Below are positions 1 to 64,000 of a stretch of DNA of 64,000 nt, one piece after another. The stretch's first letter is position 1. Every line of letters begins with the position of its first letter. Made by a program: the position numbers and the translations under genes. The DNA is from Dehalococcoidia bacterium (GTDB lineage: Bacteria > Chloroflexota > Dehalococcoidia > Lucifugimonadales > SAR202-VII-2): NCBI GenBank assembly GCA_965263165.1, contig OZ253584.1, positions 1,013,785 to 1,077,784 of the forward strand. Reading direction: 5' to 3'. The notes under the pieces are model-generated. The model was not told the origin of the DNA. It saw only the letters and a list, made by a program, of their open reading frames with translations, and did no database searches.

Positions 1-813
1 TGTCAGGAAGAAGGCGGCCACCACCGCCACACCGGCAGCCGCGAGACGCGCGGCCATGGGGCCGGGCGCGCCGGTCAGCAGGTTCCGCCAGGCATAGCGA
101 CCGCCGCCCTGGTGGACCAGGGCCATCACGTGCGCTAGCGCTAGGGGCAGCAGCAGTGGGCTGGCGCTGGCCTTCGACGCCAGCGCCAGCCCAAGGAATG
201 CCCCCGCGCAGAGCGAGTGCCGCCAGCCTCCTCCGCTGGCCACCCTGACCATGAAGTAGACCGAGGCCACGACGAAAAAGGTGAGGAACGTGTCCACGGT
301 GTAGAAGTGGCTGAGTTGGATGTGCAGGACGGCCAACGACGTCAGCAACCCCGCCAGCAGACCCACCCTGCGCCCGAAGAAGCGGGCTCCCAGCAGATAG
401 ATGAACAGCACCGCGCCCACGTCGGCGAGAGCGGACAGGACGCGGCCCACCAGTCGCAGCTCGAAGATGCCCCAGTCGGAGAAGGGTGAAGGCCCTATCG
501 TCAGCGCCTTCACCATGTACATGGGAAGGCTGCCGTAGGGGAACCATCCAGGATTCAGGGGGCTTTCTTCGGCGTCCAGGAGCGAGTCAAGTTCGGAGAG
601 AGGAGGAAACTCGAGTTCGCCAACCTGTATGAGGATGGCCCTCTCGTCCGGGTGGTACAGCGCCCCCTGGTCCCAGTCGATGCCGTAGAGCCGCACGCCC
701 AGCGCCAGGAAGAGGATGAGCATTGGCATGGCCACCCAAACGAGCTTGCGAAGCCGCCCTTGGAGTGGGGCCGGGGTTGAGGCGGGGGGCAAATGTGGCT
801 CGGGGGATTGCAT
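1..813 (-). CDS. GT-C fold glycosyltransferase (PMT/ArnT-like, family 39), partial; runs off the left edge
   Basis: Hand translation, absent from the ORF track: MQSPEP...LVWVAMPMLILFLALGVRLYGIDWDQGALYHPDERAI...WFPYGSLPMY...GRVLSALAD...HIQLSHFYTVD...GLALASK. Multi-TM protein with the HPDE loop typical of GT-C mannosyltransferases. Confidence 0.8.
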   Translation of the reverse strand, partial: MQSPEPHLPPASTPAPLQGRLRKLVWVAMPMLILFLALGVRLYGIDWDQGALYHPDERAILIQVGELEFPPLSELDSLLDAEESPLNPGWFPYGSLPMYMVKALTIGPSPFSDWGIFELRLVGRVLSALADVGAVLFIYLLGARFFGRRVGLLAGLLTSLAVLHIQLSHFYTVDTFLTFFVVASVYFMVRVASGGGWRHSLCAGAFLGLALASKASASPLLLPLALAHVMALVHQGGGRYAWRNLLTGAPGPMAARLAAAGVAVVAAFFLT

Positions 814-921
814 GCAGGGTTGCCGTGGGCAGGTCTCTCAAAGGAGTGCGATAGGCCGCCCACCGTTCGGCGCAGGCCTCTGTCATTGTACAACGCCCTA
901 TCGCGCCGGCGGCGCGGGTCT

Positions 922-950
922 TTGCCGGGGCGAGGGCTGGGTTGTACGAT
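922..950 (+). promoter_or_regulatory. Possible sigma70-type promoter for hpf
   Basis: TTGCCG (922-927), 17-nt spacer, TACGAT (945-950), about 55 nt upstream of the hpf ATG. Confidence 0.35.
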
Positions 951-1003
951 GGATGGGTCTTCCTCACCAAACCCACATTCCCCGACCATCGTCAGGAGTC
1001 AGC

Positions 1004-1576
1004 ATGGAGTTACGCATTCAGGGGCGAAACGTCAGCATCACCCCCCAGCTCGAAGGCTATGTGGAGAAGAGACTGAAAAAACTGGAGCGCCACCTTCCCA
1101 GGGTGACCGACGTGGGCGTGGAGGTCCGCTGGCAGGAAACGCGCTCCGCGTCCGACAGGGCCTCGGTGGAGGTGACGGTGAACGTGGATGGCGCAATCCT
1201 GCGGGGCGAACAGCGAGGCGCCACCATTGAGGCGGCCACAGACCAGGTGGCGGACGTCCTGGACCGCAAGCTACAGCGCTACAAGGGACGCTCCTGTCGG
1301 AGCGAGCAGGCCAAGAAGGCAGGTCACGCCCCCAGCATCGCAGAGGCCGAGGCGGCCGCTGCTCACGAGGCGCTGGAGGCGGAGGCCGAGGAGTCGGTGG
1401 GTGTGGTGCGGGTCAAGCAGTTCGCCATGAAACCCATCACTGTTGAAGAGGCCATCGAGCAGATGGAGGCGCTGGGGCACAGCTTCTTCATGTTCCTCGA
1501 TGGGGACGCGCAAAGCCACAGAGTCGTGTACCGCCGACAGGACGGCGGCTACGGCGTGATCCAGCCCCGCAGCTAG
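1004..1576 (+). CDS. hpf: Ribosome hibernation promoting factor, long form (HPF/RaiA)
   Basis: MELRIQGRNVSITPQLEGYVEKRLKKLERHL... with C-terminal RVKQFAMKPITVEEAIEQMEALGHSFFMF...VVYRRQDGGYGVI; RBS AGGAG upstream. Confidence 0.95.
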   Translation: MELRIQGRNVSITPQLEGYVEKRLKKLERHLPRVTDVGVEVRWQETRSASDRASVEVTVNVDGAILRGEQRGATIEAATDQVADVLDRKLQRYKGRSCRSEQAKKAGHAPSIAEAEAAAAHEALEAEAEESVGVVRVKQFAMKPITVEEAIEQMEALGHSFFMFLDGDAQSHRVVYRRQDGGYGVIQPRS

Positions 1577-1848
1577 CGGTATTTCTCGTAGGGGTTGGCG
1601 CCGGTTCTGCAATTGCAGCTAAATCCTCCGTCGGGATCGCCAAGGCGATGTTGACGTTGTTGCTGCCGTCGCTTGTCACCCCATCAAGAATGAGTTGCAA
1701 CACCTCCCGGCGCTTCTTTCCCAACCCCCGCCTACCCGAGCCTGAATAGCTGCCCAATTTGTCCCGGCTTGCAGAGTGGGATACACTGCGGCAGGCTGCG
1801 AAGGTAGGCCGCAAACCTTCATTACGCCCAAATCCAGGAGGAAACTGA

Positions 1849-3012
1849 ATGGCGGACGCCCCCTTGTTCCCCGTAACGGTCGTTGGAAGTTGGCCCCGCT
1901 CCACCGAGCTGGTTCGGGCCCTGCGTCGCAAGGAAGCCGGCGAAATCACCCTGGATGATTTCAACTCCGTGGCCGACGGCGAAGTGTTGGCCTGCATCCG
2001 GGCGCAGGAAGAGGCCGGGGTGAACATCATAAGCGACGGGGAGCAGCGCCGGGACAACTTCTACTCCTTCGCCGTGGACAAGCTGACCGGAATGCGGTTG
2101 ATGAAGGTCTCGGAGCTGCTGGACTACTCCCGGGACCGAGCCCGGATGGAAGAAATGCTGCGGGCCCTCGACGTGCCATCCTTTGCCATCAAGAGCCCCA
2201 TCGTGGTTGACCGCCTTGGGAAACGGCAGGGCCTGGCCCTTGATGAATTGGCCTTCATGCGAGAACACACGGATCGGCAAATTAAGATTCCTCTGCCCGG
2301 CCCCTATATGCTGACCCGCTCCAGCTGGTTCGAAGGTCTCTCCGACCGGGTGTACCCTGATCCCGAAGACCTGGCCGCCGATGTGGTGGCCATCCTCCGG
2401 GAAGAGATAATCGCCCTACGGGACCAGGGCTGCGATTTCGTTCAGTTGGACGAGCCCATCCTCAGCCAGGTGGTGTTTGGCGAGGAAAACACCGAGACCT
2501 TCATGTGCGCCGCTCTGCCCAACCGCCGGGATCCGACCGACGAACTGGAGTTCGCGGTGCGCCTGATGAACCAGACCACGGAGGGAATCACCGGAATCAA
2601 GACCGGGGTCCACATCTGCCGCGGCAACTGGAGCCGGCGGGAAGACGTGCTGCTCACCGGCAACTACGGGCCGATGCTGCCCTACCTTACCCAAATGAAC
2701 ATTGACCAACTGGTGCTGGAATGCGCCACGCCCAGGGCTGGAGAGATGGAGGTCTTCAAGGAATACGGCAACGAGCAGGAAATCGGCTTCGGAGTGGTGA
2801 ATCCCCGGACCGACGACATCGAACCGCCGGAGCAGATTGTCGCCAGAGTCAAGGAGCTTCTGCAATACTTCGACCCGGACAAAATCTACCTCAACCCCGA
2901 CTGCGGCTTTGGCACCTTCGCCGAAAGAAACGTCAACACCCACGAGATCGCCTTCAAGAAAATGCAGGTAATCGCCCGAGCCGCCGAACAGCTCAGGGCG
3001 GAATATCAGTAG
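1849..3012 (+). CDS. Cobalamin-independent methionine synthase II family protein (MetE C-terminal catalytic core only)
   Basis: VVGSWPRS, ISDGEQRR, VQLDEP, Zn-ligand motifs HICRGN and NPDCGFG; 387 aa, with no N-terminal folate-binding barrel. Confidence 0.9.
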   Translation: MADAPLFPVTVVGSWPRSTELVRALRRKEAGEITLDDFNSVADGEVLACIRAQEEAGVNIISDGEQRRDNFYSFAVDKLTGMRLMKVSELLDYSRDRARMEEMLRALDVPSFAIKSPIVVDRLGKRQGLALDELAFMREHTDRQIKIPLPGPYMLTRSSWFEGLSDRVYPDPEDLAADVVAILREEIIALRDQGCDFVQLDEPILSQVVFGEENTETFMCAALPNRRDPTDELEFAVRLMNQTTEGITGIKTGVHICRGNWSRREDVLLTGNYGPMLPYLTQMNIDQLVLECATPRAGEMEVFKEYGNEQEIGFGVVNPRTDDIEPPEQIVARVKELLQYFDPDKIYLNPDCGFGTFAERNVNTHEIAFKKMQVIARAAEQLRAEYQ

Positions 3013-3067
3013 CGCCAGATTTCACGGTTTTCGCCGCATAGAACCAATTGGCACTAAGGAGTTGGAA

Positions 3068-3601
3068 ATGGCAGAAGAAAGAGACCTTAACGGACTGCCT
3101 CGGGAGAAACTGGTCGAAGTCTTGGATTCCTTTCGGGACCCGGAGGTTTTCAATGCGGTAACTGGGCCTTGGAAGTCGCGGGTGGTCTGGCAGGACGGGA
3201 TGCGGGCGCGGGCCTACATGCGGAACCATCAGGTTGACATGGACGAGCCCGGCGACCTGACCGCCACTGACGTCGCCGCCAGCGCCCACGAGCAGCTGCT
3301 GTCGGCCATTGGCAGCTGCATGACCGTGGGCTTCGTGGTCAACGCCACCAAGCAGGGAGTCCGCATCCATGACCTAGAGGTGGCCGTCGAAGGGTATTTC
3401 GACAACATCCGCAAATGGGCCGGGGTTGAGGACGAGGGAAACCCGGGTTACGGCAGGATTTCGGCCAAGTGCTTCGTGCGCGCCGACGCCGACGAGGAAA
3501 CCCTGCGGGAAATCTGGCGTTTGGCGGTGGAGGGTTCCCCGGTCACCCAGTCGGTAGCCAACCCAACCGCGGTCGAGACCGACTTTGAAATGGTCGGTTG
3601 A
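3068..3601 (+). CDS. OsmC/Ohr-like family protein
   Basis: MDEPGDLTATDVAASAHEQLLSAIGSC...GVRIHDLEVAVEG...SPVTQSVANP pattern of OsmC-like proteins; its stop overlaps the next ATG. Confidence 0.75.
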   Translation: MAEERDLNGLPREKLVEVLDSFRDPEVFNAVTGPWKSRVVWQDGMRARAYMRNHQVDMDEPGDLTATDVAASAHEQLLSAIGSCMTVGFVVNATKQGVRIHDLEVAVEGYFDNIRKWAGVEDEGNPGYGRISAKCFVRADADEETLREIWRLAVEGSPVTQSVANPTAVETDFEMVG

Positions 3602-4374
3602 TGGCCACCTTCGTTTCCGCGGATTGGGTCTCTGATCATATCGGACGGCCGGGACACTTGATAATTGACCCCCGGTCGGCCATGCGTTACATGATGGGTC
3701 ACTTGAGAGGGGCGGTCAGCGTTCCTTTCAAGAAGCTGCAGGGCCCGGACGGACGTCTAGGCCAGCCGGATCAGCTTGCCGCCGCCTTTGGCGAAGCAGG
3801 GCTGGGCGACGGCATAACCCCGGTGCTTTACGACCATCAGGATGGCCGCAATGCCGCCATGGTAGCTTGGGTCTTGGAATACCTGGGCCGCGGCGACGTT
3901 CACATCATGGACCTGCTCTACGACGCCTGGAAGGACCAGGGCCGGGAGGTCCTCTACCGGCCCGTCCCAACCGAGGCAAAACTCTTTTCGCCGCGCCTCA
4001 ACCCGTCGGTGCGAGCTACTATGAACGACGTGGCCAATCCCGGCGGTACGAGACTCTTGGATACCCGCTCCCCGGAGGAGTTTCGCGGCCAAACGGAAAT
4101 GGACCATTGCCCCGGGCACATTCCCGGCGCCGTGAATCTTCCCCACTCAGAAATGGCCGGCGCCGATGGGAAACTGCTCATTGAGCCGGATCTGCTGCGC
4201 CAGCGGCTGGCAGCCGCCGGCATCACGCCCCGCGATCCGGTGGTGGCCTACTGCCGCAGCGGAGTCCGGGCCTCACTAGCGTACCTGTCTATGCAGGAGG
4301 CCGGGTACACCGTCCGCCTCTATGACGGCTCCTACGCAGAATGGATGGACAGCGGTCATCCTGTGGAAAGCTAA
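3601..4374 (+). CDS. Tandem-domain rhodanese / sulfurtransferase
   Basis: LLDTRSPEEF, GHIPGAVN, active-site loop YCRSGVRA, C-terminal LYDGSYAEW. Confidence 0.92.
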   Translation: MATFVSADWVSDHIGRPGHLIIDPRSAMRYMMGHLRGAVSVPFKKLQGPDGRLGQPDQLAAAFGEAGLGDGITPVLYDHQDGRNAAMVAWVLEYLGRGDVHIMDLLYDAWKDQGREVLYRPVPTEAKLFSPRLNPSVRATMNDVANPGGTRLLDTRSPEEFRGQTEMDHCPGHIPGAVNLPHSEMAGADGKLLIEPDLLRQRLAAAGITPRDPVVAYCRSGVRASLAYLSMQEAGYTVRLYDGSYAEWMDSGHPVES

Positions 4375-4450
4375 CTTCCCCAATCTGACCCCTTTCCTCC
4401 TCAGGGAACCGGAGAAATTCCCGGACCCGGCACCCACCCAGACCCAGGTG

Positions 4451-5086
4451 CTAGTCCTTCCCCCGCTGCAGTATCGGCTGTCTCGTCATGCCCCAGAGGG
4501 GCGTACCGTTCGGTAACGTCGACTCCGCCGTCACCCGGAAGCCGAATCGCTTGTAGTAGCCGAGGTTGTCCGGCGCTGACGTGTCGAGGAATGCGGGCAG
4601 CGCGTCGTCATCTATACGTGGAAGCATGTGGTTGATGAGGGCGCTCCCCAAGCCGGTGCGCTGCGTCGAAGGATCGACGCCGATGCCGTTCAGGCGCCAG
4701 CGCGGGCCAGGCCACTTCAGCGCGGCGAGCAGGGGGCCCAGGGCCTGCCGCCGCCGCCAGGCCGGGATGCCGAGCCGGATGGGCGCAGCCCAGAGGCCGG
4801 ACCGCAACTGTATCAGAGCGCTGTGCTTGCGATGTTCCGGTGACCCCCAGATAGTAACGCCCAGCACTGCATTGCCGGACCCACCATGGGCGACGTACAC
4901 GGCTCCGCCGGAGTGGAGGCAGGCGCGGATGGTTGCCCCCCAGACCCAGGGCAGCCTCGTGTGCCGCTGAGCGTCGTTCGGCAGGAGGAACGTGTAGCGG
5001 GGAGCATTCGCGAAGGCGTTAGCCATGACGCGCGCGGCGGAAGGGATCTGGTCCGGGCGTATCGGGGAGATGAGGGGCTCAGACAT
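4451..5086 (-). CDS. GNAT family N-acetyltransferase
   Basis: Acetyl-CoA motif LNGIGVDPSTQRTGLGSAL and C-terminal NLGYYKRFGF. Confidence 0.85.
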   Translation of the reverse strand: MSEPLISPIRPDQIPSAARVMANAFANAPRYTFLLPNDAQRHTRLPWVWGATIRACLHSGGAVYVAHGGSGNAVLGVTIWGSPEHRKHSALIQLRSGLWAAPIRLGIPAWRRRQALGPLLAALKWPGPRWRLNGIGVDPSTQRTGLGSALINHMLPRIDDDALPAFLDTSAPDNLGYYKRFGFRVTAESTLPNGTPLWGMTRQPILQRGKD

Positions 5087-5205
5087 GGCACATACCGGTC
5101 TTCCTCAACGCCGAGTCATGAATACGCTAGCGTTGGTGGGCCAAAGGAGACTGTACTGCAAACTCTGTTGCGCGTCCCCCATCCTAACCTTCCTGCCCCG
5201 AGTAC

Positions 5206-6422
5206 GAGACCTTTGCGTAATCCCCATTGATGCGCCGTTTGGTTGGAATGAGGGTTCTGGCGGGGATTGGGGGGCCTGATGGCGGCCTGCGGCCTGGCTC
5301 TCCTCCCCGGTCTCCCTGACTTCTCAGGGCTTCCCGGGCGCTTCCATCCCCGGCGGGCACACGCCGCCCCCGGCGGTCAGGCGGCATCCAGCAGAAGACG
5401 GTCCGCCCGCCGCAGGTTGTATGCCGCACACTTGAAGAACAGCTCCGTGGCGTTCCGCGCTAGCCCCATGTACCGCACCCGCCGGTAGCCGTAGGTCCGC
5501 TTCAGCGTCCCAAACACCTTCTCCACCGCCGACCGCTGCTGTGCTATCAGTGCGTTCCGCCGCTGCTCCCACGGCGGCAGCACCGGATGATGCTTGTCCG
5601 CCCGCCGCATGATCCGGTCCTTGATGCCCAGGGACTTGAGCCAGGCACTCCGCTGCTTCGACCCGTAGGCCTTGTCCGCATACACCGCCGCCTCATCTCC
5701 CCTCACCAACGCCTCCGCCACTTCCGTATCGTTCACGTTGGCCGGCGTCAGCACCGCCTCCCGGATCAGCCCTGACCCTGCATCCACCCCCACGTGCGCC
5801 TTGTAGCCGAACTGCGACACCCCCCGCTGGCGCGTGAACCGCGCATCGGGGTCGGTCTCGCTCGGCGCTCCCGGCCGCCTCCCTCGCAGCGAAGGACGCT
5901 TCGCCTGCGCCTCCACGATGGTCGCATCGAGGAGCGTCCCCTTCTTCACGAAGAGGTTGCGCTGCGCCAATTGCCGGTCCATCTCCTTGAACAGTCGCAG
6001 GGCCAAACCCCGCTCCGTCACTTCCCTGCGGAAGCGGCTGATCGTCGAGTGGTCGGGGACGGCGTCCTCCAGGCCAAGCCCCACGAACCGCTTGAACGAG
6101 ACCCGGTCCCACAGCGCTTCCTCGATCGCTTCGTCGGAAGCGTCATACCACTGCTGGAGCACCATGACCTTGACCATCACCACCGGCGGATAGCTCGGAC
6201 GGCCTGACGGGGCGGCATAGATGCCCTTGACCACGTTGGCCAACTTCTTCCAGTCCAGCATCGCCTCGAGCCGCTCCAACTTCCCGTTCCGTCCGACTCG
6301 GTCCGGGAGAAGCACCTCAATGAACGACTGTCCACGTATCGTTCGGTGCATGGCTTCCCCTCCTTGGCGTTGGCTCTCCGTGCTGATTGTGCCTGACCAG
6401 AAAGAGGTTATGCAAAGGTCTC
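5206..6422 (-). mobile_element. IS5-family insertion sequence, intact, 1217 bp
   Basis: Terminal IRs GAGACCTTTGCGTAATCCC and GAGACCTTTGCATAACCTC (right end read inward); 4-bp target duplication GTAC at 5202-5205 and 6423-6426; one transposase gene. Confidence 0.93.
5377..6351 (-). CDS. IS5-family DDE transposase
   Basis: GRPSYP, PDHSTISRFR, LLDATIV, FGYKAHVGVD, YADKAYG, RSAVEKVFGTLK motifs. Confidence 0.95.
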   Translation of the reverse strand: MHRTIRGQSFIEVLLPDRVGRNGKLERLEAMLDWKKLANVVKGIYAAPSGRPSYPPVVMVKVMVLQQWYDASDEAIEEALWDRVSFKRFVGLGLEDAVPDHSTISRFRREVTERGLALRLFKEMDRQLAQRNLFVKKGTLLDATIVEAQAKRPSLRGRRPGAPSETDPDARFTRQRGVSQFGYKAHVGVDAGSGLIREAVLTPANVNDTEVAEALVRGDEAAVYADKAYGSKQRSAWLKSLGIKDRIMRRADKHHPVLPPWEQRRNALIAQQRSAVEKVFGTLKRTYGYRRVRYMGLARNATELFFKCAAYNLRRADRLLLDAA

Positions 6423-6704
6423 GTACTCGGGGGCAGGAAGGGGAGGATGCTCACGCCGCGCGCTTGAAGCAACGTCCATGGGAAATATACCGGGGAACCT
6501 CTGAACAAGCCGCCAGCGCGACCATCTTCCCTAGCTGACTATGCCGCAGGCCACGGACTTACTCAGGGCATCCCTGGCGCACGGTTGGCAGTCTGCACGA
6601 TTGACAGCCCAAGGGCGCCCAAGTAGAGTCCCTTCGTTGAACGGGGAAGAAGAACGAGGGAATTGGCGCTAGGGAAGAACCTGGGGAGAATGAGGAGGAG
6701 TATC

Positions 6705-7829
6705 ATGCCCGGAGTTGTCGACGCCGACACGCATATCATTGAGCCGAGCGCGATTTGGGAAAGCATCGACGAGGGCATGTGGCCCCGCCGTCCCGTGCAA
6801 ATCAAAGTCCCCGGAGACACCGTCTACGGCAAGTCCAACGCCTTCTGGCTGATAGACGGGAATATCTTTCCGCGGCCTGCGGGCAAGGGCGGGTTCGGGC
6901 TGCACACTCCTTCAGGGGCGGACAGAGAGATCGAGCGCAAGGACATCCACATGGGCTCGCGCGAGATGACCGACGTGGCGGTCCGTCTGCAGGACATGGA
7001 CGCTCGCGGCGTGGACATCCAGGTGGTGTACCCCACCCTCTTCCTCATCTACATCACCGACGACGTTGACCTAGAGGTCTCGCTGTGCCGAGCCTACAAC
7101 GACTTCATGGGCAGGGCCAGTAACGAGTCCGGCGGCCGCATCAGGTGGGTCGTGATCCCGCCCCTCCACTCCATTGACGACTCCATCCAGGAGATTCGAA
7201 AGGGCAAGGAGGACGGGGCGGTTGGCGTTTTCTTCCGGGGCATCGAGGGGGAGAGGTCCGTAGCGGACCCCTACTTCTACCCGATCTATGAAGAGGCGAA
7301 CAGCTTGGACATCCCCATTACTATCCATACGGGGGCCGGTTCCAGGGCAATCTCCAGTGCGTTCGACTTCGACCTGAGCACGCCGTTTGCCCACGTGCGC
7401 ATGATTCCCCTGATGGCTTTCAGGGACATCGTTGGCAACAAAATCCCTGAGAAGTTCCCAGGCCTCCGCTTTGCCTTCGTGGAGGCGGCGGCTTCCTGGG
7501 TGCCCTATATGCTGCACGTCCTGCGGCGCTTCGCCCGCGCCACCATCCAGCTTTCCGGCTCAGGGCCGGACAGGGCGGACAACGGCTGGGGGCCGCAGCT
7601 CTTCCAAGATTACAACCTCTACGTCGCCTGCGAAGCCGACGAGAACCTACCGGTGCTGCTCCAGTACACCGGCGGCGACAATATGATCATCGGGTCGGAC
7701 TACGGACACCAGGACCCCTCGGAGGAAGCGCAGTTGGTAAGGACGTTCCGTGCCCGCACCGACGTGCCCGCCGAGGCCGTCGAGCGCATCCTCTGCGACA
7801 ACCCTCACCGCCTGTACGGCCTGTCCTAA
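6705..7829 (+). CDS. Amidohydrolase_2 family metallohydrolase/decarboxylase
   Basis: VDADTHIIEP, DMDARGVDIQVVYPT, ITIHTG, FVEAAASW, IGSDYGH motifs; RBS AGGAGGAG. Confidence 0.88.
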   Translation: MPGVVDADTHIIEPSAIWESIDEGMWPRRPVQIKVPGDTVYGKSNAFWLIDGNIFPRPAGKGGFGLHTPSGADREIERKDIHMGSREMTDVAVRLQDMDARGVDIQVVYPTLFLIYITDDVDLEVSLCRAYNDFMGRASNESGGRIRWVVIPPLHSIDDSIQEIRKGKEDGAVGVFFRGIEGERSVADPYFYPIYEEANSLDIPITIHTGAGSRAISSAFDFDLSTPFAHVRMIPLMAFRDIVGNKIPEKFPGLRFAFVEAAASWVPYMLHVLRRFARATIQLSGSGPDRADNGWGPQLFQDYNLYVACEADENLPVLLQYTGGDNMIIGSDYGHQDPSEEAQLVRTFRARTDVPAEAVERILCDNPHRLYGLS

Positions 7830-7841
7830 GTACGGCGAGGG

Positions 7842-8807
7842 CTATGCCGCTCCTGCGTTCGCCAGCGCCTGCTGCACGACGTCCACGCCCACCGTCTCCG
7901 TGAAGGCAGCCAGCAGGCGGTTCGTGATGGGTCCTGGGAAAGGCCCCGGAACGGGAACCCGGTCCACCATCGAGATGGGTTCGATGAAGGGGCTGGCGGC
8001 GGTCAGGAAGACCTCTTCGGCGTTGTAGAGGTCGTGGACGTCAAGGTCGTCTTCCACCACCTCAATGCCCAAGCCGCGGGCTAGGTCCATGAGCGTGGAG
8101 CGGCTGACGCCCGGCAGGATGGTGCGCCGTTTGGAGGTCAGAAGCCGTCCCTGGTCCACCATGAAGAAGTTGGCGCGCGACGCCTCGGCGATGCACCCCC
8201 GCATATCCAGCATCAGGGCGATGGCTCCCGGCTCCGCTCGCTGCGCCTCGAGGTCGGCCATGGCGTGAGCCAGCTTGTTGTGCAGCTTGGACTTCACGTC
8301 CACGCTCTGGGGGTCGTCGACGCGGATGCGGGATGTCAGCAGGTGACCCCCTTCCAGATAGTGCTTGGCCATGGACTTCCAACGAATGGGGTCGTTGTGG
8401 AGCAGGACGGTGGGCCTGGGGGTGGGGCCGTCCGGGGTGGGGGCCACAACGCCGTCACCGCGGGTGATGCGCCAGACCATGCGAAAGTCGTCAGAGGGCC
8501 CCAAGAGATGGAGGTTGCTCTTGGTTACTTCGATGCTGAGATCCATCATCTCGCTCTGCGACATCTGCGGGTCTATGCGTAGATAGCGCAGCGACCGGTA
8601 CAGACGGTCGATATGTTCCTCGTATTGGTAGGGCTTGTGGGCGTAGGTGCGGGCCACATCGTAGGCGGCGTCTCCATAGAGGAAGCCGCGGTCATAGATG
8701 GAGATGGCGGCGTTGCACTCCTTGATGAACTCCCCGCTCAGGTAGGCGGTGCGCTCGGTATAGGTGGCGTCGCCCCTGGCGATGGCTGCGGCGGTTGCCT
8801 GTGTCAT
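7842..8807 (-). CDS. Class IV PLP aminotransferase (IlvE/D-amino acid aminotransferase-like)
   Basis: DRGFLYGD, EEHIDRLYRS, PLP lysine in VKSKLHN, EASRANFF, ILPGVSR. Confidence 0.9.
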   Translation of the reverse strand: MTQATAAAIARGDATYTERTAYLSGEFIKECNAAISIYDRGFLYGDAAYDVARTYAHKPYQYEEHIDRLYRSLRYLRIDPQMSQSEMMDLSIEVTKSNLHLLGPSDDFRMVWRITRGDGVVAPTPDGPTPRPTVLLHNDPIRWKSMAKHYLEGGHLLTSRIRVDDPQSVDVKSKLHNKLAHAMADLEAQRAEPGAIALMLDMRGCIAEASRANFFMVDQGRLLTSKRRTILPGVSRSTLMDLARGLGIEVVEDDLDVHDLYNAEEVFLTAASPFIEPISMVDRVPVPGPFPGPITNRLLAAFTETVGVDVVQQALANAGAA

Positions 8808-8901
8808 GAGCCTCCTCCTTGGTGCCTTCCCGCTTCACGACGCTGTGCAGCATGCCGGCGTTTCCCCGTCGCGGCATACGTCAGGTCTGCTCTCCCGTCC
8901 C

Positions 8902-11085
8902 TTACGGAGACTGCCACGCGGCCGCCGCCTGCCGCCAGTCCAGTGAATCGTACATTGTGGGGTCGCTCTTGCGGCGGGGCTGAACGTCGAGAAGCATACC
9001 GCAGTTGGGGCAGGAAACCTCGCGCAGGATGAACAGGTCCACCCAGCCGAAGACGTTCCACCGGCTATAGGAATCGATGGGCACTTCTCGAAGATGGCCC
9101 TGCCGCCGAAAGTCCTCCGTGGCCGGCCCCAGGCGATGATGACAGCGCTGGCAATGCCAGGCGGGCGCGCCGTTGTCGGGGAACAGGCTCACAGCATCGC
9201 CCAAGGAAAGAATCGGAGTGATGTCCGTTCCGTCCGGCGACGCGATCGCGGGCGCGTCGCCGGGGCGCCGCTCGCAGCGCAGAGCGTCCCGAAGCGACGC
9301 CGTCTCATCAGCATCGATTGTCTTGCTCTGCGGGTCGATGACGACGCCGTAAACGGCGCGGCAGGCCTCAAGGGAGCAGGCGTCGGTGAGGTAGTCGGAG
9401 AGCACGCGCTGGGGGTCGCGCTCCAGGGGGTCGCCATAGCCAGCGCCGCCGGTCTGCACGGCCACGTAGACGTCCCCGCTGCTCAGCCTGACGACCTCCC
9501 GGGACTTGATGACGCGATCGCTGCGGGATGCGAGCTGCTCGTAGGCGTAGGGATAGTTCCCGGAGGCCATCTGTTCATAGACATCTGCGCCGCGAAGGAG
9601 GAAGCTGGGCTGTGCGGGTGCCGGCAAGCCTCCATAGAGCCCGCGGGCCTCCGGATAGGCTGAACACCCGGCCAGGTTGAGGAGTTGCATGCGGCTTCTG
9701 CCGCGGTGGGGCGTGAGCGCTTGCTCTGTGCCCAGCCCGCCCCGGAACTTGCCCGGGCCGCCCGTGTCGGACGTGTGCTTGCGATAGAGGTACAGCACCG
9801 GATAGAGGCGCTCGTAGACCTCTATATTGCCCAGGGCCATCATGGGCCCTCCGGGCAAGTGAACGGAGTCGGGGCCGTCGCGGAAGCTGAGAGCGCCGCC
9901 ACCACCGGCCTCGTCGATGAGGGTGATGGCGTAGGTCTCGCCTCTCCGGTTGAGGCCGGAGACCACGGGGCGCTTGGTGGAGGGGACCCAGTTTGCCTGA
10001 GCCTCGTCACGGTAGCGCTCGGTGGCTGCGAACATCTTGCTGACAGCGGTGGACACCAGGCTCTGGGCCAACGCCCCGACGGCCGTTGCCCCCTGCCCCA
10101 CGCCTGCGGGGTGCAGAGCGTGCACGATGGTGGCCGGCTTGGAAAGGACATCCACGTTGCGGAAGAAGGCGGCCGGGGCCCAGGGAAGATCGTAGCAAAG
10201 CTCCGTGAGGATGGATGCGATGGCGCACCCTTCCAGCAGGCTGCGCGTGGCGTTCACCATTGCCGGGGCCTGGTTGCTAGAGTCCCGGAAGTCCAGCGTC
10301 AGGCGATCCCCCTCCTTGGTGGCCACGAGCCTGACCCGGTACAACCTGCGGTAGTCCAGGAAGCCTTCCTGCCGCCAGGTCCCGTCCGGCAGCTCCCGCA
10401 GGCGGCGGGCGAAGGCCTCCTGGGCCAGGTCAAGGATCTGTTCCTGGACCTCCATGAACGTGTCCTTGCCGTACTGCTGGATGATTTCGCGCATGCGGGT
10501 GCGGGTGCGAGTGATGGCCGCCAGACGGCCTCGCATATCCAGCCCGTTGAACGCTGGGGTGCGGCTATTGCGCACGATCGCTTCTTCGATGTCGTTTCGG
10601 ACAACGCCGCGCTCAACGACCTTGACCGGCGGGATCAGGGGCGCTTCGCCGTAGATGTCCTTGGCCTGAGCGCCGTACCCGCCGGCAAGAGGGCCGCCGA
10701 CGTCCATCTCGTGGAGGGATACGCCGGTCCAGGCGACGATGTCGTCCTCCCAGAAGATGGGAGCGACCATGACGGTGTCGTTCTGGTGGGTCGCGCCTGC
10801 CCACGGGTCGTTGGTGTAGAAGATGTCGCCGTCGAAGATGCCGGGGTTTTCGGCGAACCGTTCGAGGACGTACTTGACCGTGACGTCGAAGCTCAGGGAC
10901 AGGGCCATGACGTAATGACCCACGGCCAGGGCCTCGCCGGAGGGCGTGATGATTGAAGAGTTGACGTCGTAGGCTTCATACACCGTCGGGGAGCCGGACG
11001 TGCGCACGGTGACCCCGATCTGCTCGTCGTTGATAGCCTGAAGCCGGTGACGAAGGACCTGCAACGTGACCGCATCGACAGCCAT
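8902..11085 (-). CDS. Hydantoinase B/oxoprolinase family subunit fused to a C-terminal acetone-carboxylase-gamma-like Zn domain
   Basis: NDPWAGATHQND and HEMDVGG metal motifs, TGGPGKFRGGLG, GGAGYGDPLER; extra C-terminal WHCQRCHH...LREVSCPNCG. Confidence 0.88.
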   Translation of the reverse strand: MAVDAVTLQVLRHRLQAINDEQIGVTVRTSGSPTVYEAYDVNSSIITPSGEALAVGHYVMALSLSFDVTVKYVLERFAENPGIFDGDIFYTNDPWAGATHQNDTVMVAPIFWEDDIVAWTGVSLHEMDVGGPLAGGYGAQAKDIYGEAPLIPPVKVVERGVVRNDIEEAIVRNSRTPAFNGLDMRGRLAAITRTRTRMREIIQQYGKDTFMEVQEQILDLAQEAFARRLRELPDGTWRQEGFLDYRRLYRVRLVATKEGDRLTLDFRDSSNQAPAMVNATRSLLEGCAIASILTELCYDLPWAPAAFFRNVDVLSKPATIVHALHPAGVGQGATAVGALAQSLVSTAVSKMFAATERYRDEAQANWVPSTKRPVVSGLNRRGETYAITLIDEAGGGGALSFRDGPDSVHLPGGPMMALGNIEVYERLYPVLYLYRKHTSDTGGPGKFRGGLGTEQALTPHRGRSRMQLLNLAGCSAYPEARGLYGGLPAPAQPSFLLRGADVYEQMASGNYPYAYEQLASRSDRVIKSREVVRLSSGDVYVAVQTGGAGYGDPLERDPQRVLSDYLTDACSLEACRAVYGVVIDPQSKTIDADETASLRDALRCERRPGDAPAIASPDGTDITPILSLGDAVSLFPDNGAPAWHCQRCHHRLGPATEDFRRQGHLREVPIDSYSRWNVFGWVDLFILREVSCPNCGMLLDVQPRRKSDPTMYDSLDWRQAAAAWQSP

Positions 11086-11094
11086 AGCCGCCTC

Positions 11095-13209
11095 CTAAAG
11101 ATCGACGCGAATGGCGCCGAAGGCGTCAACTTCGCCCTGTGCGCCGTTGGGAATGACAATGGTGTCGCCCGTGCGCTCGATGATGCACGGGCCCTTGAGA
11201 ACGTTGCCGTACCGCAACCTGCCGCCGTCGTAGACGTCTGCGGGAACGAAGCGGCCCAACGACGGGAAGTAGGCGTCTCGAACGCCCTCGAGCGCCGCGG
11301 TGGCGTCGGCGTTGGGTTGCCCGGCGGCCTGGCCCCTAGGCGGCGTCGCCGGCGAGGCCGCGCCGTCCACCCGGACCTTGACCACTTCCACCCCAACCTG
11401 GCTAAACCCGGAGCCCTGGCCGTAGATGTCCTCATACTGCCGTTCGAAGCGCTCCTGAAGGGCCGCGGCCTCCTCCGCCGAGACCTGCCCGCTGACGACG
11501 AGGGGCAACTCGTGGACTTGGAGACGGTATTTCATGAAGAGAGACCGCGTTATCCGCACGCGGTCTTCCGACCAGCCCTCCCTTGCGAACTGCTCCAAGA
11601 CCTGCCGCTCCAGGCTGGCGATGAGGCCGTTCAATGCGTTGCGGTCATTCTGGGTGAAGGGAGCGATCGCTATGAACGAGTGCTCCAGCGTGTGGATGAC
11701 GTCTCCTCGGACCATGCCCAGGGCTGAGAACACACTGGAGGCCTCGGGGACGTAGAGACTCTTGACGTGGAGGTCCTGGGCCAGGAAGGGGATGTGGATG
11801 CCGCTGGCGCCACCGTAGGCCAGCAGGGAGAACTCGCGGGGGTCGTGGCCGCTTTCGATGGTGAGCTTGCTGATCATGTCGGCCATGCGGGCGTTGACGA
11901 TGGTGAAAGCGCCCACGGCCATCTCCTCCATCGTCATTCCGACCTCGCGGCCGACGCGGCTCAACGCCTGCTCCGCTTTGGACTTGTCCAGGGATATCGC
12001 GCCGCCCAGCACTTGCGCGGGATTGAGATAGCCCAAGACGAGGTCGACGTCTGTGACCGTGGCTTCCTCCCCTCCCAGGCCATAGGCGGCCGGGCCGGGC
12101 CGGGCGCCGGCGCTTTCAGGGCCGACTTTGGGAACACCCGTTGCGTCTACGGAGACGATGCTTCCGCCTCCGGCGCCGATGGACTTGATGGCGACTTTGG
12201 GGCAATAGAAGGTGTACTTGTCCACCGCCGGAACCGTCTCCAGCAGCAGCTCGCCCTTGAGCAGCAGGCTCACGTCGAAGGAGGTGCCACCCATGTCGAC
12301 GCAGATGAGGTTGCCCTCGCCGTAGTTGTTGGAGAAGAGACGCCCGCCTATGGCCCCGCCGACCGGCCCCGAGTCGAGGGTCAGCAGCGGGTTCTGACAG
12401 GCATCGGGAACGCTGGTGAGGCCGCCCCGGCAGGTCATCATGAGCAGCCCGCCGGTAAGACCGTTCTCGCTGAGCCGCTCCTCGAGGCGCTGGGCGTACC
12501 GGGCCACTGCGGGGCCCAGGTAGGCGGTGAGAACCGCGCTCACCGTGCGCTCATACTCGCCGAGGACCGGGGCCACCTCGTGAGAAGAGGCGACGTAGAG
12601 GTTGGGGTAGGCCTCGGCTATGAGCCGGCGGGTGCGTTGCTCGTGCTCAGGGCGGGTGAACGACCAGAGGTAGGAGACGGCCAGGGATTCTGCGCCCTCC
12701 TGGCTGACCAGTTCCTGCGCGGCGGCGGCAACACCGGCTTCGTCCAGGGGACACAGCACCTCGCCCAGCGCGTCCACCCGTTCGGCCACGCCGCGAATGA
12801 GGGCGTGAGGCACGACGGGAGGCTCGGCCTTGAAGAGGCGGGACTGGTGGGCCACCTCTTCGGGCATAAGGCCGGCGCGCTTCTGCATGACGCGGCCTAT
12901 GAAGATGGTGTCCTCGAAGCCGCTGGTGGTGATCAGGCCGGTCCGAGCGCCCTTGCGCTCGAGCAGGGCGTTGGTGCCGACGGTGCAGCCGTGAATGAAT
13001 CCGGTGGTGTTCGAGAGAAGGGTCCGGAGGGGGATTCCGAGATGCTCGGACGAGGCTGCCAGCGCGTTCATGACCCCCAGCGACTGGTCTTCAGGGGTGT
13101 TGGGGCTCTTGGCCACGCTGGCGACGCGGCCGTCGGCCTCAAGGACGACACAATCGACGAATGTGCCGCCGATGTCGACGCCGATGCGATAGGGTCCATC
13201 TTCGGGCAT
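11095..13209 (-). CDS. Hydantoinase A/oxoprolinase family ATP-binding subunit
   Basis: IGVDIGGTFVD, HGCTVGTNALLE, DMGGTSFDV, SIGAGGGS, GPESAGARPGPAAY, YGGASG. Confidence 0.93.
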   Translation of the reverse strand: MPEDGPYRIGVDIGGTFVDCVVLEADGRVASVAKSPNTPEDQSLGVMNALAASSEHLGIPLRTLLSNTTGFIHGCTVGTNALLERKGARTGLITTSGFEDTIFIGRVMQKRAGLMPEEVAHQSRLFKAEPPVVPHALIRGVAERVDALGEVLCPLDEAGVAAAAQELVSQEGAESLAVSYLWSFTRPEHEQRTRRLIAEAYPNLYVASSHEVAPVLGEYERTVSAVLTAYLGPAVARYAQRLEERLSENGLTGGLLMMTCRGGLTSVPDACQNPLLTLDSGPVGGAIGGRLFSNNYGEGNLICVDMGGTSFDVSLLLKGELLLETVPAVDKYTFYCPKVAIKSIGAGGGSIVSVDATGVPKVGPESAGARPGPAAYGLGGEEATVTDVDLVLGYLNPAQVLGGAISLDKSKAEQALSRVGREVGMTMEEMAVGAFTIVNARMADMISKLTIESGHDPREFSLLAYGGASGIHIPFLAQDLHVKSLYVPEASSVFSALGMVRGDVIHTLEHSFIAIAPFTQNDRNALNGLIASLERQVLEQFAREGWSEDRVRITRSLFMKYRLQVHELPLVVSGQVSAEEAAALQERFERQYEDIYGQGSGFSQVGVEVVKVRVDGAASPATPPRGQAAGQPNADATAALEGVRDAYFPSLGRFVPADVYDGGRLRYGNVLKGPCIIERTGDTIVIPNGAQGEVDAFGAIRVDL

Positions 13210-13428
13210 CAAGTCCTCCGTGGCGTTGCCTGCGGCCCCAGGCGCTTGGGAGTGAGACCGTAGGTATCCTGGCCTTTCAGGCGAAAGCCGGAAGCCGGAA
13301 AGCGTTCATTCATTTCATGCGCAAGGCGAAACGCCATACGGCCTCCGAGCGGCGGCGTAGAAACACGGCACCAACCCCGGCCACGTTCACGCTTGCGCCG
13401 CAAGCGGCGGGCGAACTGGAAGCGGAGG

Positions 13429-15210
13429 CTAGCTGGGCTTCGCGTCGTCCGATGCAGCGCCCGCAGGGACGGCGACCTCCCGCATCGCCCTGCGCAGGTC
13501 GCGGGTTGCGTCCTCGACAATCTGGAGGGTGTCCGGGTCTATGACCACGCCATAGTCGCGATGCGCTCCCTCAACCGAGAGCAGTTCATCCAGGACATCT
13601 TCGCGCACCATCGCCGGGTCGCGCTCCAGAGGGTCGCCCCAGCCGCCGCCGCCGCCGCGGGTTGTCCGGATCCCGTCATCATCGCCTAGCCAGCGTTCAA
13701 TGGACTCGCCGCCGCCAAGGTGCTCGGACTGGCCGTCGTTATAGAGGATGTCCGCCTCGTTGGGTATACCCTGAACGCCACCGCAGAGAGGCGGAGCGGG
13801 ATATTTTCCTCCCCAGACCATGTAGTTGACCAGGGCCGTGTGGTCAAGAATCTTGATGACGGTGCGCGTGCCGGGGCCACCCCGCCACTTGCCGGGCCCA
13901 CAGGAGTCGGTCATGAACTCGCGCTGCTCCACGCGGTGCGGATACTGAATCTCGTGCATCTCCGCCGTGGTGTAGGCCATGCCGCCCCGCATACCAGAGC
14001 CGCCGCCCCAGCCGTCCAGCCCGTACGTGCCGCCCGGTCCGGCGTGCATGGTCACGAACGGTAATGCCACGTAGCGGTCGCCGGAGCGGGGGTCTGTGCC
14101 GGAAATGACGCCGGTGACCCTGGTGTCCCAGGGGTGGCCGACCTTCTCCGGCAGGGCTTGGGATAACGCCAGAGTGACTGCCTGGGCGATCTCGGCGCCT
14201 GGGTGGAGCGTGCAGAAACCGGTGGGCGAGGCGTCGGTGGGATTGACGAGGGTGCCCTCCGGCAGGATCATCTGGACCGGCCGGAAGATGCCGTCGTTCT
14301 TGGGGATTGACTCGTCGAGAACGCTGGACAGAGCCAAGAAGGCGTAGCTCAGTGAATTACCTGCACCGCTGTTGGCGAACCCCGTTGTCTGGGGGTCTGT
14401 GCCGCTGAAGTCCATCTTCAGCTTGCCGTTGCCGATGGTGATGTCAACCTGGATCTTCAGGTCCCACTGGTAGAAGCCGTCCGAGTCCATGAATGCGACG
14501 CCGGTATAGACGCCAGCCGGCCAGGACGCCACTTCAGCAGTGAACAACCTCTCGGCGTAGTCGAGGGAGTACTCCGAGGCTTCCTTGACTGCCTCGATGC
14601 CGTACTTGGCGATGAGGCCGCGGATGCGCTTCTCCGCCACGCGGCATGAAGCGATCATGGCGCTGACGTCGCCGATGGTCCATGCCTTGAACCGGGTGTT
14701 GCGCACCACCCAGTCAAAGCGGTCCTGCTTGAGTTGCCCGCGGTCGTAGAGCTTGAAGGGAGGGTAGCGAACGCCCTCTTCGAAGATCTCGGTGGCGGCT
14801 GGGTACATGCCGCCGGGCCGTGCGCCGCCTCCCGTGCCGTCGGGCAGATGAGACCGGACAGAAACGATGAACGCCACGGCGCCATCGTGGAACACGGGCA
14901 GGGCGATGGTGGTGTCGCCTAGGTGGGAGCCGCCGGAGTAGGGGTCGTTATTGATGAACAAGTCGCCGTCGTTCACGTCTCCAGGGAACGCATCGAGGAC
15001 GGCCCTCACCGAATGCTTTATCGCAGCCATGAGCACCGGCGAGCCGAGGCCCTGGGCAATGGCGCGACTCTGTGGGTCCAGGATGGCCGTGGAGAAATCG
15101 CGGCACTCGTTGGCGATGGGCGACCGGCTGGTGCGCTCCATGGAGACGGTCATCTCCAGCGCCGCTGTGTCCAGCGCGTTGCGGATAATCTCTCTGGTGA
15201 TGGTGTCCAT
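13429..15210 (-). CDS. Hydantoinase B/oxoprolinase family subunit
   Basis: MDTITREIIRNAL, NNDPYSGGSHLGD, HLPDGTGG, SCGPGKWRGGPG, GGGGGWGDPLER. Confidence 0.92.
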   Translation of the reverse strand: MDTITREIIRNALDTAALEMTVSMERTSRSPIANECRDFSTAILDPQSRAIAQGLGSPVLMAAIKHSVRAVLDAFPGDVNDGDLFINNDPYSGGSHLGDTTIALPVFHDGAVAFIVSVRSHLPDGTGGGARPGGMYPAATEIFEEGVRYPPFKLYDRGQLKQDRFDWVVRNTRFKAWTIGDVSAMIASCRVAEKRIRGLIAKYGIEAVKEASEYSLDYAERLFTAEVASWPAGVYTGVAFMDSDGFYQWDLKIQVDITIGNGKLKMDFSGTDPQTTGFANSGAGNSLSYAFLALSSVLDESIPKNDGIFRPVQMILPEGTLVNPTDASPTGFCTLHPGAEIAQAVTLALSQALPEKVGHPWDTRVTGVISGTDPRSGDRYVALPFVTMHAGPGGTYGLDGWGGGSGMRGGMAYTTAEMHEIQYPHRVEQREFMTDSCGPGKWRGGPGTRTVIKILDHTALVNYMVWGGKYPAPPLCGGVQGIPNEADILYNDGQSEHLGGGESIERWLGDDDGIRTTRGGGGGWGDPLERDPAMVREDVLDELLSVEGAHRDYGVVIDPDTLQIVEDATRDLRRAMREVAVPAGAASDDAKPS

Positions 15211-15329
15211 TGCCACGGTTCCACCTCCCTGGCTGCTGCAGTCCCTACGATACCATACGAAACGAGGCCCCGAAGCACTACGGCGGAGAGCGGGCGGCCC
15301 GCCCCTGTACACGCCATCTCGCATGGGCG

Positions 15330-16202
15330 TCAGATCTGCGCGTTGACTTCCTGCCTCCACCTAATGACGCGGCGTTCTGCAAAGAGCACGGCCCAGTTGA
15401 ACACGAAGCCAATGACTCCGAAGACGACGATGATGAAGTAGACCTCCGTGGTGGCCAGCGTCTGCTGCGCCCGGGCCATCGAAAAGCCGAGACCATCCTG
15501 CGCCCCGACCAACTCTACGGCCACCAGCAAGATCAGAGAAATGGCCGCGGCGTAGCGGGCGCCCGTGAAGGCATAGGGGAGCATGGAGTAGAACACGACT
15601 TTGGTGAGGATGTCCCTCTGGCCCCGGCCGTAGACCTTCATCACCCGGATGAACAGCGGGTCCACGTTCCGCACGCCGGCGTGGGTGTTGATGTAGATGG
15701 AGAAGAAGCAGGCATACCCAATGATGGCGACCTTGGCCATCTCTCCAAAGCCGAACCAGATGATGGCGATGGGGATGAGGGCCAAGGCTGGAATGGGGCG
15801 CAACAGTTCAATGAACGAGCCGGCGGTGTCGTCCGCGGCTTTCCACCAAGCGGCGATCATGCCTATCGGGACGGCAACGACGATTGCGGCGAAGTAGCCG
15901 ATCAATGCCCGCCGGATGCTCACCAACCCATGCTGCCACAGCGGGTCCTGCGTTGGAGAGTCTATGGTGAGGGCGTGCCATCCGGCAGTCAACACCGAGC
16001 TGTAGGGAACGTCGAAGTTGAAGCCTATTGGCCTGGGGACGATGTAGCTCGTGTCCTTGACCACAGCCACGATCTGCCATACGACCAGCAGTACGGCGAT
16101 GGTGAAGAAGGTCCGGAATAGGCGGGAATGGTAGAGGGCGAGGACCACGCCGATTCCAGGAACAGCGCCAAAGGCGGCGCGAGTATTTGTCGGTGCGCTC
16201 AT
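15330..16202 (-). CDS. ABC transporter permease (NitT/TauT/SsuC type)
   Basis: Hydrophobic helices; LRPIPALALIP and EAA-like loop VRNVDPLFIRVMKVYG. Confidence 0.9.
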   Translation of the reverse strand: MSAPTNTRAAFGAVPGIGVVLALYHSRLFRTFFTIAVLLVVWQIVAVVKDTSYIVPRPIGFNFDVPYSSVLTAGWHALTIDSPTQDPLWQHGLVSIRRALIGYFAAIVVAVPIGMIAAWWKAADDTAGSFIELLRPIPALALIPIAIIWFGFGEMAKVAIIGYACFFSIYINTHAGVRNVDPLFIRVMKVYGRGQRDILTKVVFYSMLPYAFTGARYAAAISLILLVAVELVGAQDGLGFSMARAQQTLATTEVYFIIVVFGVIGFVFNWAVLFAERRVIRWRQEVNAQI

Positions 16203-16218
16203 AAAAGGCTACGCTTCT

Positions 16219-16989
16219 TCATACATTGAGGGCTTTCACAGCCTCGTCCCGCACCAGGTTCCAGAGCTCCGTCTCCAACTCGGCGAACCGCGCCGCCGCT
16301 TCTACGCTGCGGATGCTTCTGGGTCTGGGAACGTCGATGTCAACGATGGCCTTGACCACGCCCGGACGAGCTGTGAGCACCACCACGCGGTCCGCCAAGA
16401 GGACGGCCTCATCGATGCTGTGGGTCACGAAGAGCACGGTTTTCCTGTCGCGCTCCCAGATCCGCAGCAGCTCCTCCTGAAGCAGGGAGCGGGTCTGCGC
16501 GTCCAGGGCGCCGAACGGCTCGTCCATCAGCAGCACCTCCGGGTCGATGGCCAAGGCCCTGGCCAATCCGACGCGCTGCTGCATGCCTCCCGAAAGCTGG
16601 TGGGGATAGACCCGTTCGAACCCCGTCAGGTTGAGCATGTCGATGTGCTGCTGGGCAATGCGCTCGGCCTCTCCCTTTGGTGTGCCGATGGCTTCCAGGC
16701 CCAGGGTGATGTTGCGCATCACGGAGAACCAGGGCAACAGGGCGGCCTGCTGGAACACATAGCCGATGTGCTTCTTCCTGCCGCCATCGGCCGTGCGGTG
16801 GAGCTTGACTTCCCCGCCGGCGGGGGTGAGCAGGTCGGCCAGCACGGAGAGCATGGTGGTCTTGCCGCAGCCGCTTGGCCCCAGGATGACCACGAACTCC
16901 TGTTGCTCCACGGTCAGGCTGACATCCTTCAGGGCGACGAGGTCTCCGAACTTGACGCTCAGATTCGTTATTTCGATAGCGATGGACAT
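16219..16989 (-). CDS. ABC transporter ATP-binding protein (NitT/TauT/SsuB type)
   Basis: Walker A GPSGCGKT, signature LSGGMQQR, Walker B LLMDEPFGALD, H-loop FVTH. Confidence 0.95.
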   Translation of the reverse strand: MSIAIEITNLSVKFGDLVALKDVSLTVEQQEFVVILGPSGCGKTTMLSVLADLLTPAGGEVKLHRTADGGRKKHIGYVFQQAALLPWFSVMRNITLGLEAIGTPKGEAERIAQQHIDMLNLTGFERVYPHQLSGGMQQRVGLARALAIDPEVLLMDEPFGALDAQTRSLLQEELLRIWERDRKTVLFVTHSIDEAVLLADRVVVLTARPGVVKAIVDIDVPRPRSIRSVEAAARFAELETELWNLVRDEAVKALNV

Positions 16990-17131
16990 GCTTGCCGGTC
17001 TCCGAAAACGCTCACCGCTCAGCCTTCGGGCACCCGAAAGGCGCTCGAAGGCTGAACGGTTTCTCATAGGCGTTGCTGTGGCTGGGCAACCGCCGTTTGG
17101 GCGAGCGGCGCGTCGGCCATGGCGCCAGAGC

Positions 17132-18202
17132 CTACGGGTTGACGATCTCCAGGTTGCGCACGAAACGCATGTCGAACAGGTCTTCGTCCGGAAGCGGAGG
17201 CGTCGTCAGACTTCCTGCTTGGTTCAACAGGTCCTGCGTTCGCAGCAACTGTCCCGTCGGGAACCGGCCGTTGAGGCTGCCCGGGGCAAGAAGGGCCTTG
17301 TTGATGAGTTCCACGTCCGTGTTGGTATACTCGGCAATGATCTCCCTCACCCGCGGGCGGTTCTCTTCCTTCCAACCCCAGTACTGAGCGTTGATGGTGG
17401 CCGTGACGAACCGCTTCAACTCCTCGGACTTGTCGGCGATGGTCTGTTCCAGCGCCAGACCCGGGGACGCCAGCACGATGTCGTCCATGCCAAGGGCGTC
17501 CTCGAATGTCCAGACGACGTTGAGGGGCTCGCCGAACTCCTCCATGCTGGCCTCGTTACCGAGACTGAAGAAGGGCTCGATGAAGATACCAACGTCGGCG
17601 CGCCCGGTCACAAGGCCTGGATAGGCTTCCTGGAACGGCAGCCCCACGAGATCCACATCGTCGAGCAGCCCATTGCTGTCCAGGTAGGTGTGGGCCACCG
17701 TCCAAGCGAACGACCCCTCGGCGAACATGTTCACGGTCCTGCCGCGGACATCGTCCAACGATGAGATGCCGGACTCGGACGTCGGCAGGGAGGCGTACCA
17801 GTTGTTGTAGTCTTCCCTGGTGTTGTGGCCCGCCATGATCAGCTTAACCGGCTGACCCTGGGGCCTTCCCAGCATCGGCGTGGTTATGGCGCCCAGGATG
17901 GCGTCTACTTCCCCGGCCAGAAGCACTGTGTTTAGGTCGCCAAAGCCGCCCACAAAGATGAACTCGACGTCGAGACCCTCGCGGTCGTAGAAGCCTTCGG
18001 CCTGAGCCACGAAGGGGCCCCACTCCGTGCTCACGAAGGAGAGCAGGCCGTATTTCATGGACAGCCGCTCCTTGGTGGGGGTGGGCTGCGGTCCGGACGG
18101 CTCCTTGGGGGCCGGCGTGGCGGTGGGGTCGCTGCTGCAAGCCGCCACCAGGAGCACGGCAACCAATCCCAGAATCAGAGCTGCGAGCCTTTCGTGCTTC
18201 AT
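17132..18202 (-). CDS. ABC substrate-binding lipoprotein (NMT1/SsuA/THI5-like)
   Basis: Lipobox LVAAC, short Pro/Thr linker, AQAEGFYDREGLDVEF motif. Confidence 0.88.
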   Translation of the reverse strand: MKHERLAALILGLVAVLLVAACSSDPTATPAPKEPSGPQPTPTKERLSMKYGLLSFVSTEWGPFVAQAEGFYDREGLDVEFIFVGGFGDLNTVLLAGEVDAILGAITTPMLGRPQGQPVKLIMAGHNTREDYNNWYASLPTSESGISSLDDVRGRTVNMFAEGSFAWTVAHTYLDSNGLLDDVDLVGLPFQEAYPGLVTGRADVGIFIEPFFSLGNEASMEEFGEPLNVVWTFEDALGMDDIVLASPGLALEQTIADKSEELKRFVTATINAQYWGWKEENRPRVREIIAEYTNTDVELINKALLAPGSLNGRFPTGQLLRTQDLLNQAGSLTTPPLPDEDLFDMRFVRNLEIVNP

Positions 18203-18354
18203 GGATACCTCACGATGCTGTGGATTTCGACGCGGAGCGCGTTGCCAGCGAAACTGTTGGGTACACAATACCACATTCGCCAACCCTGCAACGTTGGGTG
18301 GCAGATGCGCCGGCGCTCCGCCCCTGGCGCGGGCAGAAATCGCCGCACGATGGT

Positions 18355-20151
18355 CTAGGAGGAGCGGAAGTTGTCAACGGCGGCACCGGTGGGAACGGCC
18401 TCCGTGTCCCCGCTGCGAAGCCGCCGGCGGCGCTCCGCCGTAGCTTCGCGGTCCACCCCCAGAGCGTCCTCATCGAGGACAACGCCGTAGTCCCGGAAGG
18501 CGCTCTCCGGCGATACGTATTCGTCCAGGACGTCCTCCAGAACGAGGCCGGGGTCTCTTTCGAGGGGATTCCCCCAACCGCCACCGCCGCCCCGTTCGGT
18601 GTTAATGCCGTCCCCGTTGCCCAGATATTGCTCTACCGGCTGTCCCGCCGGCAGGGTCCTGTCCGGTCCGTCAGCGTAGAGGAACGAAAGACTGTTGGGC
18701 GCTCCTGGACGGCCGCCACAGAGGCCGGGCGTGGGGTTGGCCCCGCCCAGGACAAGGGCGTTTCCCCTGGTGGTGTGGCCAACGGACCGCACGACGGTGC
18801 GTATGCCGCAGCCGCCTCGCCACCGGCCCGGGCCAGCGGAGTCCTGGATGAACTCCCTGGACTCCACGTGGGCCGGGTACTGAAACTCGAACATTTCAGG
18901 GGTGGTGAAGGGCATGCCGCCCCTGATGTTCGAGCCGCCGCCCCAGCCGTCGAGCCCGTGCGTACCTCCAGGCCCGCCGTGCAGGGCGATGAAGTTCATG
19001 GCCTGATACGGCTTACCGTCCCGCGGGTCTGATCCCGTCAGGGTGTAGAAGACCCGCGTATCCCAAGGAGAGCCGACTGCCTCCGGAATTATCTGGGCCA
19101 AAGCGAGGGTCACAGCCTGAGCGACCTCGGCGCCGGGGTGCAGGGTGCAGACCCCTGTGGGAGCGCCGTCGCGAGGGTTGACGACGCTGCCCTCCGGCAT
19201 GATGAGGTCCACCACCCGGAAGAGGCCATCGTTCTTGGGCACGGACTCGTCGAGGGCGCTGGACAGGGCCAGGAAGATGTAGCCCAGGGTGTTCCCCAGT
19301 CCGCTGTTGGCGAAGCCTGGGGTCTCCCCGTCCGTTTCGCTGAAGTCGATGGTGAGGTGGCCGCCATCCACGGTCATACGCGCGTGGATCTTGATGTCGC
19401 GGGCGTCGTAGCCATCGGAGTCCATGTAGGCGGCGCCCTCGTAGACACCGTCGGGCCATCGCTGAACATCCGCTCTGAACAGGCGCTCGGCATAATCCAT
19501 CGAGTATTCAACGGCTTCAACCACGGCCCCTGCCCCGTATCGGCCTATGAGGCTGGCGACGCGGGCTTCTCCCACCCGGCAGGCGGCGAGCATGGCGTTC
19601 GTGTCCCCGACGGTCCAGTTCTTGAACCGGCAATTCCGCAGGAGCCATTCCATACGGTCGGGCAGGGGCTGGCCGTTTGCGTGCAGCCTGAGGGGCGGAT
19701 ACCGCAGGCCCTCCTCCATGATGTCGGTGGCCTCGAGGTAGATCCCGCTGATGCCCGCTCCGCCACCCGTGGCGTCGGAGAGGTGGGCGCGGGCCCCGAT
19801 GAGAAACAACAGTTCGCCGTCATGGAATACCGGCGTGGCCAGCGTGGTGTCGCCGAGATGGGAGCCGCCGCTATACGGGTCGTTGTTGATGAAGACGTCG
19901 CCGGGGTGAAGGTCGCCGGGGTACGCCTCAAGTATGGCCTGCACCGTGTACTTGGTGGCGGCCATGAGCGTTGGAGCGCCCAGGCCCTGAGTGACGAGTT
20001 GCCCGCGGCTGTCCAGGATCACCGTGGCGAAGTCGCGGCATTCATTCACCGTGGGGGAACGGCTGGTCCGTTCGATGGCCAGCGTCATCTCCGTGGCGAT
20101 GGTCGTCAGGGCGTTGCGGATGATTTCGAGCGTTATCGCGTCTGAGCCCAA
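18355..20151 (-). CDS. Hydantoinase B/oxoprolinase family subunit (start approximate, TTG)
   Basis: DAITLEIIRNAL, NNDPYSGGSHLGD, HLSDATGG, SAGPGRWRGGCG, GGGGGWGNPLER. Confidence 0.9.
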   Translation of the reverse strand: MGSDAITLEIIRNALTTIATEMTLAIERTSRSPTVNECRDFATVILDSRGQLVTQGLGAPTLMAATKYTVQAILEAYPGDLHPGDVFINNDPYSGGSHLGDTTLATPVFHDGELLFLIGARAHLSDATGGGAGISGIYLEATDIMEEGLRYPPLRLHANGQPLPDRMEWLLRNCRFKNWTVGDTNAMLAACRVGEARVASLIGRYGAGAVVEAVEYSMDYAERLFRADVQRWPDGVYEGAAYMDSDGYDARDIKIHARMTVDGGHLTIDFSETDGETPGFANSGLGNTLGYIFLALSSALDESVPKNDGLFRVVDLIMPEGSVVNPRDGAPTGVCTLHPGAEVAQAVTLALAQIIPEAVGSPWDTRVFYTLTGSDPRDGKPYQAMNFIALHGGPGGTHGLDGWGGGSNIRGGMPFTTPEMFEFQYPAHVESREFIQDSAGPGRWRGGCGIRTVVRSVGHTTRGNALVLGGANPTPGLCGGRPGAPNSLSFLYADGPDRTLPAGQPVEQYLGNGDGINTERGGGGGWGNPLERDPGLVLEDVLDEYVSPESAFRDYGVVLDEDALGVDREATAERRRRLRSGDTEAVPTGAAVDNFRSS

Positions 20152-20188
20152 AGGAGCACCCTTCCTTGCGCCTAGCTTCCGTTCGCGC

Positions 20189-21895
20189 CTAGCTTCCGTT
20201 CTTGCCGTTGTGAGCCTCATACCAGGAGTTGCGGAGGACGCGCCCCGGCCGGGCGGAGGTCGGCTCTCCGTTCTCGGCAATGACCTGGCCGTTGACGATG
20301 GTGCACTGCACCCCCGTTGAGCGCTGGATCATTCGCGTGGCGCCGCCGGGATAGTCGTTGGCGTACTCGGGCTCCAGGGCGCCGATGGTGTCGGGATCGA
20401 AGAGGGTCAGGTCGGCGAACCAGCCCGGCCGGATGAGTCCCCGGTCCTTGAGTCCGAAGATGTTGGCCACCATGAAGGACAGCTTGTTGACCGCGGCCTC
20501 CAGGGTCATGAGCTTCCGCTTCCGCACCCACTCGGCGAGGAGGAAGGTGCAGTAGCCGAAGGATGCGTCGAAGGCTACGTGCGCCCCGGCATCCGACACG
20601 CCAATGAGGACGTAGGGGCTGCGAAGAATTTCGCCCACCGCCGCGTCGTCTCCGTGGCTGACGTTACGCTGGAACTGGGTCTCGAACTCCTCCTCCAGGA
20701 CGAGGTCCAGGAAGGCGTCCAGCGCGTCCTTGCCCTGCTCGCGGGCCATCTCCGCCACGGTCTTGCCCTTGAGGTGTTGGTTCTTGGGCAGAACCGGGCC
20801 GATGATGTCGAAGAGATCGAACCAAGTGGGAGCGTTGGGGTCCCAGGGGATCTCATTGAAGGCATCCCGCAGCCTGTCCCGGCCCTCCGTTGTGGAGAAC
20901 GCCTCGATGCGTTGCTCCACGGGCTGACGCATGAGCTCGCGCCAGGTGGGGGACTCGTCGAAGGACTGGGCGTTGCGCATGGTGAAACGCCGCACAAGGG
21001 GGTTGGCGTTGGTCAGTCCGAAGGGGCGTATCCCGGTGGCGAAGACCTCCTCCAACTTGTCCAGCTGCTCGCGCCACTGGGTGGGGGCGCTCCACCTGTG
21101 CAGGACGACCTGCCACAGGACCGGCCTGTTGGAGGCCTGGGCGATCCGGCCGTACCAGTCGATGTCCTCGATGGTGGGGTTGCCGCGGATGGCCTCGATG
21201 ACGCCGGTGTTGAATTCCCCGACCGTTCCCGCCAGGGCGAAGACCTCTTCGTCCGTGGCCAGCCGGCTGGCCACGGGCCTGCCGTCCAGCCGCATGTGGC
21301 GGGGGTTCTGGTTGGTGGTGAAGCCGATTGCGCCGGAGCGAAAGGCGTCGCGCACCACGTCTTGCATGGCGGCGATCTCCTCGGGCGTGGCCTGGCGCTC
21401 GGAGGAGTCCTCGCCCATGACGTACTGGCGCACGGCGCAGTGGCCCACATGGGACGCCACGTTAACGCCCAGGTTCTTGTCCAGGTTGTCCAGGTAGTCG
21501 CCGACGCTGCCCCACTTCCAGTCCACGGCGGATTCCAGGACCTCGCGGGGAATCGCTTCCACACGGGACAGGCTGCTCACCAGGGCCGGCCGGTCCTCCG
21601 GCTTGCAGGGCATCAGGCTGAGGCCGCAGTTGCCGGTGATGACACTGGTGACTCCGTGGAAGGGGGACGACGTGGCGAGAGGGTCCCAGAGAAGTTGCGC
21701 GTCCATGTGCGTGTGGTGGTCAATGAAGCCAGGCGACAGAACTAGGCCGCCGGCGTTGATCACCCGCTTCGCCCCGTTCCGCACCCGGCCCACCTCAGCG
21801 ATACGGCCGTCCTGAACGGCCACGTCGCCGGAAAAGGCGGGCAAGCCCGAGCCGTCTATCACCTTTGCGTCCTGAATCACCAGGTCGTATTCCAT
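20189..21895 (-). CDS. N-acyl-D-amino-acid deacylase-like amidohydrolase
   Basis: MEYDLVIQDAKVIDGSG, PGFIDHHTHMD, GNCG, SDAGAH, GWFADLTLFDP. Confidence 0.9.
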   Translation of the reverse strand: MEYDLVIQDAKVIDGSGLPAFSGDVAVQDGRIAEVGRVRNGAKRVINAGGLVLSPGFIDHHTHMDAQLLWDPLATSSPFHGVTSVITGNCGLSLMPCKPEDRPALVSSLSRVEAIPREVLESAVDWKWGSVGDYLDNLDKNLGVNVASHVGHCAVRQYVMGEDSSERQATPEEIAAMQDVVRDAFRSGAIGFTTNQNPRHMRLDGRPVASRLATDEEVFALAGTVGEFNTGVIEAIRGNPTIEDIDWYGRIAQASNRPVLWQVVLHRWSAPTQWREQLDKLEEVFATGIRPFGLTNANPLVRRFTMRNAQSFDESPTWRELMRQPVEQRIEAFSTTEGRDRLRDAFNEIPWDPNAPTWFDLFDIIGPVLPKNQHLKGKTVAEMAREQGKDALDAFLDLVLEEEFETQFQRNVSHGDDAAVGEILRSPYVLIGVSDAGAHVAFDASFGYCTFLLAEWVRKRKLMTLEAAVNKLSFMVANIFGLKDRGLIRPGWFADLTLFDPDTIGALEPEYANDYPGGATRMIQRSTGVQCTIVNGQVIAENGEPTSARPGRVLRNSWYEAHNGKNGS

Positions 21896-21971
21896 CACCG
21901 CCTCCTTTGCTCCCTGTCCAACAGGGGCATTCCCGTTCTGCAAGAGCACTTCACATCAGCGATTCCCTATT

Positions 21972-23639
21972 CTACTCTCGTTTGCCATAGGCGCGCTCCG
22001 CCCCCGCCGGCGTGAGCAAGCCGTCCTCTATGTCATCCCGCACCAGGGATGACTCGCGGAGGCCGGGATCCCCGTAGCCGCCGCCACCGCCGTACACGAC
22101 GCTGAGACGCTCGCCGCCGCTCATCATAACCCGGTGGGCGACCTCGCCGACGCCCAGGAAGCGTTCCTCCGGGGCGCCCGCCTCAATGACGATGGCATTC
22201 CCCACGCCAGGCTTGCCTCCGTTGGCGCCGGACGCCGCGTTGATGCTTCCTTCGCCAAAGGCCGACAGGAGCAACCGATAGGAGGGCAGCCGGAAGACCT
22301 GCCTGAAGGCCGGTCCGCCGCGCTGCCTGCCCGCGCCGCAGGAGTCGGCGACAAACTCGCGTGACTCCACGGACAGTCCAACCTGGCTCTCCAGGATTTC
22401 GACAGAGGGAGCTTCCGCTCTGAGGAGGGCGGGCGATGGATGGCCGTCGGCGGAGAGGCTTGCGGCCTGCCAGCCCAGGATCGGATTGATGGCGTAGGCA
22501 TTGCCGCGCTTTCCTTCCACGCCCCCCAGTACAACGTACGGGTCCACGGGAAAGCTTTGTTGGACCAGACCGGGCGCCGCCTTGTTAACGGCATCAGCAA
22601 CTGCCTCGGCGATGCGGGGGCCCGTATACCACGTGCACAGGCTGGTGCAGGCGGGGTCGGCGGGGTTCACGATGCTGCCCTCCGGCAGGGTGCAGCGGAC
22701 GCGTTGGAGGATGCCCTCGTTGAGGGCTGCGCCCTCCGGCAGCAGCGACAGTAGGGGAAGCAGCGCAAAAGATGCCGTGTTGGCCTCCGGGCTGTTGAGG
22801 GGCCCGGTTACCTTTGGACTGGCGCCGGTGAAGTCCAAGTGGACGCCCTCCGGCCCAGCTTCCAGCGTCACTGCGATTTCCACGTTCTCTGCCCTGTTGT
22901 AGTCGGAGTCCAGCCGGGCCGAACCCCGATAGCTTCCGGGAGGGATGGATTCAAGGGCCGCCCGCATGGCCCGGCCGCTTCGCTCAATGGCGAGGCTGGA
23001 CGCCGCTTCGAGAAGCGCCGGGCCGCGCTGCTCGGCGAGCGCCTGAAGGCGCGCCCTGCCGTGACGGGTGGCGGCGACGATGGCCTTGATATCGCTCTCG
23101 TAGATGCGGGGTGTTCTGCTGTTGGCGGTGAGTCGCCGCAGGACATCGGGAAAGACGACGCCATCCCGAGCGACCTGAACGCCGGGAATGATGTCGCCCT
23201 CCTGATAGACCTCCCATGCTAGGGGGTAGACGCCGCTCAGCCCTGCACCCCCAACGTCGGTGAACCGGGCGCGCCCCACGGCCGCCCAGCGCGGCGCCTC
23301 TCTTTCGCACACCAACGTGGCGAAGGTTATGTCCGGAAGCGCGCCGCCCCCCTTGTAGGGGTCGTTAATCAGGACGGTGTCGCCGTCGTTGAGGCCGCCG
23401 GAAGCGAAGACGGCCAGCCCTTCAAGCGTCTGTGTTTTGAGTGGGACAAGGTGGGCGGGGTGGTGAACGTCGGCGGCAACCAGACGTCCTCCGTTCCTCA
23501 GGTCGACTAGGCCCATGGCGAAGTCCGCGAACCCTGATCGCGCCGCCGATTCCGCGCCGCGCCGGTAGACGGCCGTCATCTCGGCGGTTACGGCCCGGAG
23601 GCGGTTGACGAGTATTTGCATAGAGACGGGGTCTGCCAT
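21972..23639 (-). CDS. Divergent hydantoinase B-like subunit lacking the metal-binding histidines
   Basis: B-family scaffold (NDPYKGG, SCGAGRQRGGP, GGGGGYGDP), but GGGALPD and ARFTDVGG where paralogs have GGxH..D and H..D.GG. Confidence 0.85.
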   Translation of the reverse strand: MADPVSMQILVNRLRAVTAEMTAVYRRGAESAARSGFADFAMGLVDLRNGGRLVAADVHHPAHLVPLKTQTLEGLAVFASGGLNDGDTVLINDPYKGGGALPDITFATLVCEREAPRWAAVGRARFTDVGGAGLSGVYPLAWEVYQEGDIIPGVQVARDGVVFPDVLRRLTANSRTPRIYESDIKAIVAATRHGRARLQALAEQRGPALLEAASSLAIERSGRAMRAALESIPPGSYRGSARLDSDYNRAENVEIAVTLEAGPEGVHLDFTGASPKVTGPLNSPEANTASFALLPLLSLLPEGAALNEGILQRVRCTLPEGSIVNPADPACTSLCTWYTGPRIAEAVADAVNKAAPGLVQQSFPVDPYVVLGGVEGKRGNAYAINPILGWQAASLSADGHPSPALLRAEAPSVEILESQVGLSVESREFVADSCGAGRQRGGPAFRQVFRLPSYRLLLSAFGEGSINAASGANGGKPGVGNAIVIEAGAPEERFLGVGEVAHRVMMSGGERLSVVYGGGGGYGDPGLRESSLVRDDIEDGLLTPAGAERAYGKRE

Positions 23640-23642
23640 GCG

Positions 23643-25727
23643 CTAGCTTCTCCGCCCGGCCTTGTGAGACGTTTCAATGATGACGCTGCTGTAGCGGTCA
23701 ACGTATGCTCTCTGGCCGGGATAGACGACGATGGTCGTGGTGGGGTACTCGGCGATGCAGGGGCCGGCCAACTCGTTGCCCGGCCGGAGCGACGGGCCGT
23801 CGTAGATCGGCAGGTCGGAAAAGCCCTGCTGGGCATCGAGACATACGGGCCGAGGTTCCTTGAGGGCCGCCGACGCATCGGGTCCGGCGAGGGGGCGCTC
23901 AGGGAGACCGGGTTTCTCGACGAGTCCCACCACGTCAACCTGGAGATTGACAACCTCCACGCCGGAGGCCAGGTCCCTGTAGGAGTAGAGCTGCTCGTGG
24001 AGGGTGTGGAAATCCTCCACCGCCTGTTCAAGGTCGGCGGCCGTAAGGCCTGAGTCCCGCGGTGTCAGGGGGACAGTGATTTCGTGGACCTCGCCGTGGT
24101 ATCGGAGGTCGGCAAAGCGGTCAACGCGCACGCCCAGCAGGTTCTCCTGGGGCAGCATGGCGTGGGCGGCCGCCGCCATCTCATCGAGGAGCCGGCCCAT
24201 TTCTACCGGGTCTATGCCGGCCAGAGCGCCCTGGAAGGTTCTGACCTCGGTGAACTTGAGGTCGGCCATCAGGTCGCCAAAGCCGCAAAAGACGGGGGCG
24301 ATCTCCGGTACGGTCACCGTGGGGATGCCGAGGTCCTCGGCCTGAAGGCCCGCATGAATGGCGGCGGCGCCGCCGAACGCCATGAGCGAGAAGTCCCGCG
24401 GGTCGTAGCCCCGCTGCACGGAAACCACTCGGATCCCGTCCGACATGTTGGCGTTGACGATGCGGAAGATGGCATGGGCGGCTTCAGTTACGCTCATGCC
24501 TAGCGGGTCACCTACGTACTCCCTGATGGCCCGTTCCGCCAGCGAAGGGTCCACGGAGAACTCGCCGGCGGCGAAGTTGTCTGGATTCAGCAGGCCCAGG
24601 ACCAAGTTGGCGTCGGTCACCGTTGGCTCGACGCCGCCCCGGCCGTAGCAGGCGGGACCGGGATTCGAGGAGGCGCTGCGCGGGCCAACCCGGAGCGCTC
24701 CCGCCTTGTCCACCCACCCAATGCTGCCCCCGCCGGCGCCGATGGAGTAGATCTCGATTCGGGGAACGGCAACGCGATACCGCTCCTCCCAGGTGTCGGT
24801 GGTCATTGTGGGCTTGGCCCGGTGAATCAGGCAGACGTCGTAGCTTGTGCCGCCCATGTCCGCGGTGATGATGTTGGGTTGGTCCATGCGCTCGGACAGG
24901 CTCAGTGCCCCGGTAACCCCCGCTGCTGGCCCGGAATGGAGGTAGTACACGGAGCGGCGGCGGGCATCTTCCACCGTGGCAACGCCGCCACTGGACTTCA
25001 TGAGGTAGAGATTGCGGCGGTAGCCCATCTCCGAGAGGCGGTCCCGCAGCGCGCCGAGGTAGCGGGACAGCCTGGGGCCGATGTAGCCGTTGACAGCCGT
25101 CGTGGAGACGCGTTCGAAGTCGCGTATCTGGGCCAAGACCTCGGAGGATAGGGATATGTAACAGTCAGGGAACTCCTGTTGGATCAAGCGCTTGACCGCC
25201 TGCTCGTGGGAGTCATTGAGGAATGAAAAGAGGAAGCACACGCCTATGGACTCCACGCCCTGGTCCCTGAGGCGCCGGATGGCTTGAACGGCTTCCTCCT
25301 CGTCCAGCGGGGTGATTTCCTCTCCCAGGTAGTTGAGGCGCTCCGTAACGCCCAACCTCCGCCGCCGGGGCACGATGGGGAAGGGCGGCTCCAGCTTGAC
25401 GTTGAACATGCTCTCTTTGATGCCGCGGCGGATCTCGATCTCGTCGCGGAAGCCCTTGGTCACCAGCAAGCCCAGGTTGGCGCCCACGTGTTGGATCATG
25501 GCGTTGGTTGCCACCGTCGTGCCCAGCACGATGACCTCGGTGTCCGCCAGAAAGCGTTGCAGTGGTAGCTGGAAATTGTCCGCGGCCTTTGTCAGGGCGG
25601 TGAGAACCGCCCTGCTTTCGTCTCCGGGGGTCGAGAGGGTCTTGGTGGTGTACAGATCCTGACCCTCGGCAGCCACAACCAAATCGGTGAAGGTGCCGCC
25701 GACGTCAACGCCGACTCTGAATTGCAT
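23643..25727 (-). CDS. Hydantoinase A/oxoprolinase family ATP-binding subunit
   Basis: VGVDVGGTFTD, GTTVATNAM, SGPAAG, DMGGTSYDV, SIGAGGGS, GPRSASSNPGPACYG, FGGAAA. Confidence 0.94.
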   Translation of the reverse strand: MQFRVGVDVGGTFTDLVVAAEGQDLYTTKTLSTPGDESRAVLTALTKAADNFQLPLQRFLADTEVIVLGTTVATNAMIQHVGANLGLLVTKGFRDEIEIRRGIKESMFNVKLEPPFPIVPRRRRLGVTERLNYLGEEITPLDEEEAVQAIRRLRDQGVESIGVCFLFSFLNDSHEQAVKRLIQQEFPDCYISLSSEVLAQIRDFERVSTTAVNGYIGPRLSRYLGALRDRLSEMGYRRNLYLMKSSGGVATVEDARRRSVYYLHSGPAAGVTGALSLSERMDQPNIITADMGGTSYDVCLIHRAKPTMTTDTWEERYRVAVPRIEIYSIGAGGGSIGWVDKAGALRVGPRSASSNPGPACYGRGGVEPTVTDANLVLGLLNPDNFAAGEFSVDPSLAERAIREYVGDPLGMSVTEAAHAIFRIVNANMSDGIRVVSVQRGYDPRDFSLMAFGGAAAIHAGLQAEDLGIPTVTVPEIAPVFCGFGDLMADLKFTEVRTFQGALAGIDPVEMGRLLDEMAAAAHAMLPQENLLGVRVDRFADLRYHGEVHEITVPLTPRDSGLTAADLEQAVEDFHTLHEQLYSYRDLASGVEVVNLQVDVVGLVEKPGLPERPLAGPDASAALKEPRPVCLDAQQGFSDLPIYDGPSLRPGNELAGPCIAEYPTTTIVVYPGQRAYVDRYSSVIIETSHKAGRRS

Positions 25728-25778
25728 AGGTCTGCCTTTGAACCAGGTTGATGGGGGACGAGGCGTCTCCGGGGGGCG

Positions 25779-26894
25779 CTACGGGTCGAAGTGGAAGATA
25801 CGGGCCGTGTTCAGCGCGGCAATCTTCGCCTTCTCATCCTCCGGAACATCCTTCAGTATCTCATCCACGATCTGCCGCGAGCGGGGGAACGTGGACTCGG
25901 CGTGGGGATAATCAGACCCCCAGCACAGGTTGTCCACCCCGATGTACTCCCGCATCCTCATGCCGATGGCGTCTTCCTGGAAGCTGATGAAGCAGTTGCG
26001 GCGCCAGAAGTCGCTGGGAACGGCGCCGTCCTGGAACTGGTAGCCCTTCCTGCCGGAGGGGCGCTCCCGGTAGTAGTAGTCCATGCGCTCGATGAAGAAG
26101 GGCGCCCAGGCCACCTCGAACTCCACGGATCCTGCGCGAATCTTCGGGAACCGTTCGAACACGCCGGCGAACATCATGGCGCTCAATCCCCGGCGCATGC
26201 CGATCTCCTTGTTGACCATGGACACCGGGTCCATGTTGATGCCCACCACGTCCACCGGCGCCTTGGAGCGGGCGCATCCGGTGTGGAAGTTGATGCTCAT
26301 GTCCAGGTCTTGGAACGCAGCCCACAGGGGATCGTACATCGGGTCGCCGAGGGGGACATCCAAGGGCAGCGCTGCAATCATGGCGCCCACCATGCCGAGG
26401 TTGGCGCAGCGCTGGAGCTCGGCGACGCCTTCCTGAACGTCATCTATATTGACCAGCGCTATGGCCTTGAGGCGCTTGGGATGAGCGGCGGCGAACTCCG
26501 CCACGTAGTCGTTGTAGCCGCGCATGCACGCCGTCACAAGGTCGCTGTCCGGCACGGCAAAGAGGGACAGGGCAACGGACGGGTAGAGCACTCCGCCTTC
26601 CACGCCGTCCACGTCCATGTCGGACACCTGAGCGTCGGGGTCGAGGCCGCGGAGATGAGGGCTGTCGTACTTGCCGACAAGCTCGATCTTGTTGGGGTCG
26701 TCAAAGCGGAGACCCGGCTGTACGTTGGACATGACGCCCAACCGGTGCTTGTCGTCCACGATCCACTCGTCGAACTCCTCCCCGACCTTGAGCACAGGCG
26801 CCCGGTCCTGGAACTTGGGGTCCACGCGTCCTTTCCACAGGCCAGCGGGCTCGGTGATGTGGTTGTCGGATGAAATCAGCCGATACTCGGTCAC
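25779..26894 (-). CDS. Amidohydrolase_2 family protein
   Basis: ISSDNHITEP, DMDVDGVEGGVLYPS, NFHTG, WGSDYPHAESTFP; GTG start with RBS GGAGG. Confidence 0.9.
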   Translation of the reverse strand: MTEYRLISSDNHITEPAGLWKGRVDPKFQDRAPVLKVGEEFDEWIVDDKHRLGVMSNVQPGLRFDDPNKIELVGKYDSPHLRGLDPDAQVSDMDVDGVEGGVLYPSVALSLFAVPDSDLVTACMRGYNDYVAEFAAAHPKRLKAIALVNIDDVQEGVAELQRCANLGMVGAMIAALPLDVPLGDPMYDPLWAAFQDLDMSINFHTGCARSKAPVDVVGINMDPVSMVNKEIGMRRGLSAMMFAGVFERFPKIRAGSVEFEVAWAPFFIERMDYYYRERPSGRKGYQFQDGAVPSDFWRRNCFISFQEDAIGMRMREYIGVDNLCWGSDYPHAESTFPRSRQIVDEILKDVPEDEKAKIAALNTARIFHFDP

Positions 26895-27096
26895 TACCCT
26901 TCCTCCTTAATGCGCCTTCCCCTTAGATCCCTGCTTTCTGAACCCAGCATTACGTTGACGGCGCCGTGTGGCGGCCATTGCGTTTTGTAAGGCATAGCGG
27001 GACGACTGTCAAGGGACGATCGCCGTATGTCGTCCTCGTATGGGGCGATGAGCTGCGATAATCGCAATGCACCCGTCGACGCCGTGGCGGAGGCAG

Positions 27097-28842
27097 CTAG
27101 CCCGTTTGGCCGTCTGGGCGCGAGGCCCCTGCCGCCGCCGGCTTCCGGGGTTCGGCCAAGGCCGCGACGACCTTTTCCTCGGGCAGGCCGTAGACGTCCC
27201 TGGCGGCTTCCGGGGTGACGTAGCCATCCATGATGTCCTGCGCCACCCGGTCGGGGTCGCGTTCTCTAGGATTTCCGATGCCGCCCCCGCTGCCGGTGTA
27301 CATGCGAAGAATATCGCCTTCGTTGAGCGGAACGTTGGATACGAGTTGGGAAAACCTCTGGGCGTTTTCCTGGCCGGGGTTGATCATCAGGTGTCCCACA
27401 TCGCCGTTGCCGCCGCCGGCCATGCCCCTGGGCTGCACTCGGTACCTTCCGCCCCCTCCCGAAAACCGGCTCTCGCTGAGGATGAGGTAGTCGCGGACGT
27501 ATCCGGCCCCGCCGCGGAACTTCCCAGCGCCCCCGGAGTCCTGTACGACGCTGAAGCGCTGCAGGCGGACGGGGAACTCGGACTCCACCACCTCGACGCA
27601 GGTGACCTTGGGGCCGGAGCCCCCGTGACCGCAGCCCGTCCAGCCGTCGCCGCCGCCGTAGGCCCCGCTGCCGCCCGGCATAAGCTCATAGTGCACAATG
27701 GGGCGTCCCGTGGGTCCGTAGCTGCCCAGCGTAAACAGTCCTCCGGAGCCGTGGTTGGCGCGAGGCGGTCGGCCCGATGCGTCCGAGAGAGCGGTTATGA
27801 CCATGTCTTCTATGGCGGGCAGGATGCTGGAGTAGAAACCTAGCGGCGCCGGGTAGATGGGGTCGACTACGGTTCCGGGCCGGAATTTGTAGTCGATCAC
27901 CTTGGTGACGCCGTGATTGTTGGCGGGAGGGGACTCCATCATGGCAACGATGGCGTAGAGGCAACTCCCCCGGATGATGGGGGGCCGGATGTTCAGCGGG
28001 CCGCGGTTCTGCACTGCGGACTCGGAGAAATCCAGCAGGAGGTTGGAACCTTCCTTGGTAATCTTCACGCGCAGGCGCACCGGCGTATCCAGGTCCACCA
28101 AGTCGTTGTCGAGGTAGGAATCGGCCTCGTAGATGCCGTCCTTCCACTTGGAGATCTCCGCCCGCAGGTGCTGCTCGGTCTTCCGCCCGACTTCCTCGAA
28201 CACCTCCAAGACCGTATCCCTGCCGTAGCGGTCCATCAGCTCGGTCAGTCTGCGGGCGCCGACGCTCCACATGGGGCCGGCCTGGGAGTTGTAGTCGCCG
28301 AGGAGGAGTTCGGGGGTGCGGGTGTTGGCCCAGATGAGATTCTCGGTCTCCTTGACGACCTTGTAGCGGCTCATGTACTTGACGGGGGGGACCTGCATGC
28401 CCTCGCCGAAGAGGTCGCGGGCATTGGCGGCGCGGCTTCCCGGCGAAAGGCCTCCGATGTCGCCCTTGTGGGTGATGCCGATGCCGAACGCCACGAGGTC
28501 GTCGTGGTGGAAGATGGGGACGATGGCGGCGCTGTCGAGGGAGTGGGCGCAGCCGGACTCGTAGGGGTGGTTGACGAAGAAGCAGTCGCCGTCCTCAATC
28601 TCGTCGTAGGAGTAGTACTTCAGCAGTCCCTGGATGCAATCGGGGTAGGAGCCCATGTGGATGGGGATGCCGGCGAACTGGGCGACCACGCGCCCCTCCC
28701 TGTCGACGAGGCCGCAGGAAAGGTCGTGGGTCTCGCGGATGAGGGTGGAGTAGCCGGTGCGGAAGGTGTCGATCTGCATCTCCCGGACGATGCCGTCAAG
28801 GCGGGAGCGGATGACTTCGAACAGGATGGGGTCGACGGGCAT
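27097..28842 (-). CDS. Hydantoinase B/oxoprolinase family subunit (tandem paralog 2)
   Basis: VNHPYESGCAHSLD, THKGDIGG, DSGGAGKFRGGAG, GSGGGIGNPRER. Confidence 0.92.
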   Translation of the reverse strand: MPVDPILFEVIRSRLDGIVREMQIDTFRTGYSTLIRETHDLSCGLVDREGRVVAQFAGIPIHMGSYPDCIQGLLKYYSYDEIEDGDCFFVNHPYESGCAHSLDSAAIVPIFHHDDLVAFGIGITHKGDIGGLSPGSRAANARDLFGEGMQVPPVKYMSRYKVVKETENLIWANTRTPELLLGDYNSQAGPMWSVGARRLTELMDRYGRDTVLEVFEEVGRKTEQHLRAEISKWKDGIYEADSYLDNDLVDLDTPVRLRVKITKEGSNLLLDFSESAVQNRGPLNIRPPIIRGSCLYAIVAMMESPPANNHGVTKVIDYKFRPGTVVDPIYPAPLGFYSSILPAIEDMVITALSDASGRPPRANHGSGGLFTLGSYGPTGRPIVHYELMPGGSGAYGGGDGWTGCGHGGSGPKVTCVEVVESEFPVRLQRFSVVQDSGGAGKFRGGAGYVRDYLILSESRFSGGGGRYRVQPRGMAGGGNGDVGHLMINPGQENAQRFSQLVSNVPLNEGDILRMYTGSGGGIGNPRERDPDRVAQDIMDGYVTPEAARDVYGLPEEKVVAALAEPRKPAAAGASRPDGQTG

Positions 28843-28866
28843 GAATCCTCCTCGCTGGCCTTCGCT

Positions 28867-30600
28867 CTAGGCGGAAGGGGAGCTTGATGCGGCCGCTTTC
28901 TTCTGAGGGCCGGCGAGGGCCTCTTGCACCTTGTCCTCGAAGAGTCCGTACACTTCCCGCGCCGCAACGGGCGTCACGTACCCATCCATGATGTCGCCCA
29001 TAACCCGGTCCCGGTCCCGCTCCTTGGGGTTTCCGACGCCGCCACCGCTGCCGGTCTTCATCCGGATCACCCCCCCCTTGCCCAGAGGGATGTTGGACAC
29101 GAGTTGCGAGTACCGTTGTTCGTCCTCAAGGCCGGGGTTGGTGGTGACAAGCCCCAGGGAGCCGTCGCCTCCGCCCGCCAATCCCTTCGGGGCAACGCGA
29201 TAGCGGATACCGCCGCCTGAAAAGCGGCTCTCGCTGAGGAGCAGGTATTCCCGCAGATAGGCGCAGCCTCCCCGGAATGTTCCTGGGCCTGAGGAGTCGG
29301 GCACGATTCTGAACTGTTGCATCAGCACGGGGAACTCGGTCTCCACGATTTCGACGCAGGTGATTTTGGGGCCGGAGTGGCCGTGGCCGCAGCCGGTCCA
29401 ACCGTCGCCGCCGCCATAGGCGCCGGTCCCGCCAGGCATCAGTTCGTAGTGGACGATGGGCCGGCCCGTGGGCCCGTAACTGCCCATCGTGAACAGGCCC
29501 CCGACGCCGTGGTTGGCGCGCGCGGGTCGTCCCGAAGCCTTGGAAAGGGCAACGATGACCATGTCCGTGACGACGGGGAGGACGCTGGAGTAGAAGCTCA
29601 CCGGCGCCGGATAGATGGGGTCGAGCACGCTTCCCGGCCGGAATTTGTAATCAATGACGCGGGTGACGCCGTGGTTGTTCGGAGGAGGGTCCTCCATCAT
29701 GGCGACGATCGCGTACAGGCAGGTCCCCCGAATAATGGGCGGACGGACGTTGAGGGGTCCCCGGTTCTGGTCCGCCGTTTCCGAGAAGTCCAAGAGCAGG
29801 TCAGAGCCTTTCTTGGTGATCTTGACGTGTAGCCGCACCGGCGTATCCAGGTCCACCAAGTCGTTGTCCAGGAAGGATTCAGCTTCGTAGATGCCGTCCT
29901 CCCACTTGGAGATTTCGGCCCGCAGATGCCGTTCCGTCTGCCTTCCGACCTCTTCAAAGACCTCCAGCACCGCGTCCTTGCCGTGCTTGTCCATGATCTC
30001 GGTCACGCGCCGAGCGCCAACGCTCCACATTGGGCCGGCTTGGGCGTTGTAATCGCCGAGGAGAAGTTCAGGCGTGCGGCTGTTGGCCCAGATGAGATTC
30101 TCGGTCTCCTTGATCACCTTGTGGCGGCTCATGTACTTGACCGGGGGGACCTGCATGCCCTCACCGAAGAGGTCGCGGGCGTTGGCGGCCCTGCTTCCCG
30201 GCGAAAGGCCGCCGATGTCGCCTTTGTGCGTGATGCCGATGCCGAAGGCGACGAGGTCGCCCTGATAGTGGATTGGTACAATGGCGGCGCTGTCGAGGCT
30301 GTGGGCGCAGCCGGACTCGTAGGGGTGGTTGACGAAGAAGCAGTCCCCCTCTTCGATCTCGTTCTCGGGGTAGTACCGGTAGAGTCCCTTGATGCATTCC
30401 GGATAGGAGCCGAGGTGGATGGGGATGCCGGCGAACTGAGCGACCACGCGCCCCTCTCTGTCGACGAGGCCGCAGGAAAGGTCGTGGGTCTCGCGGATGA
30501 GGGTGGAGTAGCCGGTGCGGAAGGTGTCGATCTGCATTTCCCGGACGATGCCGTCCAACCGGGAGCGAATGACCTCGAAGATGATGGGATCAACAGGCAT
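28867..30600 (-). CDS. Hydantoinase B/oxoprolinase family subunit (tandem paralog 1)
   Basis: Same motifs as 27097-28842; N-terminus MPVDPIIFEVIRSRLDG nearly identical. Confidence 0.92.
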   Translation of the reverse strand: MPVDPIIFEVIRSRLDGIVREMQIDTFRTGYSTLIRETHDLSCGLVDREGRVVAQFAGIPIHLGSYPECIKGLYRYYPENEIEEGDCFFVNHPYESGCAHSLDSAAIVPIHYQGDLVAFGIGITHKGDIGGLSPGSRAANARDLFGEGMQVPPVKYMSRHKVIKETENLIWANSRTPELLLGDYNAQAGPMWSVGARRVTEIMDKHGKDAVLEVFEEVGRQTERHLRAEISKWEDGIYEAESFLDNDLVDLDTPVRLHVKITKKGSDLLLDFSETADQNRGPLNVRPPIIRGTCLYAIVAMMEDPPPNNHGVTRVIDYKFRPGSVLDPIYPAPVSFYSSVLPVVTDMVIVALSKASGRPARANHGVGGLFTMGSYGPTGRPIVHYELMPGGTGAYGGGDGWTGCGHGHSGPKITCVEIVETEFPVLMQQFRIVPDSSGPGTFRGGCAYLREYLLLSESRFSGGGIRYRVAPKGLAGGGDGSLGLVTTNPGLEDEQRYSQLVSNIPLGKGGVIRMKTGSGGGVGNPKERDRDRVMGDIMDGYVTPVAAREVYGLFEDKVQEALAGPQKKAAASSSPSA

Positions 30601-30709
30601 AAGGCCTCCTGTCCGCAAGGCGTCCCTACAGCGCCATTCCGTCTTGCCCGCAGGGTACACAATGCAACCTGGGAAATCCACTTTGGCCCCGGCTCAGGCG
30701 TGGATCAGG

Positions 30710-30739
30710 TTGCGGGCGAGGCCGCCCCGTTGGTAGAAT
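30710..30739 (+). promoter_or_regulatory. Probable sigma70 promoter of tRNA-Ala
   Basis: TTGCGG (30710-30715), 18-nt spacer, extended -10 TGg-TAGAAT (30731-30739), 13 nt before the tRNA. Confidence 0.55.
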
Positions 30740-30752
30740 AGGATGCTTGCGT

Positions 30753-30828
30753 GGGGCTGTAGCTCATCTGGGAGAGCGCCTCAATGGCATTGAGGAGGCA
30801 GAGGGTTCGAGTCCCTCCAGCTCCACCA
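30753..30828 (+). tRNA. tRNA-Ala (anticodon GGC)
   Basis: GGGGCTG acceptor, D arm AGCTCATCTGGGAGAGC, anticodon arm CCTCA-ATGGCAT-TGAGG, T loop GGTTCGAGTCC, 3' CTCCACCA; 76 nt. Confidence 0.97.
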
Positions 30829-30829
30829 C
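30814..30829 (+). repeat. att core in the tRNA-Ala 3' end (left island junction)
   Basis: CCTCCAGCTCCACCAC, identical to 51523-51538. Confidence 0.85.
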
Positions 30830-30985
30830 CCACCACTCCGCAGCCGTCCTGTACTGTCCCATATGCCCCCTGTTTTGTAGCTGTGAGACGCTGATTGGCG
30901 CCGTATCGCTCCGCATGTATCCCCCCGGTTCCCGCATCAAGTGTGGTAATATTCGTGGGAATCTATCACCACGGAGGGGGTTCCC

Positions 30986-32134
30986 ATGGCGCTGTCAGCG
31001 ACGCGGGCCAAGGCCCTCAAAGACCCTGGCCGATACTCGGATGGCGGAGGCTTGCACCTCTACATCAGCAAGGCGGGACGGAAGTCCTGGGTCCAGCGCA
31101 TCACCATCGATGGACGCCGCCGCGACATCGGCCTCGGCGGATTTCCGTCTGTCAGTCTGGCGCAAGCCCGCGAGAAGGCGGCGGACAACCGGGCCGCCAT
31201 TGCGGAGGGCCGCGATCCTCTGTCGGAAAAGCGCTCGCCTGCGATGCCGACATTCAGGGAAGCCGTCCGCGCCGTCCATGCGGCGAACAAACCCCGTTGG
31301 CGCAACGGCAAACACGTCGCAAGCTGGATGCAGACCCTGGAGCGTCACGCCATGCCGACGCTGGGCAACACGCCCCTGGGCCGGATAGACGGCGGCGCTG
31401 TGCTGCAGGTACTCACCCCGATATGGACGACCCGTCCCGAGACAGCCCGTCGGGTGCGTCAACGGATGAGGACCGTCTTTCGCTGGGCCATGGCGCATGG
31501 CTTCATGGACGCCAACCCGGCGGGAGAAGCCATCGACGGCGCGTTGCCCCGGATGCCGAAGGTGAAAACACACCTCAGAGCGCTGCCCTATCAGGAAGCC
31601 GGGGCGGCGCTGGAAACCGTCGAATCGTCCCAAGCCTCGGTTTCCGCCAAGCTGTGCTTCCGGTTCCTGGTGCTCACGGCGGCCCGCTCCGGCGAGGCGA
31701 GGGGCGCCGCCTGGGACGAGATCGATGTGCAGGGCCAGGAATGGCGGATATCGTCCCAGCGGATGAAAGCAGGCATGGAGCATCGCGTGCCCCTGAGCCG
31801 ACAGGCGTTGGATCTCCTTCGCGAGGCATCCGCGTTGCGTGATGACACGGGTCTGGTGTTCCCGTCGCCGCTGAAGCCGGGTTCGCCGATGTCCGACATG
31901 ACGCTGACGAAGGTGCTCCGGTCGGTAGGCTTGGCGGAGCGAGCGACCGGCCACGGGTTTCGCAGCAGCTTCAAGAACTGGACGCTGGAGCAAACGGATA
32001 CGCCGTGGGCGGTCTCGGAGGCGGCGCTTGCCCACCTCCTGGGCAATGCGACCGAACAGGCCTACGCCAGGTCCGACCTCTTCGAGCGACGCCGCGCCCT
32101 GATGCAGCTGTGGGCGGACTACCTGACCGGCTAA
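30986..32134 (+). CDS. Tyrosine recombinase/integrase (P4-like, with arm-binding domain)
   Basis: YSDGGGLHL...GRRRDIGLGGFPSVSLAQAR arm domain; catalytic R (AARSGE), HGFR, H (LAH) and Y (EQAYAR) all present. Confidence 0.96.
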   Translation: MALSATRAKALKDPGRYSDGGGLHLYISKAGRKSWVQRITIDGRRRDIGLGGFPSVSLAQAREKAADNRAAIAEGRDPLSEKRSPAMPTFREAVRAVHAANKPRWRNGKHVASWMQTLERHAMPTLGNTPLGRIDGGAVLQVLTPIWTTRPETARRVRQRMRTVFRWAMAHGFMDANPAGEAIDGALPRMPKVKTHLRALPYQEAGAALETVESSQASVSAKLCFRFLVLTAARSGEARGAAWDEIDVQGQEWRISSQRMKAGMEHRVPLSRQALDLLREASALRDDTGLVFPSPLKPGSPMSDMTLTKVLRSVGLAERATGHGFRSSFKNWTLEQTDTPWAVSEAALAHLLGNATEQAYARSDLFERRRALMQLWADYLTG

Positions 32135-32276
32135 CCTCAGGGGAAGCCGCCACACCCAATGGGATCGGCCAAGCTAGCTCCCTGCCGTCGGCCGAGACTC
32201 CACCCAAGGTATCACCGCGGAGGACGTTATCGCCCGGCGCGGAATCAACGCAACGCTCAGGGGCAAATCGGCAACC

Positions 32277-32444
32277 GTGGCCGATTTGCCCGGCGAGTCA
32301 GACGCGCCGAATGTGTCCGACCTGCAGCGCGAGCTGGCGGAGGCGGAGGAGGCGATCAAGGGCGCCAAGGATGGGTGCTACGACGCCCTGAACCGGCGCC
32401 AGCGGGTGCTGCGCGCCCTAGCGAGGGCGAACAGGGGCAACTGA
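32277..32444 (+). CDS. Small hypothetical coiled-coil protein (55 aa)
   Basis: Hand translation from GTG: MADLPGESDAPNVSDLQRELAEAEEAIKGAKDGCYDALNRRQRVLRALARANRGN. The start lies in the loop of a 12-bp hairpin (32261-32291). Confidence 0.35.
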   Translation: MADLPGESDAPNVSDLQRELAEAEEAIKGAKDGCYDALNRRQRVLRALARANRGN

Positions 32445-32477
32445 TTCGGGTGGGTGGAGCTGCACGCCTTCACGCCA

Positions 32478-33029
32478 CTACCCCCCAGCCCTAGCTGTGT
32501 CGCTGGGGCTGCCGCTCCTCTTTCGCTTGGCCGCTTTGGGCTTGGGCGGGTACAGCTTGCGCTGACGGCGATAGTGGCGCGCTACGGCCTCCCGGACGTT
32601 GGCGCGGCGATTGTCCGCTGCACACTCCGGCTTGCACGTCTTCACGTTGGGCCACCGCTTGATGCGCTTGGGGTCGATCTTGTTGTCGCAGATCCGACAC
32701 AGGCGGTTGAGAAGGTTCGCCTTCTTCCTGGCCTCTTCCGCCCTCTCTCGCTTGCGGCGCTCCTCCCACTGGACCTTATGGTCCCACCGACAGTAGTTCC
32801 CGAAGAGGCTGTTGACGGTGTCGTTGTAGGTGCTGATGACCGCCCCTCGCTCATACGCGAGCTTCATCCAGGTCGGCATCTTCTGACCACACGCCTTGCA
32901 ACGCTTGTCCATGCGCACGTACTGGTTCCAGCACCGGCCGCTGTGCACCCTCAGAGCGACCTCCATCGCTTGTCCTGGACCATCTTTGTGACACACTCGG
33001 CAGTAGAAATTGTTGGTGGCTGCTGGCAT
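32478..33029 (-). CDS. Basic multi-Cys protein with a C-terminal DksA/TraR-like C4 zinc finger
   Basis: CRVC, CKAC, then CRICDNKIDPKRIKRWPNVKTCKPEC; RBS GGGAGG; Arg/Lys-rich tail. Confidence 0.6.
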   Translation of the reverse strand: MPAATNNFYCRVCHKDGPGQAMEVALRVHSGRCWNQYVRMDKRCKACGQKMPTWMKLAYERGAVISTYNDTVNSLFGNYCRWDHKVQWEERRKRERAEEARKKANLLNRLCRICDNKIDPKRIKRWPNVKTCKPECAADNRRANVREAVARHYRRQRKLYPPKPKAAKRKRSGSPSDTARAGG

Positions 33030-33365
33030 GGCGCGATGTCCTCCCTTGCCTAAGCCTATGTCGTGCCTATTTGTATCATCACCATCACCCATCCACGGCG
33101 CAACTGCCTAATACCAGTATCATCATCATCATCATACCTATTCGGCGGGGCCGGCGCACCCTTTCTACGTAGTGGTAGTACTAATACGAAAGCTGCGAGA
33201 CCCCCCATTAACCCCGCATATTATATAAGAGGGAATCCAAGTTAGCAGCGAAACCATCTCTACATCGACCACGCGGGCGAGCTCCGGTATCATGGGGTGA
33301 CTCCGGCTGGGCATCACGGGGTGCACCCCCACGATCTCCGGCTCTCCACCCCTGGGGTGGCCACC

Positions 33366-33755
33366 ATGCCGAACACCGTTGAGGCTCAGAGAAAGAGGCG
33401 ACTACAACGACGGCGCTGTGGCGGGTGCGGGGGACAGGCTGAGAAGATGCGGCCGTGGGGCGCCATCGAGATTCCGATCTGTGCCGGCTGTGATGCGCTC
33501 CTGCGGACCAGGGCGGATGATGGTGGCCACCAAGTCGTCGCCGTCGCTGCAGGACCTCAGCTCCTCGGTGGTGGTGGCCAGCTCGCACCGGCCGCCGTCC
33601 TCGAGGACGTCTAGGAGCACGTCGAGGCGACGGGCGACGTTGATGCCCTTGGGGAGCCCCCGACCGCGCCGGCACTGACGTCCGAGGACTTGGAGCGCCG
33701 CCGCGAGGACCCGGAGTACGACAACTGGTTGCGGCCCAGGGTCTCTGAGGCTTGA
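33366..33755 (+). pseudogene. Small CxxC-CxxC protein with an in-frame TAG at 33612-33614
   Basis: MPNTVEAQRKRRLQRRRCGGCGG...ICAGCDALL...VLEDV*EHVEATGD...DPEYDNWLRPRVSEA*. Confidence 0.35.
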
Positions 33756-34176
33756 GGACGTCGCCGGCGACGTGGTAGGCCCTGAGCGGCCGCCGCAGGC
33801 CGTGGCCAAGCCCCTCCACGCCTAGCGAGCCCCCGCGGGCCCTCGACCATGCCCTTCATAGCGCCACGTGGAGCCCGTCTTTGAGGTCTGGCCATACTGA
33901 GGGTCGGGGAAGATGAAACGGGCGACCCTGGCCAGCGCCCCCGCAGTCAGAGTAGGCTCTGGCCAACCCCGCGACCGGCGCTGAGGCCCTACCCCACGTC
34001 GCCGGCCCGCGCGAACTGAGGCCCTGGACGGCCGAGCGAAGGCGCCGCCGATTACTGCCTCGGCCTCAGTTAGGTCTCCCTGCCAGCGCCGCCTTCATGG
34101 CCAGGGTGGCCTTGCCGCTGCCGTACTCCCCGATGATGAGCGGCTGGTCCCACATCGACCCTCCCCCCAACCCCCT

Positions 34177-35460
34177 TGTAAAGACCGGAGACATAGTTTA
34201 CGGGTGTTCGGGGACATGATTTACACATCGGGGAGTCGCCTGACTTCCAGGTTCGGCCCGCGTAAGTCCACCTCTGCAATGGGGTGAGTCATGAACCAGA
34301 CTCCCCATACTCCGTCTGATGCTGTTGGCCGCAGGGCGACCGGGCATCCCCGCAGCGCTCGCCCCACCTTGAACTCACGGCCCTTGAAGCTCACCCACCC
34401 TTCCGCCATCACCTTCCGGACCAGGTCTCCCTCTCCGTATTCGATCGGCGGGAGGGTCTCAGGGAAGCTCCGCGGGCTCGGCGCATAACGACTGACCGGC
34501 GTCGCTAGGTCCAGCGCCTGATGGGGACGCTCCGTGTTGTACACGCCGCGCCACCGGTCGAACGCCTCCTGGCACGACAGGAGGTCGGCGAAATGCCTGC
34601 CCTGCAGCACCTCCGCCTTCAGTGTCCGGTGGAAGCGCTCCCCCTTGCCTTGCGTTTGCGGGTGATACGGACGCCCGTGGCTCACCCGGACGCCGAGACG
34701 CATGAGCCAGACGGTCAGCGGCGTACGTGGGTGCTCTGCGTCGTTGCCCCACGGGGAGCCGTTGTCCATGAGCATCCGCTCAGGCAGGCCGTAGACGCGG
34801 AAGATAGCGCTCAGGCGTTCCTGCACCGTCTCGGTGCGCTCGTTGGCGCATGCCTGCAGGCCCAAGGCGAAGCGGGAGTGATCGTCCAGGACGGTCAAGG
34901 GGTGACACCGGCCGGCCCCGGTGGGGAAGTGGCCCTTGAAGTCCATCTGCCAAAGGTCGTTGGGCTGGGCGTGCTCGAACCGTTGCCAGTGGTGTGGGGC
35001 CCGCTCTCCTGTGGCGAGCCGGTTGTTCCGGCGCAGGATGGCCGTGATGGTGCTGGGGCTGGGCAAATAGCCGTAACCGCTGTTGTGCAAGACCCTCCGT
35101 ATCGTGCGGCCTCCCCAGGTGGGGTGCTCCTCGCGTACCCTTAGGACAGCCAGCTCCAACTCGACCGGCGTCTGGTTCGGTGAGGGGTGCGGGCGGCGGG
35201 AGCGCTTGGCGAGGCCGGCTTCCCCCTCCTGCGCGTAGCGGTCGAGCAGTTGATAGGCGGTCGGGGGCGAGACCCCGTAGCGCCGGCACAGCTCCCGGAC
35301 GTTTGCTCCCTCTCGCAGCGCGAGTGCGACGAACTCATGCTTCAGGGACATCGCTGAGGACTCCTTCCAGGGTATGGCGCACCTCCTGCCGACCGGTTGG
35401 CGGACACAAGGTGTAAATCATGTCCCCGAACAGGTGTATAGGATGTCCCCGGTCTATACA
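34177..35460 (-). mobile_element. IS481-family insertion sequence, intact, 1284 bp
   Basis: TGT...ACA ends; IRs TGTAAAGACCGGAGACAT and TGTATAGACCGGGGACAT; exact inner 21-bp IR (34206-34226 and 35411-35431); 6-bp target duplication CCCCCT (34171-34176, 35461-35466). Confidence 0.93.
34221..35351 (-). CDS. IS481-family transposase
   Basis: N-terminal HTH (ELCRRYGVS), WQMDFKGHF, LDDHSR, MDNG, GKGERFHRTLK, YNTERPHQAL. Confidence 0.95.
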   Translation of the reverse strand: MSLKHEFVALALREGANVRELCRRYGVSPPTAYQLLDRYAQEGEAGLAKRSRRPHPSPNQTPVELELAVLRVREEHPTWGGRTIRRVLHNSGYGYLPSPSTITAILRRNNRLATGERAPHHWQRFEHAQPNDLWQMDFKGHFPTGAGRCHPLTVLDDHSRFALGLQACANERTETVQERLSAIFRVYGLPERMLMDNGSPWGNDAEHPRTPLTVWLMRLGVRVSHGRPYHPQTQGKGERFHRTLKAEVLQGRHFADLLSCQEAFDRWRGVYNTERPHQALDLATPVSRYAPSPRSFPETLPPIEYGEGDLVRKVMAEGWVSFKGREFKVGRALRGCPVALRPTASDGVWGVWFMTHPIAEVDLRGPNLEVRRLPDV

Positions 35461-35524
35461 CCCCCTGTAAGGGGATGGTTTGGCCGGCTATTTCCGATTC
35501 CCTCTTATTCCGATTCCCTCTTAT

Positions 35525-37253
35525 CCCACATTTCCCATATCAACCCTGCATGGCGTGCCGTAATCAGCAACAGAACTACCGATGTAGCCGGATAGCAGAG
35601 CACAGTGGTTATCATGAGTGCTAGACTGGTCGTGTTCGACTACTTTAGCTCTTGATAACGTACCCACTCTGGAGGCACCCAATGGGTGAAAGCACAAACC
35701 CCCGCACCACGCTCCGTTTCGACCGCCGTATACGGTTGGAGTTCACGGCGCTACCATCACCTCGGACGCCGGGCTGCTGGCCTGCCGCGAGTTGGATGAT
35801 GCACTGGGACTGACGGAGACGGCGGATGAATGTCTGCAGGAGAGTCGGGGCGGTCGTAACGTGCAGCACTGATTGGTGGGTCTTCTCAGGCAGTCGGTGT
35901 ACAGTCGTCTGGCAGGCTACGAGGATACCAACGATGCTGAACGGTTGGCCGACGATCCGACGATGCGGATAGTCGTTGGAGACCGAGGCATAGACAGACC
36001 AGCGGCCAGCACCAACACCATGAGCCGGTTCGAGACCGAGGTGCTCACCCAAGACGGCAACGTGGAGGGGTTGGGCCGACTGAACGCTAAGTCGGTGGAT
36101 GGAGCTATGTCCCGCACGCCGCACCGGCGGGTGATCTTGGACATGGACAGTTCGGAGAGTCCGGTACATGGAGAACAGGAGGGAGCATCGTACAACGGTC
36201 ACTTTGGGAGCACGTGCTATCACCCTTTGTTCGTGTTCAACCAGTTCGGGGACTGCGAGGGGGCGATGCTCCGTGCGGGGAACGTACATAGCGCGCACAG
36301 GTGGCGTGATGTATTGGATCCGATCCTGTCCCGCTACGGGGCGACAGGAGTGCGACGGTACTTTCGCGCCGACGCCGCATTCGCTATATGAGTACCTGGA
36401 GGAGCGGCGTGTCTTCTACGCCATACGGCTGCCGAGCAACAAAGTGCTACAATACGAGATCGCTCCACTGCTGATACGACCTGTGGGGAGGCCGCCGAAG
36501 CGTCCAGTGATCCTATACGACGACTTTTGGTATCGTGCCGGGAGTTGAGACCGCGCTCGACGTGTGGTGGCCAAGGTGGAGTGGCATAGGGGAGAGCTGT
36601 TCCCTCGGGTGGGCTTCATCGTCACGAACATGACGGCTGGCCCCGAAGGAGTGGTGCGATTCTACAATGGTCGCGGGACGGCCGAGCAGTGGATCAAAGA
36701 GGGGAAGTACGCGCTGAACTGGACTCGGCTGTCGTGCCATCGGTTCGTGGCCAACCGGGTGAGACTGTCTCTGTTCGTCTTGGCGTACAACCTTGGGAAC
36801 TTCCTTCGCTGATTATGCCTGCCCAAGGCGGTCAGGCACTGGTCGCTGCGGAGCGTGCAGGTCAAGCTGATCAAGATGGGAGGCCGTTTGGTGCGACACT
36901 CCCGGCGATTGATCTTTCAGTTGTCCGAGGTGTCGGTTCCTCAACAGTTGTTCCAGGGAGTGTCGGATCGCATCGGCCAGTTATCGCCGGCGCCAAGTTG
37001 AGGGAGGGCACAACCACGATCTTGCCAAGAGGAGAGCGCTCCAGGGAGTCGGCTTGTCTTCAATGCGCTTTCACCCCACTGGCAGGGGACACGAAGACGA
37101 TGAAGACGGACAAGAAGCATGGTTCACGGCGAGAATCGCATCCCTTATCGGATAGATCGGAGATTGAGTGGCCTTGCAGGACCTGACTATGATGCTACCA
37201 TCTCGTTTGGGCTGCCCCTTGAGCCTGAAGACTCCCAATATGGGGAATCCCGG
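35525..37253 (+). mobile_element. IS1380-family element, decayed
   Basis: Imperfect 16-bp IRs CCCACATTTCCCATAT (35525-35540) and CCGGGATTCCCCATAT (37238-37253, reverse complement); ~1.7 kb; no clear target duplication. Confidence 0.75.
35682..37001 (+). pseudogene. IS1380 transposase pseudogene
   Basis: ITSDAGLLA, RLAGYEDTNDA, ILDMDS, RADAAF, YNGRGTAEQWIKEGK spread over three frames; frameshifts near 35745 and 36385; in-frame TGA near 36547. Confidence 0.9.
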
Positions 37254-37294
37254 TTTACACTCCCAGCCGACATCAATCTCGAGGGAGATGAAGA

Positions 37295-37660
37295 GTGCGA
37301 GTAGCGACGTTAATTTTAGGGCTCTTCGCCTCGCTTGGCGTATTCGCACAGTCTTGCGCTGTAGGGTTCACTAGCTCTATTGGAGAATCTTTTGGCGACT
37401 AGGAGATGACGGCTTCCGCAGAAAGTCTATCTGCCGGTGCGGGCAGCGGCTACCTCGCTGGCATACTTGGACTGATTGCGTCTGGAGTAGCTTTTCAGCG
37501 ACCTCGTGCTGGGGCCGTCCTGTTTGGTGCCGCTGCTGCTATTGCAATTTTCTCTGGCGTAGGGTCGGCTTTCGGAGACCTAGTCGCCTGGGGTTTTCTG
37601 TTCGCTATTTGTTCTCTGCTTAGCTTCCTAAGCAAGCATCGAAGTACGCCCACACCCTGA
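37295..37660 (+). pseudogene. Small multi-TM membrane protein with an in-frame TAG at 37400-37402
   Basis: From GTG: MRVATLILGLFASLGVFAQSCAVG...GESFGD*EMTASAES...GYLAGILGLIASG...; hydrophobic on both sides of the stop. Confidence 0.5.
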
Positions 37661-37675
37661 GAGTACGTGGAAATA

Positions 37676-38353
37676 ATGCGATATCAAATAAAAACGTCTA
37701 CTGCCTTCCTGTCCCTCGCTATACTTGGCCTGATTGTGGCGGCTTGCAGCACTCCTGATCCTACAGCCGGCCCAACCTCTACGCCTACTCCCGCTCCCAC
37801 GTGGACGCCTACTCCTACCCCTACTCCGGCTCCCACGTGGACGCCCACTCCTGGCCCAACCGCTACTCCCATTCCGACTGCTACTCCCACCTCTATTCCG
37901 TTGGGACGCCAGGACAATCCGATACCTCTAGGCGAACCTGCTCTTGTGGAATTCGAGAGCATCCTAAGTGACAGCAACCTATGGCGAATTACCGTCAACA
38001 GCATCAATCCGGATGCATATGAAGCTCTACGGCCCCCATACATGCGAAATGCTCTGCCTACTGGTTATCAAGCAGTTCTCGTGGATATTACCGCACTAAA
38101 TGCAGGATCTACGCCCGCAAGACTCGGGGCATCTAGTTTCAAGTCGATAGGCGATGTTGGGTTGAGAGTCTATGGCGGCTATGACGCTGCGTGTGGCTTC
38201 GGCATTGAAGGACTCTTGCCTGACGCTGAGATCTTCCCCGGTGGGCAGATTACCGGTGGAGCTTGCTGGATAGTCCGCTCAGATGATGTCGCCTCGTTGA
38301 AAATGTTCGCTGAGGCAGGGGGCCGGGTTTGGTTCTCTTTGCATCGAGAGTGA
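37676..38353 (+). CDS. Lipoprotein with Pro/Thr stalk and a globular (possibly DUF4352-like) head
   Basis: Lipobox [16 protein letters not shown] repeats, head ...FPGGQITGGACWIV. Confidence 0.75.
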   Translation: MRYQIKTSTAFLSLAILGLIVAACSTPDPTAGPTSTPTPAPTWTPTPTPTPAPTWTPTPGPTATPIPTATPTSIPLGRQDNPIPLGEPALVEFESILSDSNLWRITVNSINPDAYEALRPPYMRNALPTGYQAVLVDITALNAGSTPARLGASSFKSIGDVGLRVYGGYDAACGFGIEGLLPDAEIFPGGQITGGACWIVRSDDVASLKMFAEAGGRVWFSLHRE

Positions 38354-38434
38354 CGAACCGAATTGAGAACTCACAGCGTCGACGGGCAATAAGCTCTCGG
38401 AGGCCAAGCGTCTTGCAGAAGGTGCGAAAAGTTA

Positions 38435-39805
38435 ATGCGGACTCAAGCAAAAATATCCATCGCCTTTCTTTTTGTCGCCATCATCGGCTCGATTGTGGCG
38501 GCCTGCAGCGCCCCTGAGCCTACGCCCGATCCGATCCACGCGCCTACTCCGGCTCCAACCTGGACGCCTACTCCCACTCCGACTCCGGTTCCAACCTGGA
38601 CGCCTACGCCTACGCCCACTCCCGACCCTACCGCTACTCCTCTGCCTGCGCCAACTGCGACGCCTACGCCTACGCCTACTCCGACCGCTATGCCTACGCC
38701 TACGCCGACTCCAACCCCGACCGCTACGCCTACTCCTACTCCTACTCCTACTCCAACCCCGACTCCAACCCCGACCGCTACGCCTACGCCCACTCCCGAC
38801 CCGAGCGGCCGCTGGCAAATTGGAACGCATGAGGACGTACTGACCGGAGGCCGCTTGCCTGCAGCCAACCTCAGCCCTGTTGGCGCTAGCGACGGTGGAA
38901 CTACACTGACAGTGCGCTGTACGAGTGGGAACGAGTTGGCTGTATCCATCAATTGGGAAGAATTTGCCTTTGTAATAGGCACTTACAGCGATCCCAGAAA
39001 AGCTCCTGTCCGATATTCCCTGGACGGGACTGAACATTTAGGCTGGTGGTCAATTGTAGACTACGATAAGTCTCTGGTTCCGCCAGAAGATTTGCAAACA
39101 GTGTTAACTCAATTGTTAGACGCCACAGTCGCGGGGTTTCAAGTCTACGACTATAACGACTGGGACTCCGCGGCCAATCCAGAGGCATGGGCCAGGTTCG
39201 AGGTTTCAGGGCTGAAATGGGTGATGAGCCAGTTGCCGTGCTCAGTGTCCCCAAAGTGGGTTACTCTGTCTGCCGCCAAGGCAGCGTTGACCAGAGTTGA
39301 GGTCCACGACGCTGGGGGGTCTGGCGTGGTGGTAAAGGAAGGCGACGGTCGCTCTCAGATAATCACTGCTTGGCACGTAGTTGAATCCTACTGTACCGAC
39401 GTTGGACAGTGTGTCGGCGTCAGCGTTGTACATGACGGTAAAAGGCATCATGCTCGATTGCTAAGGCACAACGCGCAAGAGGATATTGCGCTGCTAAGCA
39501 TAGAGGTCGAACTACCGGTAATTCCACTGGCGACTGAAACTCCATCGCTGGAAAGCCCCGTAACAAACATCGGACTACCTGGAGGGGAATATGATTTCCA
39601 ATACAACGAGGGAATCATAGTCGGCTACGATGGTTGCTCGTTCAGTGCCTGTCTGCGAACGAATGCCAAAGCATGGTCCGGCTTCAGCGGCGGGGCGCTC
39701 ATTAATGAAAATGGCGAGCTAGTAGGCGTCATCAGTGAGGGTTGGAGGGGCTCATACTACTCAAACGCAGTGAGTGTGGCTGCGGTCAAGCGTTTGCTGG
39801 AATAA
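38435..39805 (+). CDS. Lipoprotein with long Pro/Thr stalk, a middle domain and a C-terminal trypsin-like serine protease domain
   Basis: Lipobox IVAAC; about 100 aa of PT repeats; triad candidates ITAWHVV (His), DIALL (Asp), GFSGGAL (Ser). Confidence 0.85.
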
Positions 39806-40442
39806 CCGACTCCCCCCTCCAGCGCCCCCCCAGCCAGTCGCGTAGCCCCCTTTACAAAAGCAACTCCGCCCCGCCGTCCTCGCTACGTCGGAGAGGCCCG
39901 CCAGCCAGAGGCCCGGGGCCGACGATGGCAAACGACGTCCGCCACCAGCGCGATGCGGTTGGACGCCGCGGGCGCGCATCGCTCCCACACAACCCCTCCT
40001 GTCGTAGCCCTTGTCCGCGCCGATGGTCTGGGGGGAGACGCACCGGCCAACGACTTGGCCGAGCTTGGCCTGCCGCTCTGCGACGGCTGAAGCCGGGCGG
40101 CCTCTCCGTAGCGCGCGTGTAGTGCGAACGTCTGTTTGGGGTTACAATGGGGGAAAGCGCGTTGACATCAATCGGGCCACCAGCAGCAACGGGATCGGGT
40201 TCAATCTTGGGTGCGCTCTTCCTGGTTTGGTAATCAATCCAGATCGCCCCGAGATGATCTCTCAGGAGCATTCAGGCCTCGCGGCAGTGGTTCCTATCGA
40301 TGCAATGCAGGAGGCTACCTCTCGCGGTATTGCGGCCAGCAACTATGTGCAGGACGCGACGCCTCAGCGTCTGAGGTCAGATACAGAGTGGGATGGGGCC
40401 CATGGCCACTGTCACCAAGGCCGCCACCGCGGGAAATCCGCC

Positions 40443-41066
40443 ATTATATAAGAGGGAATTGGAAATAGACCGCCAAACCATTCCCTTATAGGGGGTTGGG
40501 GGGGTAGTCGATGTGAGGCCAACGGATGCCGCCACTCCTCTATGACCCGCCCGAGCTGCACGAGGACGCCGCTAGGGTAGACCCGCCCATGTCCGCATGG
40601 CCCGGCGCCATGCGGACGCCACAGGATGTGATGGCGGCGTGCGGCGACTGCTGAGACTGGTTCCGGTATGGGCCCCGCTACGAGGCGTATCTCCGGTGCT
40701 GGAATGAGTGGGCGGGCGCGCCCGCCTCGCCCGCCTCCCGTTCATACCAGGGATGGTGGTGGTGGCACCTTTGAAACCCTGCATATTATATAAGAGGGAA
40801 TGGGAAATAGACCGCCAAACCATCCCCTTATAGGGGGATGGGGGTTGGTCGATGTGAGGCCAACGGATGCCGCCACTCCTCTATGACCCGCCCGAGCTGC
40901 ACGAGGACGCCGCTAGGGTAGACCCGCCCATGTCCGCATGGCCCGGCGCCATGCGGACGCCACAGGATGTGTGATGGCGGCGTGCGGTACCCCCGCGACC
41001 GGTTCCGGTGTGGGCGCCGCTACGAGGCGTATCTCCGGTGCTGGAATGAGTGGGCGGGCGCGCCCG
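40443..41066 (+). repeat. Tandem direct duplication, period 342 bp (40443-40724 and 40785-41066)
   Basis: Both copies run ATTATATAAGAGGGAAT...GTCGATGTGAGGCCAACGGATGCCGCC...GGAATGAGTGGGCGGGCGCGCCCG. Each contains an 11-bp hairpin GTCCGCATGGC/GCCATGCGGAC. Confidence 0.92.
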
Positions 41067-41344
41067 ATGTGAGCGGGCGCGCCACTACCCAAAGAGCCGC
41101 CCCGGCAACCGCCAACGCTTTCCTGACCAAGGCTCTCCCTCCCTTTTACCCTCTACCGCGCTCCACTCCCCGGCCGCCATCGGATCAGCCGGCGAAGTAG
41201 ATCCTGACGACCGCTATCGCCTCTTCCTTGCTCATGACGCCATTGAAGTAGTCGACGGCCGCCGCAACGGCCTCGTCCCGGTCGATGGCCTTGGACGGCA
41301 CTGGAATTAGACTGGGCAACCACTTATGTCTTACGCTACTGACT

Positions 41345-42487
41345 ATGCAGATGAGCCAGATCGAGCTAGTTAGCACGGGATCACGCCTAGCCGAAGTCGT
41401 CGATCATATATCGAGGACGCCACGAGTCGCAGTCGACATCGAGTCGAACGGGTTCTTCAGATATCACGAGCGCGTCTGCCTCGTGCAACTCGCATCAGCC
41501 GAGACCGCCTTCCTCGTCGATCCGCTGGCGATAGACGATCTCCGACCGCTTGGTGACCTTCTCGGTGACCGATCGGTGGAGAAGGTCTTCCATGCCGCCG
41601 ACTACGACCTCCGTAGCCTTGACAGGGACTGGGGATTCCGGGTAAACAATTTGTTCGACACCGGTATTGCCGCCGCCTTCGTTGGCTCCGAGCATCTGGG
41701 CTTGCAGTCTGTAGTGGAGGAGCACGCGGGGGTGAAGTTGGCCAAGCTCCGGAGACTCCAGCGGTCAGACTGGACGATGCGGCCTTTAACTCCTGAAGCG
41801 CTGAAGTACGCAGCAGACGACGTTCTACACCTTCTGCAGGTCCGCGAAGCACTATCGGCACGGCTAAAGGAGCTATCGCGGTTCGCATGGGCGAAAGAGG
41901 AGTTCGCGCGTCTGGAGAACGTGCGGCATACGCCTCCCGACCGCGAGCTGGCCTTCCTTTCGATCACGGGTAGCCATGACCTGGATGGCAGGAGTTTGGC
42001 TGTCCTGCGCTCCCTGTTCCAATTTCGCGAACAAGAGGCCATCCGTCTCGATCGTCCGTTCTTCAAGGTGATATCGGATTCTGCACTGGTCAAGCTGTCG
42101 TCCGAGCCCGTGGCCGATCTCTCGGCCGTCAAAGGGCTGGGTCGGTTCGGACGTCCGCCTGCCGACAGAGGCCTGAAAGCCGCAATCGAAGAAGGGCTCA
42201 GGTCTCGCCCCGTGACTTGCCCGAAGCGGACGCGGAGTGAAAAGACATGGAGTCCCGCTGAGCGAGAGAGGGTCAGGACTCGCTTTCGGAGTCTCAAGAC
42301 GTGGCGCAGCGAGTTAGGCAGAGAACTGCGATTGGACCCAAGTCTATTGTGGCCGGCTGTGAGCCTGGAGCGCCTGGCTCGGTGGCCCTGTAGCCTGCAC
42401 TCCGAAGTCGTTAGTCCTAAGGTCCGGAGCTGGCAGGAGCGTGAGTTTGCCGGGGCGCTGAGGAGAGTTCTCGCAACTCTGAGTTGA
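41345..42487 (+). CDS. rnd: Ribonuclease D-like 3'-5' exonuclease with HRDC domain (start approximate)
   Basis: DEDDy motifs VAVDIES, FHAADYD, FDT, YAADD; C-terminal region REQEAIRLDRPFFKVISD. Confidence 0.88.
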   Translation: MQMSQIELVSTGSRLAEVVDHISRTPRVAVDIESNGFFRYHERVCLVQLASAETAFLVDPLAIDDLRPLGDLLGDRSVEKVFHAADYDLRSLDRDWGFRVNNLFDTGIAAAFVGSEHLGLQSVVEEHAGVKLAKLRRLQRSDWTMRPLTPEALKYAADDVLHLLQVREALSARLKELSRFAWAKEEFARLENVRHTPPDRELAFLSITGSHDLDGRSLAVLRSLFQFREQEAIRLDRPFFKVISDSALVKLSSEPVADLSAVKGLGRFGRPPADRGLKAAIEEGLRSRPVTCPKRTRSEKTWSPAERERVRTRFRSLKTWRSELGRELRLDPSLLWPAVSLERLARWPCSLHSEVVSPKVRSWQEREFAGALRRVLATLS

Positions 42488-42579
42488 GCTGTTCCAGGCC
42501 ACCAAACCGGACAAATCAAGAGCCTTCACGTTGAGGTTCCGGCTGGTCCTGTAGGGAAGGGCTGACCTCCCACGCGAAC

Positions 42580-45500
42580 TCAGGCGGCTACCCAGCCCTC
42601 CGACAGAACCTCGGCCTGCTCAAGGACGGTTATTGTCGCCTTCTCCTGCTTGTCGGGCGGGTAACCGTGCTTGCGCAGGATGCGTTTGACCAGCGCCCGT
42701 AGCTTGGCGCGGACGTTCTCCCGCAGCGTCCAGTCGATAGTGACGTTGTTCCGCACGGTGTCGACCAGCTCGCGGGCTATGGCGTGAAGGGTCTCGTCGC
42801 CCAGCACCTGCACCGCGCTGTCGTTGGTTTCCAGCGCGTCGTAGAAGGCCAACTCGTCCTCGCTCAAGCCCAGATGCTCACCGCGGGCGTTGGCCTCCCG
42901 CATGTCCTTCGCAAGCTGTATCAGCTCCTCGATGACCTGCGCCGCCTCGATCGCCCGGTTTTGGTAGCGCCGCAGCGTTTGCTCCAGCATCTCGGCGAAG
43001 GAGCGGGCCTGCACCACGTTCTTGCGGCGCCGGGTGTGCAACTCCCCCTTGAGCAGCTTCTGCAACAGCTCCACGGCGAGGTTGCGCTGAGGCATTCCCT
43101 GCACCTCGGCCAGGAACTCGTCGGAGAGCACCGAGATGTCCGGCTTGTCCAGTCCCGCGGCGGCGAAGATGTCCATCACGCCTTCGGACGCCACCGCCCG
43201 GGAGATTATCTGCCGCACGGCTAGGTCCAGATCCTCCTCGGCGCGGGCCTCTCCCGTTGCCCGCTTCGACAGCGCCGCCCTCACCGTCTGGAAGAATCCC
43301 ACGTCGTCCCGAATACGAAACGTCTCCGGGTGCGGCACGGCCAGGGCGAAGGCTTGCGACAGCTCGCGGACGGCGTTCAGGCAGCGTTCCTTGCCGTCCT
43401 CTTGGGCCAGGACGTGCTCTTGAGCGGGCGGCAGAAGTCCCAACCGTTCCTGTGCACCACCCGCAGTCCACTTGGACCTATCGAATCCGTGAAACAGGGC
43501 GCAGCACACCTCGTACTTCTCCAACATCACCGCAACCGCTTCCTCTTGGTCCAAGGCGGTGCGACCGGTGCCGCCGCTCTCGGTGTACGTGGCCAGGGCT
43601 TGCTTGAGGTCCTGGGCCAGCCCCAAGTAGTCCACCACCAAGCCGCCCGGCTTGTCCTTGAAGACCCGATTGACGCGGGCGATAGCCTGCATCAGCCCGT
43701 GTCCCCGCATCGGCTTGTCCACGTACATGGTGTGCAGGCTGGGCGCGTCGAACCCCGTGAGCCACATGTCCCGCACAAGCACAATCTGGAGTGGGTCGGC
43801 GGGATCGCGGAAGCGGTTCGCCAACGCCTCCCGACGAGCCTTGTTCCTGATGTGCGGCTGCCAGTCCAGTGGATCGGAGGCTGAGCCGGTCATCACCACC
43901 TTGACGCTTCCCTGGTCGTCATCGTCGTTGCGCCAGCCGGGGCGCAGGCGCACCAACTCCCGGTAGAGGTCGATGCAGATGCGCCGGCTCATGCAAACGA
44001 CCATCGCCTTGCCGTCCAGCGCCTCCAGCCGTTGCCCGAAGTGGGTCACGATGTCCTCGGCAATCTGCTTCACCCGCTTCTCCGCGCCGACGACGGCCTC
44101 CAACTGAGCCCATTTGGTCTTGAGCCTCTCCCTTCGCTCCACCTCCTCACCCTCGGTGGCCTCCTCGAACTCCGGGTCTATGTTCGGCCTCTCCTGCTCG
44201 TCCAGGGCCAGCTTGGCGAGGCGGCTCTCGTAGTAGATGGGCACCGTAGCCCCGTCCTCGACGGAACGTTGGATGTCGTAGATGCTGATGTAGTCTCCAA
44301 ACACGGCCCGCGTGTTGGCGTCCTGCAGCTCGATGGGCGTTCCCGTGAAGCCGACAAACGAGGCGTTGGGCAGGGCGTCCCGCATGTGACGGGCGTAGCC
44401 GTCGATGAAGTCGTACTGGCTGCGGTGGGCTTCGTCAGCGATGACCACGATGTTCCGCCGCCCCGAGAGGGTGGGGTGGGAATCGCCCTTCTCTTCGGGG
44501 AAGAACTTCTGGATGGTTGTGAAGACTATTCCCCCGGCGTTCACCGACAACTTGCTGCGCAGGTCGGCCCGACTCTCCGCCTGGGCTGGCGGCTGGCGCA
44601 GGAGGTCCTGGCAACGGGAGAACGTGCCGAAGAGCTGGTCGTCCAGGTCGTTGCGGTCCGTGAGGACCACGACGGTCGGGTTCTCCATGGCCGGCTCGCG
44701 GACAATGACCCCGGCGTAGAACGCCATGGTCAGGCTCTTGCCTGATCCTTGGGTATGCCACACCACCCCGATGCGTCGGTCGCCAAGCTCTCCGCCGGGT
44801 TTGTGGCTCGCCTCGTACCGCCCGCCCTCCTCGGCGATTCGGACTTCGGTGCGTTGCAGCTTCGCCGCCCGCAGGGTCTCATCCACCGCAACCTTGACGG
44901 CGTGGAACTGGTGATACCCGGACATCTTCTTGACCAGAGCGCCGCTGCCGTCGTCGTCGAAGACGATGAAGTCGCGGACCAGGGCGAGGAAGCGGCCCGG
45001 CTCAAAGACGCCCTCCAGCATCACCTGCAACTCGGTCATGCGAGTGTCAGCCAGCGTCTCCCCGGTTACGGTGCGCCAGGGCTTGAACCACTCCCGACCG
45101 GAGGTCAGCGCGCCGATACGGGCCTCGGTCCCGTCGGAGACCAGGAGCGCCTCGTTCATGGAGAACAGGGTTGGCAGCTCCGCCTTGTAGGTCTGGAGTT
45201 GCTGCCAGGCCGTCCAGATGGTGGCGTCCTCGTCCACAGGGTTCTTCAGCTCGATGACGCCTAGGGGCAGCCCGTTGACGAACAGCACGACGTCCGGCCT
45301 GCGGGTATTCCTATTCTCGGTGACGGTGAACTGGTTGACGGCCAGCCAGTCGTTGTTGGCGGGGTCGTCGAAGTCGATGACCTTCACCTGCGCTCCACGG
45401 ATGCGCCCCTCGCCGTCCCGGTGCTCCACTGTCACACCATCTACGAGCATCCGGTGGAAGGCGCGGTTGCGAGCTTCAAGCGTTGAACCTTCGGAGCGGG

Positions 45501-45723
45501 TGAGCTTGCGGAAGGCGTCGTCTAGCGCCGACGAAGGCAGGCTGGGGTTCAACTCGGCGAGGGAGTCCCGCAGCCGACGCTCCAGCACCACCTGCCCATA
45601 GTCGGAGCGCTCGGCGCCGGGCGTGTCCGGCGCAATGTCCGGGCCGTGCGCCACCTGCCAGCCGAGGCCCTCTAACCAGGCCAGGGCAGCCTGTTCGACG
45701 TCGGCTTCGGTGAGGGTGGTCAT
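42580..45723 (-). CDS. hsdR: Type I restriction endonuclease R subunit
   Basis: [20 protein letters not shown] nuclease motif, [40 protein letters not shown]. Confidence 0.98.
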
Positions 45724-46052
45724 GGGGATACTCGTCGTTCGCCGCGGCGCTCATTGTGCATTACGTTTTCACGACAAGCGCTGTTGTGCATCATGACATG
45801 GCATGCTGTGATCTTCAAATCGCGTTGTCTTCGGTTGGTGGGACGCAACCTACTCGCTGCCTTCCGCCAGATGGAGGAGCCTGAGAAACACCAGGAGTAC
45901 TGACCGCCTCCCTCGGGCTTCACTCAGTACTGCCAACATATGTCTGTCGCACAGGACCCTTACGATCATGTAGGGTGGAACAGTCAACCGGCCTATCCGT
46001 CAGATTCTATCCAAGAAAGGGTGGATTGACTCGAATTCAGCGTAAGCCCTCG

Positions 46053-47201
46053 TTAGGTGTTTTCGTCCATATCATCCCCTTGCAGTTGAATCCAGACAGC
46101 TCCTCCGGGCGAACGAATCATTCGGCTATCGCCACTAATCCAGCCAAATGTATCAATCCCATTTTCATGAATAATGCCTACTTTCAAGTCTCCTAGTTGA
46201 AGCTCTCTTAATGAGTAACATCGTCTTTGGCCAAGGCGTGTATTGCAAACTGCGTGGCCCCAAGTCACTTTTTGAGGAATGTGGTGACCATCACTGTACA
46301 CCAACGGCTCCAAGTGAAAGAGGTTGACAATCGTTGATCTGGTTGTTCCCTCTATCTGCAGAGGGGCATTCTCGAGAGAACTCTCATCCTCAAAGGAAAC
46401 CATGTCATGTAGCTCATTGTACCGAACAAATCTCAGGCACAATGGACAGCAGGTCATTCCTCGTCGAACGGCACTAAGGTGTTCAAGTGCCTCCTCAGAT
46501 CCGAGGTCCTCTGACCCTAGTATCACGTGCAACTGCTCTGCTTGGTTCGTCGTGTACGGACTTCCCGATGTCTTTATGATTAGCCATGCAAGCACGCATT
46601 TGCATAAATAGTTGTCATTCATGTCGGCATACTCTGGCGCAAATACACCTTGTGGTGGACCTTCTTCTCGTTGTGGCTTAGCTCCCGTTCTTGGAAGTCG
46701 TAGCACGTAATGTCCATCATCGACTACTCCTTCACCACGGGCTGCAACCTCGCTGCCGTCCTTCAGAAGTCGTCGCGCATACCAATCCGGCATTGGAGGG
46801 AGTGATTCAAAACTCTCATGGCTTCTATACAACACAAAAGCGCTGTCTCCAACTCTGACTTCACTAGGCTGCAAGAATTCGTTTCTTGGTTCAAACTGTC
46901 CTATGAAGTATTGTTCAGGAAGCAAACGAATGATATACCCGTCGGCGAATCGCGATAGGTCCAAACCCGTGACTCGTTCGTAAGGGATAATCACTTGATT
47001 CGATCTGAGGACATGATTCTGATAGGCACCCTTCCTTCCGCCACGAGGAGTTGCGAAGCCTGCCTTGGAGAGTTTAGCCTTGTCCTTGTCGTCAAAGAAA
47101 TCCCATGCTTCCGTAGGATAAGGGTTGTGCCCACCGGCATGACCTGCGTTACGCCGACAGCCTCCCTGCCCACATAGAGTCATCTTTGAAGCGCTACCCA
47201 T
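46053..47201 (-). CDS. BstXI-like (HNH-type) Type II restriction endonuclease
   Basis: KAGFATPRGGRKGAYQNHV, GHYVLRL, EGPPQGVFAPEYA, LAWLIIKT, TCCPLC, NLFHLEPLVY, WGHAVCNTRLGQR; collinear with R.BstXI as remembered (not searched); RBS GGAGAGG; lower GC than its flanks. Confidence 0.8.
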   Translation of the reverse strand: MGSASKMTLCGQGGCRRNAGHAGGHNPYPTEAWDFFDDKDKAKLSKAGFATPRGGRKGAYQNHVLRSNQVIIPYERVTGLDLSRFADGYIIRLLPEQYFIGQFEPRNEFLQPSEVRVGDSAFVLYRSHESFESLPPMPDWYARRLLKDGSEVAARGEGVVDDGHYVLRLPRTGAKPQREEGPPQGVFAPEYADMNDNYLCKCVLAWLIIKTSGSPYTTNQAEQLHVILGSEDLGSEEALEHLSAVRRGMTCCPLCLRFVRYNELHDMVSFEDESSLENAPLQIEGTTRSTIVNLFHLEPLVYSDGHHIPQKVTWGHAVCNTRLGQRRCYSLRELQLGDLKVGIIHENGIDTFGWISGDSRMIRSPGGAVWIQLQGDDMDENT

Positions 47202-47234
47202 AGGCTACCTCTCCGCGAATGTTACCGGTTCGGC

Positions 47235-48572
47235 TCATTGCAATCTCGTTGCTCCTGATACCAGCTCAGTCAACAGCAAATCTCGCTCTGCGATCAGCAT
47301 ACGCGAAACGATTTCGTTGGCAACGATTCTGTTGTGGAGCACGGACGCGGAGTCATGCCACGCACTAAGCATGATTGGACTAGGTACTAGTATTGGAATC
47401 TGCCGGAAGTGGCTCTTGCTAATCTCCAAAAATGTAGACCCGTTAGCATGGTTCACTATCTCGTCGTGAAAGGCCTTGCACCAATGGAGCATGAACAGGT
47501 TTGAACTCCCCTTCCTCGGCGGCATGGCAATGAACCCCTGATTGATAGCTACTGGAACTTCAGTGACCGCTAGATAGCCAATAGGTGCCCGTGAGGAAAG
47601 GAGTAGTGTACCGGGAGGAAGGAGACCCGAACCTATCTGCCGCAAACCCTCATCAGTGATCAGACGCTCAGTATTCAGCAGCACCGGCGTGGATAGAGCC
47701 GAAAGGTCCTTGGGCGTCGCCCAGCAATGAATGCCTTCTTCCCAGTACTTGGCTACCTTGGTGCTGGGTGTAGTGCCTCCAACCACGTCCACCGCCACCC
47801 CTAACGGCTTCGCCTCCCACCCCTCCGGGATGTCTCCCAACTCCGACGGCACGAGGCGGTCTGGGAAGAGGGACCAGAGGGCCGACGGGAGGTAGGGGTC
47901 GCGGCCCTCCAACTTGGCGCAGACGGGGCCGAAGTCGACAAACCAGTCCTTGAACAGCGCCCGCGCCATCGCTTCCAGCGTCTCGTTCATGCGACGGTTC
48001 AGCTCGATCTTGTCGTCCAGCGTGCCGAGGACGTAGGCGATGGCTCGCTGCTCAGGGAGGGGTGGGAGGGAGAGGCATATCTCCTTAAGAGAGGATCCCG
48101 ATAGCTCAGGGAAAGTTGTACCAGAGCCACGCAACTCGAGCTCGCTGCTGTTAGCAATCAGCCAGTAGTAGAGGTACTCGGGGATGCAGCCGTCTCTCAA
48201 AATGAGACTTCGGAAGCCCTGATTGGTCGCTATCGGATTCTGTGCAATCGCTACGTATCCAATCGGAGCACGTGTTGTAAGCAGCACCGCTCCATGTGGA
48301 AGCAATTTAGCCGAGCAGATGTCAAGTCCCTTTTGAGATAGATTCCTCGCGCCGTGTGAAATGTAGCGATCGTGAGGGCCTGCAAGGTCTCTAGGGGTCA
48401 ACCACGGGACGTTTCCGTCGAAGTTGTCAGGGTCTCTCGTCGATGGGGTGCTACCGCCTACGACCTCCGCAATTTCCCCCAGCATCACCTCACGCCACTC
48501 GCTAGGCGGCGTCAGCTCGGCTCGCTCCTGTACTCCAGGGCGGCGGGTGGTCGCGTCCGTCCGGTCGGTCAT
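47235..48572 (-). CDS. hsdS: Type I R-M specificity subunit with two homologous TRDs
   Basis: TRD1 - central conserved region ([10 protein letters not shown]...LFKDWFVDF...IPEGW) - TRD2 architecture. Confidence 0.95.
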
Positions 48573-48576
48573 CTGC

Positions 48577-48798
48577 CTAGGCCCTCGCAGCCGAAACTTC
48601 TACAACGTCGGCGGTGACCTGCGGCTCCGGGATGGATTCGCCGTCTTCACGCATCCCTTCGATGTGGAACTCAATGGCGTTCCGGATCTCCTCCAGTAGT
48701 TCCTCGCGGGTGCTGGCGGTAGCCACGCAGCCGGGCAGGTCCGGCACATAGGCCGCGTAATTGTTGGGACTCTTTTCAATCACGATGGTGTATTTCAC
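48577..48798 (-). CDS. hicB: HicB-family antitoxin
   Basis: From GTG: [33 protein letters not shown]...EDGESIPEP. Confidence 0.92.
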
Positions 48799-48998
48799 GA
48801 CGCCGATTCCTCCTTCAGGCCGGACTGTTTCAATATGCTGTTCCACGTGCCTGGGGGCAAGTCATCCGCTGGCTTCCCAGGGACGGTCACGCGACCAGGT
48901 TTGAGTGGGTGCTTGAACTGGTGGTGGCTTCCCCTGGTTCGGATCAACCGCCATCCGTCCTCCTCTATCAATTGTATGGCCTCCCTAACCTTGGGCAT
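48795..48998 (-). CDS. hicA: HicA-family mRNA interferase toxin
   Basis: [16 protein letters not shown]...[10 protein letters not shown]...VTVPG...[12 protein letters not shown]; overlaps the hicB start by 4 nt. Confidence 0.93.
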
Positions 48999-50607
48999 AT
49001 TCGGATCGTCCCGCTCCAAACCCCAACCGGGTCAGGTTGTCCTCGATGGCCGAGTCCAGCCGCTGCGCCTCGGCCTGCTGCTCCCGCCACTGGGCGGAGA
49101 GCCGGGCCATCTTCTCCTTGAAGGGTTCCCCGTCGTTCTCCTGCGGCGCCGCGCCGACATAGCGGCCGGGAGTGAGTACGTGGCCGTGCTTGCGGATGTC
49201 CTCCAACGAAGCGCTCTTGCAGAAGCCGGGAACGTCGGCGTACTCGCCCGGGCCATCCTCGCCGCGCCAGGCGTGGTACGTGTCGGCGATGCGGGCGATG
49301 TCGTCATCGGTCAATTCCCGGTGGGTGCGGTCCACCATGCGGCCCAGCCTGCGGGCGTCGATGAACAGCACCTCGCCCCGCCGGTCGCGGTGCTTGCCGC
49401 CTCTGCGGTCCCTGGCCACGAACCAAAGGCAAACGGGTATCTGCGTGGAGTAGAAGAGTTGGCCGGGCATGGCCACCATGCAGTCCACCAGGTCCGCCTC
49501 GATGAGGTTCTTCCGGATCTCGCCCTCGCCCGACTGGTTCGACGACATGGAGCCGTTAGCCAGGACGAAGCCGGCGGCGCCGCGCGGCGACAGGTGGTAG
49601 AGGAAGTGCTGCACCCAGGCGAAGTTGGCGTTGCCCGCGGGCGGGACGCCGTGCTGCCACCGCTTGTCGTCCCGCAGCCGCTCGCCGCCCCAGTCGGAGA
49701 CGTTGAAGGGGGGATTGGCGAGGATGTAGTCGGCCTTCAGGTCGGGGTGGCGGTCGTCATGGAAGCTGTCGCCGTGGGCAATGTTGCCCTCTATCCCGCG
49801 AAGCGCCAGATTCATCTTGGCCAGCTTCCAAGTGGTGTGGTTGGACTCCTGGCCCCAGATGGAGATGTCGCCTCTGGCCTTCCCGCCGTTGCCATTGCCG
49901 GTGGCGTGGGCATGGATGAACTCGATCGACTGGACGAACATGCCGGAGGAGCCGCAACAGGGGTCGTAGACGCGGCCCTGGTAGGGTTCCAACATCTCCA
50001 CCAAGAGCTTGACGACGCAACGCGGGGTGTAGAACTCGCCGCCCTTCTTGCCCTCGGCGCTGGCGAACTGGGAGAGGAAGTACTCATACACACGTCCCAG
50101 CACGTCTTTGGAGCGGGCTTCGGCGTCTCCAACTTGGATGTTCGTGATCAGGTCGATGAGCTGGCCGAGGCGGGTCTTGTCCAGGGCGGGCCGGGCGTAG
50201 TCCTTGGGCAGCACGTCCTTGAGCACCGGATTGTCCCGCTCGATGGCGGCCATGGCGTCGTCCACCAGCTGGCCGATGGTCGGCTGTCGAGCCTGGGCCT
50301 TGAGGTGCGGCCAGCGGGCCTCCGGCGGGACCCAGAAGATGTTCTCGCCGCGGTACTCGTCCATGTCCTCGGAGTCATACCCCTCCCCCGTCTTCGACTC
50401 CAGCCAGGCGTGCAACTCCTGAAAGGCGTCGGAGATGTACTTGAGGAAGATGAGGCCGAGGACGACGTGCTTGTACTCGGCGGCGTCCATGCTGCCCCGG
50501 AGGGCGTCGGCCATCCGCCAGAGCTCGGCCTCGTAGCCTGTCAGGGCGCCGCTGCTCGTTGCGGCGTCCGCGCCGGAGGCCGTCCGTCTCCGTGGCACAG
50601 TCGTCAT
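48985..50607 (-). CDS. hsdM: Type I R-M methyltransferase M subunit (m6A)
   Basis: [43 protein letters not shown]. Confidence 0.97.
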
Positions 50608-50647
50608 GATGCCTCACCCCTTCGTTTGCTCTTGGAACGCCACCTGA

Positions 50648-50848
50648 CTACTTCGCGTAGGGCGTTCTTGCCCCCGGTCCGTATCCGTGGGGGACCACGA
50701 AGCCGGGGACGCCGCCGTACTCGACGGAGATCACCGCGGACTCGGCGGTCTTGTCGTGGCCGAGCAGGAAGAACGAGCCAATCGCCGTCTCCGCGCCACC
50801 GCCGCACCAGCATTCGCCGGTTGGGAGCAGGCGTTTGGTTGAAGCCAT
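50648..50848 (-). CDS. Small hypothetical protein with CWCG motif, probably degenerate
   Basis: MASTKRLLPTGECWCGGGAETAIGSFFLLGHDKTAESAVISVEYGGVP...HGYGPG; resembles a remembered CxCGCG...F..GHD small-protein family. Confidence 0.4.
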   Translation of the reverse strand: MASTKRLLPTGECWCGGGAETAIGSFFLLGHDKTAESAVISVEYGGVPGFVVPHGYGPGARTPYAK

Positions 50849-51175
50849 TCTCATATCTCCCGCAACGAGACTATTGGAATGCCCGTGGATACTGTTCAAG
50901 GATGCGTTCCTAGGCGCTTCCGAGTCAATGCGGAAGGGGAGTTAGATGCCCCGCGTCCCTCCGTATGGCCCTGCTCAGGGGTGTTATCACCCTTCTGCTC
51001 GCCGCTCGCAGCCGCTCTGACCAGAAATCCTTCAGCGCCTGCCCCAAGAATGGCTATGATACAATGGCCAGCAGCCACTACATTCGCCGTTTCCCTTGTT
51101 CACAATGGGAAGTTGGGCAAATGCCAACCACAGCAGACGACAGATGCGGCGTACCGAAGGAAAGAGGACGCTAAC

Positions 51176-51343
51176 TTGGCGCTCTCTGACCGACAGCTGC
51201 TCGATTCCCTCAGCCGGATGCCCTTCGCCGACTCGGCTGAGCCGGAAGGTGCCTCCGGCGAGCCGCATGCGACGATCCACCGTGGGCTGACCGGCCTGCT
51301 GGCCGACGGCATCGTCGGGCGCGTGAGCCACGGCGCCGCTCAC
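51176..51343 (+). pseudogene. Relic N-terminal winged-helix fragment, possibly of a replication-relaxation-type protein
   Basis: LSDRQLLDSLSRMPFADSAE...HATIHRGLTGLLADGIVGRVSHG, then loses coherence; family is from memory only. Confidence 0.3.
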
Positions 51344-51522
51344 CAAACCAGCCTCGAACTGTCGGACAGGGCCTCATTCGACAGCATCCCGTTACGGAAA
51401 GACGGGTCGCAGTCATATAATAGTCGAGCGGCACTCTTGGGAACCCCTATTCCCTTCAAGGAGTGGTAACAACTGTGGGAATACCAAGCATTTATGGCTG
51501 TATTCGTATAAGAGTATGACTT

Positions 51523-51538
51523 CCTCCAGCTCCACCAC
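51523..51538 (+). repeat. att core copy (right island junction)
   Basis: CCTCCAGCTCCACCAC, identical to the tRNA-Ala 3' end at 30814-30829. Confidence 0.85.
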
Positions 51539-51843
51539 GCTGGGCAGAATCAAGAACCTTCGTGTTGTGGCTCACCTTGGGTCTGTGACCTTGGGTCGCT
51601 CTTGCCCCATCAGGCGAGAGTCCGCCGCGGGCTAACGGGCCAGGCTCACCGCAGCCTCCCCCTGCGGCTTGGGTAGGCCGCCCGCCGCCGCTGCCCGCGG
51701 GGGATTAGCGCGAGAACCAGCCGCTGTCCCATCCAATACCCCTGCGCCAGCGTTTTGATTGTTAAGTCTTGCCTACTCTTGAATCCGCTTATGGTACCCT
51801 TGCCAGACGACCCCAATCATCGCGTATCGAGGGAGGAAACACA

Positions 51844-52281
51844 GTGAACTGCCCACGTTGCGATGTCGCTCTGAACGAACAATCCCATATGGGGATTGAG
51901 GTTGACCATTGCCCCGAGTGCAGGGGCCTCTGGCTGGACTTCCATGAAATGGACCAGCTTGAGGACCATGCCATGGATGACGACGAGCGCAAAGGGATGA
52001 CGGAGTACGCTCGCCGAGCGAGCGACATAGCTTGTCCCAAGTGCCACGAGGTCATGGAGACCTTTAACTACCGGGCCCACAACTTGGCCATTGACCACTG
52101 CAAGAACCAGCACGGCTATTGGCTGGACGAGGGCGAGGAGAAGAGGGTCCTGGAGCTGATGGAGCAGCGCGTCCAAGACCTGAAACGCTCCTCTTCCGCC
52201 GAGGAACAGTGGTCGAAATTCATGACGCGCGGTAAGCCCCGCTCGTTCCTATCCAAGGTCAAAGACCTGTTCAAGGGCTAA
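51844..52281 (+). CDS. Double zf-TFIIB zinc-ribbon protein
   Basis: From GTG: MNCPRCD...IEVDHCPECRGLWLD and CPKC...IDHCKNQHGYWLDEGE; RBS GGAGG. Confidence 0.85.
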   Translation: MNCPRCDVALNEQSHMGIEVDHCPECRGLWLDFHEMDQLEDHAMDDDERKGMTEYARRASDIACPKCHEVMETFNYRAHNLAIDHCKNQHGYWLDEGEEKRVLELMEQRVQDLKRSSSAEEQWSKFMTRGKPRSFLSKVKDLFKG

Positions 52282-52958
52282 TGCGGGAAGCCTCCCGCAT
52301 AGCGGCGTCCGCCACCACTGACCGTCCCGCCAGTTCGACCCCACCGGGGCGCCTCATTCACGCGGTGACCCCCCTTCCACACTTTCCTCCGAGTATAGGG
52401 GCGGGGACTGCGACGCCGGCGGGGCCGGTTATCCGTGACGCCGCTGCGGAGGTCCCGTTTGTGCGTAAAGGCGTGACTGCCAGTGAAGGAGCGGCGCCAG
52501 CGGCGTAGCTAATCCGGCACACCCGGGCGTCACAGTTGCCACGCCTCCGGCACGGTCCGCGACGCCTTTGTCCACTTTCCAGCCGGCCCCCGAAGCGAGG
52601 CGTCCCGTAGCCGGGACGTAGGCGTCGCGTAGCCGGGACCTTGCGTCATGCCAGGAGTGGGCCGCCAGGCCACTGCTCGATCATCTGCTCTCCCGCCTTC
52701 CATATACCCTATAAGCTGCAACTCGCGGCAACCCTGCTCAACGAAGGTGTGGGCCGCCAGCCCACTCGTTGACCCTACTCTAGCACAAATGTCCTTATTT
52801 TGCAAGAGGGGGGTGGCGTCGGGGGGCTGGTGCTGGGGAGCCCTCCTGGACAGCATCTACGATGCTATTGAGCGGGCGCGTGGGGAACGAGATAGGTTAC
52901 AATCGTTGAAAGCATCTGCCGCTGACGCACTGCTGACGGGGCGGGGGCGGGTGTCCAT

Positions 52959-54104
52959 ATGGCATTTGGGGAATTCCAGAATAAGATGTATCACATACAG
53001 ATTACACCTAAGGCTTATGAACCTCCCCACAAGCGGGCAGAATGGGAGTACGATCTTCCATTTGAAGAACTTGAGCAGCGCTTTCTCGTTCCCTATCGTA
53101 ACGCAAAGCCGATGGTCGTCAACGGCAGAGCGATTATGGCGGATGACATCTATCGTGTTAGAGTATACGAGAGTGAGCGAAAGATAGGGCATCTTGTCCA
53201 AAAATCAATGGACATGCTGACGGACGTCACAAAGCGATTCATCAGGGAACCTTCTGGCTATGGTGTGGACGAAAGCAACGCCGTTGTCCAGCAGGCTCAC
53301 TCAACTACGTCAATGCGAGTCTTCATTAGTCACAGCAGCAATGATGTTGGCGTAGCAAAACTTCTCATTGAGCTTCTGCGAAAGGCATTGCACCTTAGAA
53401 GTGACGAGATCCGATGTACCAGCGTCGACGGGTATCGCATGCATGCAGGCTCACCAACCGACGAAACGCTTCGGGCCGAAGTTCACGATGCGGAGTTGCT
53501 AATAGGTCTCATTACACCCGATTCGATGAGGTCTGTTTATGTGATTTTCGAGCTTGGTGCGCGCTGGGGGGTAGAGAAACCTATGATTCCCCTGCTCGCA
53601 TCGGGTGCAGCCCCAGAACATTTGGGAGGTCCGTTAGCTGGAATCAACTCGCTAGACGCCCGAGAAGGCGGTCAAGTTCATCAGCTTTTGGAGGAGGCCT
53701 CGAAGCATTTGAGTGTTGATCTTGATAAGCCATCAAGCTACACAGCCGCAGTTAACGAATTGGTGCAGAAGTCAGCCGAATTGGCAACCACTATCGAGCA
53801 ACAATCGTCCGCCACTGAGCCATTGCAACTCTCGAAGGAAGCGCGGGAACTTCTGGTTGAAGCAACAAGGGATGAAGGGAATAAGGGTATGATTCTTATG
53901 ACTGAGGCAATGGCGGGCTTGAGCATCAAGACAAACGACAAGAGTTTTGTGCAATTGGGTGATAGCAGATCAGAGGCTAAATGGAAGCAGGCTCTGGATG
54001 AACTCTATGGTCACGGTCTGGTAGAAGACGGGAACGGCACGGGAAGAGTTTTTAAGGTAACACATAGGGGATACGAATGTGCCGATGCTCTCGCCAGTCC
54101 ATAG
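52959..54104 (+). CDS. TIR-domain protein with extra N-terminal and C-terminal winged-helix-like domains
   Basis: RVFISHSS...LLIGLITPDSMRSVYVIFELGARWG (catalytic Glu retained); C-terminal KWKQALDELYGHGLV...FKVTHRGY. Confidence 0.82.
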   Translation: MAFGEFQNKMYHIQITPKAYEPPHKRAEWEYDLPFEELEQRFLVPYRNAKPMVVNGRAIMADDIYRVRVYESERKIGHLVQKSMDMLTDVTKRFIREPSGYGVDESNAVVQQAHSTTSMRVFISHSSNDVGVAKLLIELLRKALHLRSDEIRCTSVDGYRMHAGSPTDETLRAEVHDAELLIGLITPDSMRSVYVIFELGARWGVEKPMIPLLASGAAPEHLGGPLAGINSLDAREGGQVHQLLEEASKHLSVDLDKPSSYTAAVNELVQKSAELATTIEQQSSATEPLQLSKEARELLVEATRDEGNKGMILMTEAMAGLSIKTNDKSFVQLGDSRSEAKWKQALDELYGHGLVEDGNGTGRVFKVTHRGYECADALASP

Positions 54105-54149
54105 CTGTGGAATGTGGAATAGGAAAGTGTGTGTGGCCATGGCCACTCC

Positions 54150-54263
54150 TTCGAGCTGAACGAGTACCACCACGCTGAGCAGCCGGTCCGAGGGGTGCTG
54201 GAGCGACTAGGCTGGACGTGCGTTCCCCCGCGCGGCGCTGGCGAAGGCGGGGGAGGCGGCTGA
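54150..54263 (+). pseudogene. Relic of an HsdR-like N-terminus
   Basis: FELNEYHHAEQPVRGVLERLGW resembles the E..VEQ.A...LE.LGW start of HsdR (compare [18 protein letters not shown] in this window). Confidence 0.4.
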
Positions 54264-54434
54264 CTGTGACCGAGCGCCACAGGAAGAATGGGGTTAATGG
54301 CGGTGGGTGGGTTGCTTGCCGAGCGACGCGTTGCCGGGTGTACTGATGGCCCGGGAAGGGCCGCGTGCCGGTAGTGTAGTGGGGTCAGTGATCCTTGGGC
54401 CCATAGGCCCTGGCGAGGAGAGATCGGAGGTCGC

Positions 54435-55664
54435 ATGGCGATTCGGCTGATTGAAGAGGGATGGGATAAGGAATTCGCTGAGGCTCTGAGCGCCGACGCC
54501 AGCGAACTTCGGATCATCTGTCCGTTTATGAAAGTGAGCGTCCTTGAGAGTCTATTGGGGTATCGGCCTGACAGCGTTAAGGTTATCACCCGGTTCAACC
54601 TCCCGGACTTCGCCGAAGGCGTCAGCGATGTCGCCGCCTTGCGGAAGCTGGTCGATGCCGATGCCAAGGTTCGCGGCGTGCGCAACCTCCACGCCAAGCT
54701 GTATCTTTTCGGCGCTAGCAGGGCGATTATCACCTCTGCCAATCTTACCAAGGCTGCCCTTAGCCGGAACTATGAGTTCGGCATGGTTGCCGAGGATGCG
54801 ACGATCATCACGGACTGCCGGGCCTATTTCGATAGGCTATGGCAGCGTGCCGGTAACAACCTCCGGCGGGATCAGGTCGATGCGTGGGACGAGACGGTCA
54901 CCGCACATCGTTTACGGGGCGGCCGCCTCAACCAGACCGCCGGCCTAGGCGACTTTGGCGTCGATGTTGGCTTTGCCGATCTACCACCTGCTAGAGTGCC
55001 GACCGTCGTCGCCGATGCATCGCAGGCTTTCGTAAAACTCCTCGGTAAGGCCGACAACCGAATCCCGCTGTCATCCTGCATCATTGACGAACTTGAGAGA
55101 GGGGGTTGCCACTGGGCCGCATGCTATCCTAGGGATAGGCGGCCGAGGAGTGTCAGGAACGACGATGTTATCTTCATGGGTCGACTCACCCGGAACCCTA
55201 ATGACATCCGTATCTTCGGTCGCGCCATAGGAATGAAGTACGAGCTAGGAAGGGACGATGCGACAGCCGCAGATATCATACGGCGGCCCTGGAAGAAGGA
55301 TTGGCCGCGATATATCCGCGTACATCAAGCCGAGTTCGTCGCGGGTACGATGGAGAACGGCATCTCGCTTAACGAACTGATGGAAGCGTTCTCGGCAGAT
55401 TCATTCGCGTCTACACAACTTAATTTCGCCCGAGGTGAAGGTAACACCAATCCCCGGAGGGCATATTCACAGCAAGCCGCTGTCAAGCTTTCTGATGAAG
55501 GTCGCTCATGGCTTGACGAACGGCTTCAGGTGGCATTTGAAGCTCATGGCAAGATCACCCAAGACGCGCTCGATAAACTGGACTGGCCGGATCTGCCGAC
55601 ATTAACCTCGCAATTGACGTCGCCGATGACCAATGGTTCGAGACGTGGTAGTCCCGCCCCATGA
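54435..55664 (+). CDS. PLD-superfamily nuclease with an uncharacterised C-terminal domain
   Basis: IICPF, single HxK motif NLHAKLYLF followed by ITSANLT...NYEFG; separate C-terminal ~200 aa. Confidence 0.8.
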   Translation: MAIRLIEEGWDKEFAEALSADASELRIICPFMKVSVLESLLGYRPDSVKVITRFNLPDFAEGVSDVAALRKLVDADAKVRGVRNLHAKLYLFGASRAIITSANLTKAALSRNYEFGMVAEDATIITDCRAYFDRLWQRAGNNLRRDQVDAWDETVTAHRLRGGRLNQTAGLGDFGVDVGFADLPPARVPTVVADASQAFVKLLGKADNRIPLSSCIIDELERGGCHWAACYPRDRRPRSVRNDDVIFMGRLTRNPNDIRIFGRAIGMKYELGRDDATAADIIRRPWKKDWPRYIRVHQAEFVAGTMENGISLNELMEAFSADSFASTQLNFARGEGNTNPRRAYSQQAAVKLSDEGRSWLDERLQVAFEAHGKITQDALDKLDWPDLPTLTSQLTSPMTNGSRRGSPAP

Positions 55665-55926
55665 CGACACCCGCCGGTGATCTCCGCCACCTGGCTCCCA
55701 CGCTCACTGGGCCGCTTAGCCAACAAGTCTCGCCATACGATGACCTACACATCGTCCATCTCGTCCTCATCCCCTACTCATCTATATCGGCTGAGGTGAG
55801 CATGTTGGGACCGGGTCCAGGGCGGACGAACTCCCTGAGATGGCCTTTGGGAATACGACGCGGGTCCCACTTGCCCCTTAGGGATGGCAACCCAACAAAG
55901 GAAGACTTGGTCCACCAGTGACCTAG

Positions 55927-55972
55927 TGAGGCTTATAGGGGCGCTCATGTGCGAGCGCCCCTATAAGCCTCA
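55927..55972. repeat. Perfect 20-bp inverted repeat with 6-nt loop
   Basis: TGAGGCTTATAGGGGCGCTC-ATGTGC-GAGCGCCCCTATAAGCCTCA; no poly-T tail. Confidence 0.9.
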
Positions 55973-56046
55973 TCAAACTTGACGATAGACAGAACCATCT
56001 TCGAGATGTGGTTCGTCTTAGTAGGCTCGCCAAAGTCCACCCCCGC

Positions 56047-56150
56047 CGAGTACACCAGATTCTTCGTCAACAACGCTATCAGCCGGTACGAGACCCAGGG
56101 ACTCGACGCCACCCTCGCCTACTACAACCGGGAGGAGAGCATCGACGGCA
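56047..56150 (+). pseudogene. Fragment of a Cache-like sensor domain
   Basis: EYTRFFVNNAISRYETQGLDATLAYYNREESIDG, then unrelated sequence; family is from memory only. Confidence 0.3.
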
Positions 56151-56520
56151 GGCTTCGCTGGCGCGCCTTCAAGACTACCTCGTCGAACAACTGCTGGCCC
56201 ACTTGGCGCCCTTGACGTCCAGCACCGCAGCCGGTTCTTCGTGAACACCTTAGGACCGAAGCTGGGCTCCATTAGTTGCATGCCCAAGAACCAGCGGACC
56301 GGCAGGCTGTAGCCCAACTCCTCCCAGAAAGCTTGCTCCTCACCGAGAACAACGCAATCAGCGGCGACGCCTTCGAGGCAGTACGGTCTGCGGCATCGGT
56401 TTCTTCGATCGCGGCGCCAACATGGCGACTGGTACAATGCGTGCGGGCAGGTCACGTTGGCTGCAAGCAGAGCTATTCAGGGCGGCCTTGGAGCAAATCA
56501 GCAACTCATAGGGGAACTCA

Positions 56521-57444
56521 ATGGCGGACATTGTGAAGCGGACGCTGGGACGCACGGGTTACGAGGTCACAGCGTTGGCCTACGGCGCGATGGAGTTGCG
56601 GGGCGCGCCCCCCGGCCGCCCCATTGCCCCTGAGGAGGCCGGTCGCATCCTGAACGCGGTGCTGGACGGCGGCATCAACTTGATCGACACGTCCATTGAC
56701 TACGGTGTGAGCGAAGAGCTCATCGGCCGGCACATCTCCCACCGACGGAACGAGTACTTTCTGGCATCCAAGTGCGGCTGCTGGGCCACCGAGGGCGATG
56801 CGCCCTCGGATGCTGTGCTAACCGGCAGGCGCTTCCCCCACGTCTTCACCCGCGAGAATATCGTCAACGGCGTGGAGCAGAGCCTGCGCCGCATGAACAC
56901 GGACCACCTCGACCTCGTGCAGTTCCACGGCAGCCCGGCGGTGTCTGAGTTGGAACGGCACGGCGCCGTGGAGACGCTGCTGGACCTGCAGCGCGAGGGC
57001 AAGATCCGCTTCCTGGGCATGTCCGGCGCCCTGCCAAACCTGCCGGGCCACATCGACATGGGCGCGTTCGATGCCTTCCAGATCCCCTACTCGGCCGTTG
57101 AGCGTGAGCATGAAGACGCCATGGCGCAGGCGTGCGCGGCCGGCGCTGGAGTCATAGTGCGCGGCGGCGTCGCCAAGGGCGACCCCGACAGCGGCGGGCA
57201 CGGTGGCGACCGCTGGGCGCTGTGGGGAGAGGCCAACCTGAACGAACTGCTGGATGGCATGACCCGTACGCAGTTCATGCTCCGCTACACCATCTCCAAT
57301 CCCAGCATGCACACCACAATCGTGGGTACAGCGAGCATGGAGCACCTTGCGGACAACCTGCGGACGGCGGAGCGCGGCCCCCTGCCGCCAGACGTGTACG
57401 CGGAGGCGCAGCGGCGGCTGTCCACGGCTACGCAGTCGTCGTAG
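56521..57444 (+). CDS. Aldo/keto reductase
   Basis: KRTLGRTG, IDTSIDYGVSEELIG, LASKCG, SLRRMNTDHLDLVQFH. Confidence 0.94.
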   Translation: MADIVKRTLGRTGYEVTALAYGAMELRGAPPGRPIAPEEAGRILNAVLDGGINLIDTSIDYGVSEELIGRHISHRRNEYFLASKCGCWATEGDAPSDAVLTGRRFPHVFTRENIVNGVEQSLRRMNTDHLDLVQFHGSPAVSELERHGAVETLLDLQREGKIRFLGMSGALPNLPGHIDMGAFDAFQIPYSAVEREHEDAMAQACAAGAGVIVRGGVAKGDPDSGGHGGDRWALWGEANLNELLDGMTRTQFMLRYTISNPSMHTTIVGTASMEHLADNLRTAERGPLPPDVYAEAQRRLSTATQSS

Positions 57445-57558
57445 CACAGGTGGCGGTGGAGTCTCTTCACGACGCGCGCTCCAACCGCCCTCCCAAACTC
57501 AATGTGCTACCCCGAGTGGGAGAACTTGATTGCGTCGGGTGGTTCGAGAGCCATCCAG

Positions 57559-58005
57559 CTAGTCCCCAGGCGCTGCTAGCGTTTCCTGGAAGCAGCTAAA
57601 CATGCGGTCGGTCATGCCTTGGGCCACGCTGCCCATCATCCGTTGGCCCACCCGCGCCACAGCCCCACCGACCTGCGCTTCCCCCTCAACGGTGACCACC
57701 GTAACGTCTCCCTGCTCCGCCAGCGTCAACCGGGCCTCTCCGTTGGCGAACCCCAGCGGGCCGCTGGCTTCCAGAGTCATTCGGTAGGAAACGGGCTCCT
57801 GTAGGTCGTGGAGCGCGACCTTGGCGGTGTACTTGCTCCGAACAGGCCCCACCCGGATGTCCAACGCGGCCCGGTAGGAGTTGGGCCCAACGAGTTCCAG
57901 GCTATCCACCCCAGGCAGGCAGCCGGTCAACACCTGGGGGTCCATGAACTTGGCCCAAACCTCCGCCGCGGGAGCGTTGAATGGATAACTTCCCGAGATT
58001 TTCAT
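57559..58005 (-). CDS. coxG: CoxG family protein
   Basis: MKISGSYPFNAP...CLPG...VGGAVARVGQRMM; divergent from coxS. Confidence 0.9.
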   Translation of the reverse strand: MKISGSYPFNAPAAEVWAKFMDPQVLTGCLPGVDSLELVGPNSYRAALDIRVGPVRSKYTAKVALHDLQEPVSYRMTLEASGPLGFANGEARLTLAEQGDVTVVTVEGEAQVGGAVARVGQRMMGSVAQGMTDRMFSCFQETLAAPGD

Positions 58006-58228
58006 TCGCCCCCGGTCATTGCTGCTGTCGTTGCCTTGGGAGCCGCCCGCGGGATCGCGGATTCAGGGCAGGCTCCCGCCGTCCGCCATTATATCAGCCC
58101 CGCCGGCGAGTCCGTTGACGCAAAATCGGCCCAAAGCTATACTCGCCAAGCAATTCGCCCTCGACTTGCATCGTTGACCGAGTTGGACTCTCCCGCGAAC
58201 AGCAGGCAATGCTGGAGGAGGTTGCAGA

Positions 58229-58699
58229 GTGAAAGTCCCAATAAAGCTCACCGTCAATCAAAGAGTCTTCGAGGTGGAAGCGGAGCCCCGGACGCTGCTG
58301 GTTGACCTGCTCCGCGATGAGTTGGACCTGACCGGCGTCAAGATTGGCTGCGACACCAGCCAATGCGGGGCCTGCGTTGTTCGCATGAACGGCGCGACGG
58401 TCAAGTCCTGCACCTGCCTAGCAGTCCAGGCCGACGGGGCCGACATCACCACCGTCGAGGGACTGGCCCAAGATGGAGTGCTCCACCCAGTACAGGAAGC
58501 CTTCTGGAATAACCACGGGCTCCAGTGCGGCTTCTGCACCGCCGGCATGATGATGTCGGTGATCGAGCTGCTGGAGCGCAACCCCACCCCCACGGCTCAG
58601 GAAGTCCGCGACGGGTTGGAGGGCAATATCTGCCGCTGCACCGGTTATCAAAACATCGTCAAGGCTGCTCTGGCTGCATCCCAGGCCATGGGAGGATAG
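58229..58699 (+). CDS. coxS: 2Fe-2S small subunit of a CO dehydrogenase-like molybdoenzyme
   Basis: [27 protein letters not shown]. Confidence 0.95.
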
Positions 58700-58703
58700 C
58701 GCT

Positions 58704-61049
58704 ATGACTACCAGAATCTTCGGTTCAGGCATCCGCCGGCGGGAAGACCCCAGGCTGATTACCGGCCAGGCTACCTATACCCATGACATCAAGCTGACAG
58801 GGATGGTCCACGCCGCCATCCTCCGCAGCCCCCACGCTCACGCCCGCATCAACAGCATCGACGCGAGCGCGGCCCGGCAGGCTCCCGGCGTCGTGGCCGT
58901 CTACACCGGCGCAGACATCGCAGGGGTCCTCAACCCAATCCCCTGCGCCTGGGCCATACCCGATTCCGACCTCAAGGCCGTTCCCTATAACGCCCTCGCT
59001 CAAGACGTGGTGCGCTATGTTGGCGACGCAGTGGCCGTGGTCGTGGCGGAGGACCGCTATCAAGCCGAGGATGCCCTGGAGCTTATCGCCGTCGATTACT
59101 CTCCTCTGCAGGCCATTGTGAACCCGGAAGCCGCCATCCAGGACGGCGCGCCCCAGCTCCACGAGGACGCTCCCAACAACCAGGCCTTCCACTGGGTGGC
59201 CGCCGGCGGCGACACCGACGCAGCATTTAGGGCCGCCGCTGTCGTGGTCTCCGACACGATCATCCAGCAGAAGCTGATTCCCAACGCCATGGAGCCCCGG
59301 TCCGCCGTGGCCAGCTATCAGTCGGCCATGGGCGAGCTGACCCTCTGGAACACGACGCAGAACCCCCACATCGCCCGTTTCGTAACCAGTCTGGTCACGG
59401 GACTTCCCGAGCATAAGATTCGAGTCATTGCTCCTGAAGTTGGCGGAGGGTTCGGCAGCAAGATTGCCGTTTACCCCTGGGAGATGCTGGCCGTTTTCTG
59501 CTCCATGAAGCTGGGCCGTCCGGTCAAGTGGACCGAGACCCGAACGGAAAACTTCGTGGCCACCACCCATGGCCGGGACCACATCGAGCATGTGGAGATG
59601 GCCGCCACGCGGGACGGGAGAATAACCGGAGTCCGCAGCCTGGTGTATGCCGGCATGGGCGCCTATCTGTCCACCGCCGGCCCCGGCATCCCAACAATCC
59701 TCCACGGGCTGATGTACTCCGGTCCCTATGACATCCCCAACATCAAGGCCGACATCTATGGCGTTTTTACCAACACGACCCCGGTCGAGGCTTACCGGGG
59801 CGCGGGCCGTCCCGAGGCCACCTTCCTACTAGAGCGGCTAGTGGAATTGCTGGCCCGGGAGCTTAACTTGGACCCGGTGGAGGTGCGCCGCCGCAACCTG
59901 ATTCCCAAGTTTGACAACGGCCACGACACCGCCATCGGTCTGACCTATGACAGCGGCGATTACGAGGGCGCCCTGGACGCTGCGCTCGCAAAGGCCAACT
60001 ATGACGGTCTCCGCGCCGAGCAACAGAGCGAACGGGAAAACGGCCGGTACATGGGGATCGGCGTCACCACCTACTGCGAGATCTGTGGCCTTGGCCCCTC
60101 GCAGGTGGCCGGGGCAGTCGGGTTTGGCGGCGGCTTGTGGGAGAGCGCCACCGTGCGCTTCTACGCCACCGGCAAGGTCCACGTTTTTATCGGCGCGTCA
60201 CCCCACGGTCAGGGCGAGGAAACCACCTTTGCCCAAATAGTCTCCGACGAAATTGGAGTACCCGTGGAGGACGTTGAGATTATCCACGGCGATACCGGCA
60301 ACACTCCCATGGGCTGGGGCACCTACGGCAGCCGCACCACCGTCGTGGGAGGCGGCGCCTTGGCGCTAAGCGTCCGCAAGATTAGGGACAAGGCCAAGAC
60401 AATTGCCGCCCATCTGCTAGAGGCTGCCGAAGCCGACATGGAGTACGAAGATGGCAAGTTCTTCGTTCGTGGGTCGCCCGACCAGAGCAAGACCATACAG
60501 GACGTGGCGTTGATGGCCAACGTGGCCTGGAACATGCCCGAGGGAGTGGAGCCGGGGTTGGAGGCAACCACCTATTACGATCCGCCCAACTTCAGCTATC
60601 CCTTCGGCGCTCACATAGCTGTGGTCACCGTCGACCCGGAGGACGGCCGCATCGAATTGGTGCGTTACGTCGCCGTCGACGACTGCGGCCCTCAGATTAA
60701 CCCCGTGATTGTGGAAGGGCAGATTCACGGCGGCGTCGTTCAGGGACTCGGCCAAGCCCTTTGGGAAGGCGCGATCTACGACGACAACGGCCAACTCCTC
60801 ACCGGTTCCATGTTGGACTACGCTCTCCCCCGCGCGCATATGATGCCCGACATGGAACTCTCTTCCACGGTCACTCCGTCGCCTACCAATCCCCTGGGCG
60901 TCAAGGGCATTGGCGAGACCGGCACCATCGCCTCCACCGCCACCGTTTATAGCGCCGTACTTGATGCCCTGCGGCCCTTGGGTGTCACAAAGTTGGACAT
61001 GCCCCTGACCCAGGAACGGGTCTGGCGGGCCATCCACGAGCAAGGGTAG
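58704..61049 (+). CDS. coxL: Molybdopterin large subunit, form II CoxL-like
   Basis: RREDPRLITG, VGGGFGSK, active-site loop AYRGAGR (form II), QIHGGVVQG, KGIGETG. Confidence 0.93.
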   Translation: MTTRIFGSGIRRREDPRLITGQATYTHDIKLTGMVHAAILRSPHAHARINSIDASAARQAPGVVAVYTGADIAGVLNPIPCAWAIPDSDLKAVPYNALAQDVVRYVGDAVAVVVAEDRYQAEDALELIAVDYSPLQAIVNPEAAIQDGAPQLHEDAPNNQAFHWVAAGGDTDAAFRAAAVVVSDTIIQQKLIPNAMEPRSAVASYQSAMGELTLWNTTQNPHIARFVTSLVTGLPEHKIRVIAPEVGGGFGSKIAVYPWEMLAVFCSMKLGRPVKWTETRTENFVATTHGRDHIEHVEMAATRDGRITGVRSLVYAGMGAYLSTAGPGIPTILHGLMYSGPYDIPNIKADIYGVFTNTTPVEAYRGAGRPEATFLLERLVELLARELNLDPVEVRRRNLIPKFDNGHDTAIGLTYDSGDYEGALDAALAKANYDGLRAEQQSERENGRYMGIGVTTYCEICGLGPSQVAGAVGFGGGLWESATVRFYATGKVHVFIGASPHGQGEETTFAQIVSDEIGVPVEDVEIIHGDTGNTPMGWGTYGSRTTVVGGGALALSVRKIRDKAKTIAAHLLEAAEADMEYEDGKFFVRGSPDQSKTIQDVALMANVAWNMPEGVEPGLEATTYYDPPNFSYPFGAHIAVVTVDPEDGRIELVRYVAVDDCGPQINPVIVEGQIHGGVVQGLGQALWEGAIYDDNGQLLTGSMLDYALPRAHMMPDMELSSTVTPSPTNPLGVKGIGETGTIASTATVYSAVLDALRPLGVTKLDMPLTQERVWRAIHEQG

Positions 61050-61060
61050 GGAGGTAATCG

Positions 61061-61966
61061 ATGTTTGCAGCAGAGTTCAACTATCACAAAGCCAGCTCTG
61101 TGGCTGAGGCCATCCAGATGCTGGAATCTGACCCCGACGCCAAGCTGCTGGCAGGTGGCCATAGCCTGATTCCCCTGATGAAATTGCGGTTGGCCCGCCC
61201 GTCAGCGGTAATCGACATCGGCGGCGTTGAGGCCCTCAAGGGCATCAGCGTCAATGACGGCGTCATCCGCATCGGCGCGCTGGCCACTCACGGGGAAATC
61301 GCCTCCTCCCACGAAGTGCGCGATGGCAATGCCCTGGCGGCGGAAGTGGCTGGGGTCATCGGCGACCCCCAGGTGCGCAACAGGGGCACTATCGGCGGCA
61401 ACATTGCCCACGCTGACCCCGCCAGCGATTGGGGAACGGTCTTGACCGCCTTGGATGCAACCATCGAAGTGCAGGGGCCCGGCGGAAGCCGCAGCGTGGC
61501 CGTGAGCGATTTCTTCCAGGGGGCCTTCGCCACGGCGTTGGCGGCTAACGAGGTGGTGACTGCGGTGCGAGTCCCGGTTTTGTCCCGACACGAGCACAAC
61601 GGCGGTCTTGGCCACGATGTCGCCAACACCCATGGAGACCTAGGCGAATACGCCAAGATGTCCCACCCGGCCTCCTTCTACCCCGTTGTTGGCGGCGCAG
61701 TGGTCATCTCCGTCCAGGACGGACGCTGCACGGCGGCCAAGGTAGCCGTGGGCGGTCTGACGCCTTCACCGGTCCGCTCTCCCTCGGTGGAGCAGGCCTT
61801 GGTGGGGCAGGAACTTACCGTGGCCAACATAGCTGCCGCCGTCGGCCACCTCCGCGACGACCTAGGCAGCGACATCATCGGCGACCTCTATGCCTCCGCC
61901 GAGTTCCGCAGCCGGATGGCTCCCGTGGAGGTTAGACGCGCCCTGTGCCGCGCCATTGGCCTATAG
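61061..61966 (+). CDS. coxM: FAD-binding medium subunit
   Basis: AGGHSLIP, QVRNRGTIGGN, HADPASD; His-rich insertion before the C-terminal domain. Confidence 0.93.
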   Translation: MFAAEFNYHKASSVAEAIQMLESDPDAKLLAGGHSLIPLMKLRLARPSAVIDIGGVEALKGISVNDGVIRIGALATHGEIASSHEVRDGNALAAEVAGVIGDPQVRNRGTIGGNIAHADPASDWGTVLTALDATIEVQGPGGSRSVAVSDFFQGAFATALAANEVVTAVRVPVLSRHEHNGGLGHDVANTHGDLGEYAKMSHPASFYPVVGGAVVISVQDGRCTAAKVAVGGLTPSPVRSPSVEQALVGQELTVANIAAAVGHLRDDLGSDIIGDLYASAEFRSRMAPVEVRRALCRAIGL

Positions 61967-62109
61967 CTAGCCAGTCCGCCTTTGTCTAAAGATGGGGGCC
62001 GCCGGGAACTGCGGCGGCCCTCCCTCTGTACATTCGGTTTTGCGCTGGGCGCCGCCGGTTGTTACGATGCCTCCGTCGCTCCTCAATCCGGCTCGCGGGA
62101 GAGCCCATC

Positions 62110-63054
62110 TTGGCCACCACCGTCAACCTTCCCGAGACCATCGACGACGTTCAAGGCCTGCTGCGGGACCAGCTCTACATTGCCGACCGGGGGCTTGCTG
62201 TAGCCATTCTCTTGGCTTTGAAGCTCCAACGTCCCCTCTTTCTGGAGGGCGAGGCGGGAGTGGGCAAGACCGAAATCGCCCGGGCCTTGTCTTCTGGGTT
62301 GGACACCGAACTGATTCGCTTGCAATGCTACGAAGGGTTGGACATCAACCACGCTGTCTACGAGTGGAATCACGCCCGCCAGCTGCTGGAAATACGCCTG
62401 ATGGAGGCTGGCGGAGCGGTCGACCGGGCTTCGGCAACCGACGACCTGTTCAGCGAACGATTCCTCATTAAGCGCCCTCTCCTCCAGGCCATCGACCCGG
62501 CGCGCGACCGTTCCCCCGTGCTGTTGATCGACGAGTTGGACCGGGCTGACGAGGAGTTCGAGGGGTTCCTCTTGGAGCTCCTAGCCGACTTTCAGATAAC
62601 CATCCCTGAATTGGGCGCTTTGCAGGCCGTCCACCCTCCCGTGGTAATCATTACCTCCAACCGCACCCGGGAGATTCACGACGCTCTCAAGCGCCGCTGC
62701 CTGTACTACTGGGTGGATTACCCCGACTTCCAGAAGGAGCTTCAGATCGTCACCACCCGCCTGCCCGATGCCCCTCATCGGCTGGCCTTGCAGGTCACCA
62801 GCTTCATACAGGAGCTACGGGAGACCGAGCTATATAAGATCCCCGGCGTCTCCGAAACCATCGACTGGACATCCGCTTTGCTGGCCCTCAACCAGACGGA
62901 GCTGGACTCCCAAGTCATAGACGACACCCTGGGCATCGTGCTCAAGTACCAGGACGACATCGAGATGGTGCGGGGTGAGCCGGTGCGGGCCATGCTCGAA
63001 CGCTCTCAGCTTCGCGGCCCGCGGCGGGGCGGTCGCGGTGGGGGTGGGCCGTAA
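62110..63054 (+). CDS. coxD: CoxD/MoxR-type AAA+ ATPase (start approximate, TTG)
   Basis: LEGEAGVGKT, RLQCYEG, LLIDELDRAD, TSNRTRE...LKRRC. Confidence 0.92.
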   Translation: MATTVNLPETIDDVQGLLRDQLYIADRGLAVAILLALKLQRPLFLEGEAGVGKTEIARALSSGLDTELIRLQCYEGLDINHAVYEWNHARQLLEIRLMEAGGAVDRASATDDLFSERFLIKRPLLQAIDPARDRSPVLLIDELDRADEEFEGFLLELLADFQITIPELGALQAVHPPVVIITSNRTREIHDALKRRCLYYWVDYPDFQKELQIVTTRLPDAPHRLALQVTSFIQELRETELYKIPGVSETIDWTSALLALNQTELDSQVIDDTLGIVLKYQDDIEMVRGEPVRAMLERSQLRGPRRGGRGGGGP

Positions 63055-63110
63055 AGGGTTCAAACGACATTGCCACCGGCGGCTCCAGCGGCCATATCCT
63101 CCGCAACCTG

Positions 63111-64000
63111 ATGATGTTCGGCGAAGTCCTCCGTCGGCTCGGGCTGGGTTTTGGCTCCGGCAACATGCTGGAATTGGTGCGGGCGACCCAGCATATTCCC
63201 ATGAGCCGCCGCCAGGACTTCCAGCAGGCCGCCCGCAGCCTGTTGGTGTACCGCAAATCTGACCTGCCTCTTTTCGACGAGGCATTCAGAGTCTTTTGGC
63301 GTCGGCCGGCCCACGGCGCCAGCCTCCGCGAGCTGCGGTCCATGGGTGAAGAGCGCCGTTACCGCCCGCCCCGTATCGGCCCCCCCGACGGAGCGGATGG
63401 CGGTGGCCCCCCCGGCTCCTCGGACGCACAGCCGATGGTGGCGATGAACGGCGCCAGCAGCGCCCAGGAGGTGCTGCGGGCCAAGGACTTCGCCCAATAC
63501 TCCCCGGCGGAAATCGCCCAGGCCAAGCGCTTGATGTCCGAGCTTTCCTGGAGCCCGGGGTGTCGCAGCACCCGAAGATTTACCCCCGGCTCCGGTGATG
63601 GTTTGGACCTGCGGCGTTCCTTGCGCGGCAGCCTGAGATATGGCGGCGAGCTGCTCGACCTGGCTCACGTGCAGGCCAAGTCCAAACAACGCAACCTGAT
63701 CCTCATTTGCGACATCAGCGGCTCAATGGAGCGGTACACCCGTATGCTGCTTCACTTCATCCATACCGTCGCCGCCGACCTGGGACGGGTGGAGGCCTTC
63801 CTCTTCGCCACCCGTCTGACCCGCATCACCCGCCACCTTCGCTATCGGAACGTGGACCAGTCGGTCACTGAGGTCTCCGGGGCCGTCCCCGATTGGGCCG
63901 GGGGCACCCGCATTGGCGAGACTCTGAAGACCTTTAACTATCAATGGGGCCGCCGCGTTCTACGGAGTAGTTCCGTAGTCCTCATTGTCTCAGATGGCTG
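63111..64000 (+). CDS. coxE: CoxE-like VWA protein, partial; runs off the right edge, start uncertain
   Basis: Hand translation: FDEAFRVFW...LDLRRSLR...LILICDISGSMERY...VEAFLFATRLTRIT...DWAGGTRIGE...VLIVSDG (MIDAS DxSGS). Confidence 0.9.
   Translation, partial: MMFGEVLRRLGLGFGSGNMLELVRATQHIPMSRRQDFQQAARSLLVYRKSDLPLFDEAFRVFWRRPAHGASLRELRSMGEERRYRPPRIGPPDGADGGGPPGSSDAQPMVAMNGASSAQEVLRAKDFAQYSPAEIAQAKRLMSELSWSPGCRSTRRFTPGSGDGLDLRRSLRGSLRYGGELLDLAHVQAKSKQRNLILICDISGSMERYTRMLLHFIHTVAADLGRVEAFLFATRLTRITRHLRYRNVDQSVTEVSGAVPDWAGGTRIGETLKTFNYQWGRRVLRSSSVVLIVSDG

Follow-up and report, generated by a model that had tools for sequence, protein, structure and literature searches.

An excess of hydantoinase B-type over A-type genes in a SAR202 group VII catabolic cluster suggests few ATP subunits serving many catalytic subunits

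Results

SAR202 group VII bacteria have a conserved catabolic gene cluster with six Hydantoinase_B and two Hydantoinase_A genes (Pfam), located on the minus strand at 7.8-30.7 kb of a 64-kb window, the whole stretch of DNA analyzed, and this excess of B over A suggests a few ATP subunits serving many catalytic subunits. The four extra B genes are undamaged and retain the metal tetrad, and those in which selection was measured (B3 and B6) are under purifying selection. The surplus B proteins would then be working catalytic subunits that depend on few A kinases and form homo- or heterodimeric B cores, a reading to which we assign about an even chance.

All six B proteins match the whole length of the Hydantoinase_B profile (PF02538; E 1e-101 to 1e-138), both A proteins contain Hydant_A_N, Hydantoinase_A and Hydant_A_C together with ASKHA ATP motifs, and none of the eight genes is truncated. 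Searching the whole 64-kb window by tblastn with all A and B proteins as queries returned no further copy of either. The inventory and family assignments given by an earlier sequence-only reading are thereby confirmed, as are its accessory genes (Pfam) and its placement of every gene from 7842 to 30600 on the minus strand. The features are as follows.

6663..7829, plus strand: AH2a, Amidohydro_2 enzyme (PF04909, E 3.5e-27), convergent with the cluster
7842..8807, minus strand: class IV aminotransferase, branched-chain or D-amino-acid type (PF01063, Aminotran_4, E 6e-36), ending the A1-B1 unit
8902..11085, minus strand: B1, 727 aa (Pfam E 9e-106), with a Cys-rich C-terminal tail (CxxC...CxxC)
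11095..13212, minus strand: A1, ATP-binding A subunit (Pfam, three A domains)
13429..15360, minus strand: B2 (maximal ORF, likely start near 15213; Pfam E 2e-137), lying 216 nt upstream of A1, no A directly upstream
15330..16202, minus strand: ABC importer permease (Pfam BPD_transp_1)
16219..17067, minus strand: ABC importer ATPase (Pfam ABC_tran)
17132..18283, minus strand: NMT1/THI5-type (SsuA-like) substrate-binding protein (Pfam NMT1)
18355..20280, minus strand: B3 (maximal ORF, ~598 aa from 20151; Pfam E 7e-138), no A directly upstream
20189..21949, minus strand: Amidohydro_3 enzyme of the D-aminoacylase / cyclic-amidohydrolase superfamily (PF07969, E 2e-39)
21972..23639, minus strand: B4, coupled to A2, with two of four metal ligands lost
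23643..25727, minus strand: A2, ATP-binding A subunit (Pfam, three A domains)
25779..26894, minus strand: AH2b, Amidohydro_2 enzyme (PF04909), heading the A2 unit
27097..28842, minus strand: B5 (Pfam E 2e-135), second in a tandem B pair, no A directly upstream
28867..30600, minus strand: B6 (ORF to 30681, likely start ATG at 30600; Pfam E 4e-135), first in the tandem B pair
30753..30828, plus strand: tRNA-Ala(GGC) (ARAGORN), upstream cluster boundary and attachment point of an inserted island

From the intergenic gaps, the genes probably form three transcription units: B6-B5, AH2b-A2-B4-AH3-B3-importer-B2 and A1-B1-aminotransferase. The hydA-hydB order with one A per B occurs in A1-B1 and A2-B4 only; directly upstream of B2, B3, B5 and B6 there is no A gene. 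Beyond the tRNA gene lies a phage-type integrase (30986-32134), and the window from ~30.83 to 51.7 kb is missing from the related locus L005. Among the accessory proteins, AH2a has no NCBIfam match, the Amidohydro_3 enzyme has weak and partial ones only, the aminotransferase matches BCAT and D-amino-acid transaminase families with every score under cut-off, and the binding protein scores far under the SsuA_fam cut-off.

By sequence, the window's host is a member of SAR202 group VII (Chloroflexota); syntenic loci with 96% and ~78% nucleotide identity are present in a Dehalococcoidia bacterium MAG and in Chloroflexi bacterium SAR202-VII-2. The B6-to-B2 part was found again in at least four related assemblies, and gene order is the same in L005 (96% nucleotide identity), L006, L093/L094 and L095; AH2b lies directly upstream of A2 in L005, L006, L093 and L095 as well, and L093 has a B2 orthologue in the same position (84% identity). 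Because this order recurs in relatives and independent runs contain contigs that match the window at 100%, the B excess is not an assembly artefact. The measurable cluster genes have dN/dS values of 0.05-0.16, B4 included (B3 0.13, B6 0.05, B4 0.105-0.12), and A2 has 0.03-0.04. Since the B5 and B6 orthologues of three genomes form separate clades, the B5/B6 duplication is older than the split of these genomes. Putative transcripts, short contigs in runs whose RNA origin is a guess, cover B2, B3, B4, B5 and B6, the longest near-identical contig in such runs being that of the NMT1 binding protein.

It is barely credible that the extra B genes lack a function, being redundant duplicates, decaying copies or assembly artefacts. 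B copy number does vary among relatives (L093 has seven B genes beside a single A2, with B3 tandemly duplicated), and B5 and B6 have near-identical sequence blocks in common; against this stand the full-length ORFs with intact motifs, the low dN/dS, the retention of orthologues in several species, the identical contigs from independent runs and the putative transcripts.

As judged from domains and motifs, the ATP-dependent hydantoinase / oxoprolinase / ketone-carboxylase family is represented in the locus by two complete A-B pairs. A1 and A2 (37% identity) both have the ASKHA motifs, with phosphate-1 DIGGTFVD in A1, phosphate-2 DMGGTS and PGP; DVGGTFTD is also among the A1/A2 motif set. B1 starts 9 nt past the end of A1, has all the metal residues (D, H, D, H), is 24-28% identical to the other B subunits and has Apc beta (5l9w_A) as its closest PDB relative, and its Cys-rich tail matches Acetone_carb_G weakly (E 1.2e-3; 19.5 bits, cut-off 21). 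By these comparisons A1-B1 is a distinct pair in which B1 is closer to the carboxylase beta subunit. No separate gamma, alpha' or epsilon gene is present in the locus. As candidates for Apc equivalogs, B1 (205 bits to ApcD) and A1/A2 (~390 to ApcC) were rejected, the NCBIfam cut-offs for ApcA/C/D being 1250-1500.

B4 starts 3 nt past the end of A2 and is the sole B coupled to it. Its metal motifs read NDPYKGGGALPD and ARFTDVGG, with His99 replaced by Ala and His124 by Arg, such that two of four ligands are gone. The resulting D-DRD pattern is common to all B4 orthologues, which were found in SAR202-VII relatives only (76-99% identity, next matches at 32%). The D-H-D-H tetrad is intact in 116 of 119 B sequences, among them every lone and tandem B, and the exceptions are B4 orthologues only; in the window the ligands are present in B1, B2, B3, B5 (D40, H100, D103 and H125) and B6. 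CapB mutants equivalent to the B4 changes are dead. B4 may thus be non-catalytic, and with its ligands lost even the canonical A2-B4 pair would not work in the textbook way, which counts against the shared-A reading.

Of the remaining B proteins, B2 and B3 are 59% identical and form a lineage sister to B4 in the tree, while B5 and B6 (81% identity) constitute a fourth B lineage. In scans with the CapAB NCBIfam models (NF050156 / NF050157), A2 scored 658, A1 541, B3 339, B5 238 and B1 192 bits, making A2 more CapA-like than A1 and B3 the most CapB-like of the three B proteins scanned (B1, B3 and B5). No locus protein qualifies as a caprolactamase orthologue, all scores being far under the 1000-bit equivalog cut-off.

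The A and B trees are congruent: a third A subunit, A3, groups with B5, B6 and its own partner B7 in one marine clade, and A1, A2 and B1-B4 fall outside it. From this congruence B5 and B6 are expected to go with an A3-type subunit encoded elsewhere, and B2, B3 and B4 with A2. A3 is 36% identical to A2 and is encoded outside the locus, followed in L012 and L010 by B7, a protein with 80% identity to B5. The runs carrying the window at 100% also contain, at similar depth, contigs that match L012 at 97%, and the window's organism very probably has an A3-B7 locus of its own. The sequence-only reading had taken the B genes to be interchangeable partners of both local A subunits. The eight genes are indeed clustered, co-oriented and conserved as a block, but pairing of A1 and A2 with all six local B proteins is quite improbable: the cophylogeny places B5 and B6 elsewhere, B1 is distant, Apc beta-like and tightly coupled to A1, and the A-B interface of CapAB buries ~3000 A2 (square angstroms), which makes free exchange between partners 25-35% identical unlikely.

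Among 5.8 billion proteins A3 has no close paralogues, and its orthologues were found in SAR202-VII assemblies only, compared with at least seven B5-like paralogues (65-86% identity) across related genomes. A marine SAR202 sample (marine clade) holds 33 B and 7 A genes, with many lone or tandem B genes whose metal sites are intact. In the sampled loci, B genes have multiplied in the SAR202-VII lineage and A genes have not. Orphan A genes matching the extra B genes elsewhere in the genome, a finding that the sequence-only reading had named as fatal to its own proposal, would restore a 1:1 stoichiometry; one further A does exist outside the locus, but it is no orphan, being partnered by B7 and lacking close paralogues, and no A was found at any locus around lone B genes. 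We regard such a stoichiometry as very improbable, although orphan A genes of another lineage may exist.

Lone or tandem B genes without an A within 10 kb were found at L001, L002, L007-L009, L011, L046, L065 and L086, and any pairing of these would therefore be in trans, without coupled translation, a point against reliance on shared A subunits. AH2a paralogues adjoin the lone B genes in L002/L009/L011 and A3 in L010/L012. An A-B-B' operon is conserved in soil bacteria and other metagenomes (L023-L050; 14 complete cases), so that one A beside two distinct B genes is a stable gene arrangement; B and B' of these operons form separate clades (100% support) with different pocket residues. Contact and pocket residues were mapped by alignment to CapB (30% identity) and from a verbal account of the interface. 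On this basis, L008's lone B and the A3-paired B7 of the same genome proved 97-100% identical in the CapAB-contact segments (to A and to the partner B) and 86% overall, B5 reached 83-96% in these segments, and surplus B paralogues differed from one another at pocket positions. The high identity of the paralogues in their 5' halves could reflect gene conversion instead of selection for A binding.

These data bear on the main rival, which sees in the surplus B proteins metallohydrolases that work alone and without ATP, as homodimers or B-B' heterodimers, having lost the A link and acting on rings or amides for which phosphorylation is unnecessary. It is consistent with the loci that have no A within 10 kb, with lone-B arrangements kept between species and having their own neighbours (Amdase-like plus Amidohydro_2, or SDRs plus an MFS transporter), with the intact tetrads of all lone and tandem copies and with a B expansion unmatched in A. 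However, the closest relatives of lone copies (80-86% identity) are A-paired (L010, L012), the A-contact segments of CapAB are the best conserved parts, a B-dehydrogenase fusion with SDR, Amdase and NMT1 neighbours keeps its adjacent A, the window's extra B genes lie within the same operons as A genes, and our literature search found no characterized B-only enzyme of the family. On balance, we consider stand-alone action rather unlikely.

Discussion

In the structure of CapAB, an A-B-B-A complex with a dimeric B core, the substrate is phosphorylated by A and then passed through a tunnel; pocket and hydrolytic metal site both belong to B, and A is touched by helix 1 and by the final helix of domain 1. 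If the surplus B subunits depend on few A kinases, the paralogues would form B cores, homodimeric or heterodimeric, around a limited number of these kinases, A2 serving the B4/B3/B2 lineage and an A3-type subunit from elsewhere serving B5/B6, its own B7 and lone copies. B4, which lacks the usual means of binding metal, would accompany A2 as a non-catalytic or altered partner. The outcome would be a panel of ATP-dependent, lactamase- or hydantoinase-type enzymes that open imported N-containing rings, the opened products then being processed by the amidohydrolases and the aminotransferase. The idea of shared A subunits, already part of the sequence-only reading, agrees with the comparative data (no A3-like paralogue expansion, the A-B-B' operon, the contact segments of L008), the partner binding itself being a prediction.

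A more elaborate and doubtful version is a combinatorial system that shares two or three A kinases among at least ten exchangeable B subunits, with B4 as a dead adaptor that docks on A2 and forms heterodimeric cores with active B3 or B2, one kinase feeding several hydrolytic sites; the soil A-B-B' operons would be the fixed minimal form of this pseudoenzyme-scaffolded modular lactamase. Work on Pseudomonas 5-oxoprolinase by Seddon, Li and Meister in the 1980s reportedly described a component B that had no activity on its own and served component A as a coupling protein, which favours B proteins that depend on A.

The caprolactamase CapAB from Pseudomonas jessenii (PDB 6YRA), HyuAB, OplAB and N-methylhydantoinase (PDB 7hk5) have the same ASKHA-type A kinase and D-H-D-H B subunit, and their A-then-B order with coupled starts, as in CapAB, recurs here in A1-B1 and A2-B4. 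In contrast to the CapAB family, the locus has six B to two A genes and not a 1:1 ratio, one B lacks two ligands and four are not directly preceded by an A. The superfamily of the locus proteins also includes acetone carboxylase (AcxABC, PDB 5M45/5SVB) and acetophenone carboxylase (Apc, PDB 5L9W). The B1 tail shows a weak, below-cut-off Pfam resemblance to their separate, four-Cys, Zn-binding gamma subunit, and Apc departs from 1:1 in the opposite direction, with two A-like subunits (alpha, alpha') per B-like beta. The A-B-B' operons share with the locus one A for two distinct B genes and intact metal sites in the tandem B genes, but in them A immediately precedes the B genes, and B and B' diverged long ago into separate lineages, whereas the B6-B5 pair of the window is younger and has no A directly upstream. 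We know of no characterized A-B-B' enzyme.

Expansions of flavin monooxygenases, enolases and dioxygenases in the same organism group (Landry 2017, Saw 2020) likewise consist of many diverged paralogues of one family and were read as widening the range of refractory organic substrates; in the locus the family is different and just one subunit of a two-subunit enzyme is expanded. No paper connecting hydantoinase or oxoprolinase genes to SAR202 turned up in our literature search.

Descriptions of ATP-dependent lactamases, hydantoinases and ketone carboxylases present them as strict A:B (or A:A':B) complexes. Together, the B excess, a metal-site-less B4 under selection and the widespread A-B-B' operons suggest that subunit composition is more flexible than in the solved examples. 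SAR202 bacteria are thought to break down refractory dissolved organic matter; if our reading is true, the expanded ring-opening subunits would constitute a new candidate deep-ocean route for stable amide/lactam nitrogen and would offer new lactamase specificities for biocatalysis.

Gene organization and conservation of the cluster

ORF listing and Pfam scans confirmed every gene named in the sequence-only reading, which had noted six hydantoinase-B-like genes beside only two A-like ones. A tblastn search with all A and B proteins as queries revealed no extra copy of either in the window, and the phosphate and adenosine motifs of the ASKHA fold, the ATP-binding fold type of the A subunit, are present in both A1 and A2. 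The observation is therefore correct.

Features of the cluster and its upstream edge (window positions; A, ATP-binding Hydantoinase_A subunit; B, metal subunit, Hydantoinase_B)
30753-30828, tRNA-Ala(GGC), upstream edge of the cluster
30600-28867, minus strand, B6
28842-27097, minus strand, B5, followed by a 202-nt gap
26894-25779, minus strand, Amidohydro_2 (AH2b)
25727-23643, minus strand, A2
23639-21972, minus strand, B4, starting 3 nt past A2
21949-20189, minus strand, Amidohydro_3 (AH3)
about 20151-18355, minus strand, B3
18283-17132, minus strand, NMT1-type binding protein
17067-16219, minus strand, ABC ATPase
16202-15330, minus strand, permease
about 15213-13429, minus strand, B2, followed by a 216-nt gap
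13212-11095, minus strand, A1
11085-8902, minus strand, B1, starting 9 nt past A1
8807-7842, minus strand, class IV aminotransferase
6663-7829, plus strand, second Amidohydro_2 gene, convergent with the cluster

In pairwise comparisons, A1 and A2 are 37% identical, B2 and B3 59%, and B5 and B6 81%, while the remaining B pairs share 24-31%. The cluster appears to comprise three transcription units, an assignment drawn from the gaps only because a scan for promoter and terminator consensus sites found them no more numerous than in shuffled sequence.

When one genome was scanned for each species, syntenic loci came up in L005, a Dehalococcoidia MAG (96% nucleotide identity to the window), and in 'Chloroflexi bacterium SAR202-VII-2' (L006), and the window is therefore assigned to SAR202 group VII. 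Look-ups with B4 homologues yielded additional relatives (L093/L094 and L095) with the gene order B6, RidA, B5, AH2b, A2, B4, AH3, two tandem B3-type genes, importer and B2, so that seven B genes stand beside one A2. The recurrence of the excess in these relatives, with seven B genes in some, indicates that it is stably kept within the lineage, with variation in copy number. Independent public runs hold contigs 100% identical to the window. A strain-specific recent duplication as the origin of B5/B6 is ruled out by the presence of both orthologues in L005, L006, L093 and L095. The RidA (Ribonuc_L-PSP) gene of the relatives lies between B6 and B5 (L093:2159-6501, L094, L095).

Past the tRNA-Ala gene, a stretch of ~21 kb (about 30830-51700) that is absent from L005 carries at its head a phage-type integrase with Arm-DNA-bind_3, Phage_int_M and Phage_integrase domains (30753-32134 including the tRNA); it looks like an integrative island inserted at tRNA-Ala, directly upstream of B6. 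Just beyond the downstream end of the cluster, an IS5-family transposase (DDE_Tnp_1 and DUF772) is located at 5377-6351.

Metal site, selection and expression of the B genes

In the solved structure of the caprolactamase CapAB, the metal ligands of B are D41, H99, D102 and H124, and the alanine mutant of each is inactive (<0.015% conversion). Across the window and 92 related loci, 119 full-length B sequences were aligned, and 116 of them have the D-H-D-H set, including all lone and tandem copies. The three exceptions are B4 and its orthologues in L005 and L006, in which Ala and Arg replace both histidines; the L093 orthologue has motifs identical to those of B4. An intact ORF in all relatives, the conserved substitutions and a dN/dS of ~0.1 rule out that B4 is a pseudogene (dN/dS against L006: B4 0.105, A2 0.044, B6 0.048, B3 0.126). 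Orthologues of B4, sought among 5.8 billion proteins, are confined to close relatives in SAR202-VII (76-99%), with the next matches at 32%; B4 is a fast-evolved derivative specific to the lineage. That the extra B genes are junk duplicates or artefacts is extremely improbable in view of their selection, conservation and read support.

Short contigs near-identical to B2, the AH3/B3 junction, B4, A2, AH2b, B5 and B6 were found in two runs, with the binding protein best represented. As these runs are only flagged as probable RNA, they weakly suggest that the cluster is expressed.

B genes without an adjacent A gene

Gene context was surveyed with A and B profile HMMs in 80 metagenome loci, 8 genome loci and several look-ups with queries from the B5 clade. 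An A gene lies directly upstream of B in 47 of the 80 metagenome loci and nearby, yet not directly upstream, in three; in nine it is absent upstream despite at least 2.3 kb being visible, and 21 are too short to classify. Where the downstream side of an A-first locus is visible, two tandem B genes follow in 14 of 33 (A-B-B'; soil and other metagenomes, L023-L050, for example L024:6481-12274 and L027:7827-13537). The tree resolves three well-supported clades, one for the B in first position, one for the B' in second position and one for the canonical single B, with 100% support for the separation of B from B' and intact metal sites in both; A-B-B' therefore represents an operon type that is both old and conserved. 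Canonical pocket residues are kept in its B and changed in its B'.

The clade containing B5 and B6 is marine and largely SAR202. Its 33 sampled B sequences comprise lone genes, a single triple, four or more tandem pairs that arose independently and only a few A-B pairs, as against seven sequences sampled from the matching A clade. Lone copies are kept across species, each arrangement with its own neighbours: an Amdase-like and an Amidohydro_2 gene in L002, L009 and L011, and SDR dehydrogenases with an MFS transporter in L007 and L008. The Amdase-family (Asp/Glu/hydantoin-racemase-like) gene directly precedes the lone B in the former three genomes (L002:7669-11737, L009, L011), the Amidohydro_2 gene is divergent, and no A lies within 10 kb of the lone B.

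Further arrangements were observed. Tandem B-B pairs without an adjacent A occur in L001 (7188-12078) and L003 (8201-12192), each followed by a small ORF without a Pfam match (115 and 143 aa, respectively), and two HbpS-like genes precede the pair in L001. Three Hydantoinase_B genes in a row occupy L017:523-4881, a short marine contig with flanks too short to show if an A comes next. In L096 (6928-11569) and L097 (5086-9727), Hydantoinase_B is fused to a beta-hydroxyacid-dehydrogenase-type NAD domain (858 aa); the fusion directly follows an A gene and neighbours an NMT1 binding protein, an SDR and an Amdase-like gene. In the plasmid collection, megablast returned short ABC-ATPase matches only, and the best tblastn match to B3 (35% identity) was too distant to show what surrounds B2/B3-type genes outside SAR202-VII.

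Surplus B proteins acting as stand-alone, ATP-independent enzymes would fit the lone copies, which have neighbourhoods of their own. We consider this rather unlikely, however: the A-contact segments are conserved, the B-dehydrogenase fusion retains an adjacent A, and a literature search for stand-alone or orphan B subunits found no characterized precedent.

Pairing of A and B subunits

FastTree phylogenies, with long branches for B1 and B4, revealed that the A tree mirrors the B tree. Among the closest relatives of B5/B6 is B7 (80-81% identical), which in L010 and L012 directly follows a third A gene. This gene, A3, shares 36% identity with A2 and has Amidohydro_2 genes ahead of it. A1, A2 and B1-B4 fall outside the B5/B6/A3 clade, and B2/B3 are sister to B4. 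Tree congruence therefore gives lineage-matched sets: A1 with B1; A2 with B4, B3 and B2; and A3 with B7, B5, B6 and the lone copies. NCBIfam scores, none of which reached an equivalog cut-off, agree with these sets in that A2 is more CapA-like than A1 and, among the B proteins scanned, B3 comes closest to CapB. For B1, the scores on the acetophenone carboxylase (Apc) model ApcD (205 bits) and on CapB (192 bits) are similarly low, with ApcD slightly ahead, and Apc beta is the closest relative of solved structure. The last 130 aa of B1 (8902-9300) hold a CxxC...CxxC motif and match the acetone carboxylase gamma subunit below threshold, at 19.5 bits (cut-off 21). The cophylogeny disfavours the free pairing of A1 and A2 with all six local B subunits, as first proposed, and so does the size of the A-B interface; we regard this strict form as improbable.

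Orthologues of A3 occur in SAR202-VII assemblies at 98% and 90% identity, followed by a match at 68% and by other taxa at 55-59%; the search revealed no family of A3-like paralogues, as against at least seven B5-like paralogues at 65-86% identity. Exact-sequence look-ups with B5 of the window and with an A3 orthologue, aimed at placing both on one contig, returned no record. In the runs that contain the window at 100% identity, contigs matching the A3-B7 locus at 97% occur at similar depth, and the organism of the window therefore very probably has this locus. The sequence-only reading had counted matching orphan A genes elsewhere in the genome as evidence against shared A subunits. The answer to this is partial: another A does exist, but it already has its own B, and given the A3 search the chance that hidden orphan A genes balance the count is small.

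Proposed function of the surplus B subunits

CapAB is an A-B-B-A tetramer with a B-B core formed through residues 129-174. Each B touches A with helix 1 and with the final helix of domain 1, and a tunnel runs from the ATP site of A to the metal site of B. We mapped interface and pocket using an alignment of B5 with CapB (30% identity) and the interface as described in the text of the structural paper. A lone B and the A3-paired B7 of the L008 genome are 86% identical overall and 79% in the barrel, as against 97% in the last helix and 100% in both helix 1 and the B-B interface; likewise, the interface segments are where B5 and B6 agree best, their differences lying mostly in the C-terminal barrel and at one pocket position. 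Paralogues that would retain the surfaces for contact with a shared A and with one another, and vary where they face the substrate, fit this pattern; such segment-wise identity could alternatively stem from gene conversion in the 5' half.

There is roughly an even chance, judged from sequence comparison, that the surplus B proteins are working catalytic subunits that share a few A kinases through homo- or heterodimeric cores, with B4 as a possible altered or non-catalytic partner of A2. Pseudomonas 5-oxoprolinase points the same way, as its classical resolution separated an ATPase component from a coupling component that is inactive. Apc offers no precedent for an excess of B: the subunits duplicated in it (alpha, alpha') are A-like, whereas the excess in the window is of B, and extra A-like subunits are the only described departure from 1:1 in the family.

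The accessory genes (NMT1-type importer, Amidohydro_2, Amidohydro_3 and class IV aminotransferase, with RidA, SDR and Amdase-like genes in relatives) suggest catabolism of an N-containing ring compound and point to no particular substrate. The importer would take up the compound, ATP-driven A-B enzymes would open the ring, and the product may undergo further hydrolysis or decarboxylation before transamination. A literature search for SAR202 with hydantoinase or oxoprolinase returned nothing relevant.

Our results leave the mechanism of the family standing. They add to it a conserved and selected imbalance of subunit genes, a metal-less B maintained by selection and a widespread A-B-B' operon, each of which is directly testable.

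What the first reader, a model, noticed from the sequence alone, without database searches (positions are those of the whole stretch)
33216..40856. Recurrent ~70-bp non-coding motif in both orientations across the island
Seen: consensus ATTATATAAGAGGGAAT.GGAAATAG.CCGCCAAACCAT.CCCTTA.AGGGGG.TGGGG...GTCGATGTG at 40443 (+) and 40785 (+). An inverted copy appears once IS481 is removed (34151-34176 joined to 35467-35508). A partial copy lies at 33216-33257 (GCATATTATATAAGAGGGAAT...AAACCAT). It is an AT-rich block followed by C/G tracts in GC-rich DNA, not seen outside the island in this window. Copies bound small gene modules: the Zn-finger ORFs, the lipoprotein block and the duplicated mini-ORF. 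Its reverse strand contains TATAAT but no good -35. Inference: a module-boundary recombination site, a replication/transfer origin element, or a portable promoter/RBS cassette used to build the island.
Basis: partly seen in the sequence, partly recalled or inferred. Interest (0 to 1): 0.68.

Follow-up and report, generated by a model that had tools for sequence, protein, structure and literature searches.

The report
Repeated gene-start region of a split NTPase gene
The recurring AT-rich motif is the upstream control and start region of an uncharacterised NTPase gene carried by a small mobile island of Dehalococcoidia bacteria; it recurs because that region and the first part of the gene were copied in tandem and then scrambled, so it is a fairly ordinary product of gene duplication rather than a new kind of recombination site.

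Summary
There are two full + copies (40441-40520, 40783-40861), one - copy split by an IS481-family element with a CCCCCT target duplication, and one 45-nt partial copy (33210-33260). A profile finds nothing else in the 64 kb.

The motif is not free-standing. It heads a 317-359-bp unit made of motif, Shine-Dalgarno, ATG, a ~70-aa "mini-ORF" and a hypervariable trinucleotide tract. In ten related loci (nine metagenome contigs, one MAG locus) this unit forms tandem arrays of 2-5 motif copies. Each array ends at a P-loop NTPase gene (MWDQPLIIGEYGSGKT).

Relatives explain it. In L056, L057, L058 and ~400-aa family members, the mini-ORF is the N-terminal domain of that NTPase in one ORF. In L057 and L058 the tract and the 28-nt box AAGTCCCGCATATTATATAAGAGGGAAT lie in intergenic DNA just upstream of AGGAG-N7-ATG. 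The box is identical between lineages whose coding DNA is 72% identical.

So the motif is the gene's native 5' control region. This lineage split the gene and amplified [control region + N-domain]. Promoter or operator activity is inferred, not shown: -10-like TATTAT is invariant in 29 of 32 scored copies, but the -35 is poor. A recombination site, an origin and a MITE are not supported.

The parts
33210..33260 (+). Copy A: partial copy. It has the conserved box AACCCCGCATATTATATAAGAGGGAAT plus ~25 nt of the 'L057-type' leader, and lies in the divergent intergenic region between the Zn-finger protein gene (32478-33029, -) and a Zn-ribbon ORF (33366-33614, +).
   Evidence: (D6)
35461..35524 (-). 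Copy B, 5' part (box and leader). It includes a 16-bp tandem duplication of ATAAGAGGGAATCGGA (TTCCGATTCCCTCTTA as read on the + strand) at 35492-35523. The ATTATAT part of the box is replaced.
   Evidence: (I1, I2, D17)
34146..34176 (-). Copy B, 3' part (G-run spacer, GTCG, ATG). 34171-34176 is one copy of the IS target duplication CCCCCT.
   Evidence: (I4)
34177..35460 (-). IS481-family insertion sequence that splits copy B. Its transposase is at 34221-35351 and it has 50-nt terminal inverted repeats.
   Evidence: (I3)
34066..34155 (-). Remnant of the NTPase gene started by copy B: MWDQPLIIGEYGSGKATLAMKAALAGRPN*. It is truncated after 29 codons. The same truncation is found in L043, L046, L047 and L048.
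40441..40520 (+). Copy C: full motif. The DNA upstream of 40443 is unrelated to other copies, so this is a rearrangement junction at the AT box.
40526..40752 (+). N-domain ('mini-ORF') segment of unit 1. The ATG is at 40526 and is preceded by ATG TGA (40511-40516) and SD GAGG. An in-frame TGA lies at 40652-40654. The segment is homologous to the N-terminal domain of full-length NTPase genes.
40753..40782 (+). (TGG)n trinucleotide tract (40753-40765) followed by CACCTTTGAAACCCTGC. The tract is hypervariable between copies and loci. The scan's -35-like GTGGCA lies at 40762-40767.
40783..40861 (+). Copy D: full motif, the head of the second tandem unit (342-bp period).
   Evidence: (D3-D5)
40868..41066 (+). 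N-domain segment of unit 2. It is frameshifted (+2 at GTGTGATGG) and homology to the unit ends at 41066.
   Evidence: (D3, D4)

Best explanation
The motif is the native 5' control and translation-start region of an island-borne gene for a two-domain protein. That protein has a ~70-aa N-domain, a short basic linker, a P-loop NTPase and a C-terminal HTH. From 5' to 3' the motif holds four parts: a 25-28-nt AT-rich box (CCCGCATATTATATAAGAGGGAAT); a ~45-nt leader that can fold into a hairpin holding the G-rich Shine-Dalgarno in its 3' arm; GGTCG; and an ATG. In intact relatives there is one copy, in intergenic DNA just upstream of the gene. In the window's lineage the gene underwent fission. The segment [tract + box + leader + N-domain coding part] became a 317-359-bp unit that is tandemly amplified to 2-5 motif copies. 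The last control region is joined directly to the NTPase domain (ATG TGG GAC CAG). Each piece therefore keeps its own start region, which is why the motif recurs. In the window the locus is decaying. The NTPase is cut to 29 codons. The array is broken into two inverted parts on either side of ~5 kb of cargo (lipoproteins, a peptidase, an IS1380-type pseudogene). IS481 sits in one copy, and both N-domain units are broken. Shown here: the anatomy, the homology, the ancestral intergenic position, and conservation above the coding background. Inferred: that the box is a promoter (-10) and/or operator, and that the leader hairpin modulates translation.
For: (1) 34 long copies in the window and ten related loci were aligned. 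Eleven are followed by the NTPase start. The other 23 are followed by ATG-TGA, an SD and the N-domain ATG (one variant has ATG CGA, one ATG TGG and one ATA TGA in place of ATG TGA; in two the N-domain start reads ATA). (2) The arrays have periods of 317-359 bp, always in the orientation of the NTPase gene and directly upstream of it. (3) The continuous L056 ORF aligns by BLASTP to mini-ORF+NTPase with E 6e-42 across both domains, with a 39-aa gap exactly where the tract and motif lie. (4) L057 has an intact ORF listed at 472 aa (about 470 aa from the ATG). L058 has the same gene with a frameshift. Both carry the tract, the box, a leader and AGGAG-N7-ATG in intergenic DNA. nhmmer gives E 2e-19 and 7e-18. 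(5) An exhaustive profile search found 151 relatives. Most full-length ones (~350-450 aa) start the NTPase domain at about residue 55-120. Three read in full (P0037, P0040, P0030) all have the fused N-domain. (6) The 28-nt box is identical between L057 and window-lineage copies, while N-domain and NTPase coding DNA are 72.5% and 72.4% identical. (7) The 3' end GGTCGATG matches codons 2-4 of the L058 gene (ATG CGG TCG ATG CTG TTC GAC). (8) In L048 a motif plus N-domain head replaces the 5' region of another gene at a microhomology.
Against: No transcript data could be obtained. No run could be identified as RNA: the RNA query returned the same runs, of unknown kind, kept only as contigs. By the sigma-70 consensus only the -10-like TATTAT is conserved. 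The best -35 is 2/6 in 20 of 32 copies and 4/6 in 6, and there is no TG extension. The host tRNA-Ala promoter, by contrast, looks like TTGCGG-18-TGgTAGAAT. The leader hairpin has no compensatory changes within the main lineage and only modest z-scores. One reading frame through tract and motif is free of stops in all 27 tracts, so some copies may also be translated as tails of the upstream ORF. Many related contigs are low-coverage assemblies (names ending _1x to _4x), so their frames are unreliable.
Confidence: 0.7

Rival explanations
1. The motif is protein-coding. It would encode a conserved C-terminal tail or linker ((V/M/T/A)n-APLKPRILYKRExE[LI]DRQTIPLQGVGGWSM) of the mini-ORF protein, or a linker inserted between the N-domain and the NTPase. 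It would then recur only because the gene segment is duplicated, and would have no regulatory role.
For: The frame through tract and motif has 0 stops in 27 hypervariable tracts, against 6 and 81 in the other frames. Variants look conservative: TTA/CTA/ATA, and CCT TTG AAA versus CCT CTT AAG. Gene callers produced many read-through ORFs (P0003-P0016). In L043 the frame is continuous from the N-domain through the motif into the NTPase.
Against: In L057 and L058 the same box lies in intergenic DNA upstream of a canonical SD and ATG. The distance from the N-domain frame to the motif frame is 0, 2 or 1 mod 3 in 9, 11 and 5 copies. The three frame classes go with distinct tract and junction types. 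In the mod-2 and mod-1 classes the N-domain ORF stops at TGA or TAA just before the box. The G-run spacer before the ATG varies from 18 to 23 nt and is not held to multiples of 3. TAG replaces CAG in 7 of the 34 long copies. There is no third-position excess of variation. The codons would be rare AT-rich ones in a 64% GC genome.
Confidence: 0.1
2. The motif is a site-specific recombination site, or a hot spot that the island's recombinase uses to shuffle, invert or capture gene modules.
For: In copies with unrelated upstream DNA (window C and A, L048_12433) the homology breaks within ~15 nt of the AT box; window B loses the box at the same place, though traces of unit homology continue upstream. 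In the window two array halves lie back-to-back around ~5 kb of cargo. In L049 two arrays face each other across ~9 kb of cargo. B carries a 16-bp duplication at the box.
Against: The arrays occur with P4-type tyrosine integrases (window, L043, L048, L052) and with large serine recombinases (L053, L054). They lie kilobases from the integrase and the tRNA junction. Homology between copies covers whole 317-359-bp units, as expected of duplication and homologous recombination. The L048 junction is at a microhomology inside the N-domain, not at the motif. No inversion or deletion joint at the motif appears in the source-sample contigs laid on the C/D region, although such contigs drop rare variants. 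Retention of a working start region would produce the same clustering of junctions.
Confidence: 0.07
3. The array is a cis-acting replication, transfer or partition site (iteron, oriT or centromere-like) bound by the adjacent NTPase/HTH protein or by the Zn-finger protein. The AT box would be the unwinding or nicking region.
For: Directly repeated units with an AT-rich box lie in GC-rich DNA next to a P-loop NTPase that has a C-terminal HTH-like segment. There is palindromic DNA: CCATCCCCTTATAGGGGGATGG, and a 7-bp inverted repeat CCTCTTA-N16-TAAGAGG around the box in some variants. The Zn-finger protein has a weak TraR-like C4 signal (E 0.0037, below cut-off).
Against: The period (317-359 bp) is set by a coding segment, not by short iterons. 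Intact relatives have only one copy. No Rep, relaxase or ParB-like protein is recognisable. The palindrome is imperfect in most copies. There are no relatives in the phage, plasmid or viral collections.
Confidence: 0.07
4. The motif is a small dispersed mobile repeat (REP, MITE or Correia-like) that happens to have landed several times in the island.
For: It is short, AT-rich and partly palindromic, and occurs in both orientations. In most related loci its copies are solely attached to one gene family, which could have been mistaken for insertion preference.
Against: There is no copy outside the island in the 64 kb. Among the representative genomes of 185,579 species, exact-pattern scans hit one MAG only, at one locus. 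Two further box copies in that MAG are each attached to a full-length NTPase gene. The metagenome and viral scans gave only one chance hit or none. There are no terminal inverted repeats or target duplications around copies, and the flanks of copies are homologous to one another.
Confidence: 0.02

Closest known systems
Gene fission by tandem duplication and complementary loss, with amplification of the 5' gene segment (general evolutionary mechanism; own knowledge of the comparative-genomics literature)
   Same: A gene that is one ORF in relatives (L056, L057, P0037, P0040) is here two kinds of ORF: the N-domain alone and the NTPase alone. Each is preceded by a copy of the same upstream region. 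Units are head-to-tail, and copy number varies between close relatives (2-5).
   Different: The duplicated unit carries an unusually conserved 28-nt box and a hypervariable trinucleotide tract. The N-domain units are often broken, so it is unclear whether the split state is functional or a stage of decay.
Integron cassette arrays with attC sites (e.g. Vibrio VCRs)
   Same: Arrays of small ORFs are separated by a highly similar ~80-nt element with an imperfect palindrome, inside a mobile region.
   Different: There is no IntI-type integrase. The palindrome is ~30 nt rather than 57-141 nt with R''/L''/L'/R' boxes. The 'cassettes' are paralogous copies of one gene segment, not unrelated ORFs. The element sits upstream of a start codon as a 5' region, and exists as a single copy upstream of the intact gene.
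Promoter-bearing dispersed repeats (Correia/CREE elements of Neisseria, ERIC/REP-type repeats)
   Same: A short conserved AT-rich repeat that can supply expression signals to whatever lies downstream.
   Different: It is not dispersed, has no TIR or TSD, and every copy is linked to one gene family or its remnants.
Repeated, near-identical promoters of mobile elements and phages (e.g. ~23-nt single-subunit RNAP promoters ending ...TATAGGGAGA / ...TATAGAAGAG; resemblance from memory only)
   Same: An invariant ~25-nt box containing TATA followed by AGAGGGA, the same orientation as the genes, and much higher conservation than the coding DNA.
   Different: No phage-type RNA polymerase is encoded in these small elements. 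The resemblance covers only ~10 nt and was not tested.

Membership tests
Tandem gene-segment amplification / gene fission | The repeat unit is homologous to part of a gene that is intact and single-copy in relatives. | tested here: met
   BLASTP of the L056 ORF against mini-ORF+NTPase gives E 6e-42 across both domains. L057 has an intact ORF of about 470 aa. Three family members of 308-416 aa read in full all have the fused N-domain.
Tandem gene-segment amplification / gene fission | Head-to-tail units of constant period, with copy number varying between close relatives. | tested here: met
   Periods of 317-359 bp and 2-5 motif copies per array in ten loci. The window has a 342-bp duplication.
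Bacterial sigma-70 promoter | -35 and -10 hexamers with 16-18-nt spacing, or an extended TG -10. | tested here: inconclusive
   TATTAT is invariant in 29 of 32 scored copies. The best -35 is 2/6 in 20 of 32 copies and 4/6 in 6. There is no TG. The reverse strand has TATAAT in 31 of 33 copies, with a -35 of 2/6 in all 33.
Bacterial sigma-70 promoter | A transcription start a few nt downstream of the -10. | not testable with these tools
   No run could be identified as RNA; the RNA query returned the same runs, of unknown kind, kept only as contigs.
REP / MITE dispersed repeats | Many copies scattered over intergenic regions of the genome. | tested here: not met
   No copy outside the island in the window. 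One MAG among the species representatives, with 5 box copies at 3 loci, all tied to the NTPase gene family.
REP / MITE dispersed repeats | Terminal inverted repeats and a target-site duplication around each copy. | tested here: not met
   The flanks of copies are homologous to one another (the whole unit). Only a 7-bp IR around the AT box in some variants.
Integron attC | An adjacent IntI-type integrase and attI. | tested here: not met
   The integrases are the Arm-DNA-bind_3/Phage_int_M/Phage_integrase type next to a tRNA, or large serine recombinases.
Integron attC | A 57-141-nt imperfect palindrome with RYYYAAC ... GTTRRRY cores that separates unrelated cassettes. | tested here: not met
   The palindrome is ~30 nt. 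GCCAAAC and GTTGGGG match 6/7 each, by eye only. The 'cassettes' are paralogues.
Iteron-type origin | Clusters of short (~17-22-bp) direct repeats next to an initiator gene, plus an AT-rich unwinding element. | tested here: not met
   The period is 317-359 bp. Intact relatives have a single copy. No Rep is recognisable.
Structured RNA family (Rfam) | A match to a curated covariance model, or covariation supporting a fold. | tested here: not met
   Only the tRNA passes Rfam gathering in the window. There are 0 compensatory pairs in 20 copies. z-scores run from +0.1 to -2.6 for the full-motif leaders and +0.8 for copy A.

The most novel reading that the evidence does not exclude
The locus may be a copy-number- and tract-length-variable control module of a new family of Dehalococcoidia mobile elements. 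In this reading the 28-nt box is an operator/promoter read by an element-encoded factor, possibly the HTH end of the NTPase itself. The slippage-prone trinucleotide tract just upstream tunes the box like a contingency locus. The amplified N-domain-only genes make a regulator or antagonist of the NTPase, so that unit number sets the N-domain:NTPase ratio.
Probability: 0.12. Interest if true: 0.55.

Novelty: new member of a known kind. Interest (0 to 1): 0.3.

Why it matters
This turns an apparent 'mystery repeat' into something that can be annotated. The repeat marks the start region of an uncharacterised two-domain NTPase gene, about 150 relatives of which turned up in public protein data with no Pfam, NCBIfam or PHROG family assigned. 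It also documents a clear case of gene fission followed by tandem amplification inside small tRNA-integrating elements of Dehalococcoidia. These organisms are rarely cultured and almost nothing is known about their promoters. The invariant 28-nt box is a concrete candidate promoter or operator to test. For genome annotation the result is a warning: gene callers read through the array and produce dozens of spurious chimeric 'proteins'. It does not reveal a new recombination or replication mechanism.

Tried and rejected
- Exact-pattern scan of species-representative genomes with AAGAGGGAATNGGAAATAG: 42 hits, all chance matches in AT-rich genomes that do not extend.
- Metagenome scan: one chance hit inside a coding sequence.
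- Viral contigs: nothing with the DNA pattern or with the NTPase profile.
- Phage and plasmid collections by blastn: nothing.
- Exact look-up of the window's integrase: not on record.
- Rfam: only the tRNA.
- RNA structure: a conserved-sequence hairpin without covariation.
- Codon-position analysis of variation, to decide coding versus non-coding: uninformative, with no third-position excess in any frame.
- Reading the array as one long ORF with recoded stops (TGA at the conserved Trp codon, TAG where others have CAG): considered and dropped. Both stops would need recoding, the G-run spacer breaks the frame, and the intact relatives give a simpler explanation.
- Pfam, PHROG, NCBIfam and PDB sequence searches for the NTPase, N-domain and Zn-finger protein: only sub-threshold P-loop, AAA, Zot, DnaC-like and TraR-like signals.
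- RNA-seq runs for TSS mapping: no run could be identified as RNA.
- Search for inversion or deletion joints at the motif in the source sample's contigs: none.
- P0033, a 3678-aa repetitive protein high in the profile search, is a low-complexity false positive.
- Literature search: nothing on these elements.

Full report
**Observation**

The motif is real and is not a chance match. The 17-mer ATTATATAAGAGGGAAT occurs exactly three times on the + strand, at 33220, 40443 and 40785. Shuffled sequence gives no matches. A profile built from the long copies finds only the reported sites in the 64-kb window: two full + copies, one minus-strand copy in two pieces, and a 45-nt partial copy.

The element that interrupts the minus copy is IS481-family. 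It has 50-nt terminal inverted repeats (I3), rve and LZ_Tnp_IS481 domains, and a CCCCCT target duplication. Removing it restores a continuous copy. Contigs of the source sample reproduce the junctions around C and D exactly.

The setting is a small island next to tRNA-Ala(GGC) at 30753-30828. It carries a P4-type tyrosine integrase at 30986-32134.

**The motif is part of a larger unit**

The two + copies lie in a 342-bp tandem duplication. Each long copy ends in GTCG ATG.
- In C and D this reads ATG TGA, followed by GAGG, a 7-nt spacer and the ATG of a small ORF (MPPLLYDPPELHEDAARVDPP...).
- In the restored minus copy it reads ATG TGG GAC CAG, the start of MWDQPLIIGEYGSGKATL..., which stops after 29 codons.

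**Relatives**

Exact-pattern scans of 185,579 species-representative genomes found one real locus, L043, in a Dehalococcoidia MAG. The 5'-half pattern alone gave 42 chance hits that do not extend. The metagenome and viral scans gave nothing real.

Protein searches with the Zn-finger protein and with a read-through ORF from L043 recovered nine more metagenome contigs, L046-L054. Across the window and these ten loci, nhmmer finds 33 long intact copies (34 counting the restored window copy B), plus partial ones.
- They form tandem arrays of 2-5 motif copies with periods of 317-359 bp.
- They always face, and lie directly upstream of, the same P-loop NTPase gene.
- The last copy supplies that gene's ATG.
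- Eleven copies are followed by the NTPase start. The other 23 are followed by the start-stop and the small-ORF start (with minor variants at both codons).
- The arrays occur in elements with tyrosine integrases and in elements with large serine recombinases.

L043 sits at tRNA-Ser(TGA) although its integrase gene is ~90% identical at the DNA level to the window's.

**Anatomy of the motif**

- Two near-invariant blocks, GCATATTATATAAGAGGGAA and TAGACCGCCAAACCATCCCCTTA.
- A 6-7-nt hypervariable patch between them.
- A G-run spacer whose length varies from 18 to 23 nt and is not held to multiples of three.
- GTCG and the ATG.
- Upstream of each copy, a hypervariable trinucleotide tract ((TGG)n, (TGA)n, (TAG)n, (TGC)n and others), then GCACCTTTGAAACCC or GCTCCTCTTAAGTCC.

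**Coding or not**

One frame through tract and motif has no stop in 27 tracts, against 6 and 81 in the other two frames. Gene callers produced many read-through ORFs. Five things argue against coding:
- The small-ORF frame is in phase with that frame in only 9 of 25 copies. In 11 and 5 copies it is in the other two phases. The three classes go with distinct tract and junction types, and in the other two classes the ORF stops at TGA or TAA just before the box.
- The spacer before the ATG breaks the frame.
- TAG replaces CAG in 7 of the 34 long copies.
- Variation shows no third-position excess.
- Many contigs are named _1x to _4x, so their frames are unreliable.

**The decisive comparison**

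More distant NTPase homologues lie on contigs L055 and L056. In these the 'small ORF' is the N-terminal domain of the NTPase, in one reading frame, and no motif is detectable. BLASTP of the L056 ORF against small ORF + tail + NTPase gives E 6e-42 over both domains. The alignment has a 39-residue gap exactly at the tract and motif.

A profile scan of the representative genomes found two further loci, L057 and L058, in the same MAG as L043. L057 has an intact ORF of about 470 aa:
MPRMLFDPPELAEYAERVDPP...ACGDKRDWFRFGHRYEAYLRYWNEWADARNRRRDMSVGFAWDQIMIIGEYGAGKTT...
It ends in an HTH-like part. L058 has the same gene with a frameshift.

Directly upstream of both, in intergenic DNA, lie a TGATGA-rich tract, the box CCTCTTAAGTCCCGCATATTATATAAGAGGGAAT (L058 has CTATTAAG at its 5' end), a ~45-nt leader, and AGGAG-N7-ATG. 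nhmmer gives E 2e-19 and 7e-18. The window's partial copy A has this same leader variant.

The 28-nt box is identical between L057 and window-lineage copies, while the N-domain and NTPase coding DNA are 72.5% and 72.4% identical. The motif's 3' end GGTCGATG corresponds to codons 2-4 of the L058 gene.

An exhaustive profile search found 151 relatives. Most full-length ones (~350-450 aa) start the NTPase domain at about residue 55-120. Three read in full (P0037, P0040, P0030) all have the fused N-domain. The fused gene is therefore the norm and the window's state is derived.

**Explanation**

The motif is the native 5' control and start region of this gene. In the window's lineage the gene was split. 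[Control region + N-domain part] became a tandemly amplified unit, and a final control region was joined to the NTPase domain at its conserved Trp-Asp-Gln.

A further transplant of motif plus N-domain head, in front of another gene at a microhomology, is seen in L048.

In the window the locus is decayed and rearranged:
- The NTPase is truncated, as it also is in L043 and L046-L048.
- Both N-domain units are broken.
- The array is separated into two inverted halves by ~5 kb of lower-GC cargo.
- Two insertion sequences are present.

**What remains inferred**

Promoter or operator activity is not shown.
- The -10-like TATTAT is invariant in 29 of 32 scored copies and the reverse strand has TATAAT in 31 of 33, but the -35 is poor in most copies and there is no TG extension. 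The host tRNA promoter, by contrast, looks sigma-70-like.
- The leader can form a hairpin that holds the Shine-Dalgarno in its 3' arm in both leader variants, but support is weak.
- No transcript data were available.

**Rivals**

- A recombinase site is unlikely. The arrays occur with two recombinase classes, whole-unit homology points to duplication, and no alternative joints were seen.
- An origin or centromere reading lacks short iterons and any recognisable initiator, and intact relatives have a single copy.
- A MITE/REP reading fails on distribution and on the absence of terminal repeats.

**Verdict**

This is an ordinary evolutionary product, gene fission plus tandem amplification that carried the gene's start region, in an undescribed family of Dehalococcoidia mobile elements. 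It comes with one concretely testable candidate regulatory box.

Noticed in passing
window 35545-37205: An IS1380-type transposase pseudogene (Pfam DDE_Tnp_1_4, broken by stops) lies next to copy B. In four metagenome runs its sequence has assembler depths of 10^3-10^5, against ~3-30 for the flanking island. Two runs hold a contig that skips 35544->37205, though only 20 nt lie on one side of that joint. This IS family appears extremely abundant in those communities.
   Followed up: partly
window 30753-32134; L043 5275-6669: The integrase genes are ~90% identical at the DNA level, yet the islands sit next to different tRNA genes: tRNA-Ala(GGC) in the window and tRNA-Ser(TGA) in L043. The window also lacks ~2.6 kb (excisionase-like gene, 317-aa gene and others) that L043 has between the Zn-finger protein and the integrase.
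   Followed up: partly
upstream of every motif copy, e.g. window 40753-40765; L049, L050, L054: A hypervariable trinucleotide tract mixing (TGG)n, (TGA)n, (TAG)n, (TAC)n, (TGC)n and (TGT)n. It runs from about 4 to about 17 triplets and differs between adjacent units and between close relatives, as expected of slippage. One frame is always open. Similar (ATG)5 and GGT GAT tracts lie upstream of the Zn-finger protein gene at 33056-33140 (minus strand).
   Followed up: partly
L049 9148-10010 (+) and 19453-20222 (-): Two arrays, each leading into an NTPase gene copy, face each other across ~9 kb of cargo. The cargo encodes a 1741-aa glycosyltransferase/methyltransferase fusion and a PD-(D/E)XK nuclease. 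This inverted duplication could allow the cargo to flip.
   Followed up: no
window 37406-39805: The cargo between the two array halves has lower GC (55-58%). It encodes an 84-aa membrane protein, two lipoproteins with long Pro-Thr repeat linkers that share a 179-nt 5' region, and, in the second lipoprotein, a trypsin-like peptidase domain (Trypsin_2, E 1.7e-21).
   Followed up: partly
window 42580-48572: A type I restriction-modification system (HsdR 42580-45723, HsdS 47235-48572) encloses a low-GC (48%) gene at 46053-47201 with a weak BstXI-endonuclease-like signal. This looks like a defence islet just beyond the RNase D-like gene (41285-42487).
   Followed up: no
window 32478-33029 (-): A 183-aa protein with several CxxC pairs and only two database homologues (both in related islands). 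It has a sub-threshold TraR-type C4 zinc-finger signal (E 0.0037).
   Followed up: partly
window 40652-40654 and the ATG TGA at 40511-40516 / 40853-40858: In-frame TGA codons fall at positions where relatives have sense codons: CGC inside the N-domain, and the conserved Trp codon TGG at the unit junction. Likewise TAG alternates with CAG in the motif. The pattern looks like stop-codon recoding but is better explained by decay.
   Followed up: partly
protein database entries P0003-P0016, P0029: Gene callers translate through the arrays in various frames. This has deposited many chimeric 'proteins' (mini-ORF in a wrong frame + motif + NTPase start) in public collections.
   Followed up: yes

Follow-up and report, generated by a model that had tools for sequence, protein, structure and literature searches.

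Which site does an HsdS subunit recognise when its two TRDs belong to a single class, and which nucleases does it serve when a BstXI-family endonuclease gene lies between hsdS and hsdR? Both questions are raised by a restriction-modification cluster in a 64,000-nucleotide stretch of a Dehalococcoidia genome (the window). A sequence-only reading of this hsdS had argued that similar TRDs give similar half-sites in inverted orientation, and so had predicted a palindromic Type I site of the form CCA(N)nTGG. Our comparisons make it probable that the protein gives a BstXI-type methyltransferase its specificity for CCA-N6-TGG and would serve two nucleases of one operon.

Table 1. Features of the cluster, in window coordinates and listed by position.
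Feature	Position	Strand	Description	Matches and composition
hsdR	42580..45723	(-)	1047 aa, Type I translocase/nuclease subunit, apparently intact	Pfam HSDR_N, SWI2_SNF2, T1R_D3-like, T1RH-like_C
BstXI-family endonuclease homologue	46053..47201	(-)	382 aa, Type IIP, predicted DraIII-like HNH (beta-beta-alpha-Me), two Zn sites	
hsdS	47235..48572	(-)	445 aa, specificity subunit, two same-class TRDs	ATG start
CR2	47235..47381	(-)	aa 398-445, C-terminal conserved helix and stop codon	GC3 0.58
TRD2	47382..47828	(-)	aa 249-397	41% identity to S.BstXI TRD2; GC3 0.60
CR1	47829..48062	(-)	aa 171-248, central conserved region: coiled-coil helix and linker	GC3 0.91
TRD1	48063..48506	(-)	aa 23-170	54% identity to S.BstXI TRD1; GC3 0.59
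hicB-like ORF	48577..48846	(-)	89 aa, antitoxin	Pfam HicB_lk_antitox, E=1.7e-13
hicA-like ORF	48795..48998	(-)	toxin, between hsdM and hsdS	GSHHQFKHP...TVP...GT, HicA-like motif seen by eye
hsdM	48985..50607	(-)	540 aa, gamma-class N6-adenine methyltransferase subunit	Pfam HsdM_N and N6_Mtase, E=6.7e-108

The cluster contains the whole Type I gene set, with full-length matches for hsdR, hsdM and hsdS. The window hsdM scores 742 bits against the PADLOC MTase_I model and 386 bits against the 511-position MTase_II model, while HsdS is matched twice by Pfam Methylase_S (E=1.2e-48). The hsdR gene matches TIGR00348 (595 bits) and, over its full length, PADLOC REase_I (1124 bits); its product carries both SWI2/SNF2 motor and HSDR_N nuclease domains, and is predicted to translocate and cleave DNA. 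The hicA-like ORF, directly upstream of its hicB-like partner, was listed from a TTG at 49019, and an internal ATG at 48998 is the likelier start. In the nearest relative with both nucleases (locus L001), which retains the gene order M-S-R(II)-HsdR at 61-76% identity, an MNT/HEPN-type pair occupies the slot of hicAB. No second methyltransferase was found in the window R-M cluster, and a promoter and terminator scan of positions 45500-51200 gave counts at or below those of shuffled controls.

The gene between hsdS and hsdR encodes a full-length homologue of authentic R.BstXI (P0242 of Bacillus sp. X1; 52% identity over 381 aa, E=6e-148), the enzyme that cuts at CCANNNNN^NTGG, and it scores 433 bits against PADLOC REase_II. 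Its Pfam RE_BstXI score of 20.7 bits lies below the 25-bit cutoff, whereas relatives at 51-67% identity score 35-59 bits, above the cutoff. All 48 family-invariant residues are kept, including both predicted Zn sites and the predicted HNH catalytic His and Asn. Midpoint rooting of the endonuclease tree separates BstXI, whose CCAN6TGG site is known from biochemistry, from the enzyme type encoded by ICEVchInd6, an SXT ICE of V. cholerae, for which genetics point to that site; the window protein, 51% identical to the ICEVchInd6-type enzyme, nests within the clade of the latter.

An AlphaFold model of this protein, based on a 125-sequence alignment, reached a pLDDT of 90.6; a model from a shallower, 24-sequence alignment (pLDDT 54, C-terminal half unusable) was discarded. 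The retained model points tentatively to DraIII, whose partner is a conventional Type II methylase. DraIII (4L0K) was its sole significant fold match (E=9e-5, query-normalised TM 0.24), with about 150 of the 382 residues aligned at 17-19% sequence identity; a search of PDB sequences with the family profile gave nothing significant, the best match (E=0.068) being apparently spurious. The motif layouts run parallel, with a (predicted) N-terminal Cys/His Zn site followed by CxxC, the putative catalytic His and HxxC-N, C252xxC255...H296...H316xxC319-N320 in the window enzyme paralleling C157xxC160...H183...H198xxC201-N202 in DraIII. DraIII is a homodimeric HNH enzyme that acts on a gapped palindrome and leaves 3' overhangs, but the sequence that it reads is CACNNNGTG (PMC3996161). 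In 2008 the fold of BstXI was still listed as unknown; it now appears to be of the DraIII-like HNH kind.

Turning to HsdS itself, the likeness of its two TRDs is far above chance: BLASTP of the N-terminal against the C-terminal half identified 52 identities in 149 positions (35%, one gap, E=1e-23). All five block pairs that the sequence-only reading had quoted for its block-by-block alignment are present in the HsdS translation. The same blocks are class motifs that recur in TRD2 of 1YF2 and in HsdS proteins of Deinococcus and Methylococcus; being common to many other TRDs, they are evidence of TRD homology and not of shared specificity. The window subunit, with homologous TRDs of one class, departs from the dissimilar TRDs of classical Type I systems and, with both TRDs in one 445-aa chain, from the single-TRD half-S of the AhdI-like type. 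Its TRD1 has GSGTTF where at least 90% of endonuclease-linked TRDs have NGST. The nearest solved structure, the M. jannaschii S subunit 1YF2 (E=2e-67, both TRDs aligned), provides the architecture, an antiparallel coiled coil with a TRD at either end, but its TRD1 is without the W-TP and RAP-G motifs.

The two TRDs of S.BstXI are similar without being identical; both read CCA, which gives CC(m6A)N6TGG, and they resemble the single TRD of M.XcmI, which acts at CCAN9TGG (PMC4335341; PMC3874165). The assignment of TRDs of this class to CCA half-sites, as given in the sequence-only reading, was thus correct. The window S aligns with authentic S.BstXI of Bacillus sp. X1 at 44% identity (E=6e-107), through both TRDs and in the same order. 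Its TRD1 shares 54% identity with S.BstXI TRD1, 41% with the TRD of the ICEVchInd6-type half-S and 35% with TRD2 of the same chain; TRD2 is no nearer to S.BstXI TRD2 (41%) than to S.BstXI TRD1 (42%), and is 39% identical to the ICEVchInd6-type TRD. Those CCA-reading TRDs known so far share a mutual identity of just 40-45%, the two of S.BstXI being 45% identical and each 40-44% identical to the ICEVchInd6-type TRD.

How much the resemblance between TRD1 and TRD2 says about the site was gauged with the 1YF2 TRDs as a background control. Their identity to the window TRDs is 28-38%, rising to 46% at most against S.BstXI TRD1. Because the class background is 23-46%, the 35% identity of TRD1 to TRD2 is by itself weak evidence for a site prediction. 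Moreover, when TRD queries were run against the best 120 S homologues, one TRD was found to have been swapped in 26 of them. Similar half-sites in inverted orientation remain the likely arrangement, but TRD similarity is not a sufficient ground for it. S subunits that are 62-65% identical to the window S in both TRDs also occur in M-S-RhuM-R operons of Deinococcus sp. S9 and Methylococcus that have no BstXI-like gene, so that this TRD pair is not tied to the endonuclease; strict endonuclease linkage is thereby ruled out as the reason for conservation of the pair across phyla.

The company that the endonuclease keeps in other genomes also bears on symmetry. Among the 45 surveyed loci that keep an S gene beside the BstXI-family gene, 33 have a single-TRD half-S (204-310 aa, mostly 233-257), which usually overlaps the endonuclease start; since a half-S must dimerise on a symmetric site, these partners support symmetry. 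The two-TRD partners, comprising 11 from the survey and S.BstXI, have both TRDs in the window TRD class in all 12 cases. The layout M-S-BstXI-like-HsdR, with hsdR usually at -31 to +25 nt after the endonuclease gene, recurs in at least 25 of the loci surveyed and is seen in V. cholerae ICEVchInd6 as well. We judge it highly probable, from these sequence comparisons, that the window system has a symmetric site.

Site avoidance was analysed in 724 kb from 46 non-redundant loci carrying the BstXI family. Of 638 gapped-palindrome combinations, none is as strongly depleted across this sample as CCA-N6-TGG (146 observed against 228 expected, z=-4.4; sign test 31 against 9, p=0.0007), and the depletion is specific both to CCA and to N6. 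The bias that the sequence-only reading had proposed to look for is accordingly found in the family and not in the window alone, where 32 sites compare with 31 (naive) or 41 (in-phase) expected, 64 kb giving little power; the CCA(N)nTGG spacer series there has codon-phase periodicity only, and three CCAN6TGG sites lie inside the R-M cluster itself. A literature search for methylomes with CCAN5-7TGG gave only cloning uses of BstXI and the study of LeGault et al. Taken together, the homology to S.BstXI and R.BstXI, the half-S partners and the family-wide depletion support a CCA(N)nTGG reading of the BstXI form, and CCA is the likely half-site of the window TRDs.

The spacer length, which had been held to be unpredictable from sequence, is in part predictable. 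The CR1 helix, which sets the spacer and extends from EQ to WFVD, aligns without gaps with that of S.BstXI and is equal to it in length, and CR2 is 2 aa longer, the difference falling at the junction of TRD2 and the helix; the linker from CR1 to TRD2 is about 26 aa longer in the window S. Together with the endonuclease homology, which favours N6, these comparisons lead us to lean towards a spacer of six.

We infer from this evidence a methyltransferase of two HsdM and one HsdS, in which an antiparallel coiled coil, roughly two-fold symmetric, would carry one TRD at each end and each TRD would read a CCA half-site, leading to methylation of the adenines of CCA-N6-TGG. This single enzyme would then protect the host from two nucleases of the same operon. 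The first, a putative BstXI-family homodimeric HNH Type IIP endonuclease, would cut inside unmethylated sites, and the second, HsdR, would dock on the same M2S core and cleave after ATP-driven translocation.

The BstXI system of Bacillus sp. X1 (CP008855) likewise pairs a Type IIP endonuclease with a Type I-like M and S methyltransferase, and the window counterparts of its R, S and M share 52%, 44% and 41% identity with them. Subcloning identified the M and S genes adjoining the BstXI endonuclease gene as its methylase (PMC4335341). The two systems differ in that the BstXI M and S genes lie on the strand opposite to R, whereas the window genes share one strand, in the hicAB pair between M and S, in the longer linker and in TRDs that are less alike in the window (35%) than in S.BstXI (45%). 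They also differ in hsdR, which is intact in the window and absent within 8 kb in Bacillus sp. X1, making the window system a dual-nuclease variant of this prototype. A second point of comparison is the group called 'Type 1 1/2' (M.AhdI, M.PshAI and M.BsaBI; Loenen et al. 2014, PMC3874165), in which the methyltransferase that serves a Type II endonuclease is built from separate M and S subunits, a symmetric gapped palindrome is recognised and S has the half-S design of most window relatives; there, however, a single-TRD S acts as a dimer (2M+2S), whereas in the window S both TRDs are fused into one chain (predicted 2M+1S).

The hotspot-5 cluster of ICEVchInd6 has the same order of hsdM, S, BstXI-family endonuclease and hsdR as the window, and occurs also in E. 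coli XH1815 (NZ_CP069386.1) and in loci L030, L031 and L048. It differs in its S, a 234-aa single-TRD half-S, and in its location on a conjugative element. Restriction by ICEVchInd6 is mainly the work of the BstXI homologue, with a contribution from HsdR, deletion of either nuclease changes phage restriction, and the loss of one CCAN6TGG site relieved restriction (LeGault et al., bioRxiv 10.1101/2020.12.16.423150). That study describes the genes as 'several R-M systems' and does not discuss a shared methyltransferase (bioRxiv 10.1101/2020.12.16.423150). We equated L030 with the tested protein, AIM16524.1, by cluster membership and a matching identity to BstXI, not by exact accession. In the PGAP annotation of the E. 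coli XH1815 copy there is no methyltransferase beyond the one M gene.

An alternative that keeps the symmetry is that endonuclease and S have drifted together to another half-site or spacer (for example CCA-N5-TGG, CCA-N7-TGG or a different trinucleotide). Type II specificities can change at 50% identity, and the window proteins are only 51-53% (endonuclease) and 41-54% (TRDs) identical to characterised enzymes. The lack of depletion in the window, the additional 26 aa of linker and 2 aa of CR2, and the departure of TRD1 from the NGST motif would also suit such a drift. Against it, BstXI and the ICEVchInd6-type enzyme both act on CCAN6TGG, despite being about 52% identical and standing on opposite sides of the tree, the family-wide depletion singles out CCA and N6, and the CR1 helix has the length of that in S.BstXI. 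We regard a shift of this kind as unlikely.

An ordinary, asymmetric Type I system, in which the TRDs share no more than a fold class and the BstXI-like gene is inactive, decaying or harmless cargo between hsdS and hsdR, seems to us markedly less probable again. This would be in keeping with a TRD1-TRD2 identity at class background, the swaps in 26 of 120 homologues, the presence of the same S lineage in Type I operons of the ordinary kind, where RhuM takes the endonuclease slot, the foreign composition of the endonuclease gene (GC3 0.45) and the 330-nt gap between that gene and hsdR, where most relatives are tightly coupled. Yet the endonuclease ORF is full length with every invariant residue in place, none of the 12 endonuclease-linked two-TRD S subunits has an off-class TRD, and L001 conserves the gene order at substantial identity; an active homodimeric Type IIP enzyme alongside an asymmetric protecting methylase would, moreover, be lethal. 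Very improbable, finally, is a pair of independent systems, with an unlinked methyltransferase protecting the endonuclease and HsdMSR having an unrelated specificity: our non-exhaustive survey of methyltransferases covers 64 kb of genome, and the wording of LeGault et al. would fit, but the endonuclease gene sits between hsdS and hsdR, its start overlaps the S stop in relatives, the subcloning work on BstXI assigned its methylase to the M and S genes beside the endonuclease, and only a single M gene is annotated in the ICE cluster.

The base composition of the cluster is a mosaic. As the sequence-only reading had suspected, the TRDs are lower in GC than the central region of hsdS (about 0.50-0.56 against 0.64-0.67 in 200-nt windows). 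The difference is seen at third codon positions, where TRD1, TRD2 and CR2 (Table 1) contrast with CR1, hsdM (0.90) and hsdR (0.87); lying at synonymous sites, it is not an effect of amino-acid composition, which is ruled out as the cause. A similar TRD dip is present in the Deinococcus sp. S9 locus L054. The mosaic in the window suggests recombination as the route by which the TRDs and the endonuclease gene entered a resident high-GC Type I backbone. A broader proposal, for which we consider the chances to be about even, is that there exists a widespread 'dual-nuclease' R-M class in which a single methyltransferase of Type I style, whether M works with a dimer of half-S or with a two-TRD S, licenses two mechanistically different nucleases at one symmetric site, the HNH enzyme cutting in the site and the HsdR motor at a distance. 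S and endonuclease would together make up a portable cassette for specificity, able to recombine into Type I backbones already in place, and this would account for the GC3 mosaic. In the systems of the window and L001, a rare sub-form on this view, a two-TRD HsdS of ordinary Type I lineage would have taken the place of the half-S. The literature that we searched contains no explicit description of such a class.

Because the step from two CCA-type TRDs to CCA(N)nTGG has already been published for BstXI, what our finding mainly permits for this locus is confident annotation; should the site be confirmed, a BstXI isoschizomer of high-GC origin could be obtained from the locus. For the family, half-S and two-TRD S subunits emerge as interchangeable partners of one type of endonuclease, a natural experiment on TRD fusion. 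BstXI-family endonucleases usually sit in Type I-like operons, and since about half of these also carry hsdR, one methylase may guard against two nucleases. Such an arrangement bears on the interconversion of Type I and Type II systems and on the continued restriction of a phage that has escaped one nuclease, and it fits the genetics of ICEVchInd6.

The S subunit encoded by hsdS carries two Methylase_S domains (Pfam, E=1.2e-48), and among solved structures it is closest to 1YF2, an S subunit from M. jannaschii that aligns over both TRDs (E=2e-67). Since its N-terminal and C-terminal halves match one another by BLASTP (52/149 identities, 35%, one gap, E=1e-23), TRD1 and TRD2 are truly homologous, and all five block pairs that the sequence-only reading had aligned between them were found in the hsdS translation. 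G-TP-T, W-TP-DL, RAP-G, NQGF and GSTF-E are class motifs, common to every endonuclease-linked TRD and shared by 1YF2 TRD2 and the HsdS of Deinococcus and Methylococcus; window TRD1 has SGTT in place of NGST, which is conserved at 90% or more.

Coordinates, strand and GC content at third codon positions (GC3) of the features discussed
Feature	Position	Strand	GC3	Remark
RNase D	41285-42487			other flank of the R-M operon
hsdR	42580-45723	-	0.87	intact, 1047 aa
Intergenic gap	45724-46052			330 nt, lower GC
BstXI-like gene	46053-47201	-	0.45	382 aa
hsdS	47235-48572	-		445 aa, ATG start
hsdS TRD1			0.59	
hsdS CR1 (central conserved region)			0.91	
hsdS TRD2			0.60	
hsdS CR2 (C-terminal conserved region)			0.58	
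hicA-like/hicB-like pair	48577-48998	-		toxin-antitoxin
hicB-like ORF	48577-48846	-		Pfam HicB, E=1.7e-13
hicA-like ORF	about 48795-48998	-		recognised by eye only
Antisense ORF	48835-50913	+		692 aa, no family match
hsdM	48985-50607	-	0.90	
Zn-ribbon protein	51769-52281	+		
TIR-domain protein	52959-54104	+		
PLD-family nuclease	54435-55664	+		weak NgoFVII-like match
hsdM and half-S in one frame	L045:1574-3844			756 aa
RhuM-family gene, Methylococcus	L053:9326-9802			between hsdS and hsdR
RhuM-family gene, Deinococcus sp. S9	L054:9326-9805			between hsdS and hsdR

BstXI (CCANNNNN^NTGG) is a Type II endonuclease with a Type I-like M+S methyltransferase, whose S subunit has two TRDs, 'similar but not identical', which both read CCA to give CC(m6A)N6TGG and which resemble the single TRD of M.XcmI, CCAN9TGG (PMC4335341; PMC3874165). 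The assignment of TRDs of this class to CCA half-sites in the sequence-only reading is borne out by these published data on S.BstXI. Over 381 aa the window endonuclease matches R.BstXI at 52% identity (E=6e-148; reference protein P0242, 'Type II restriction enzyme BstXI [Bacillus sp. X1(2014)]'); the S subunit is 44% identical to S.BstXI with both TRDs in the same order (E=6e-107), and HsdM is 41% identical to M.BstXI. The CR1 helix (EQ...WFVD) aligns gap-free with S.BstXI, CR2 differs by two residues and the CR1-to-TRD2 linker is 26 aa longer. At the BstXI locus itself (CP008855), S.BstXI (392 aa) and M.BstXI (511 aa) lie on the strand opposite the endonuclease, with no hsdR found within 8 kb.

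Known CCA readers are alike by at most 40-45%: the two S.BstXI TRDs share 45% identity, and the single-TRD S subunit (half-S) of the type found in ICEVchInd6, a Vibrio cholerae SXT ICE, shares 40-44% with them. For the window TRDs the values lie within these bounds or close to them, TRD1 being 54% identical to S.BstXI TRD1, TRD2 41% and 42% identical to S.BstXI TRD2 and TRD1, respectively, and the two window TRDs 35% identical to each other. As 1YF2, which serves as class background, is 32-46% identical to these TRDs in its TRD2 (23-40% in its TRD1), the background overlaps the CCA-reader range, and identity alone therefore does not settle specificity. TRDs are also shuffled: two same-class TRDs are present in 94 of the 120 closest S homologues, and TRD1 is swapped for an unrelated TRD in the other 26. 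In Deinococcus sp. S9 and Methylococcus, S proteins 62-65% identical to the window S in both TRDs belong to ordinary M-S-RhuM-R operons without any BstXI-like gene, the RhuM-family gene taking its slot, so this TRD pair works in plain Type I enzymes too; these may themselves read a symmetric site.

In ICEVchInd6, most phage restriction is due to a homologue that shares 50% identity with BstXI, HsdR contributing as well, and transduction was restored for PLE1 lacking its single CCAN6TGG site (LeGault et al., bioRxiv 10.1101/2020.12.16.423150). Three loci of our survey (L030, L031 and L048) share with E. coli XH1815, whose DNA is 99.7% identical, a gene set adjoining mobH and traD: M, a half-S of 234 aa, a 'BstXI family restriction endonuclease' and R. 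This endonuclease is 52% identical to BstXI, and its 90% cluster includes entries from V. cholerae, a Providencia ICE, Proteus and Shewanella; the case for these loci being the cluster tested by LeGault et al. is strong but not exact, the tested protein AIM16524.1 being absent from the cluster listing. In a neighbour-joining tree, the midpoint root separates BstXI from the ICE enzyme, with the window enzyme nested in the ICE-side clade, and by parsimony the ancestral specificity is CCAN6TGG. In 46 de-duplicated loci that bear the family (724 kb of DNA flanking BstXI-family genes, from many phyla), there are 146 CCA-N6-TGG sites, compared with 228 for the in-phase neighbours N3 and N9. Among 638 gapped-palindrome combinations, this one shows the strongest depletion (z=-4.4), lying below reference in 31 loci and above in 9 (p=0.0007). 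This depletion suggests that the specificity is conserved across the BstXI family. The test proposed for bias at CCA(N5-8)TGG was thus positive across the family at N6. Against CCAN6TGG speaks the count in the window alone, where 32 sites, three of them within the cluster, compare with 31-41 expected.

The predicted palindromic site of the form CCA(N)nTGG is therefore supported by the R, S and M homology to BstXI, by the half-S partners and by the family-wide depletion, and CCAN6TGG is further favoured by the ICEVchInd6 genetics, the tree position and the spacer geometry. The window S most likely reads a symmetric BstXI-type site, CCAN6TGG; that this is the true site, and that both nucleases are active, we infer. 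Weighing the unexceptional count in the window against the family-wide depletion, we consider it unlikely that the site is symmetric with a drifted sequence.

A separate, post hoc observation concerns TCA-N8-TGA, of which the whole window has a single copy where about 11-12 would be expected (Poisson P about 1e-4, uncorrected for multiple tests); N2 and N14 are also low (3 each), N5 and N11 normal. This scarcity may be chance, or avoidance due to another host R-M system.

The window endonuclease scores only 20.7 bits on Pfam RE_BstXI, under the 25-bit cutoff, and 433 bits on a REBASE-derived Type II endonuclease model (PADLOC). Its family comprises at least 615 sequence clusters with members bearing the RE_BstXI domain, and eight relatives, 51-67% identical, reach 35-59 bits, one of them covering the whole profile. 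The BstXI family was placed under 'unknown superfamily' in a 2008 classification, and our search of PDB sequences found no relative. For a confident structural model (pLDDT 90.6, pTM 0.88; 125-sequence alignment), the only significant PDB fold match was 4L0K, DraIII (E=9e-5; TM 0.24 query-normalised, 0.43 target-normalised). DraIII, a homodimeric HNH enzyme, cuts the gapped palindrome CACNNN^GTG; its Zn sites are C4/C22/H28/C32 and C157/C160/H198/C201, and its catalytic residues H183 and N202 (PMC3996161). In the window endonuclease, the family-invariant or near-invariant C10, C15, H21, H25, C252-x2-C255, H296 and H316-x2-C319-N320 follow one another as in DraIII, which predicts two Cys/His Zn sites and a catalytic His besides the HxxC-N motif.

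Scanning one genome per species with the endonuclease family alignment yielded 49 loci from many phyla, besides two metagenome loci. The partner is a half-S of 204-310 aa (mostly 233-257) at 22 loci with HsdR, at 10 (and in one apparent M~S fusion besides) that lack HsdR for at least 2 kb downstream, and at 2 in neither group. A two-TRD S accompanies HsdR at one locus (L001, the closest relative with both endonuclease and hsdR) and in the window, and stands without HsdR over at least 2 kb downstream at 10; the S region is cut off upstream at 3 loci with HsdR, none without it and 1 in neither group. The half-S gene usually overlaps the start of the endonuclease gene, and HsdR, where present, usually starts -31 to +25 nt from the endonuclease stop. 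A half-S must dimerise and therefore specifies a symmetric site only; an active homodimeric endonuclease likewise requires its protecting methylase to cover a symmetric site. Both TRDs are in the class in 12/12 two-TRD partners (11 surveyed and S.BstXI). Genomic context is a stronger argument than TRD similarity. That the window merely has an ordinary Type I system of asymmetric specificity, its endonuclease gene being inert, seems improbable, although the RhuM operons offer a plain Type I parallel. The apparent fusion, in which hsdM and half-S share one open frame beside a BstXI-like gene, may be natural, like M.XcmI and M.DrdI, or may be an artefact of sequencing or ORF calling.

No other methyltransferase was found in the window cluster, and the PGAP annotation of the ICE cluster in E. 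coli XH1815 likewise shows only one. That there are two independent systems, the endonuclease being protected by an unlinked methylase, is very unlikely.

The hicA-like and hicB-like ORFs lie between hsdM and hsdS, the former running about 14 nt into the 3' end of hsdM. At L001, an MNT/HEPN-type pair (NTase_sub_bind and Polbeta) fills the hsdM-hsdS slot, and fusions with NTase domains are called for many S homologues. The gap between the BstXI-like gene and hsdR, where most related loci have -31 to +25 nt, held no convincing ORF, promoter or terminator. With the Zn-ribbon, TIR and PLD-family genes just past hsdM, the R-M operon looks like part of a defence island; the ORF antisense to hsdM is most likely a spurious open frame, common in GC-rich DNA.

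The TRDs are, as had been noticed, lower in GC than the central region (about 0.50-0.56 against 0.64-0.67 in 200-nt windows), and the dip recurs in the Deinococcus sp. S9 homologue. GC3 shows the same contrast, so the dip is a synonymous-site mosaic; amino-acid content as its cause is ruled out by the third codon positions. At L001 and L024, S and endonuclease genes have lower GC3 than hsdM and hsdR. The neighbour-joining tree places the endonucleases of the window and L001 within half-S systems, yet their S subunits have more in common with the plain Type I lineage than with the half-S proteins of the nearest endonuclease relatives. These discordant affinities, together with the GC3 mosaic, suggest that the S-endonuclease region was assembled by recombination.

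An S subunit with two CCA-type TRDs is of an already known kind, the BstXI type. The added point of interest is the operon, in which a BstXI-family endonuclease and HsdR apparently share one M+S methyltransferase; we found no shared-methylase description of such operons in the literature searched, and the M-S-endonuclease-HsdR arrangement is common among relatives and has been touched experimentally in ICEVchInd6.
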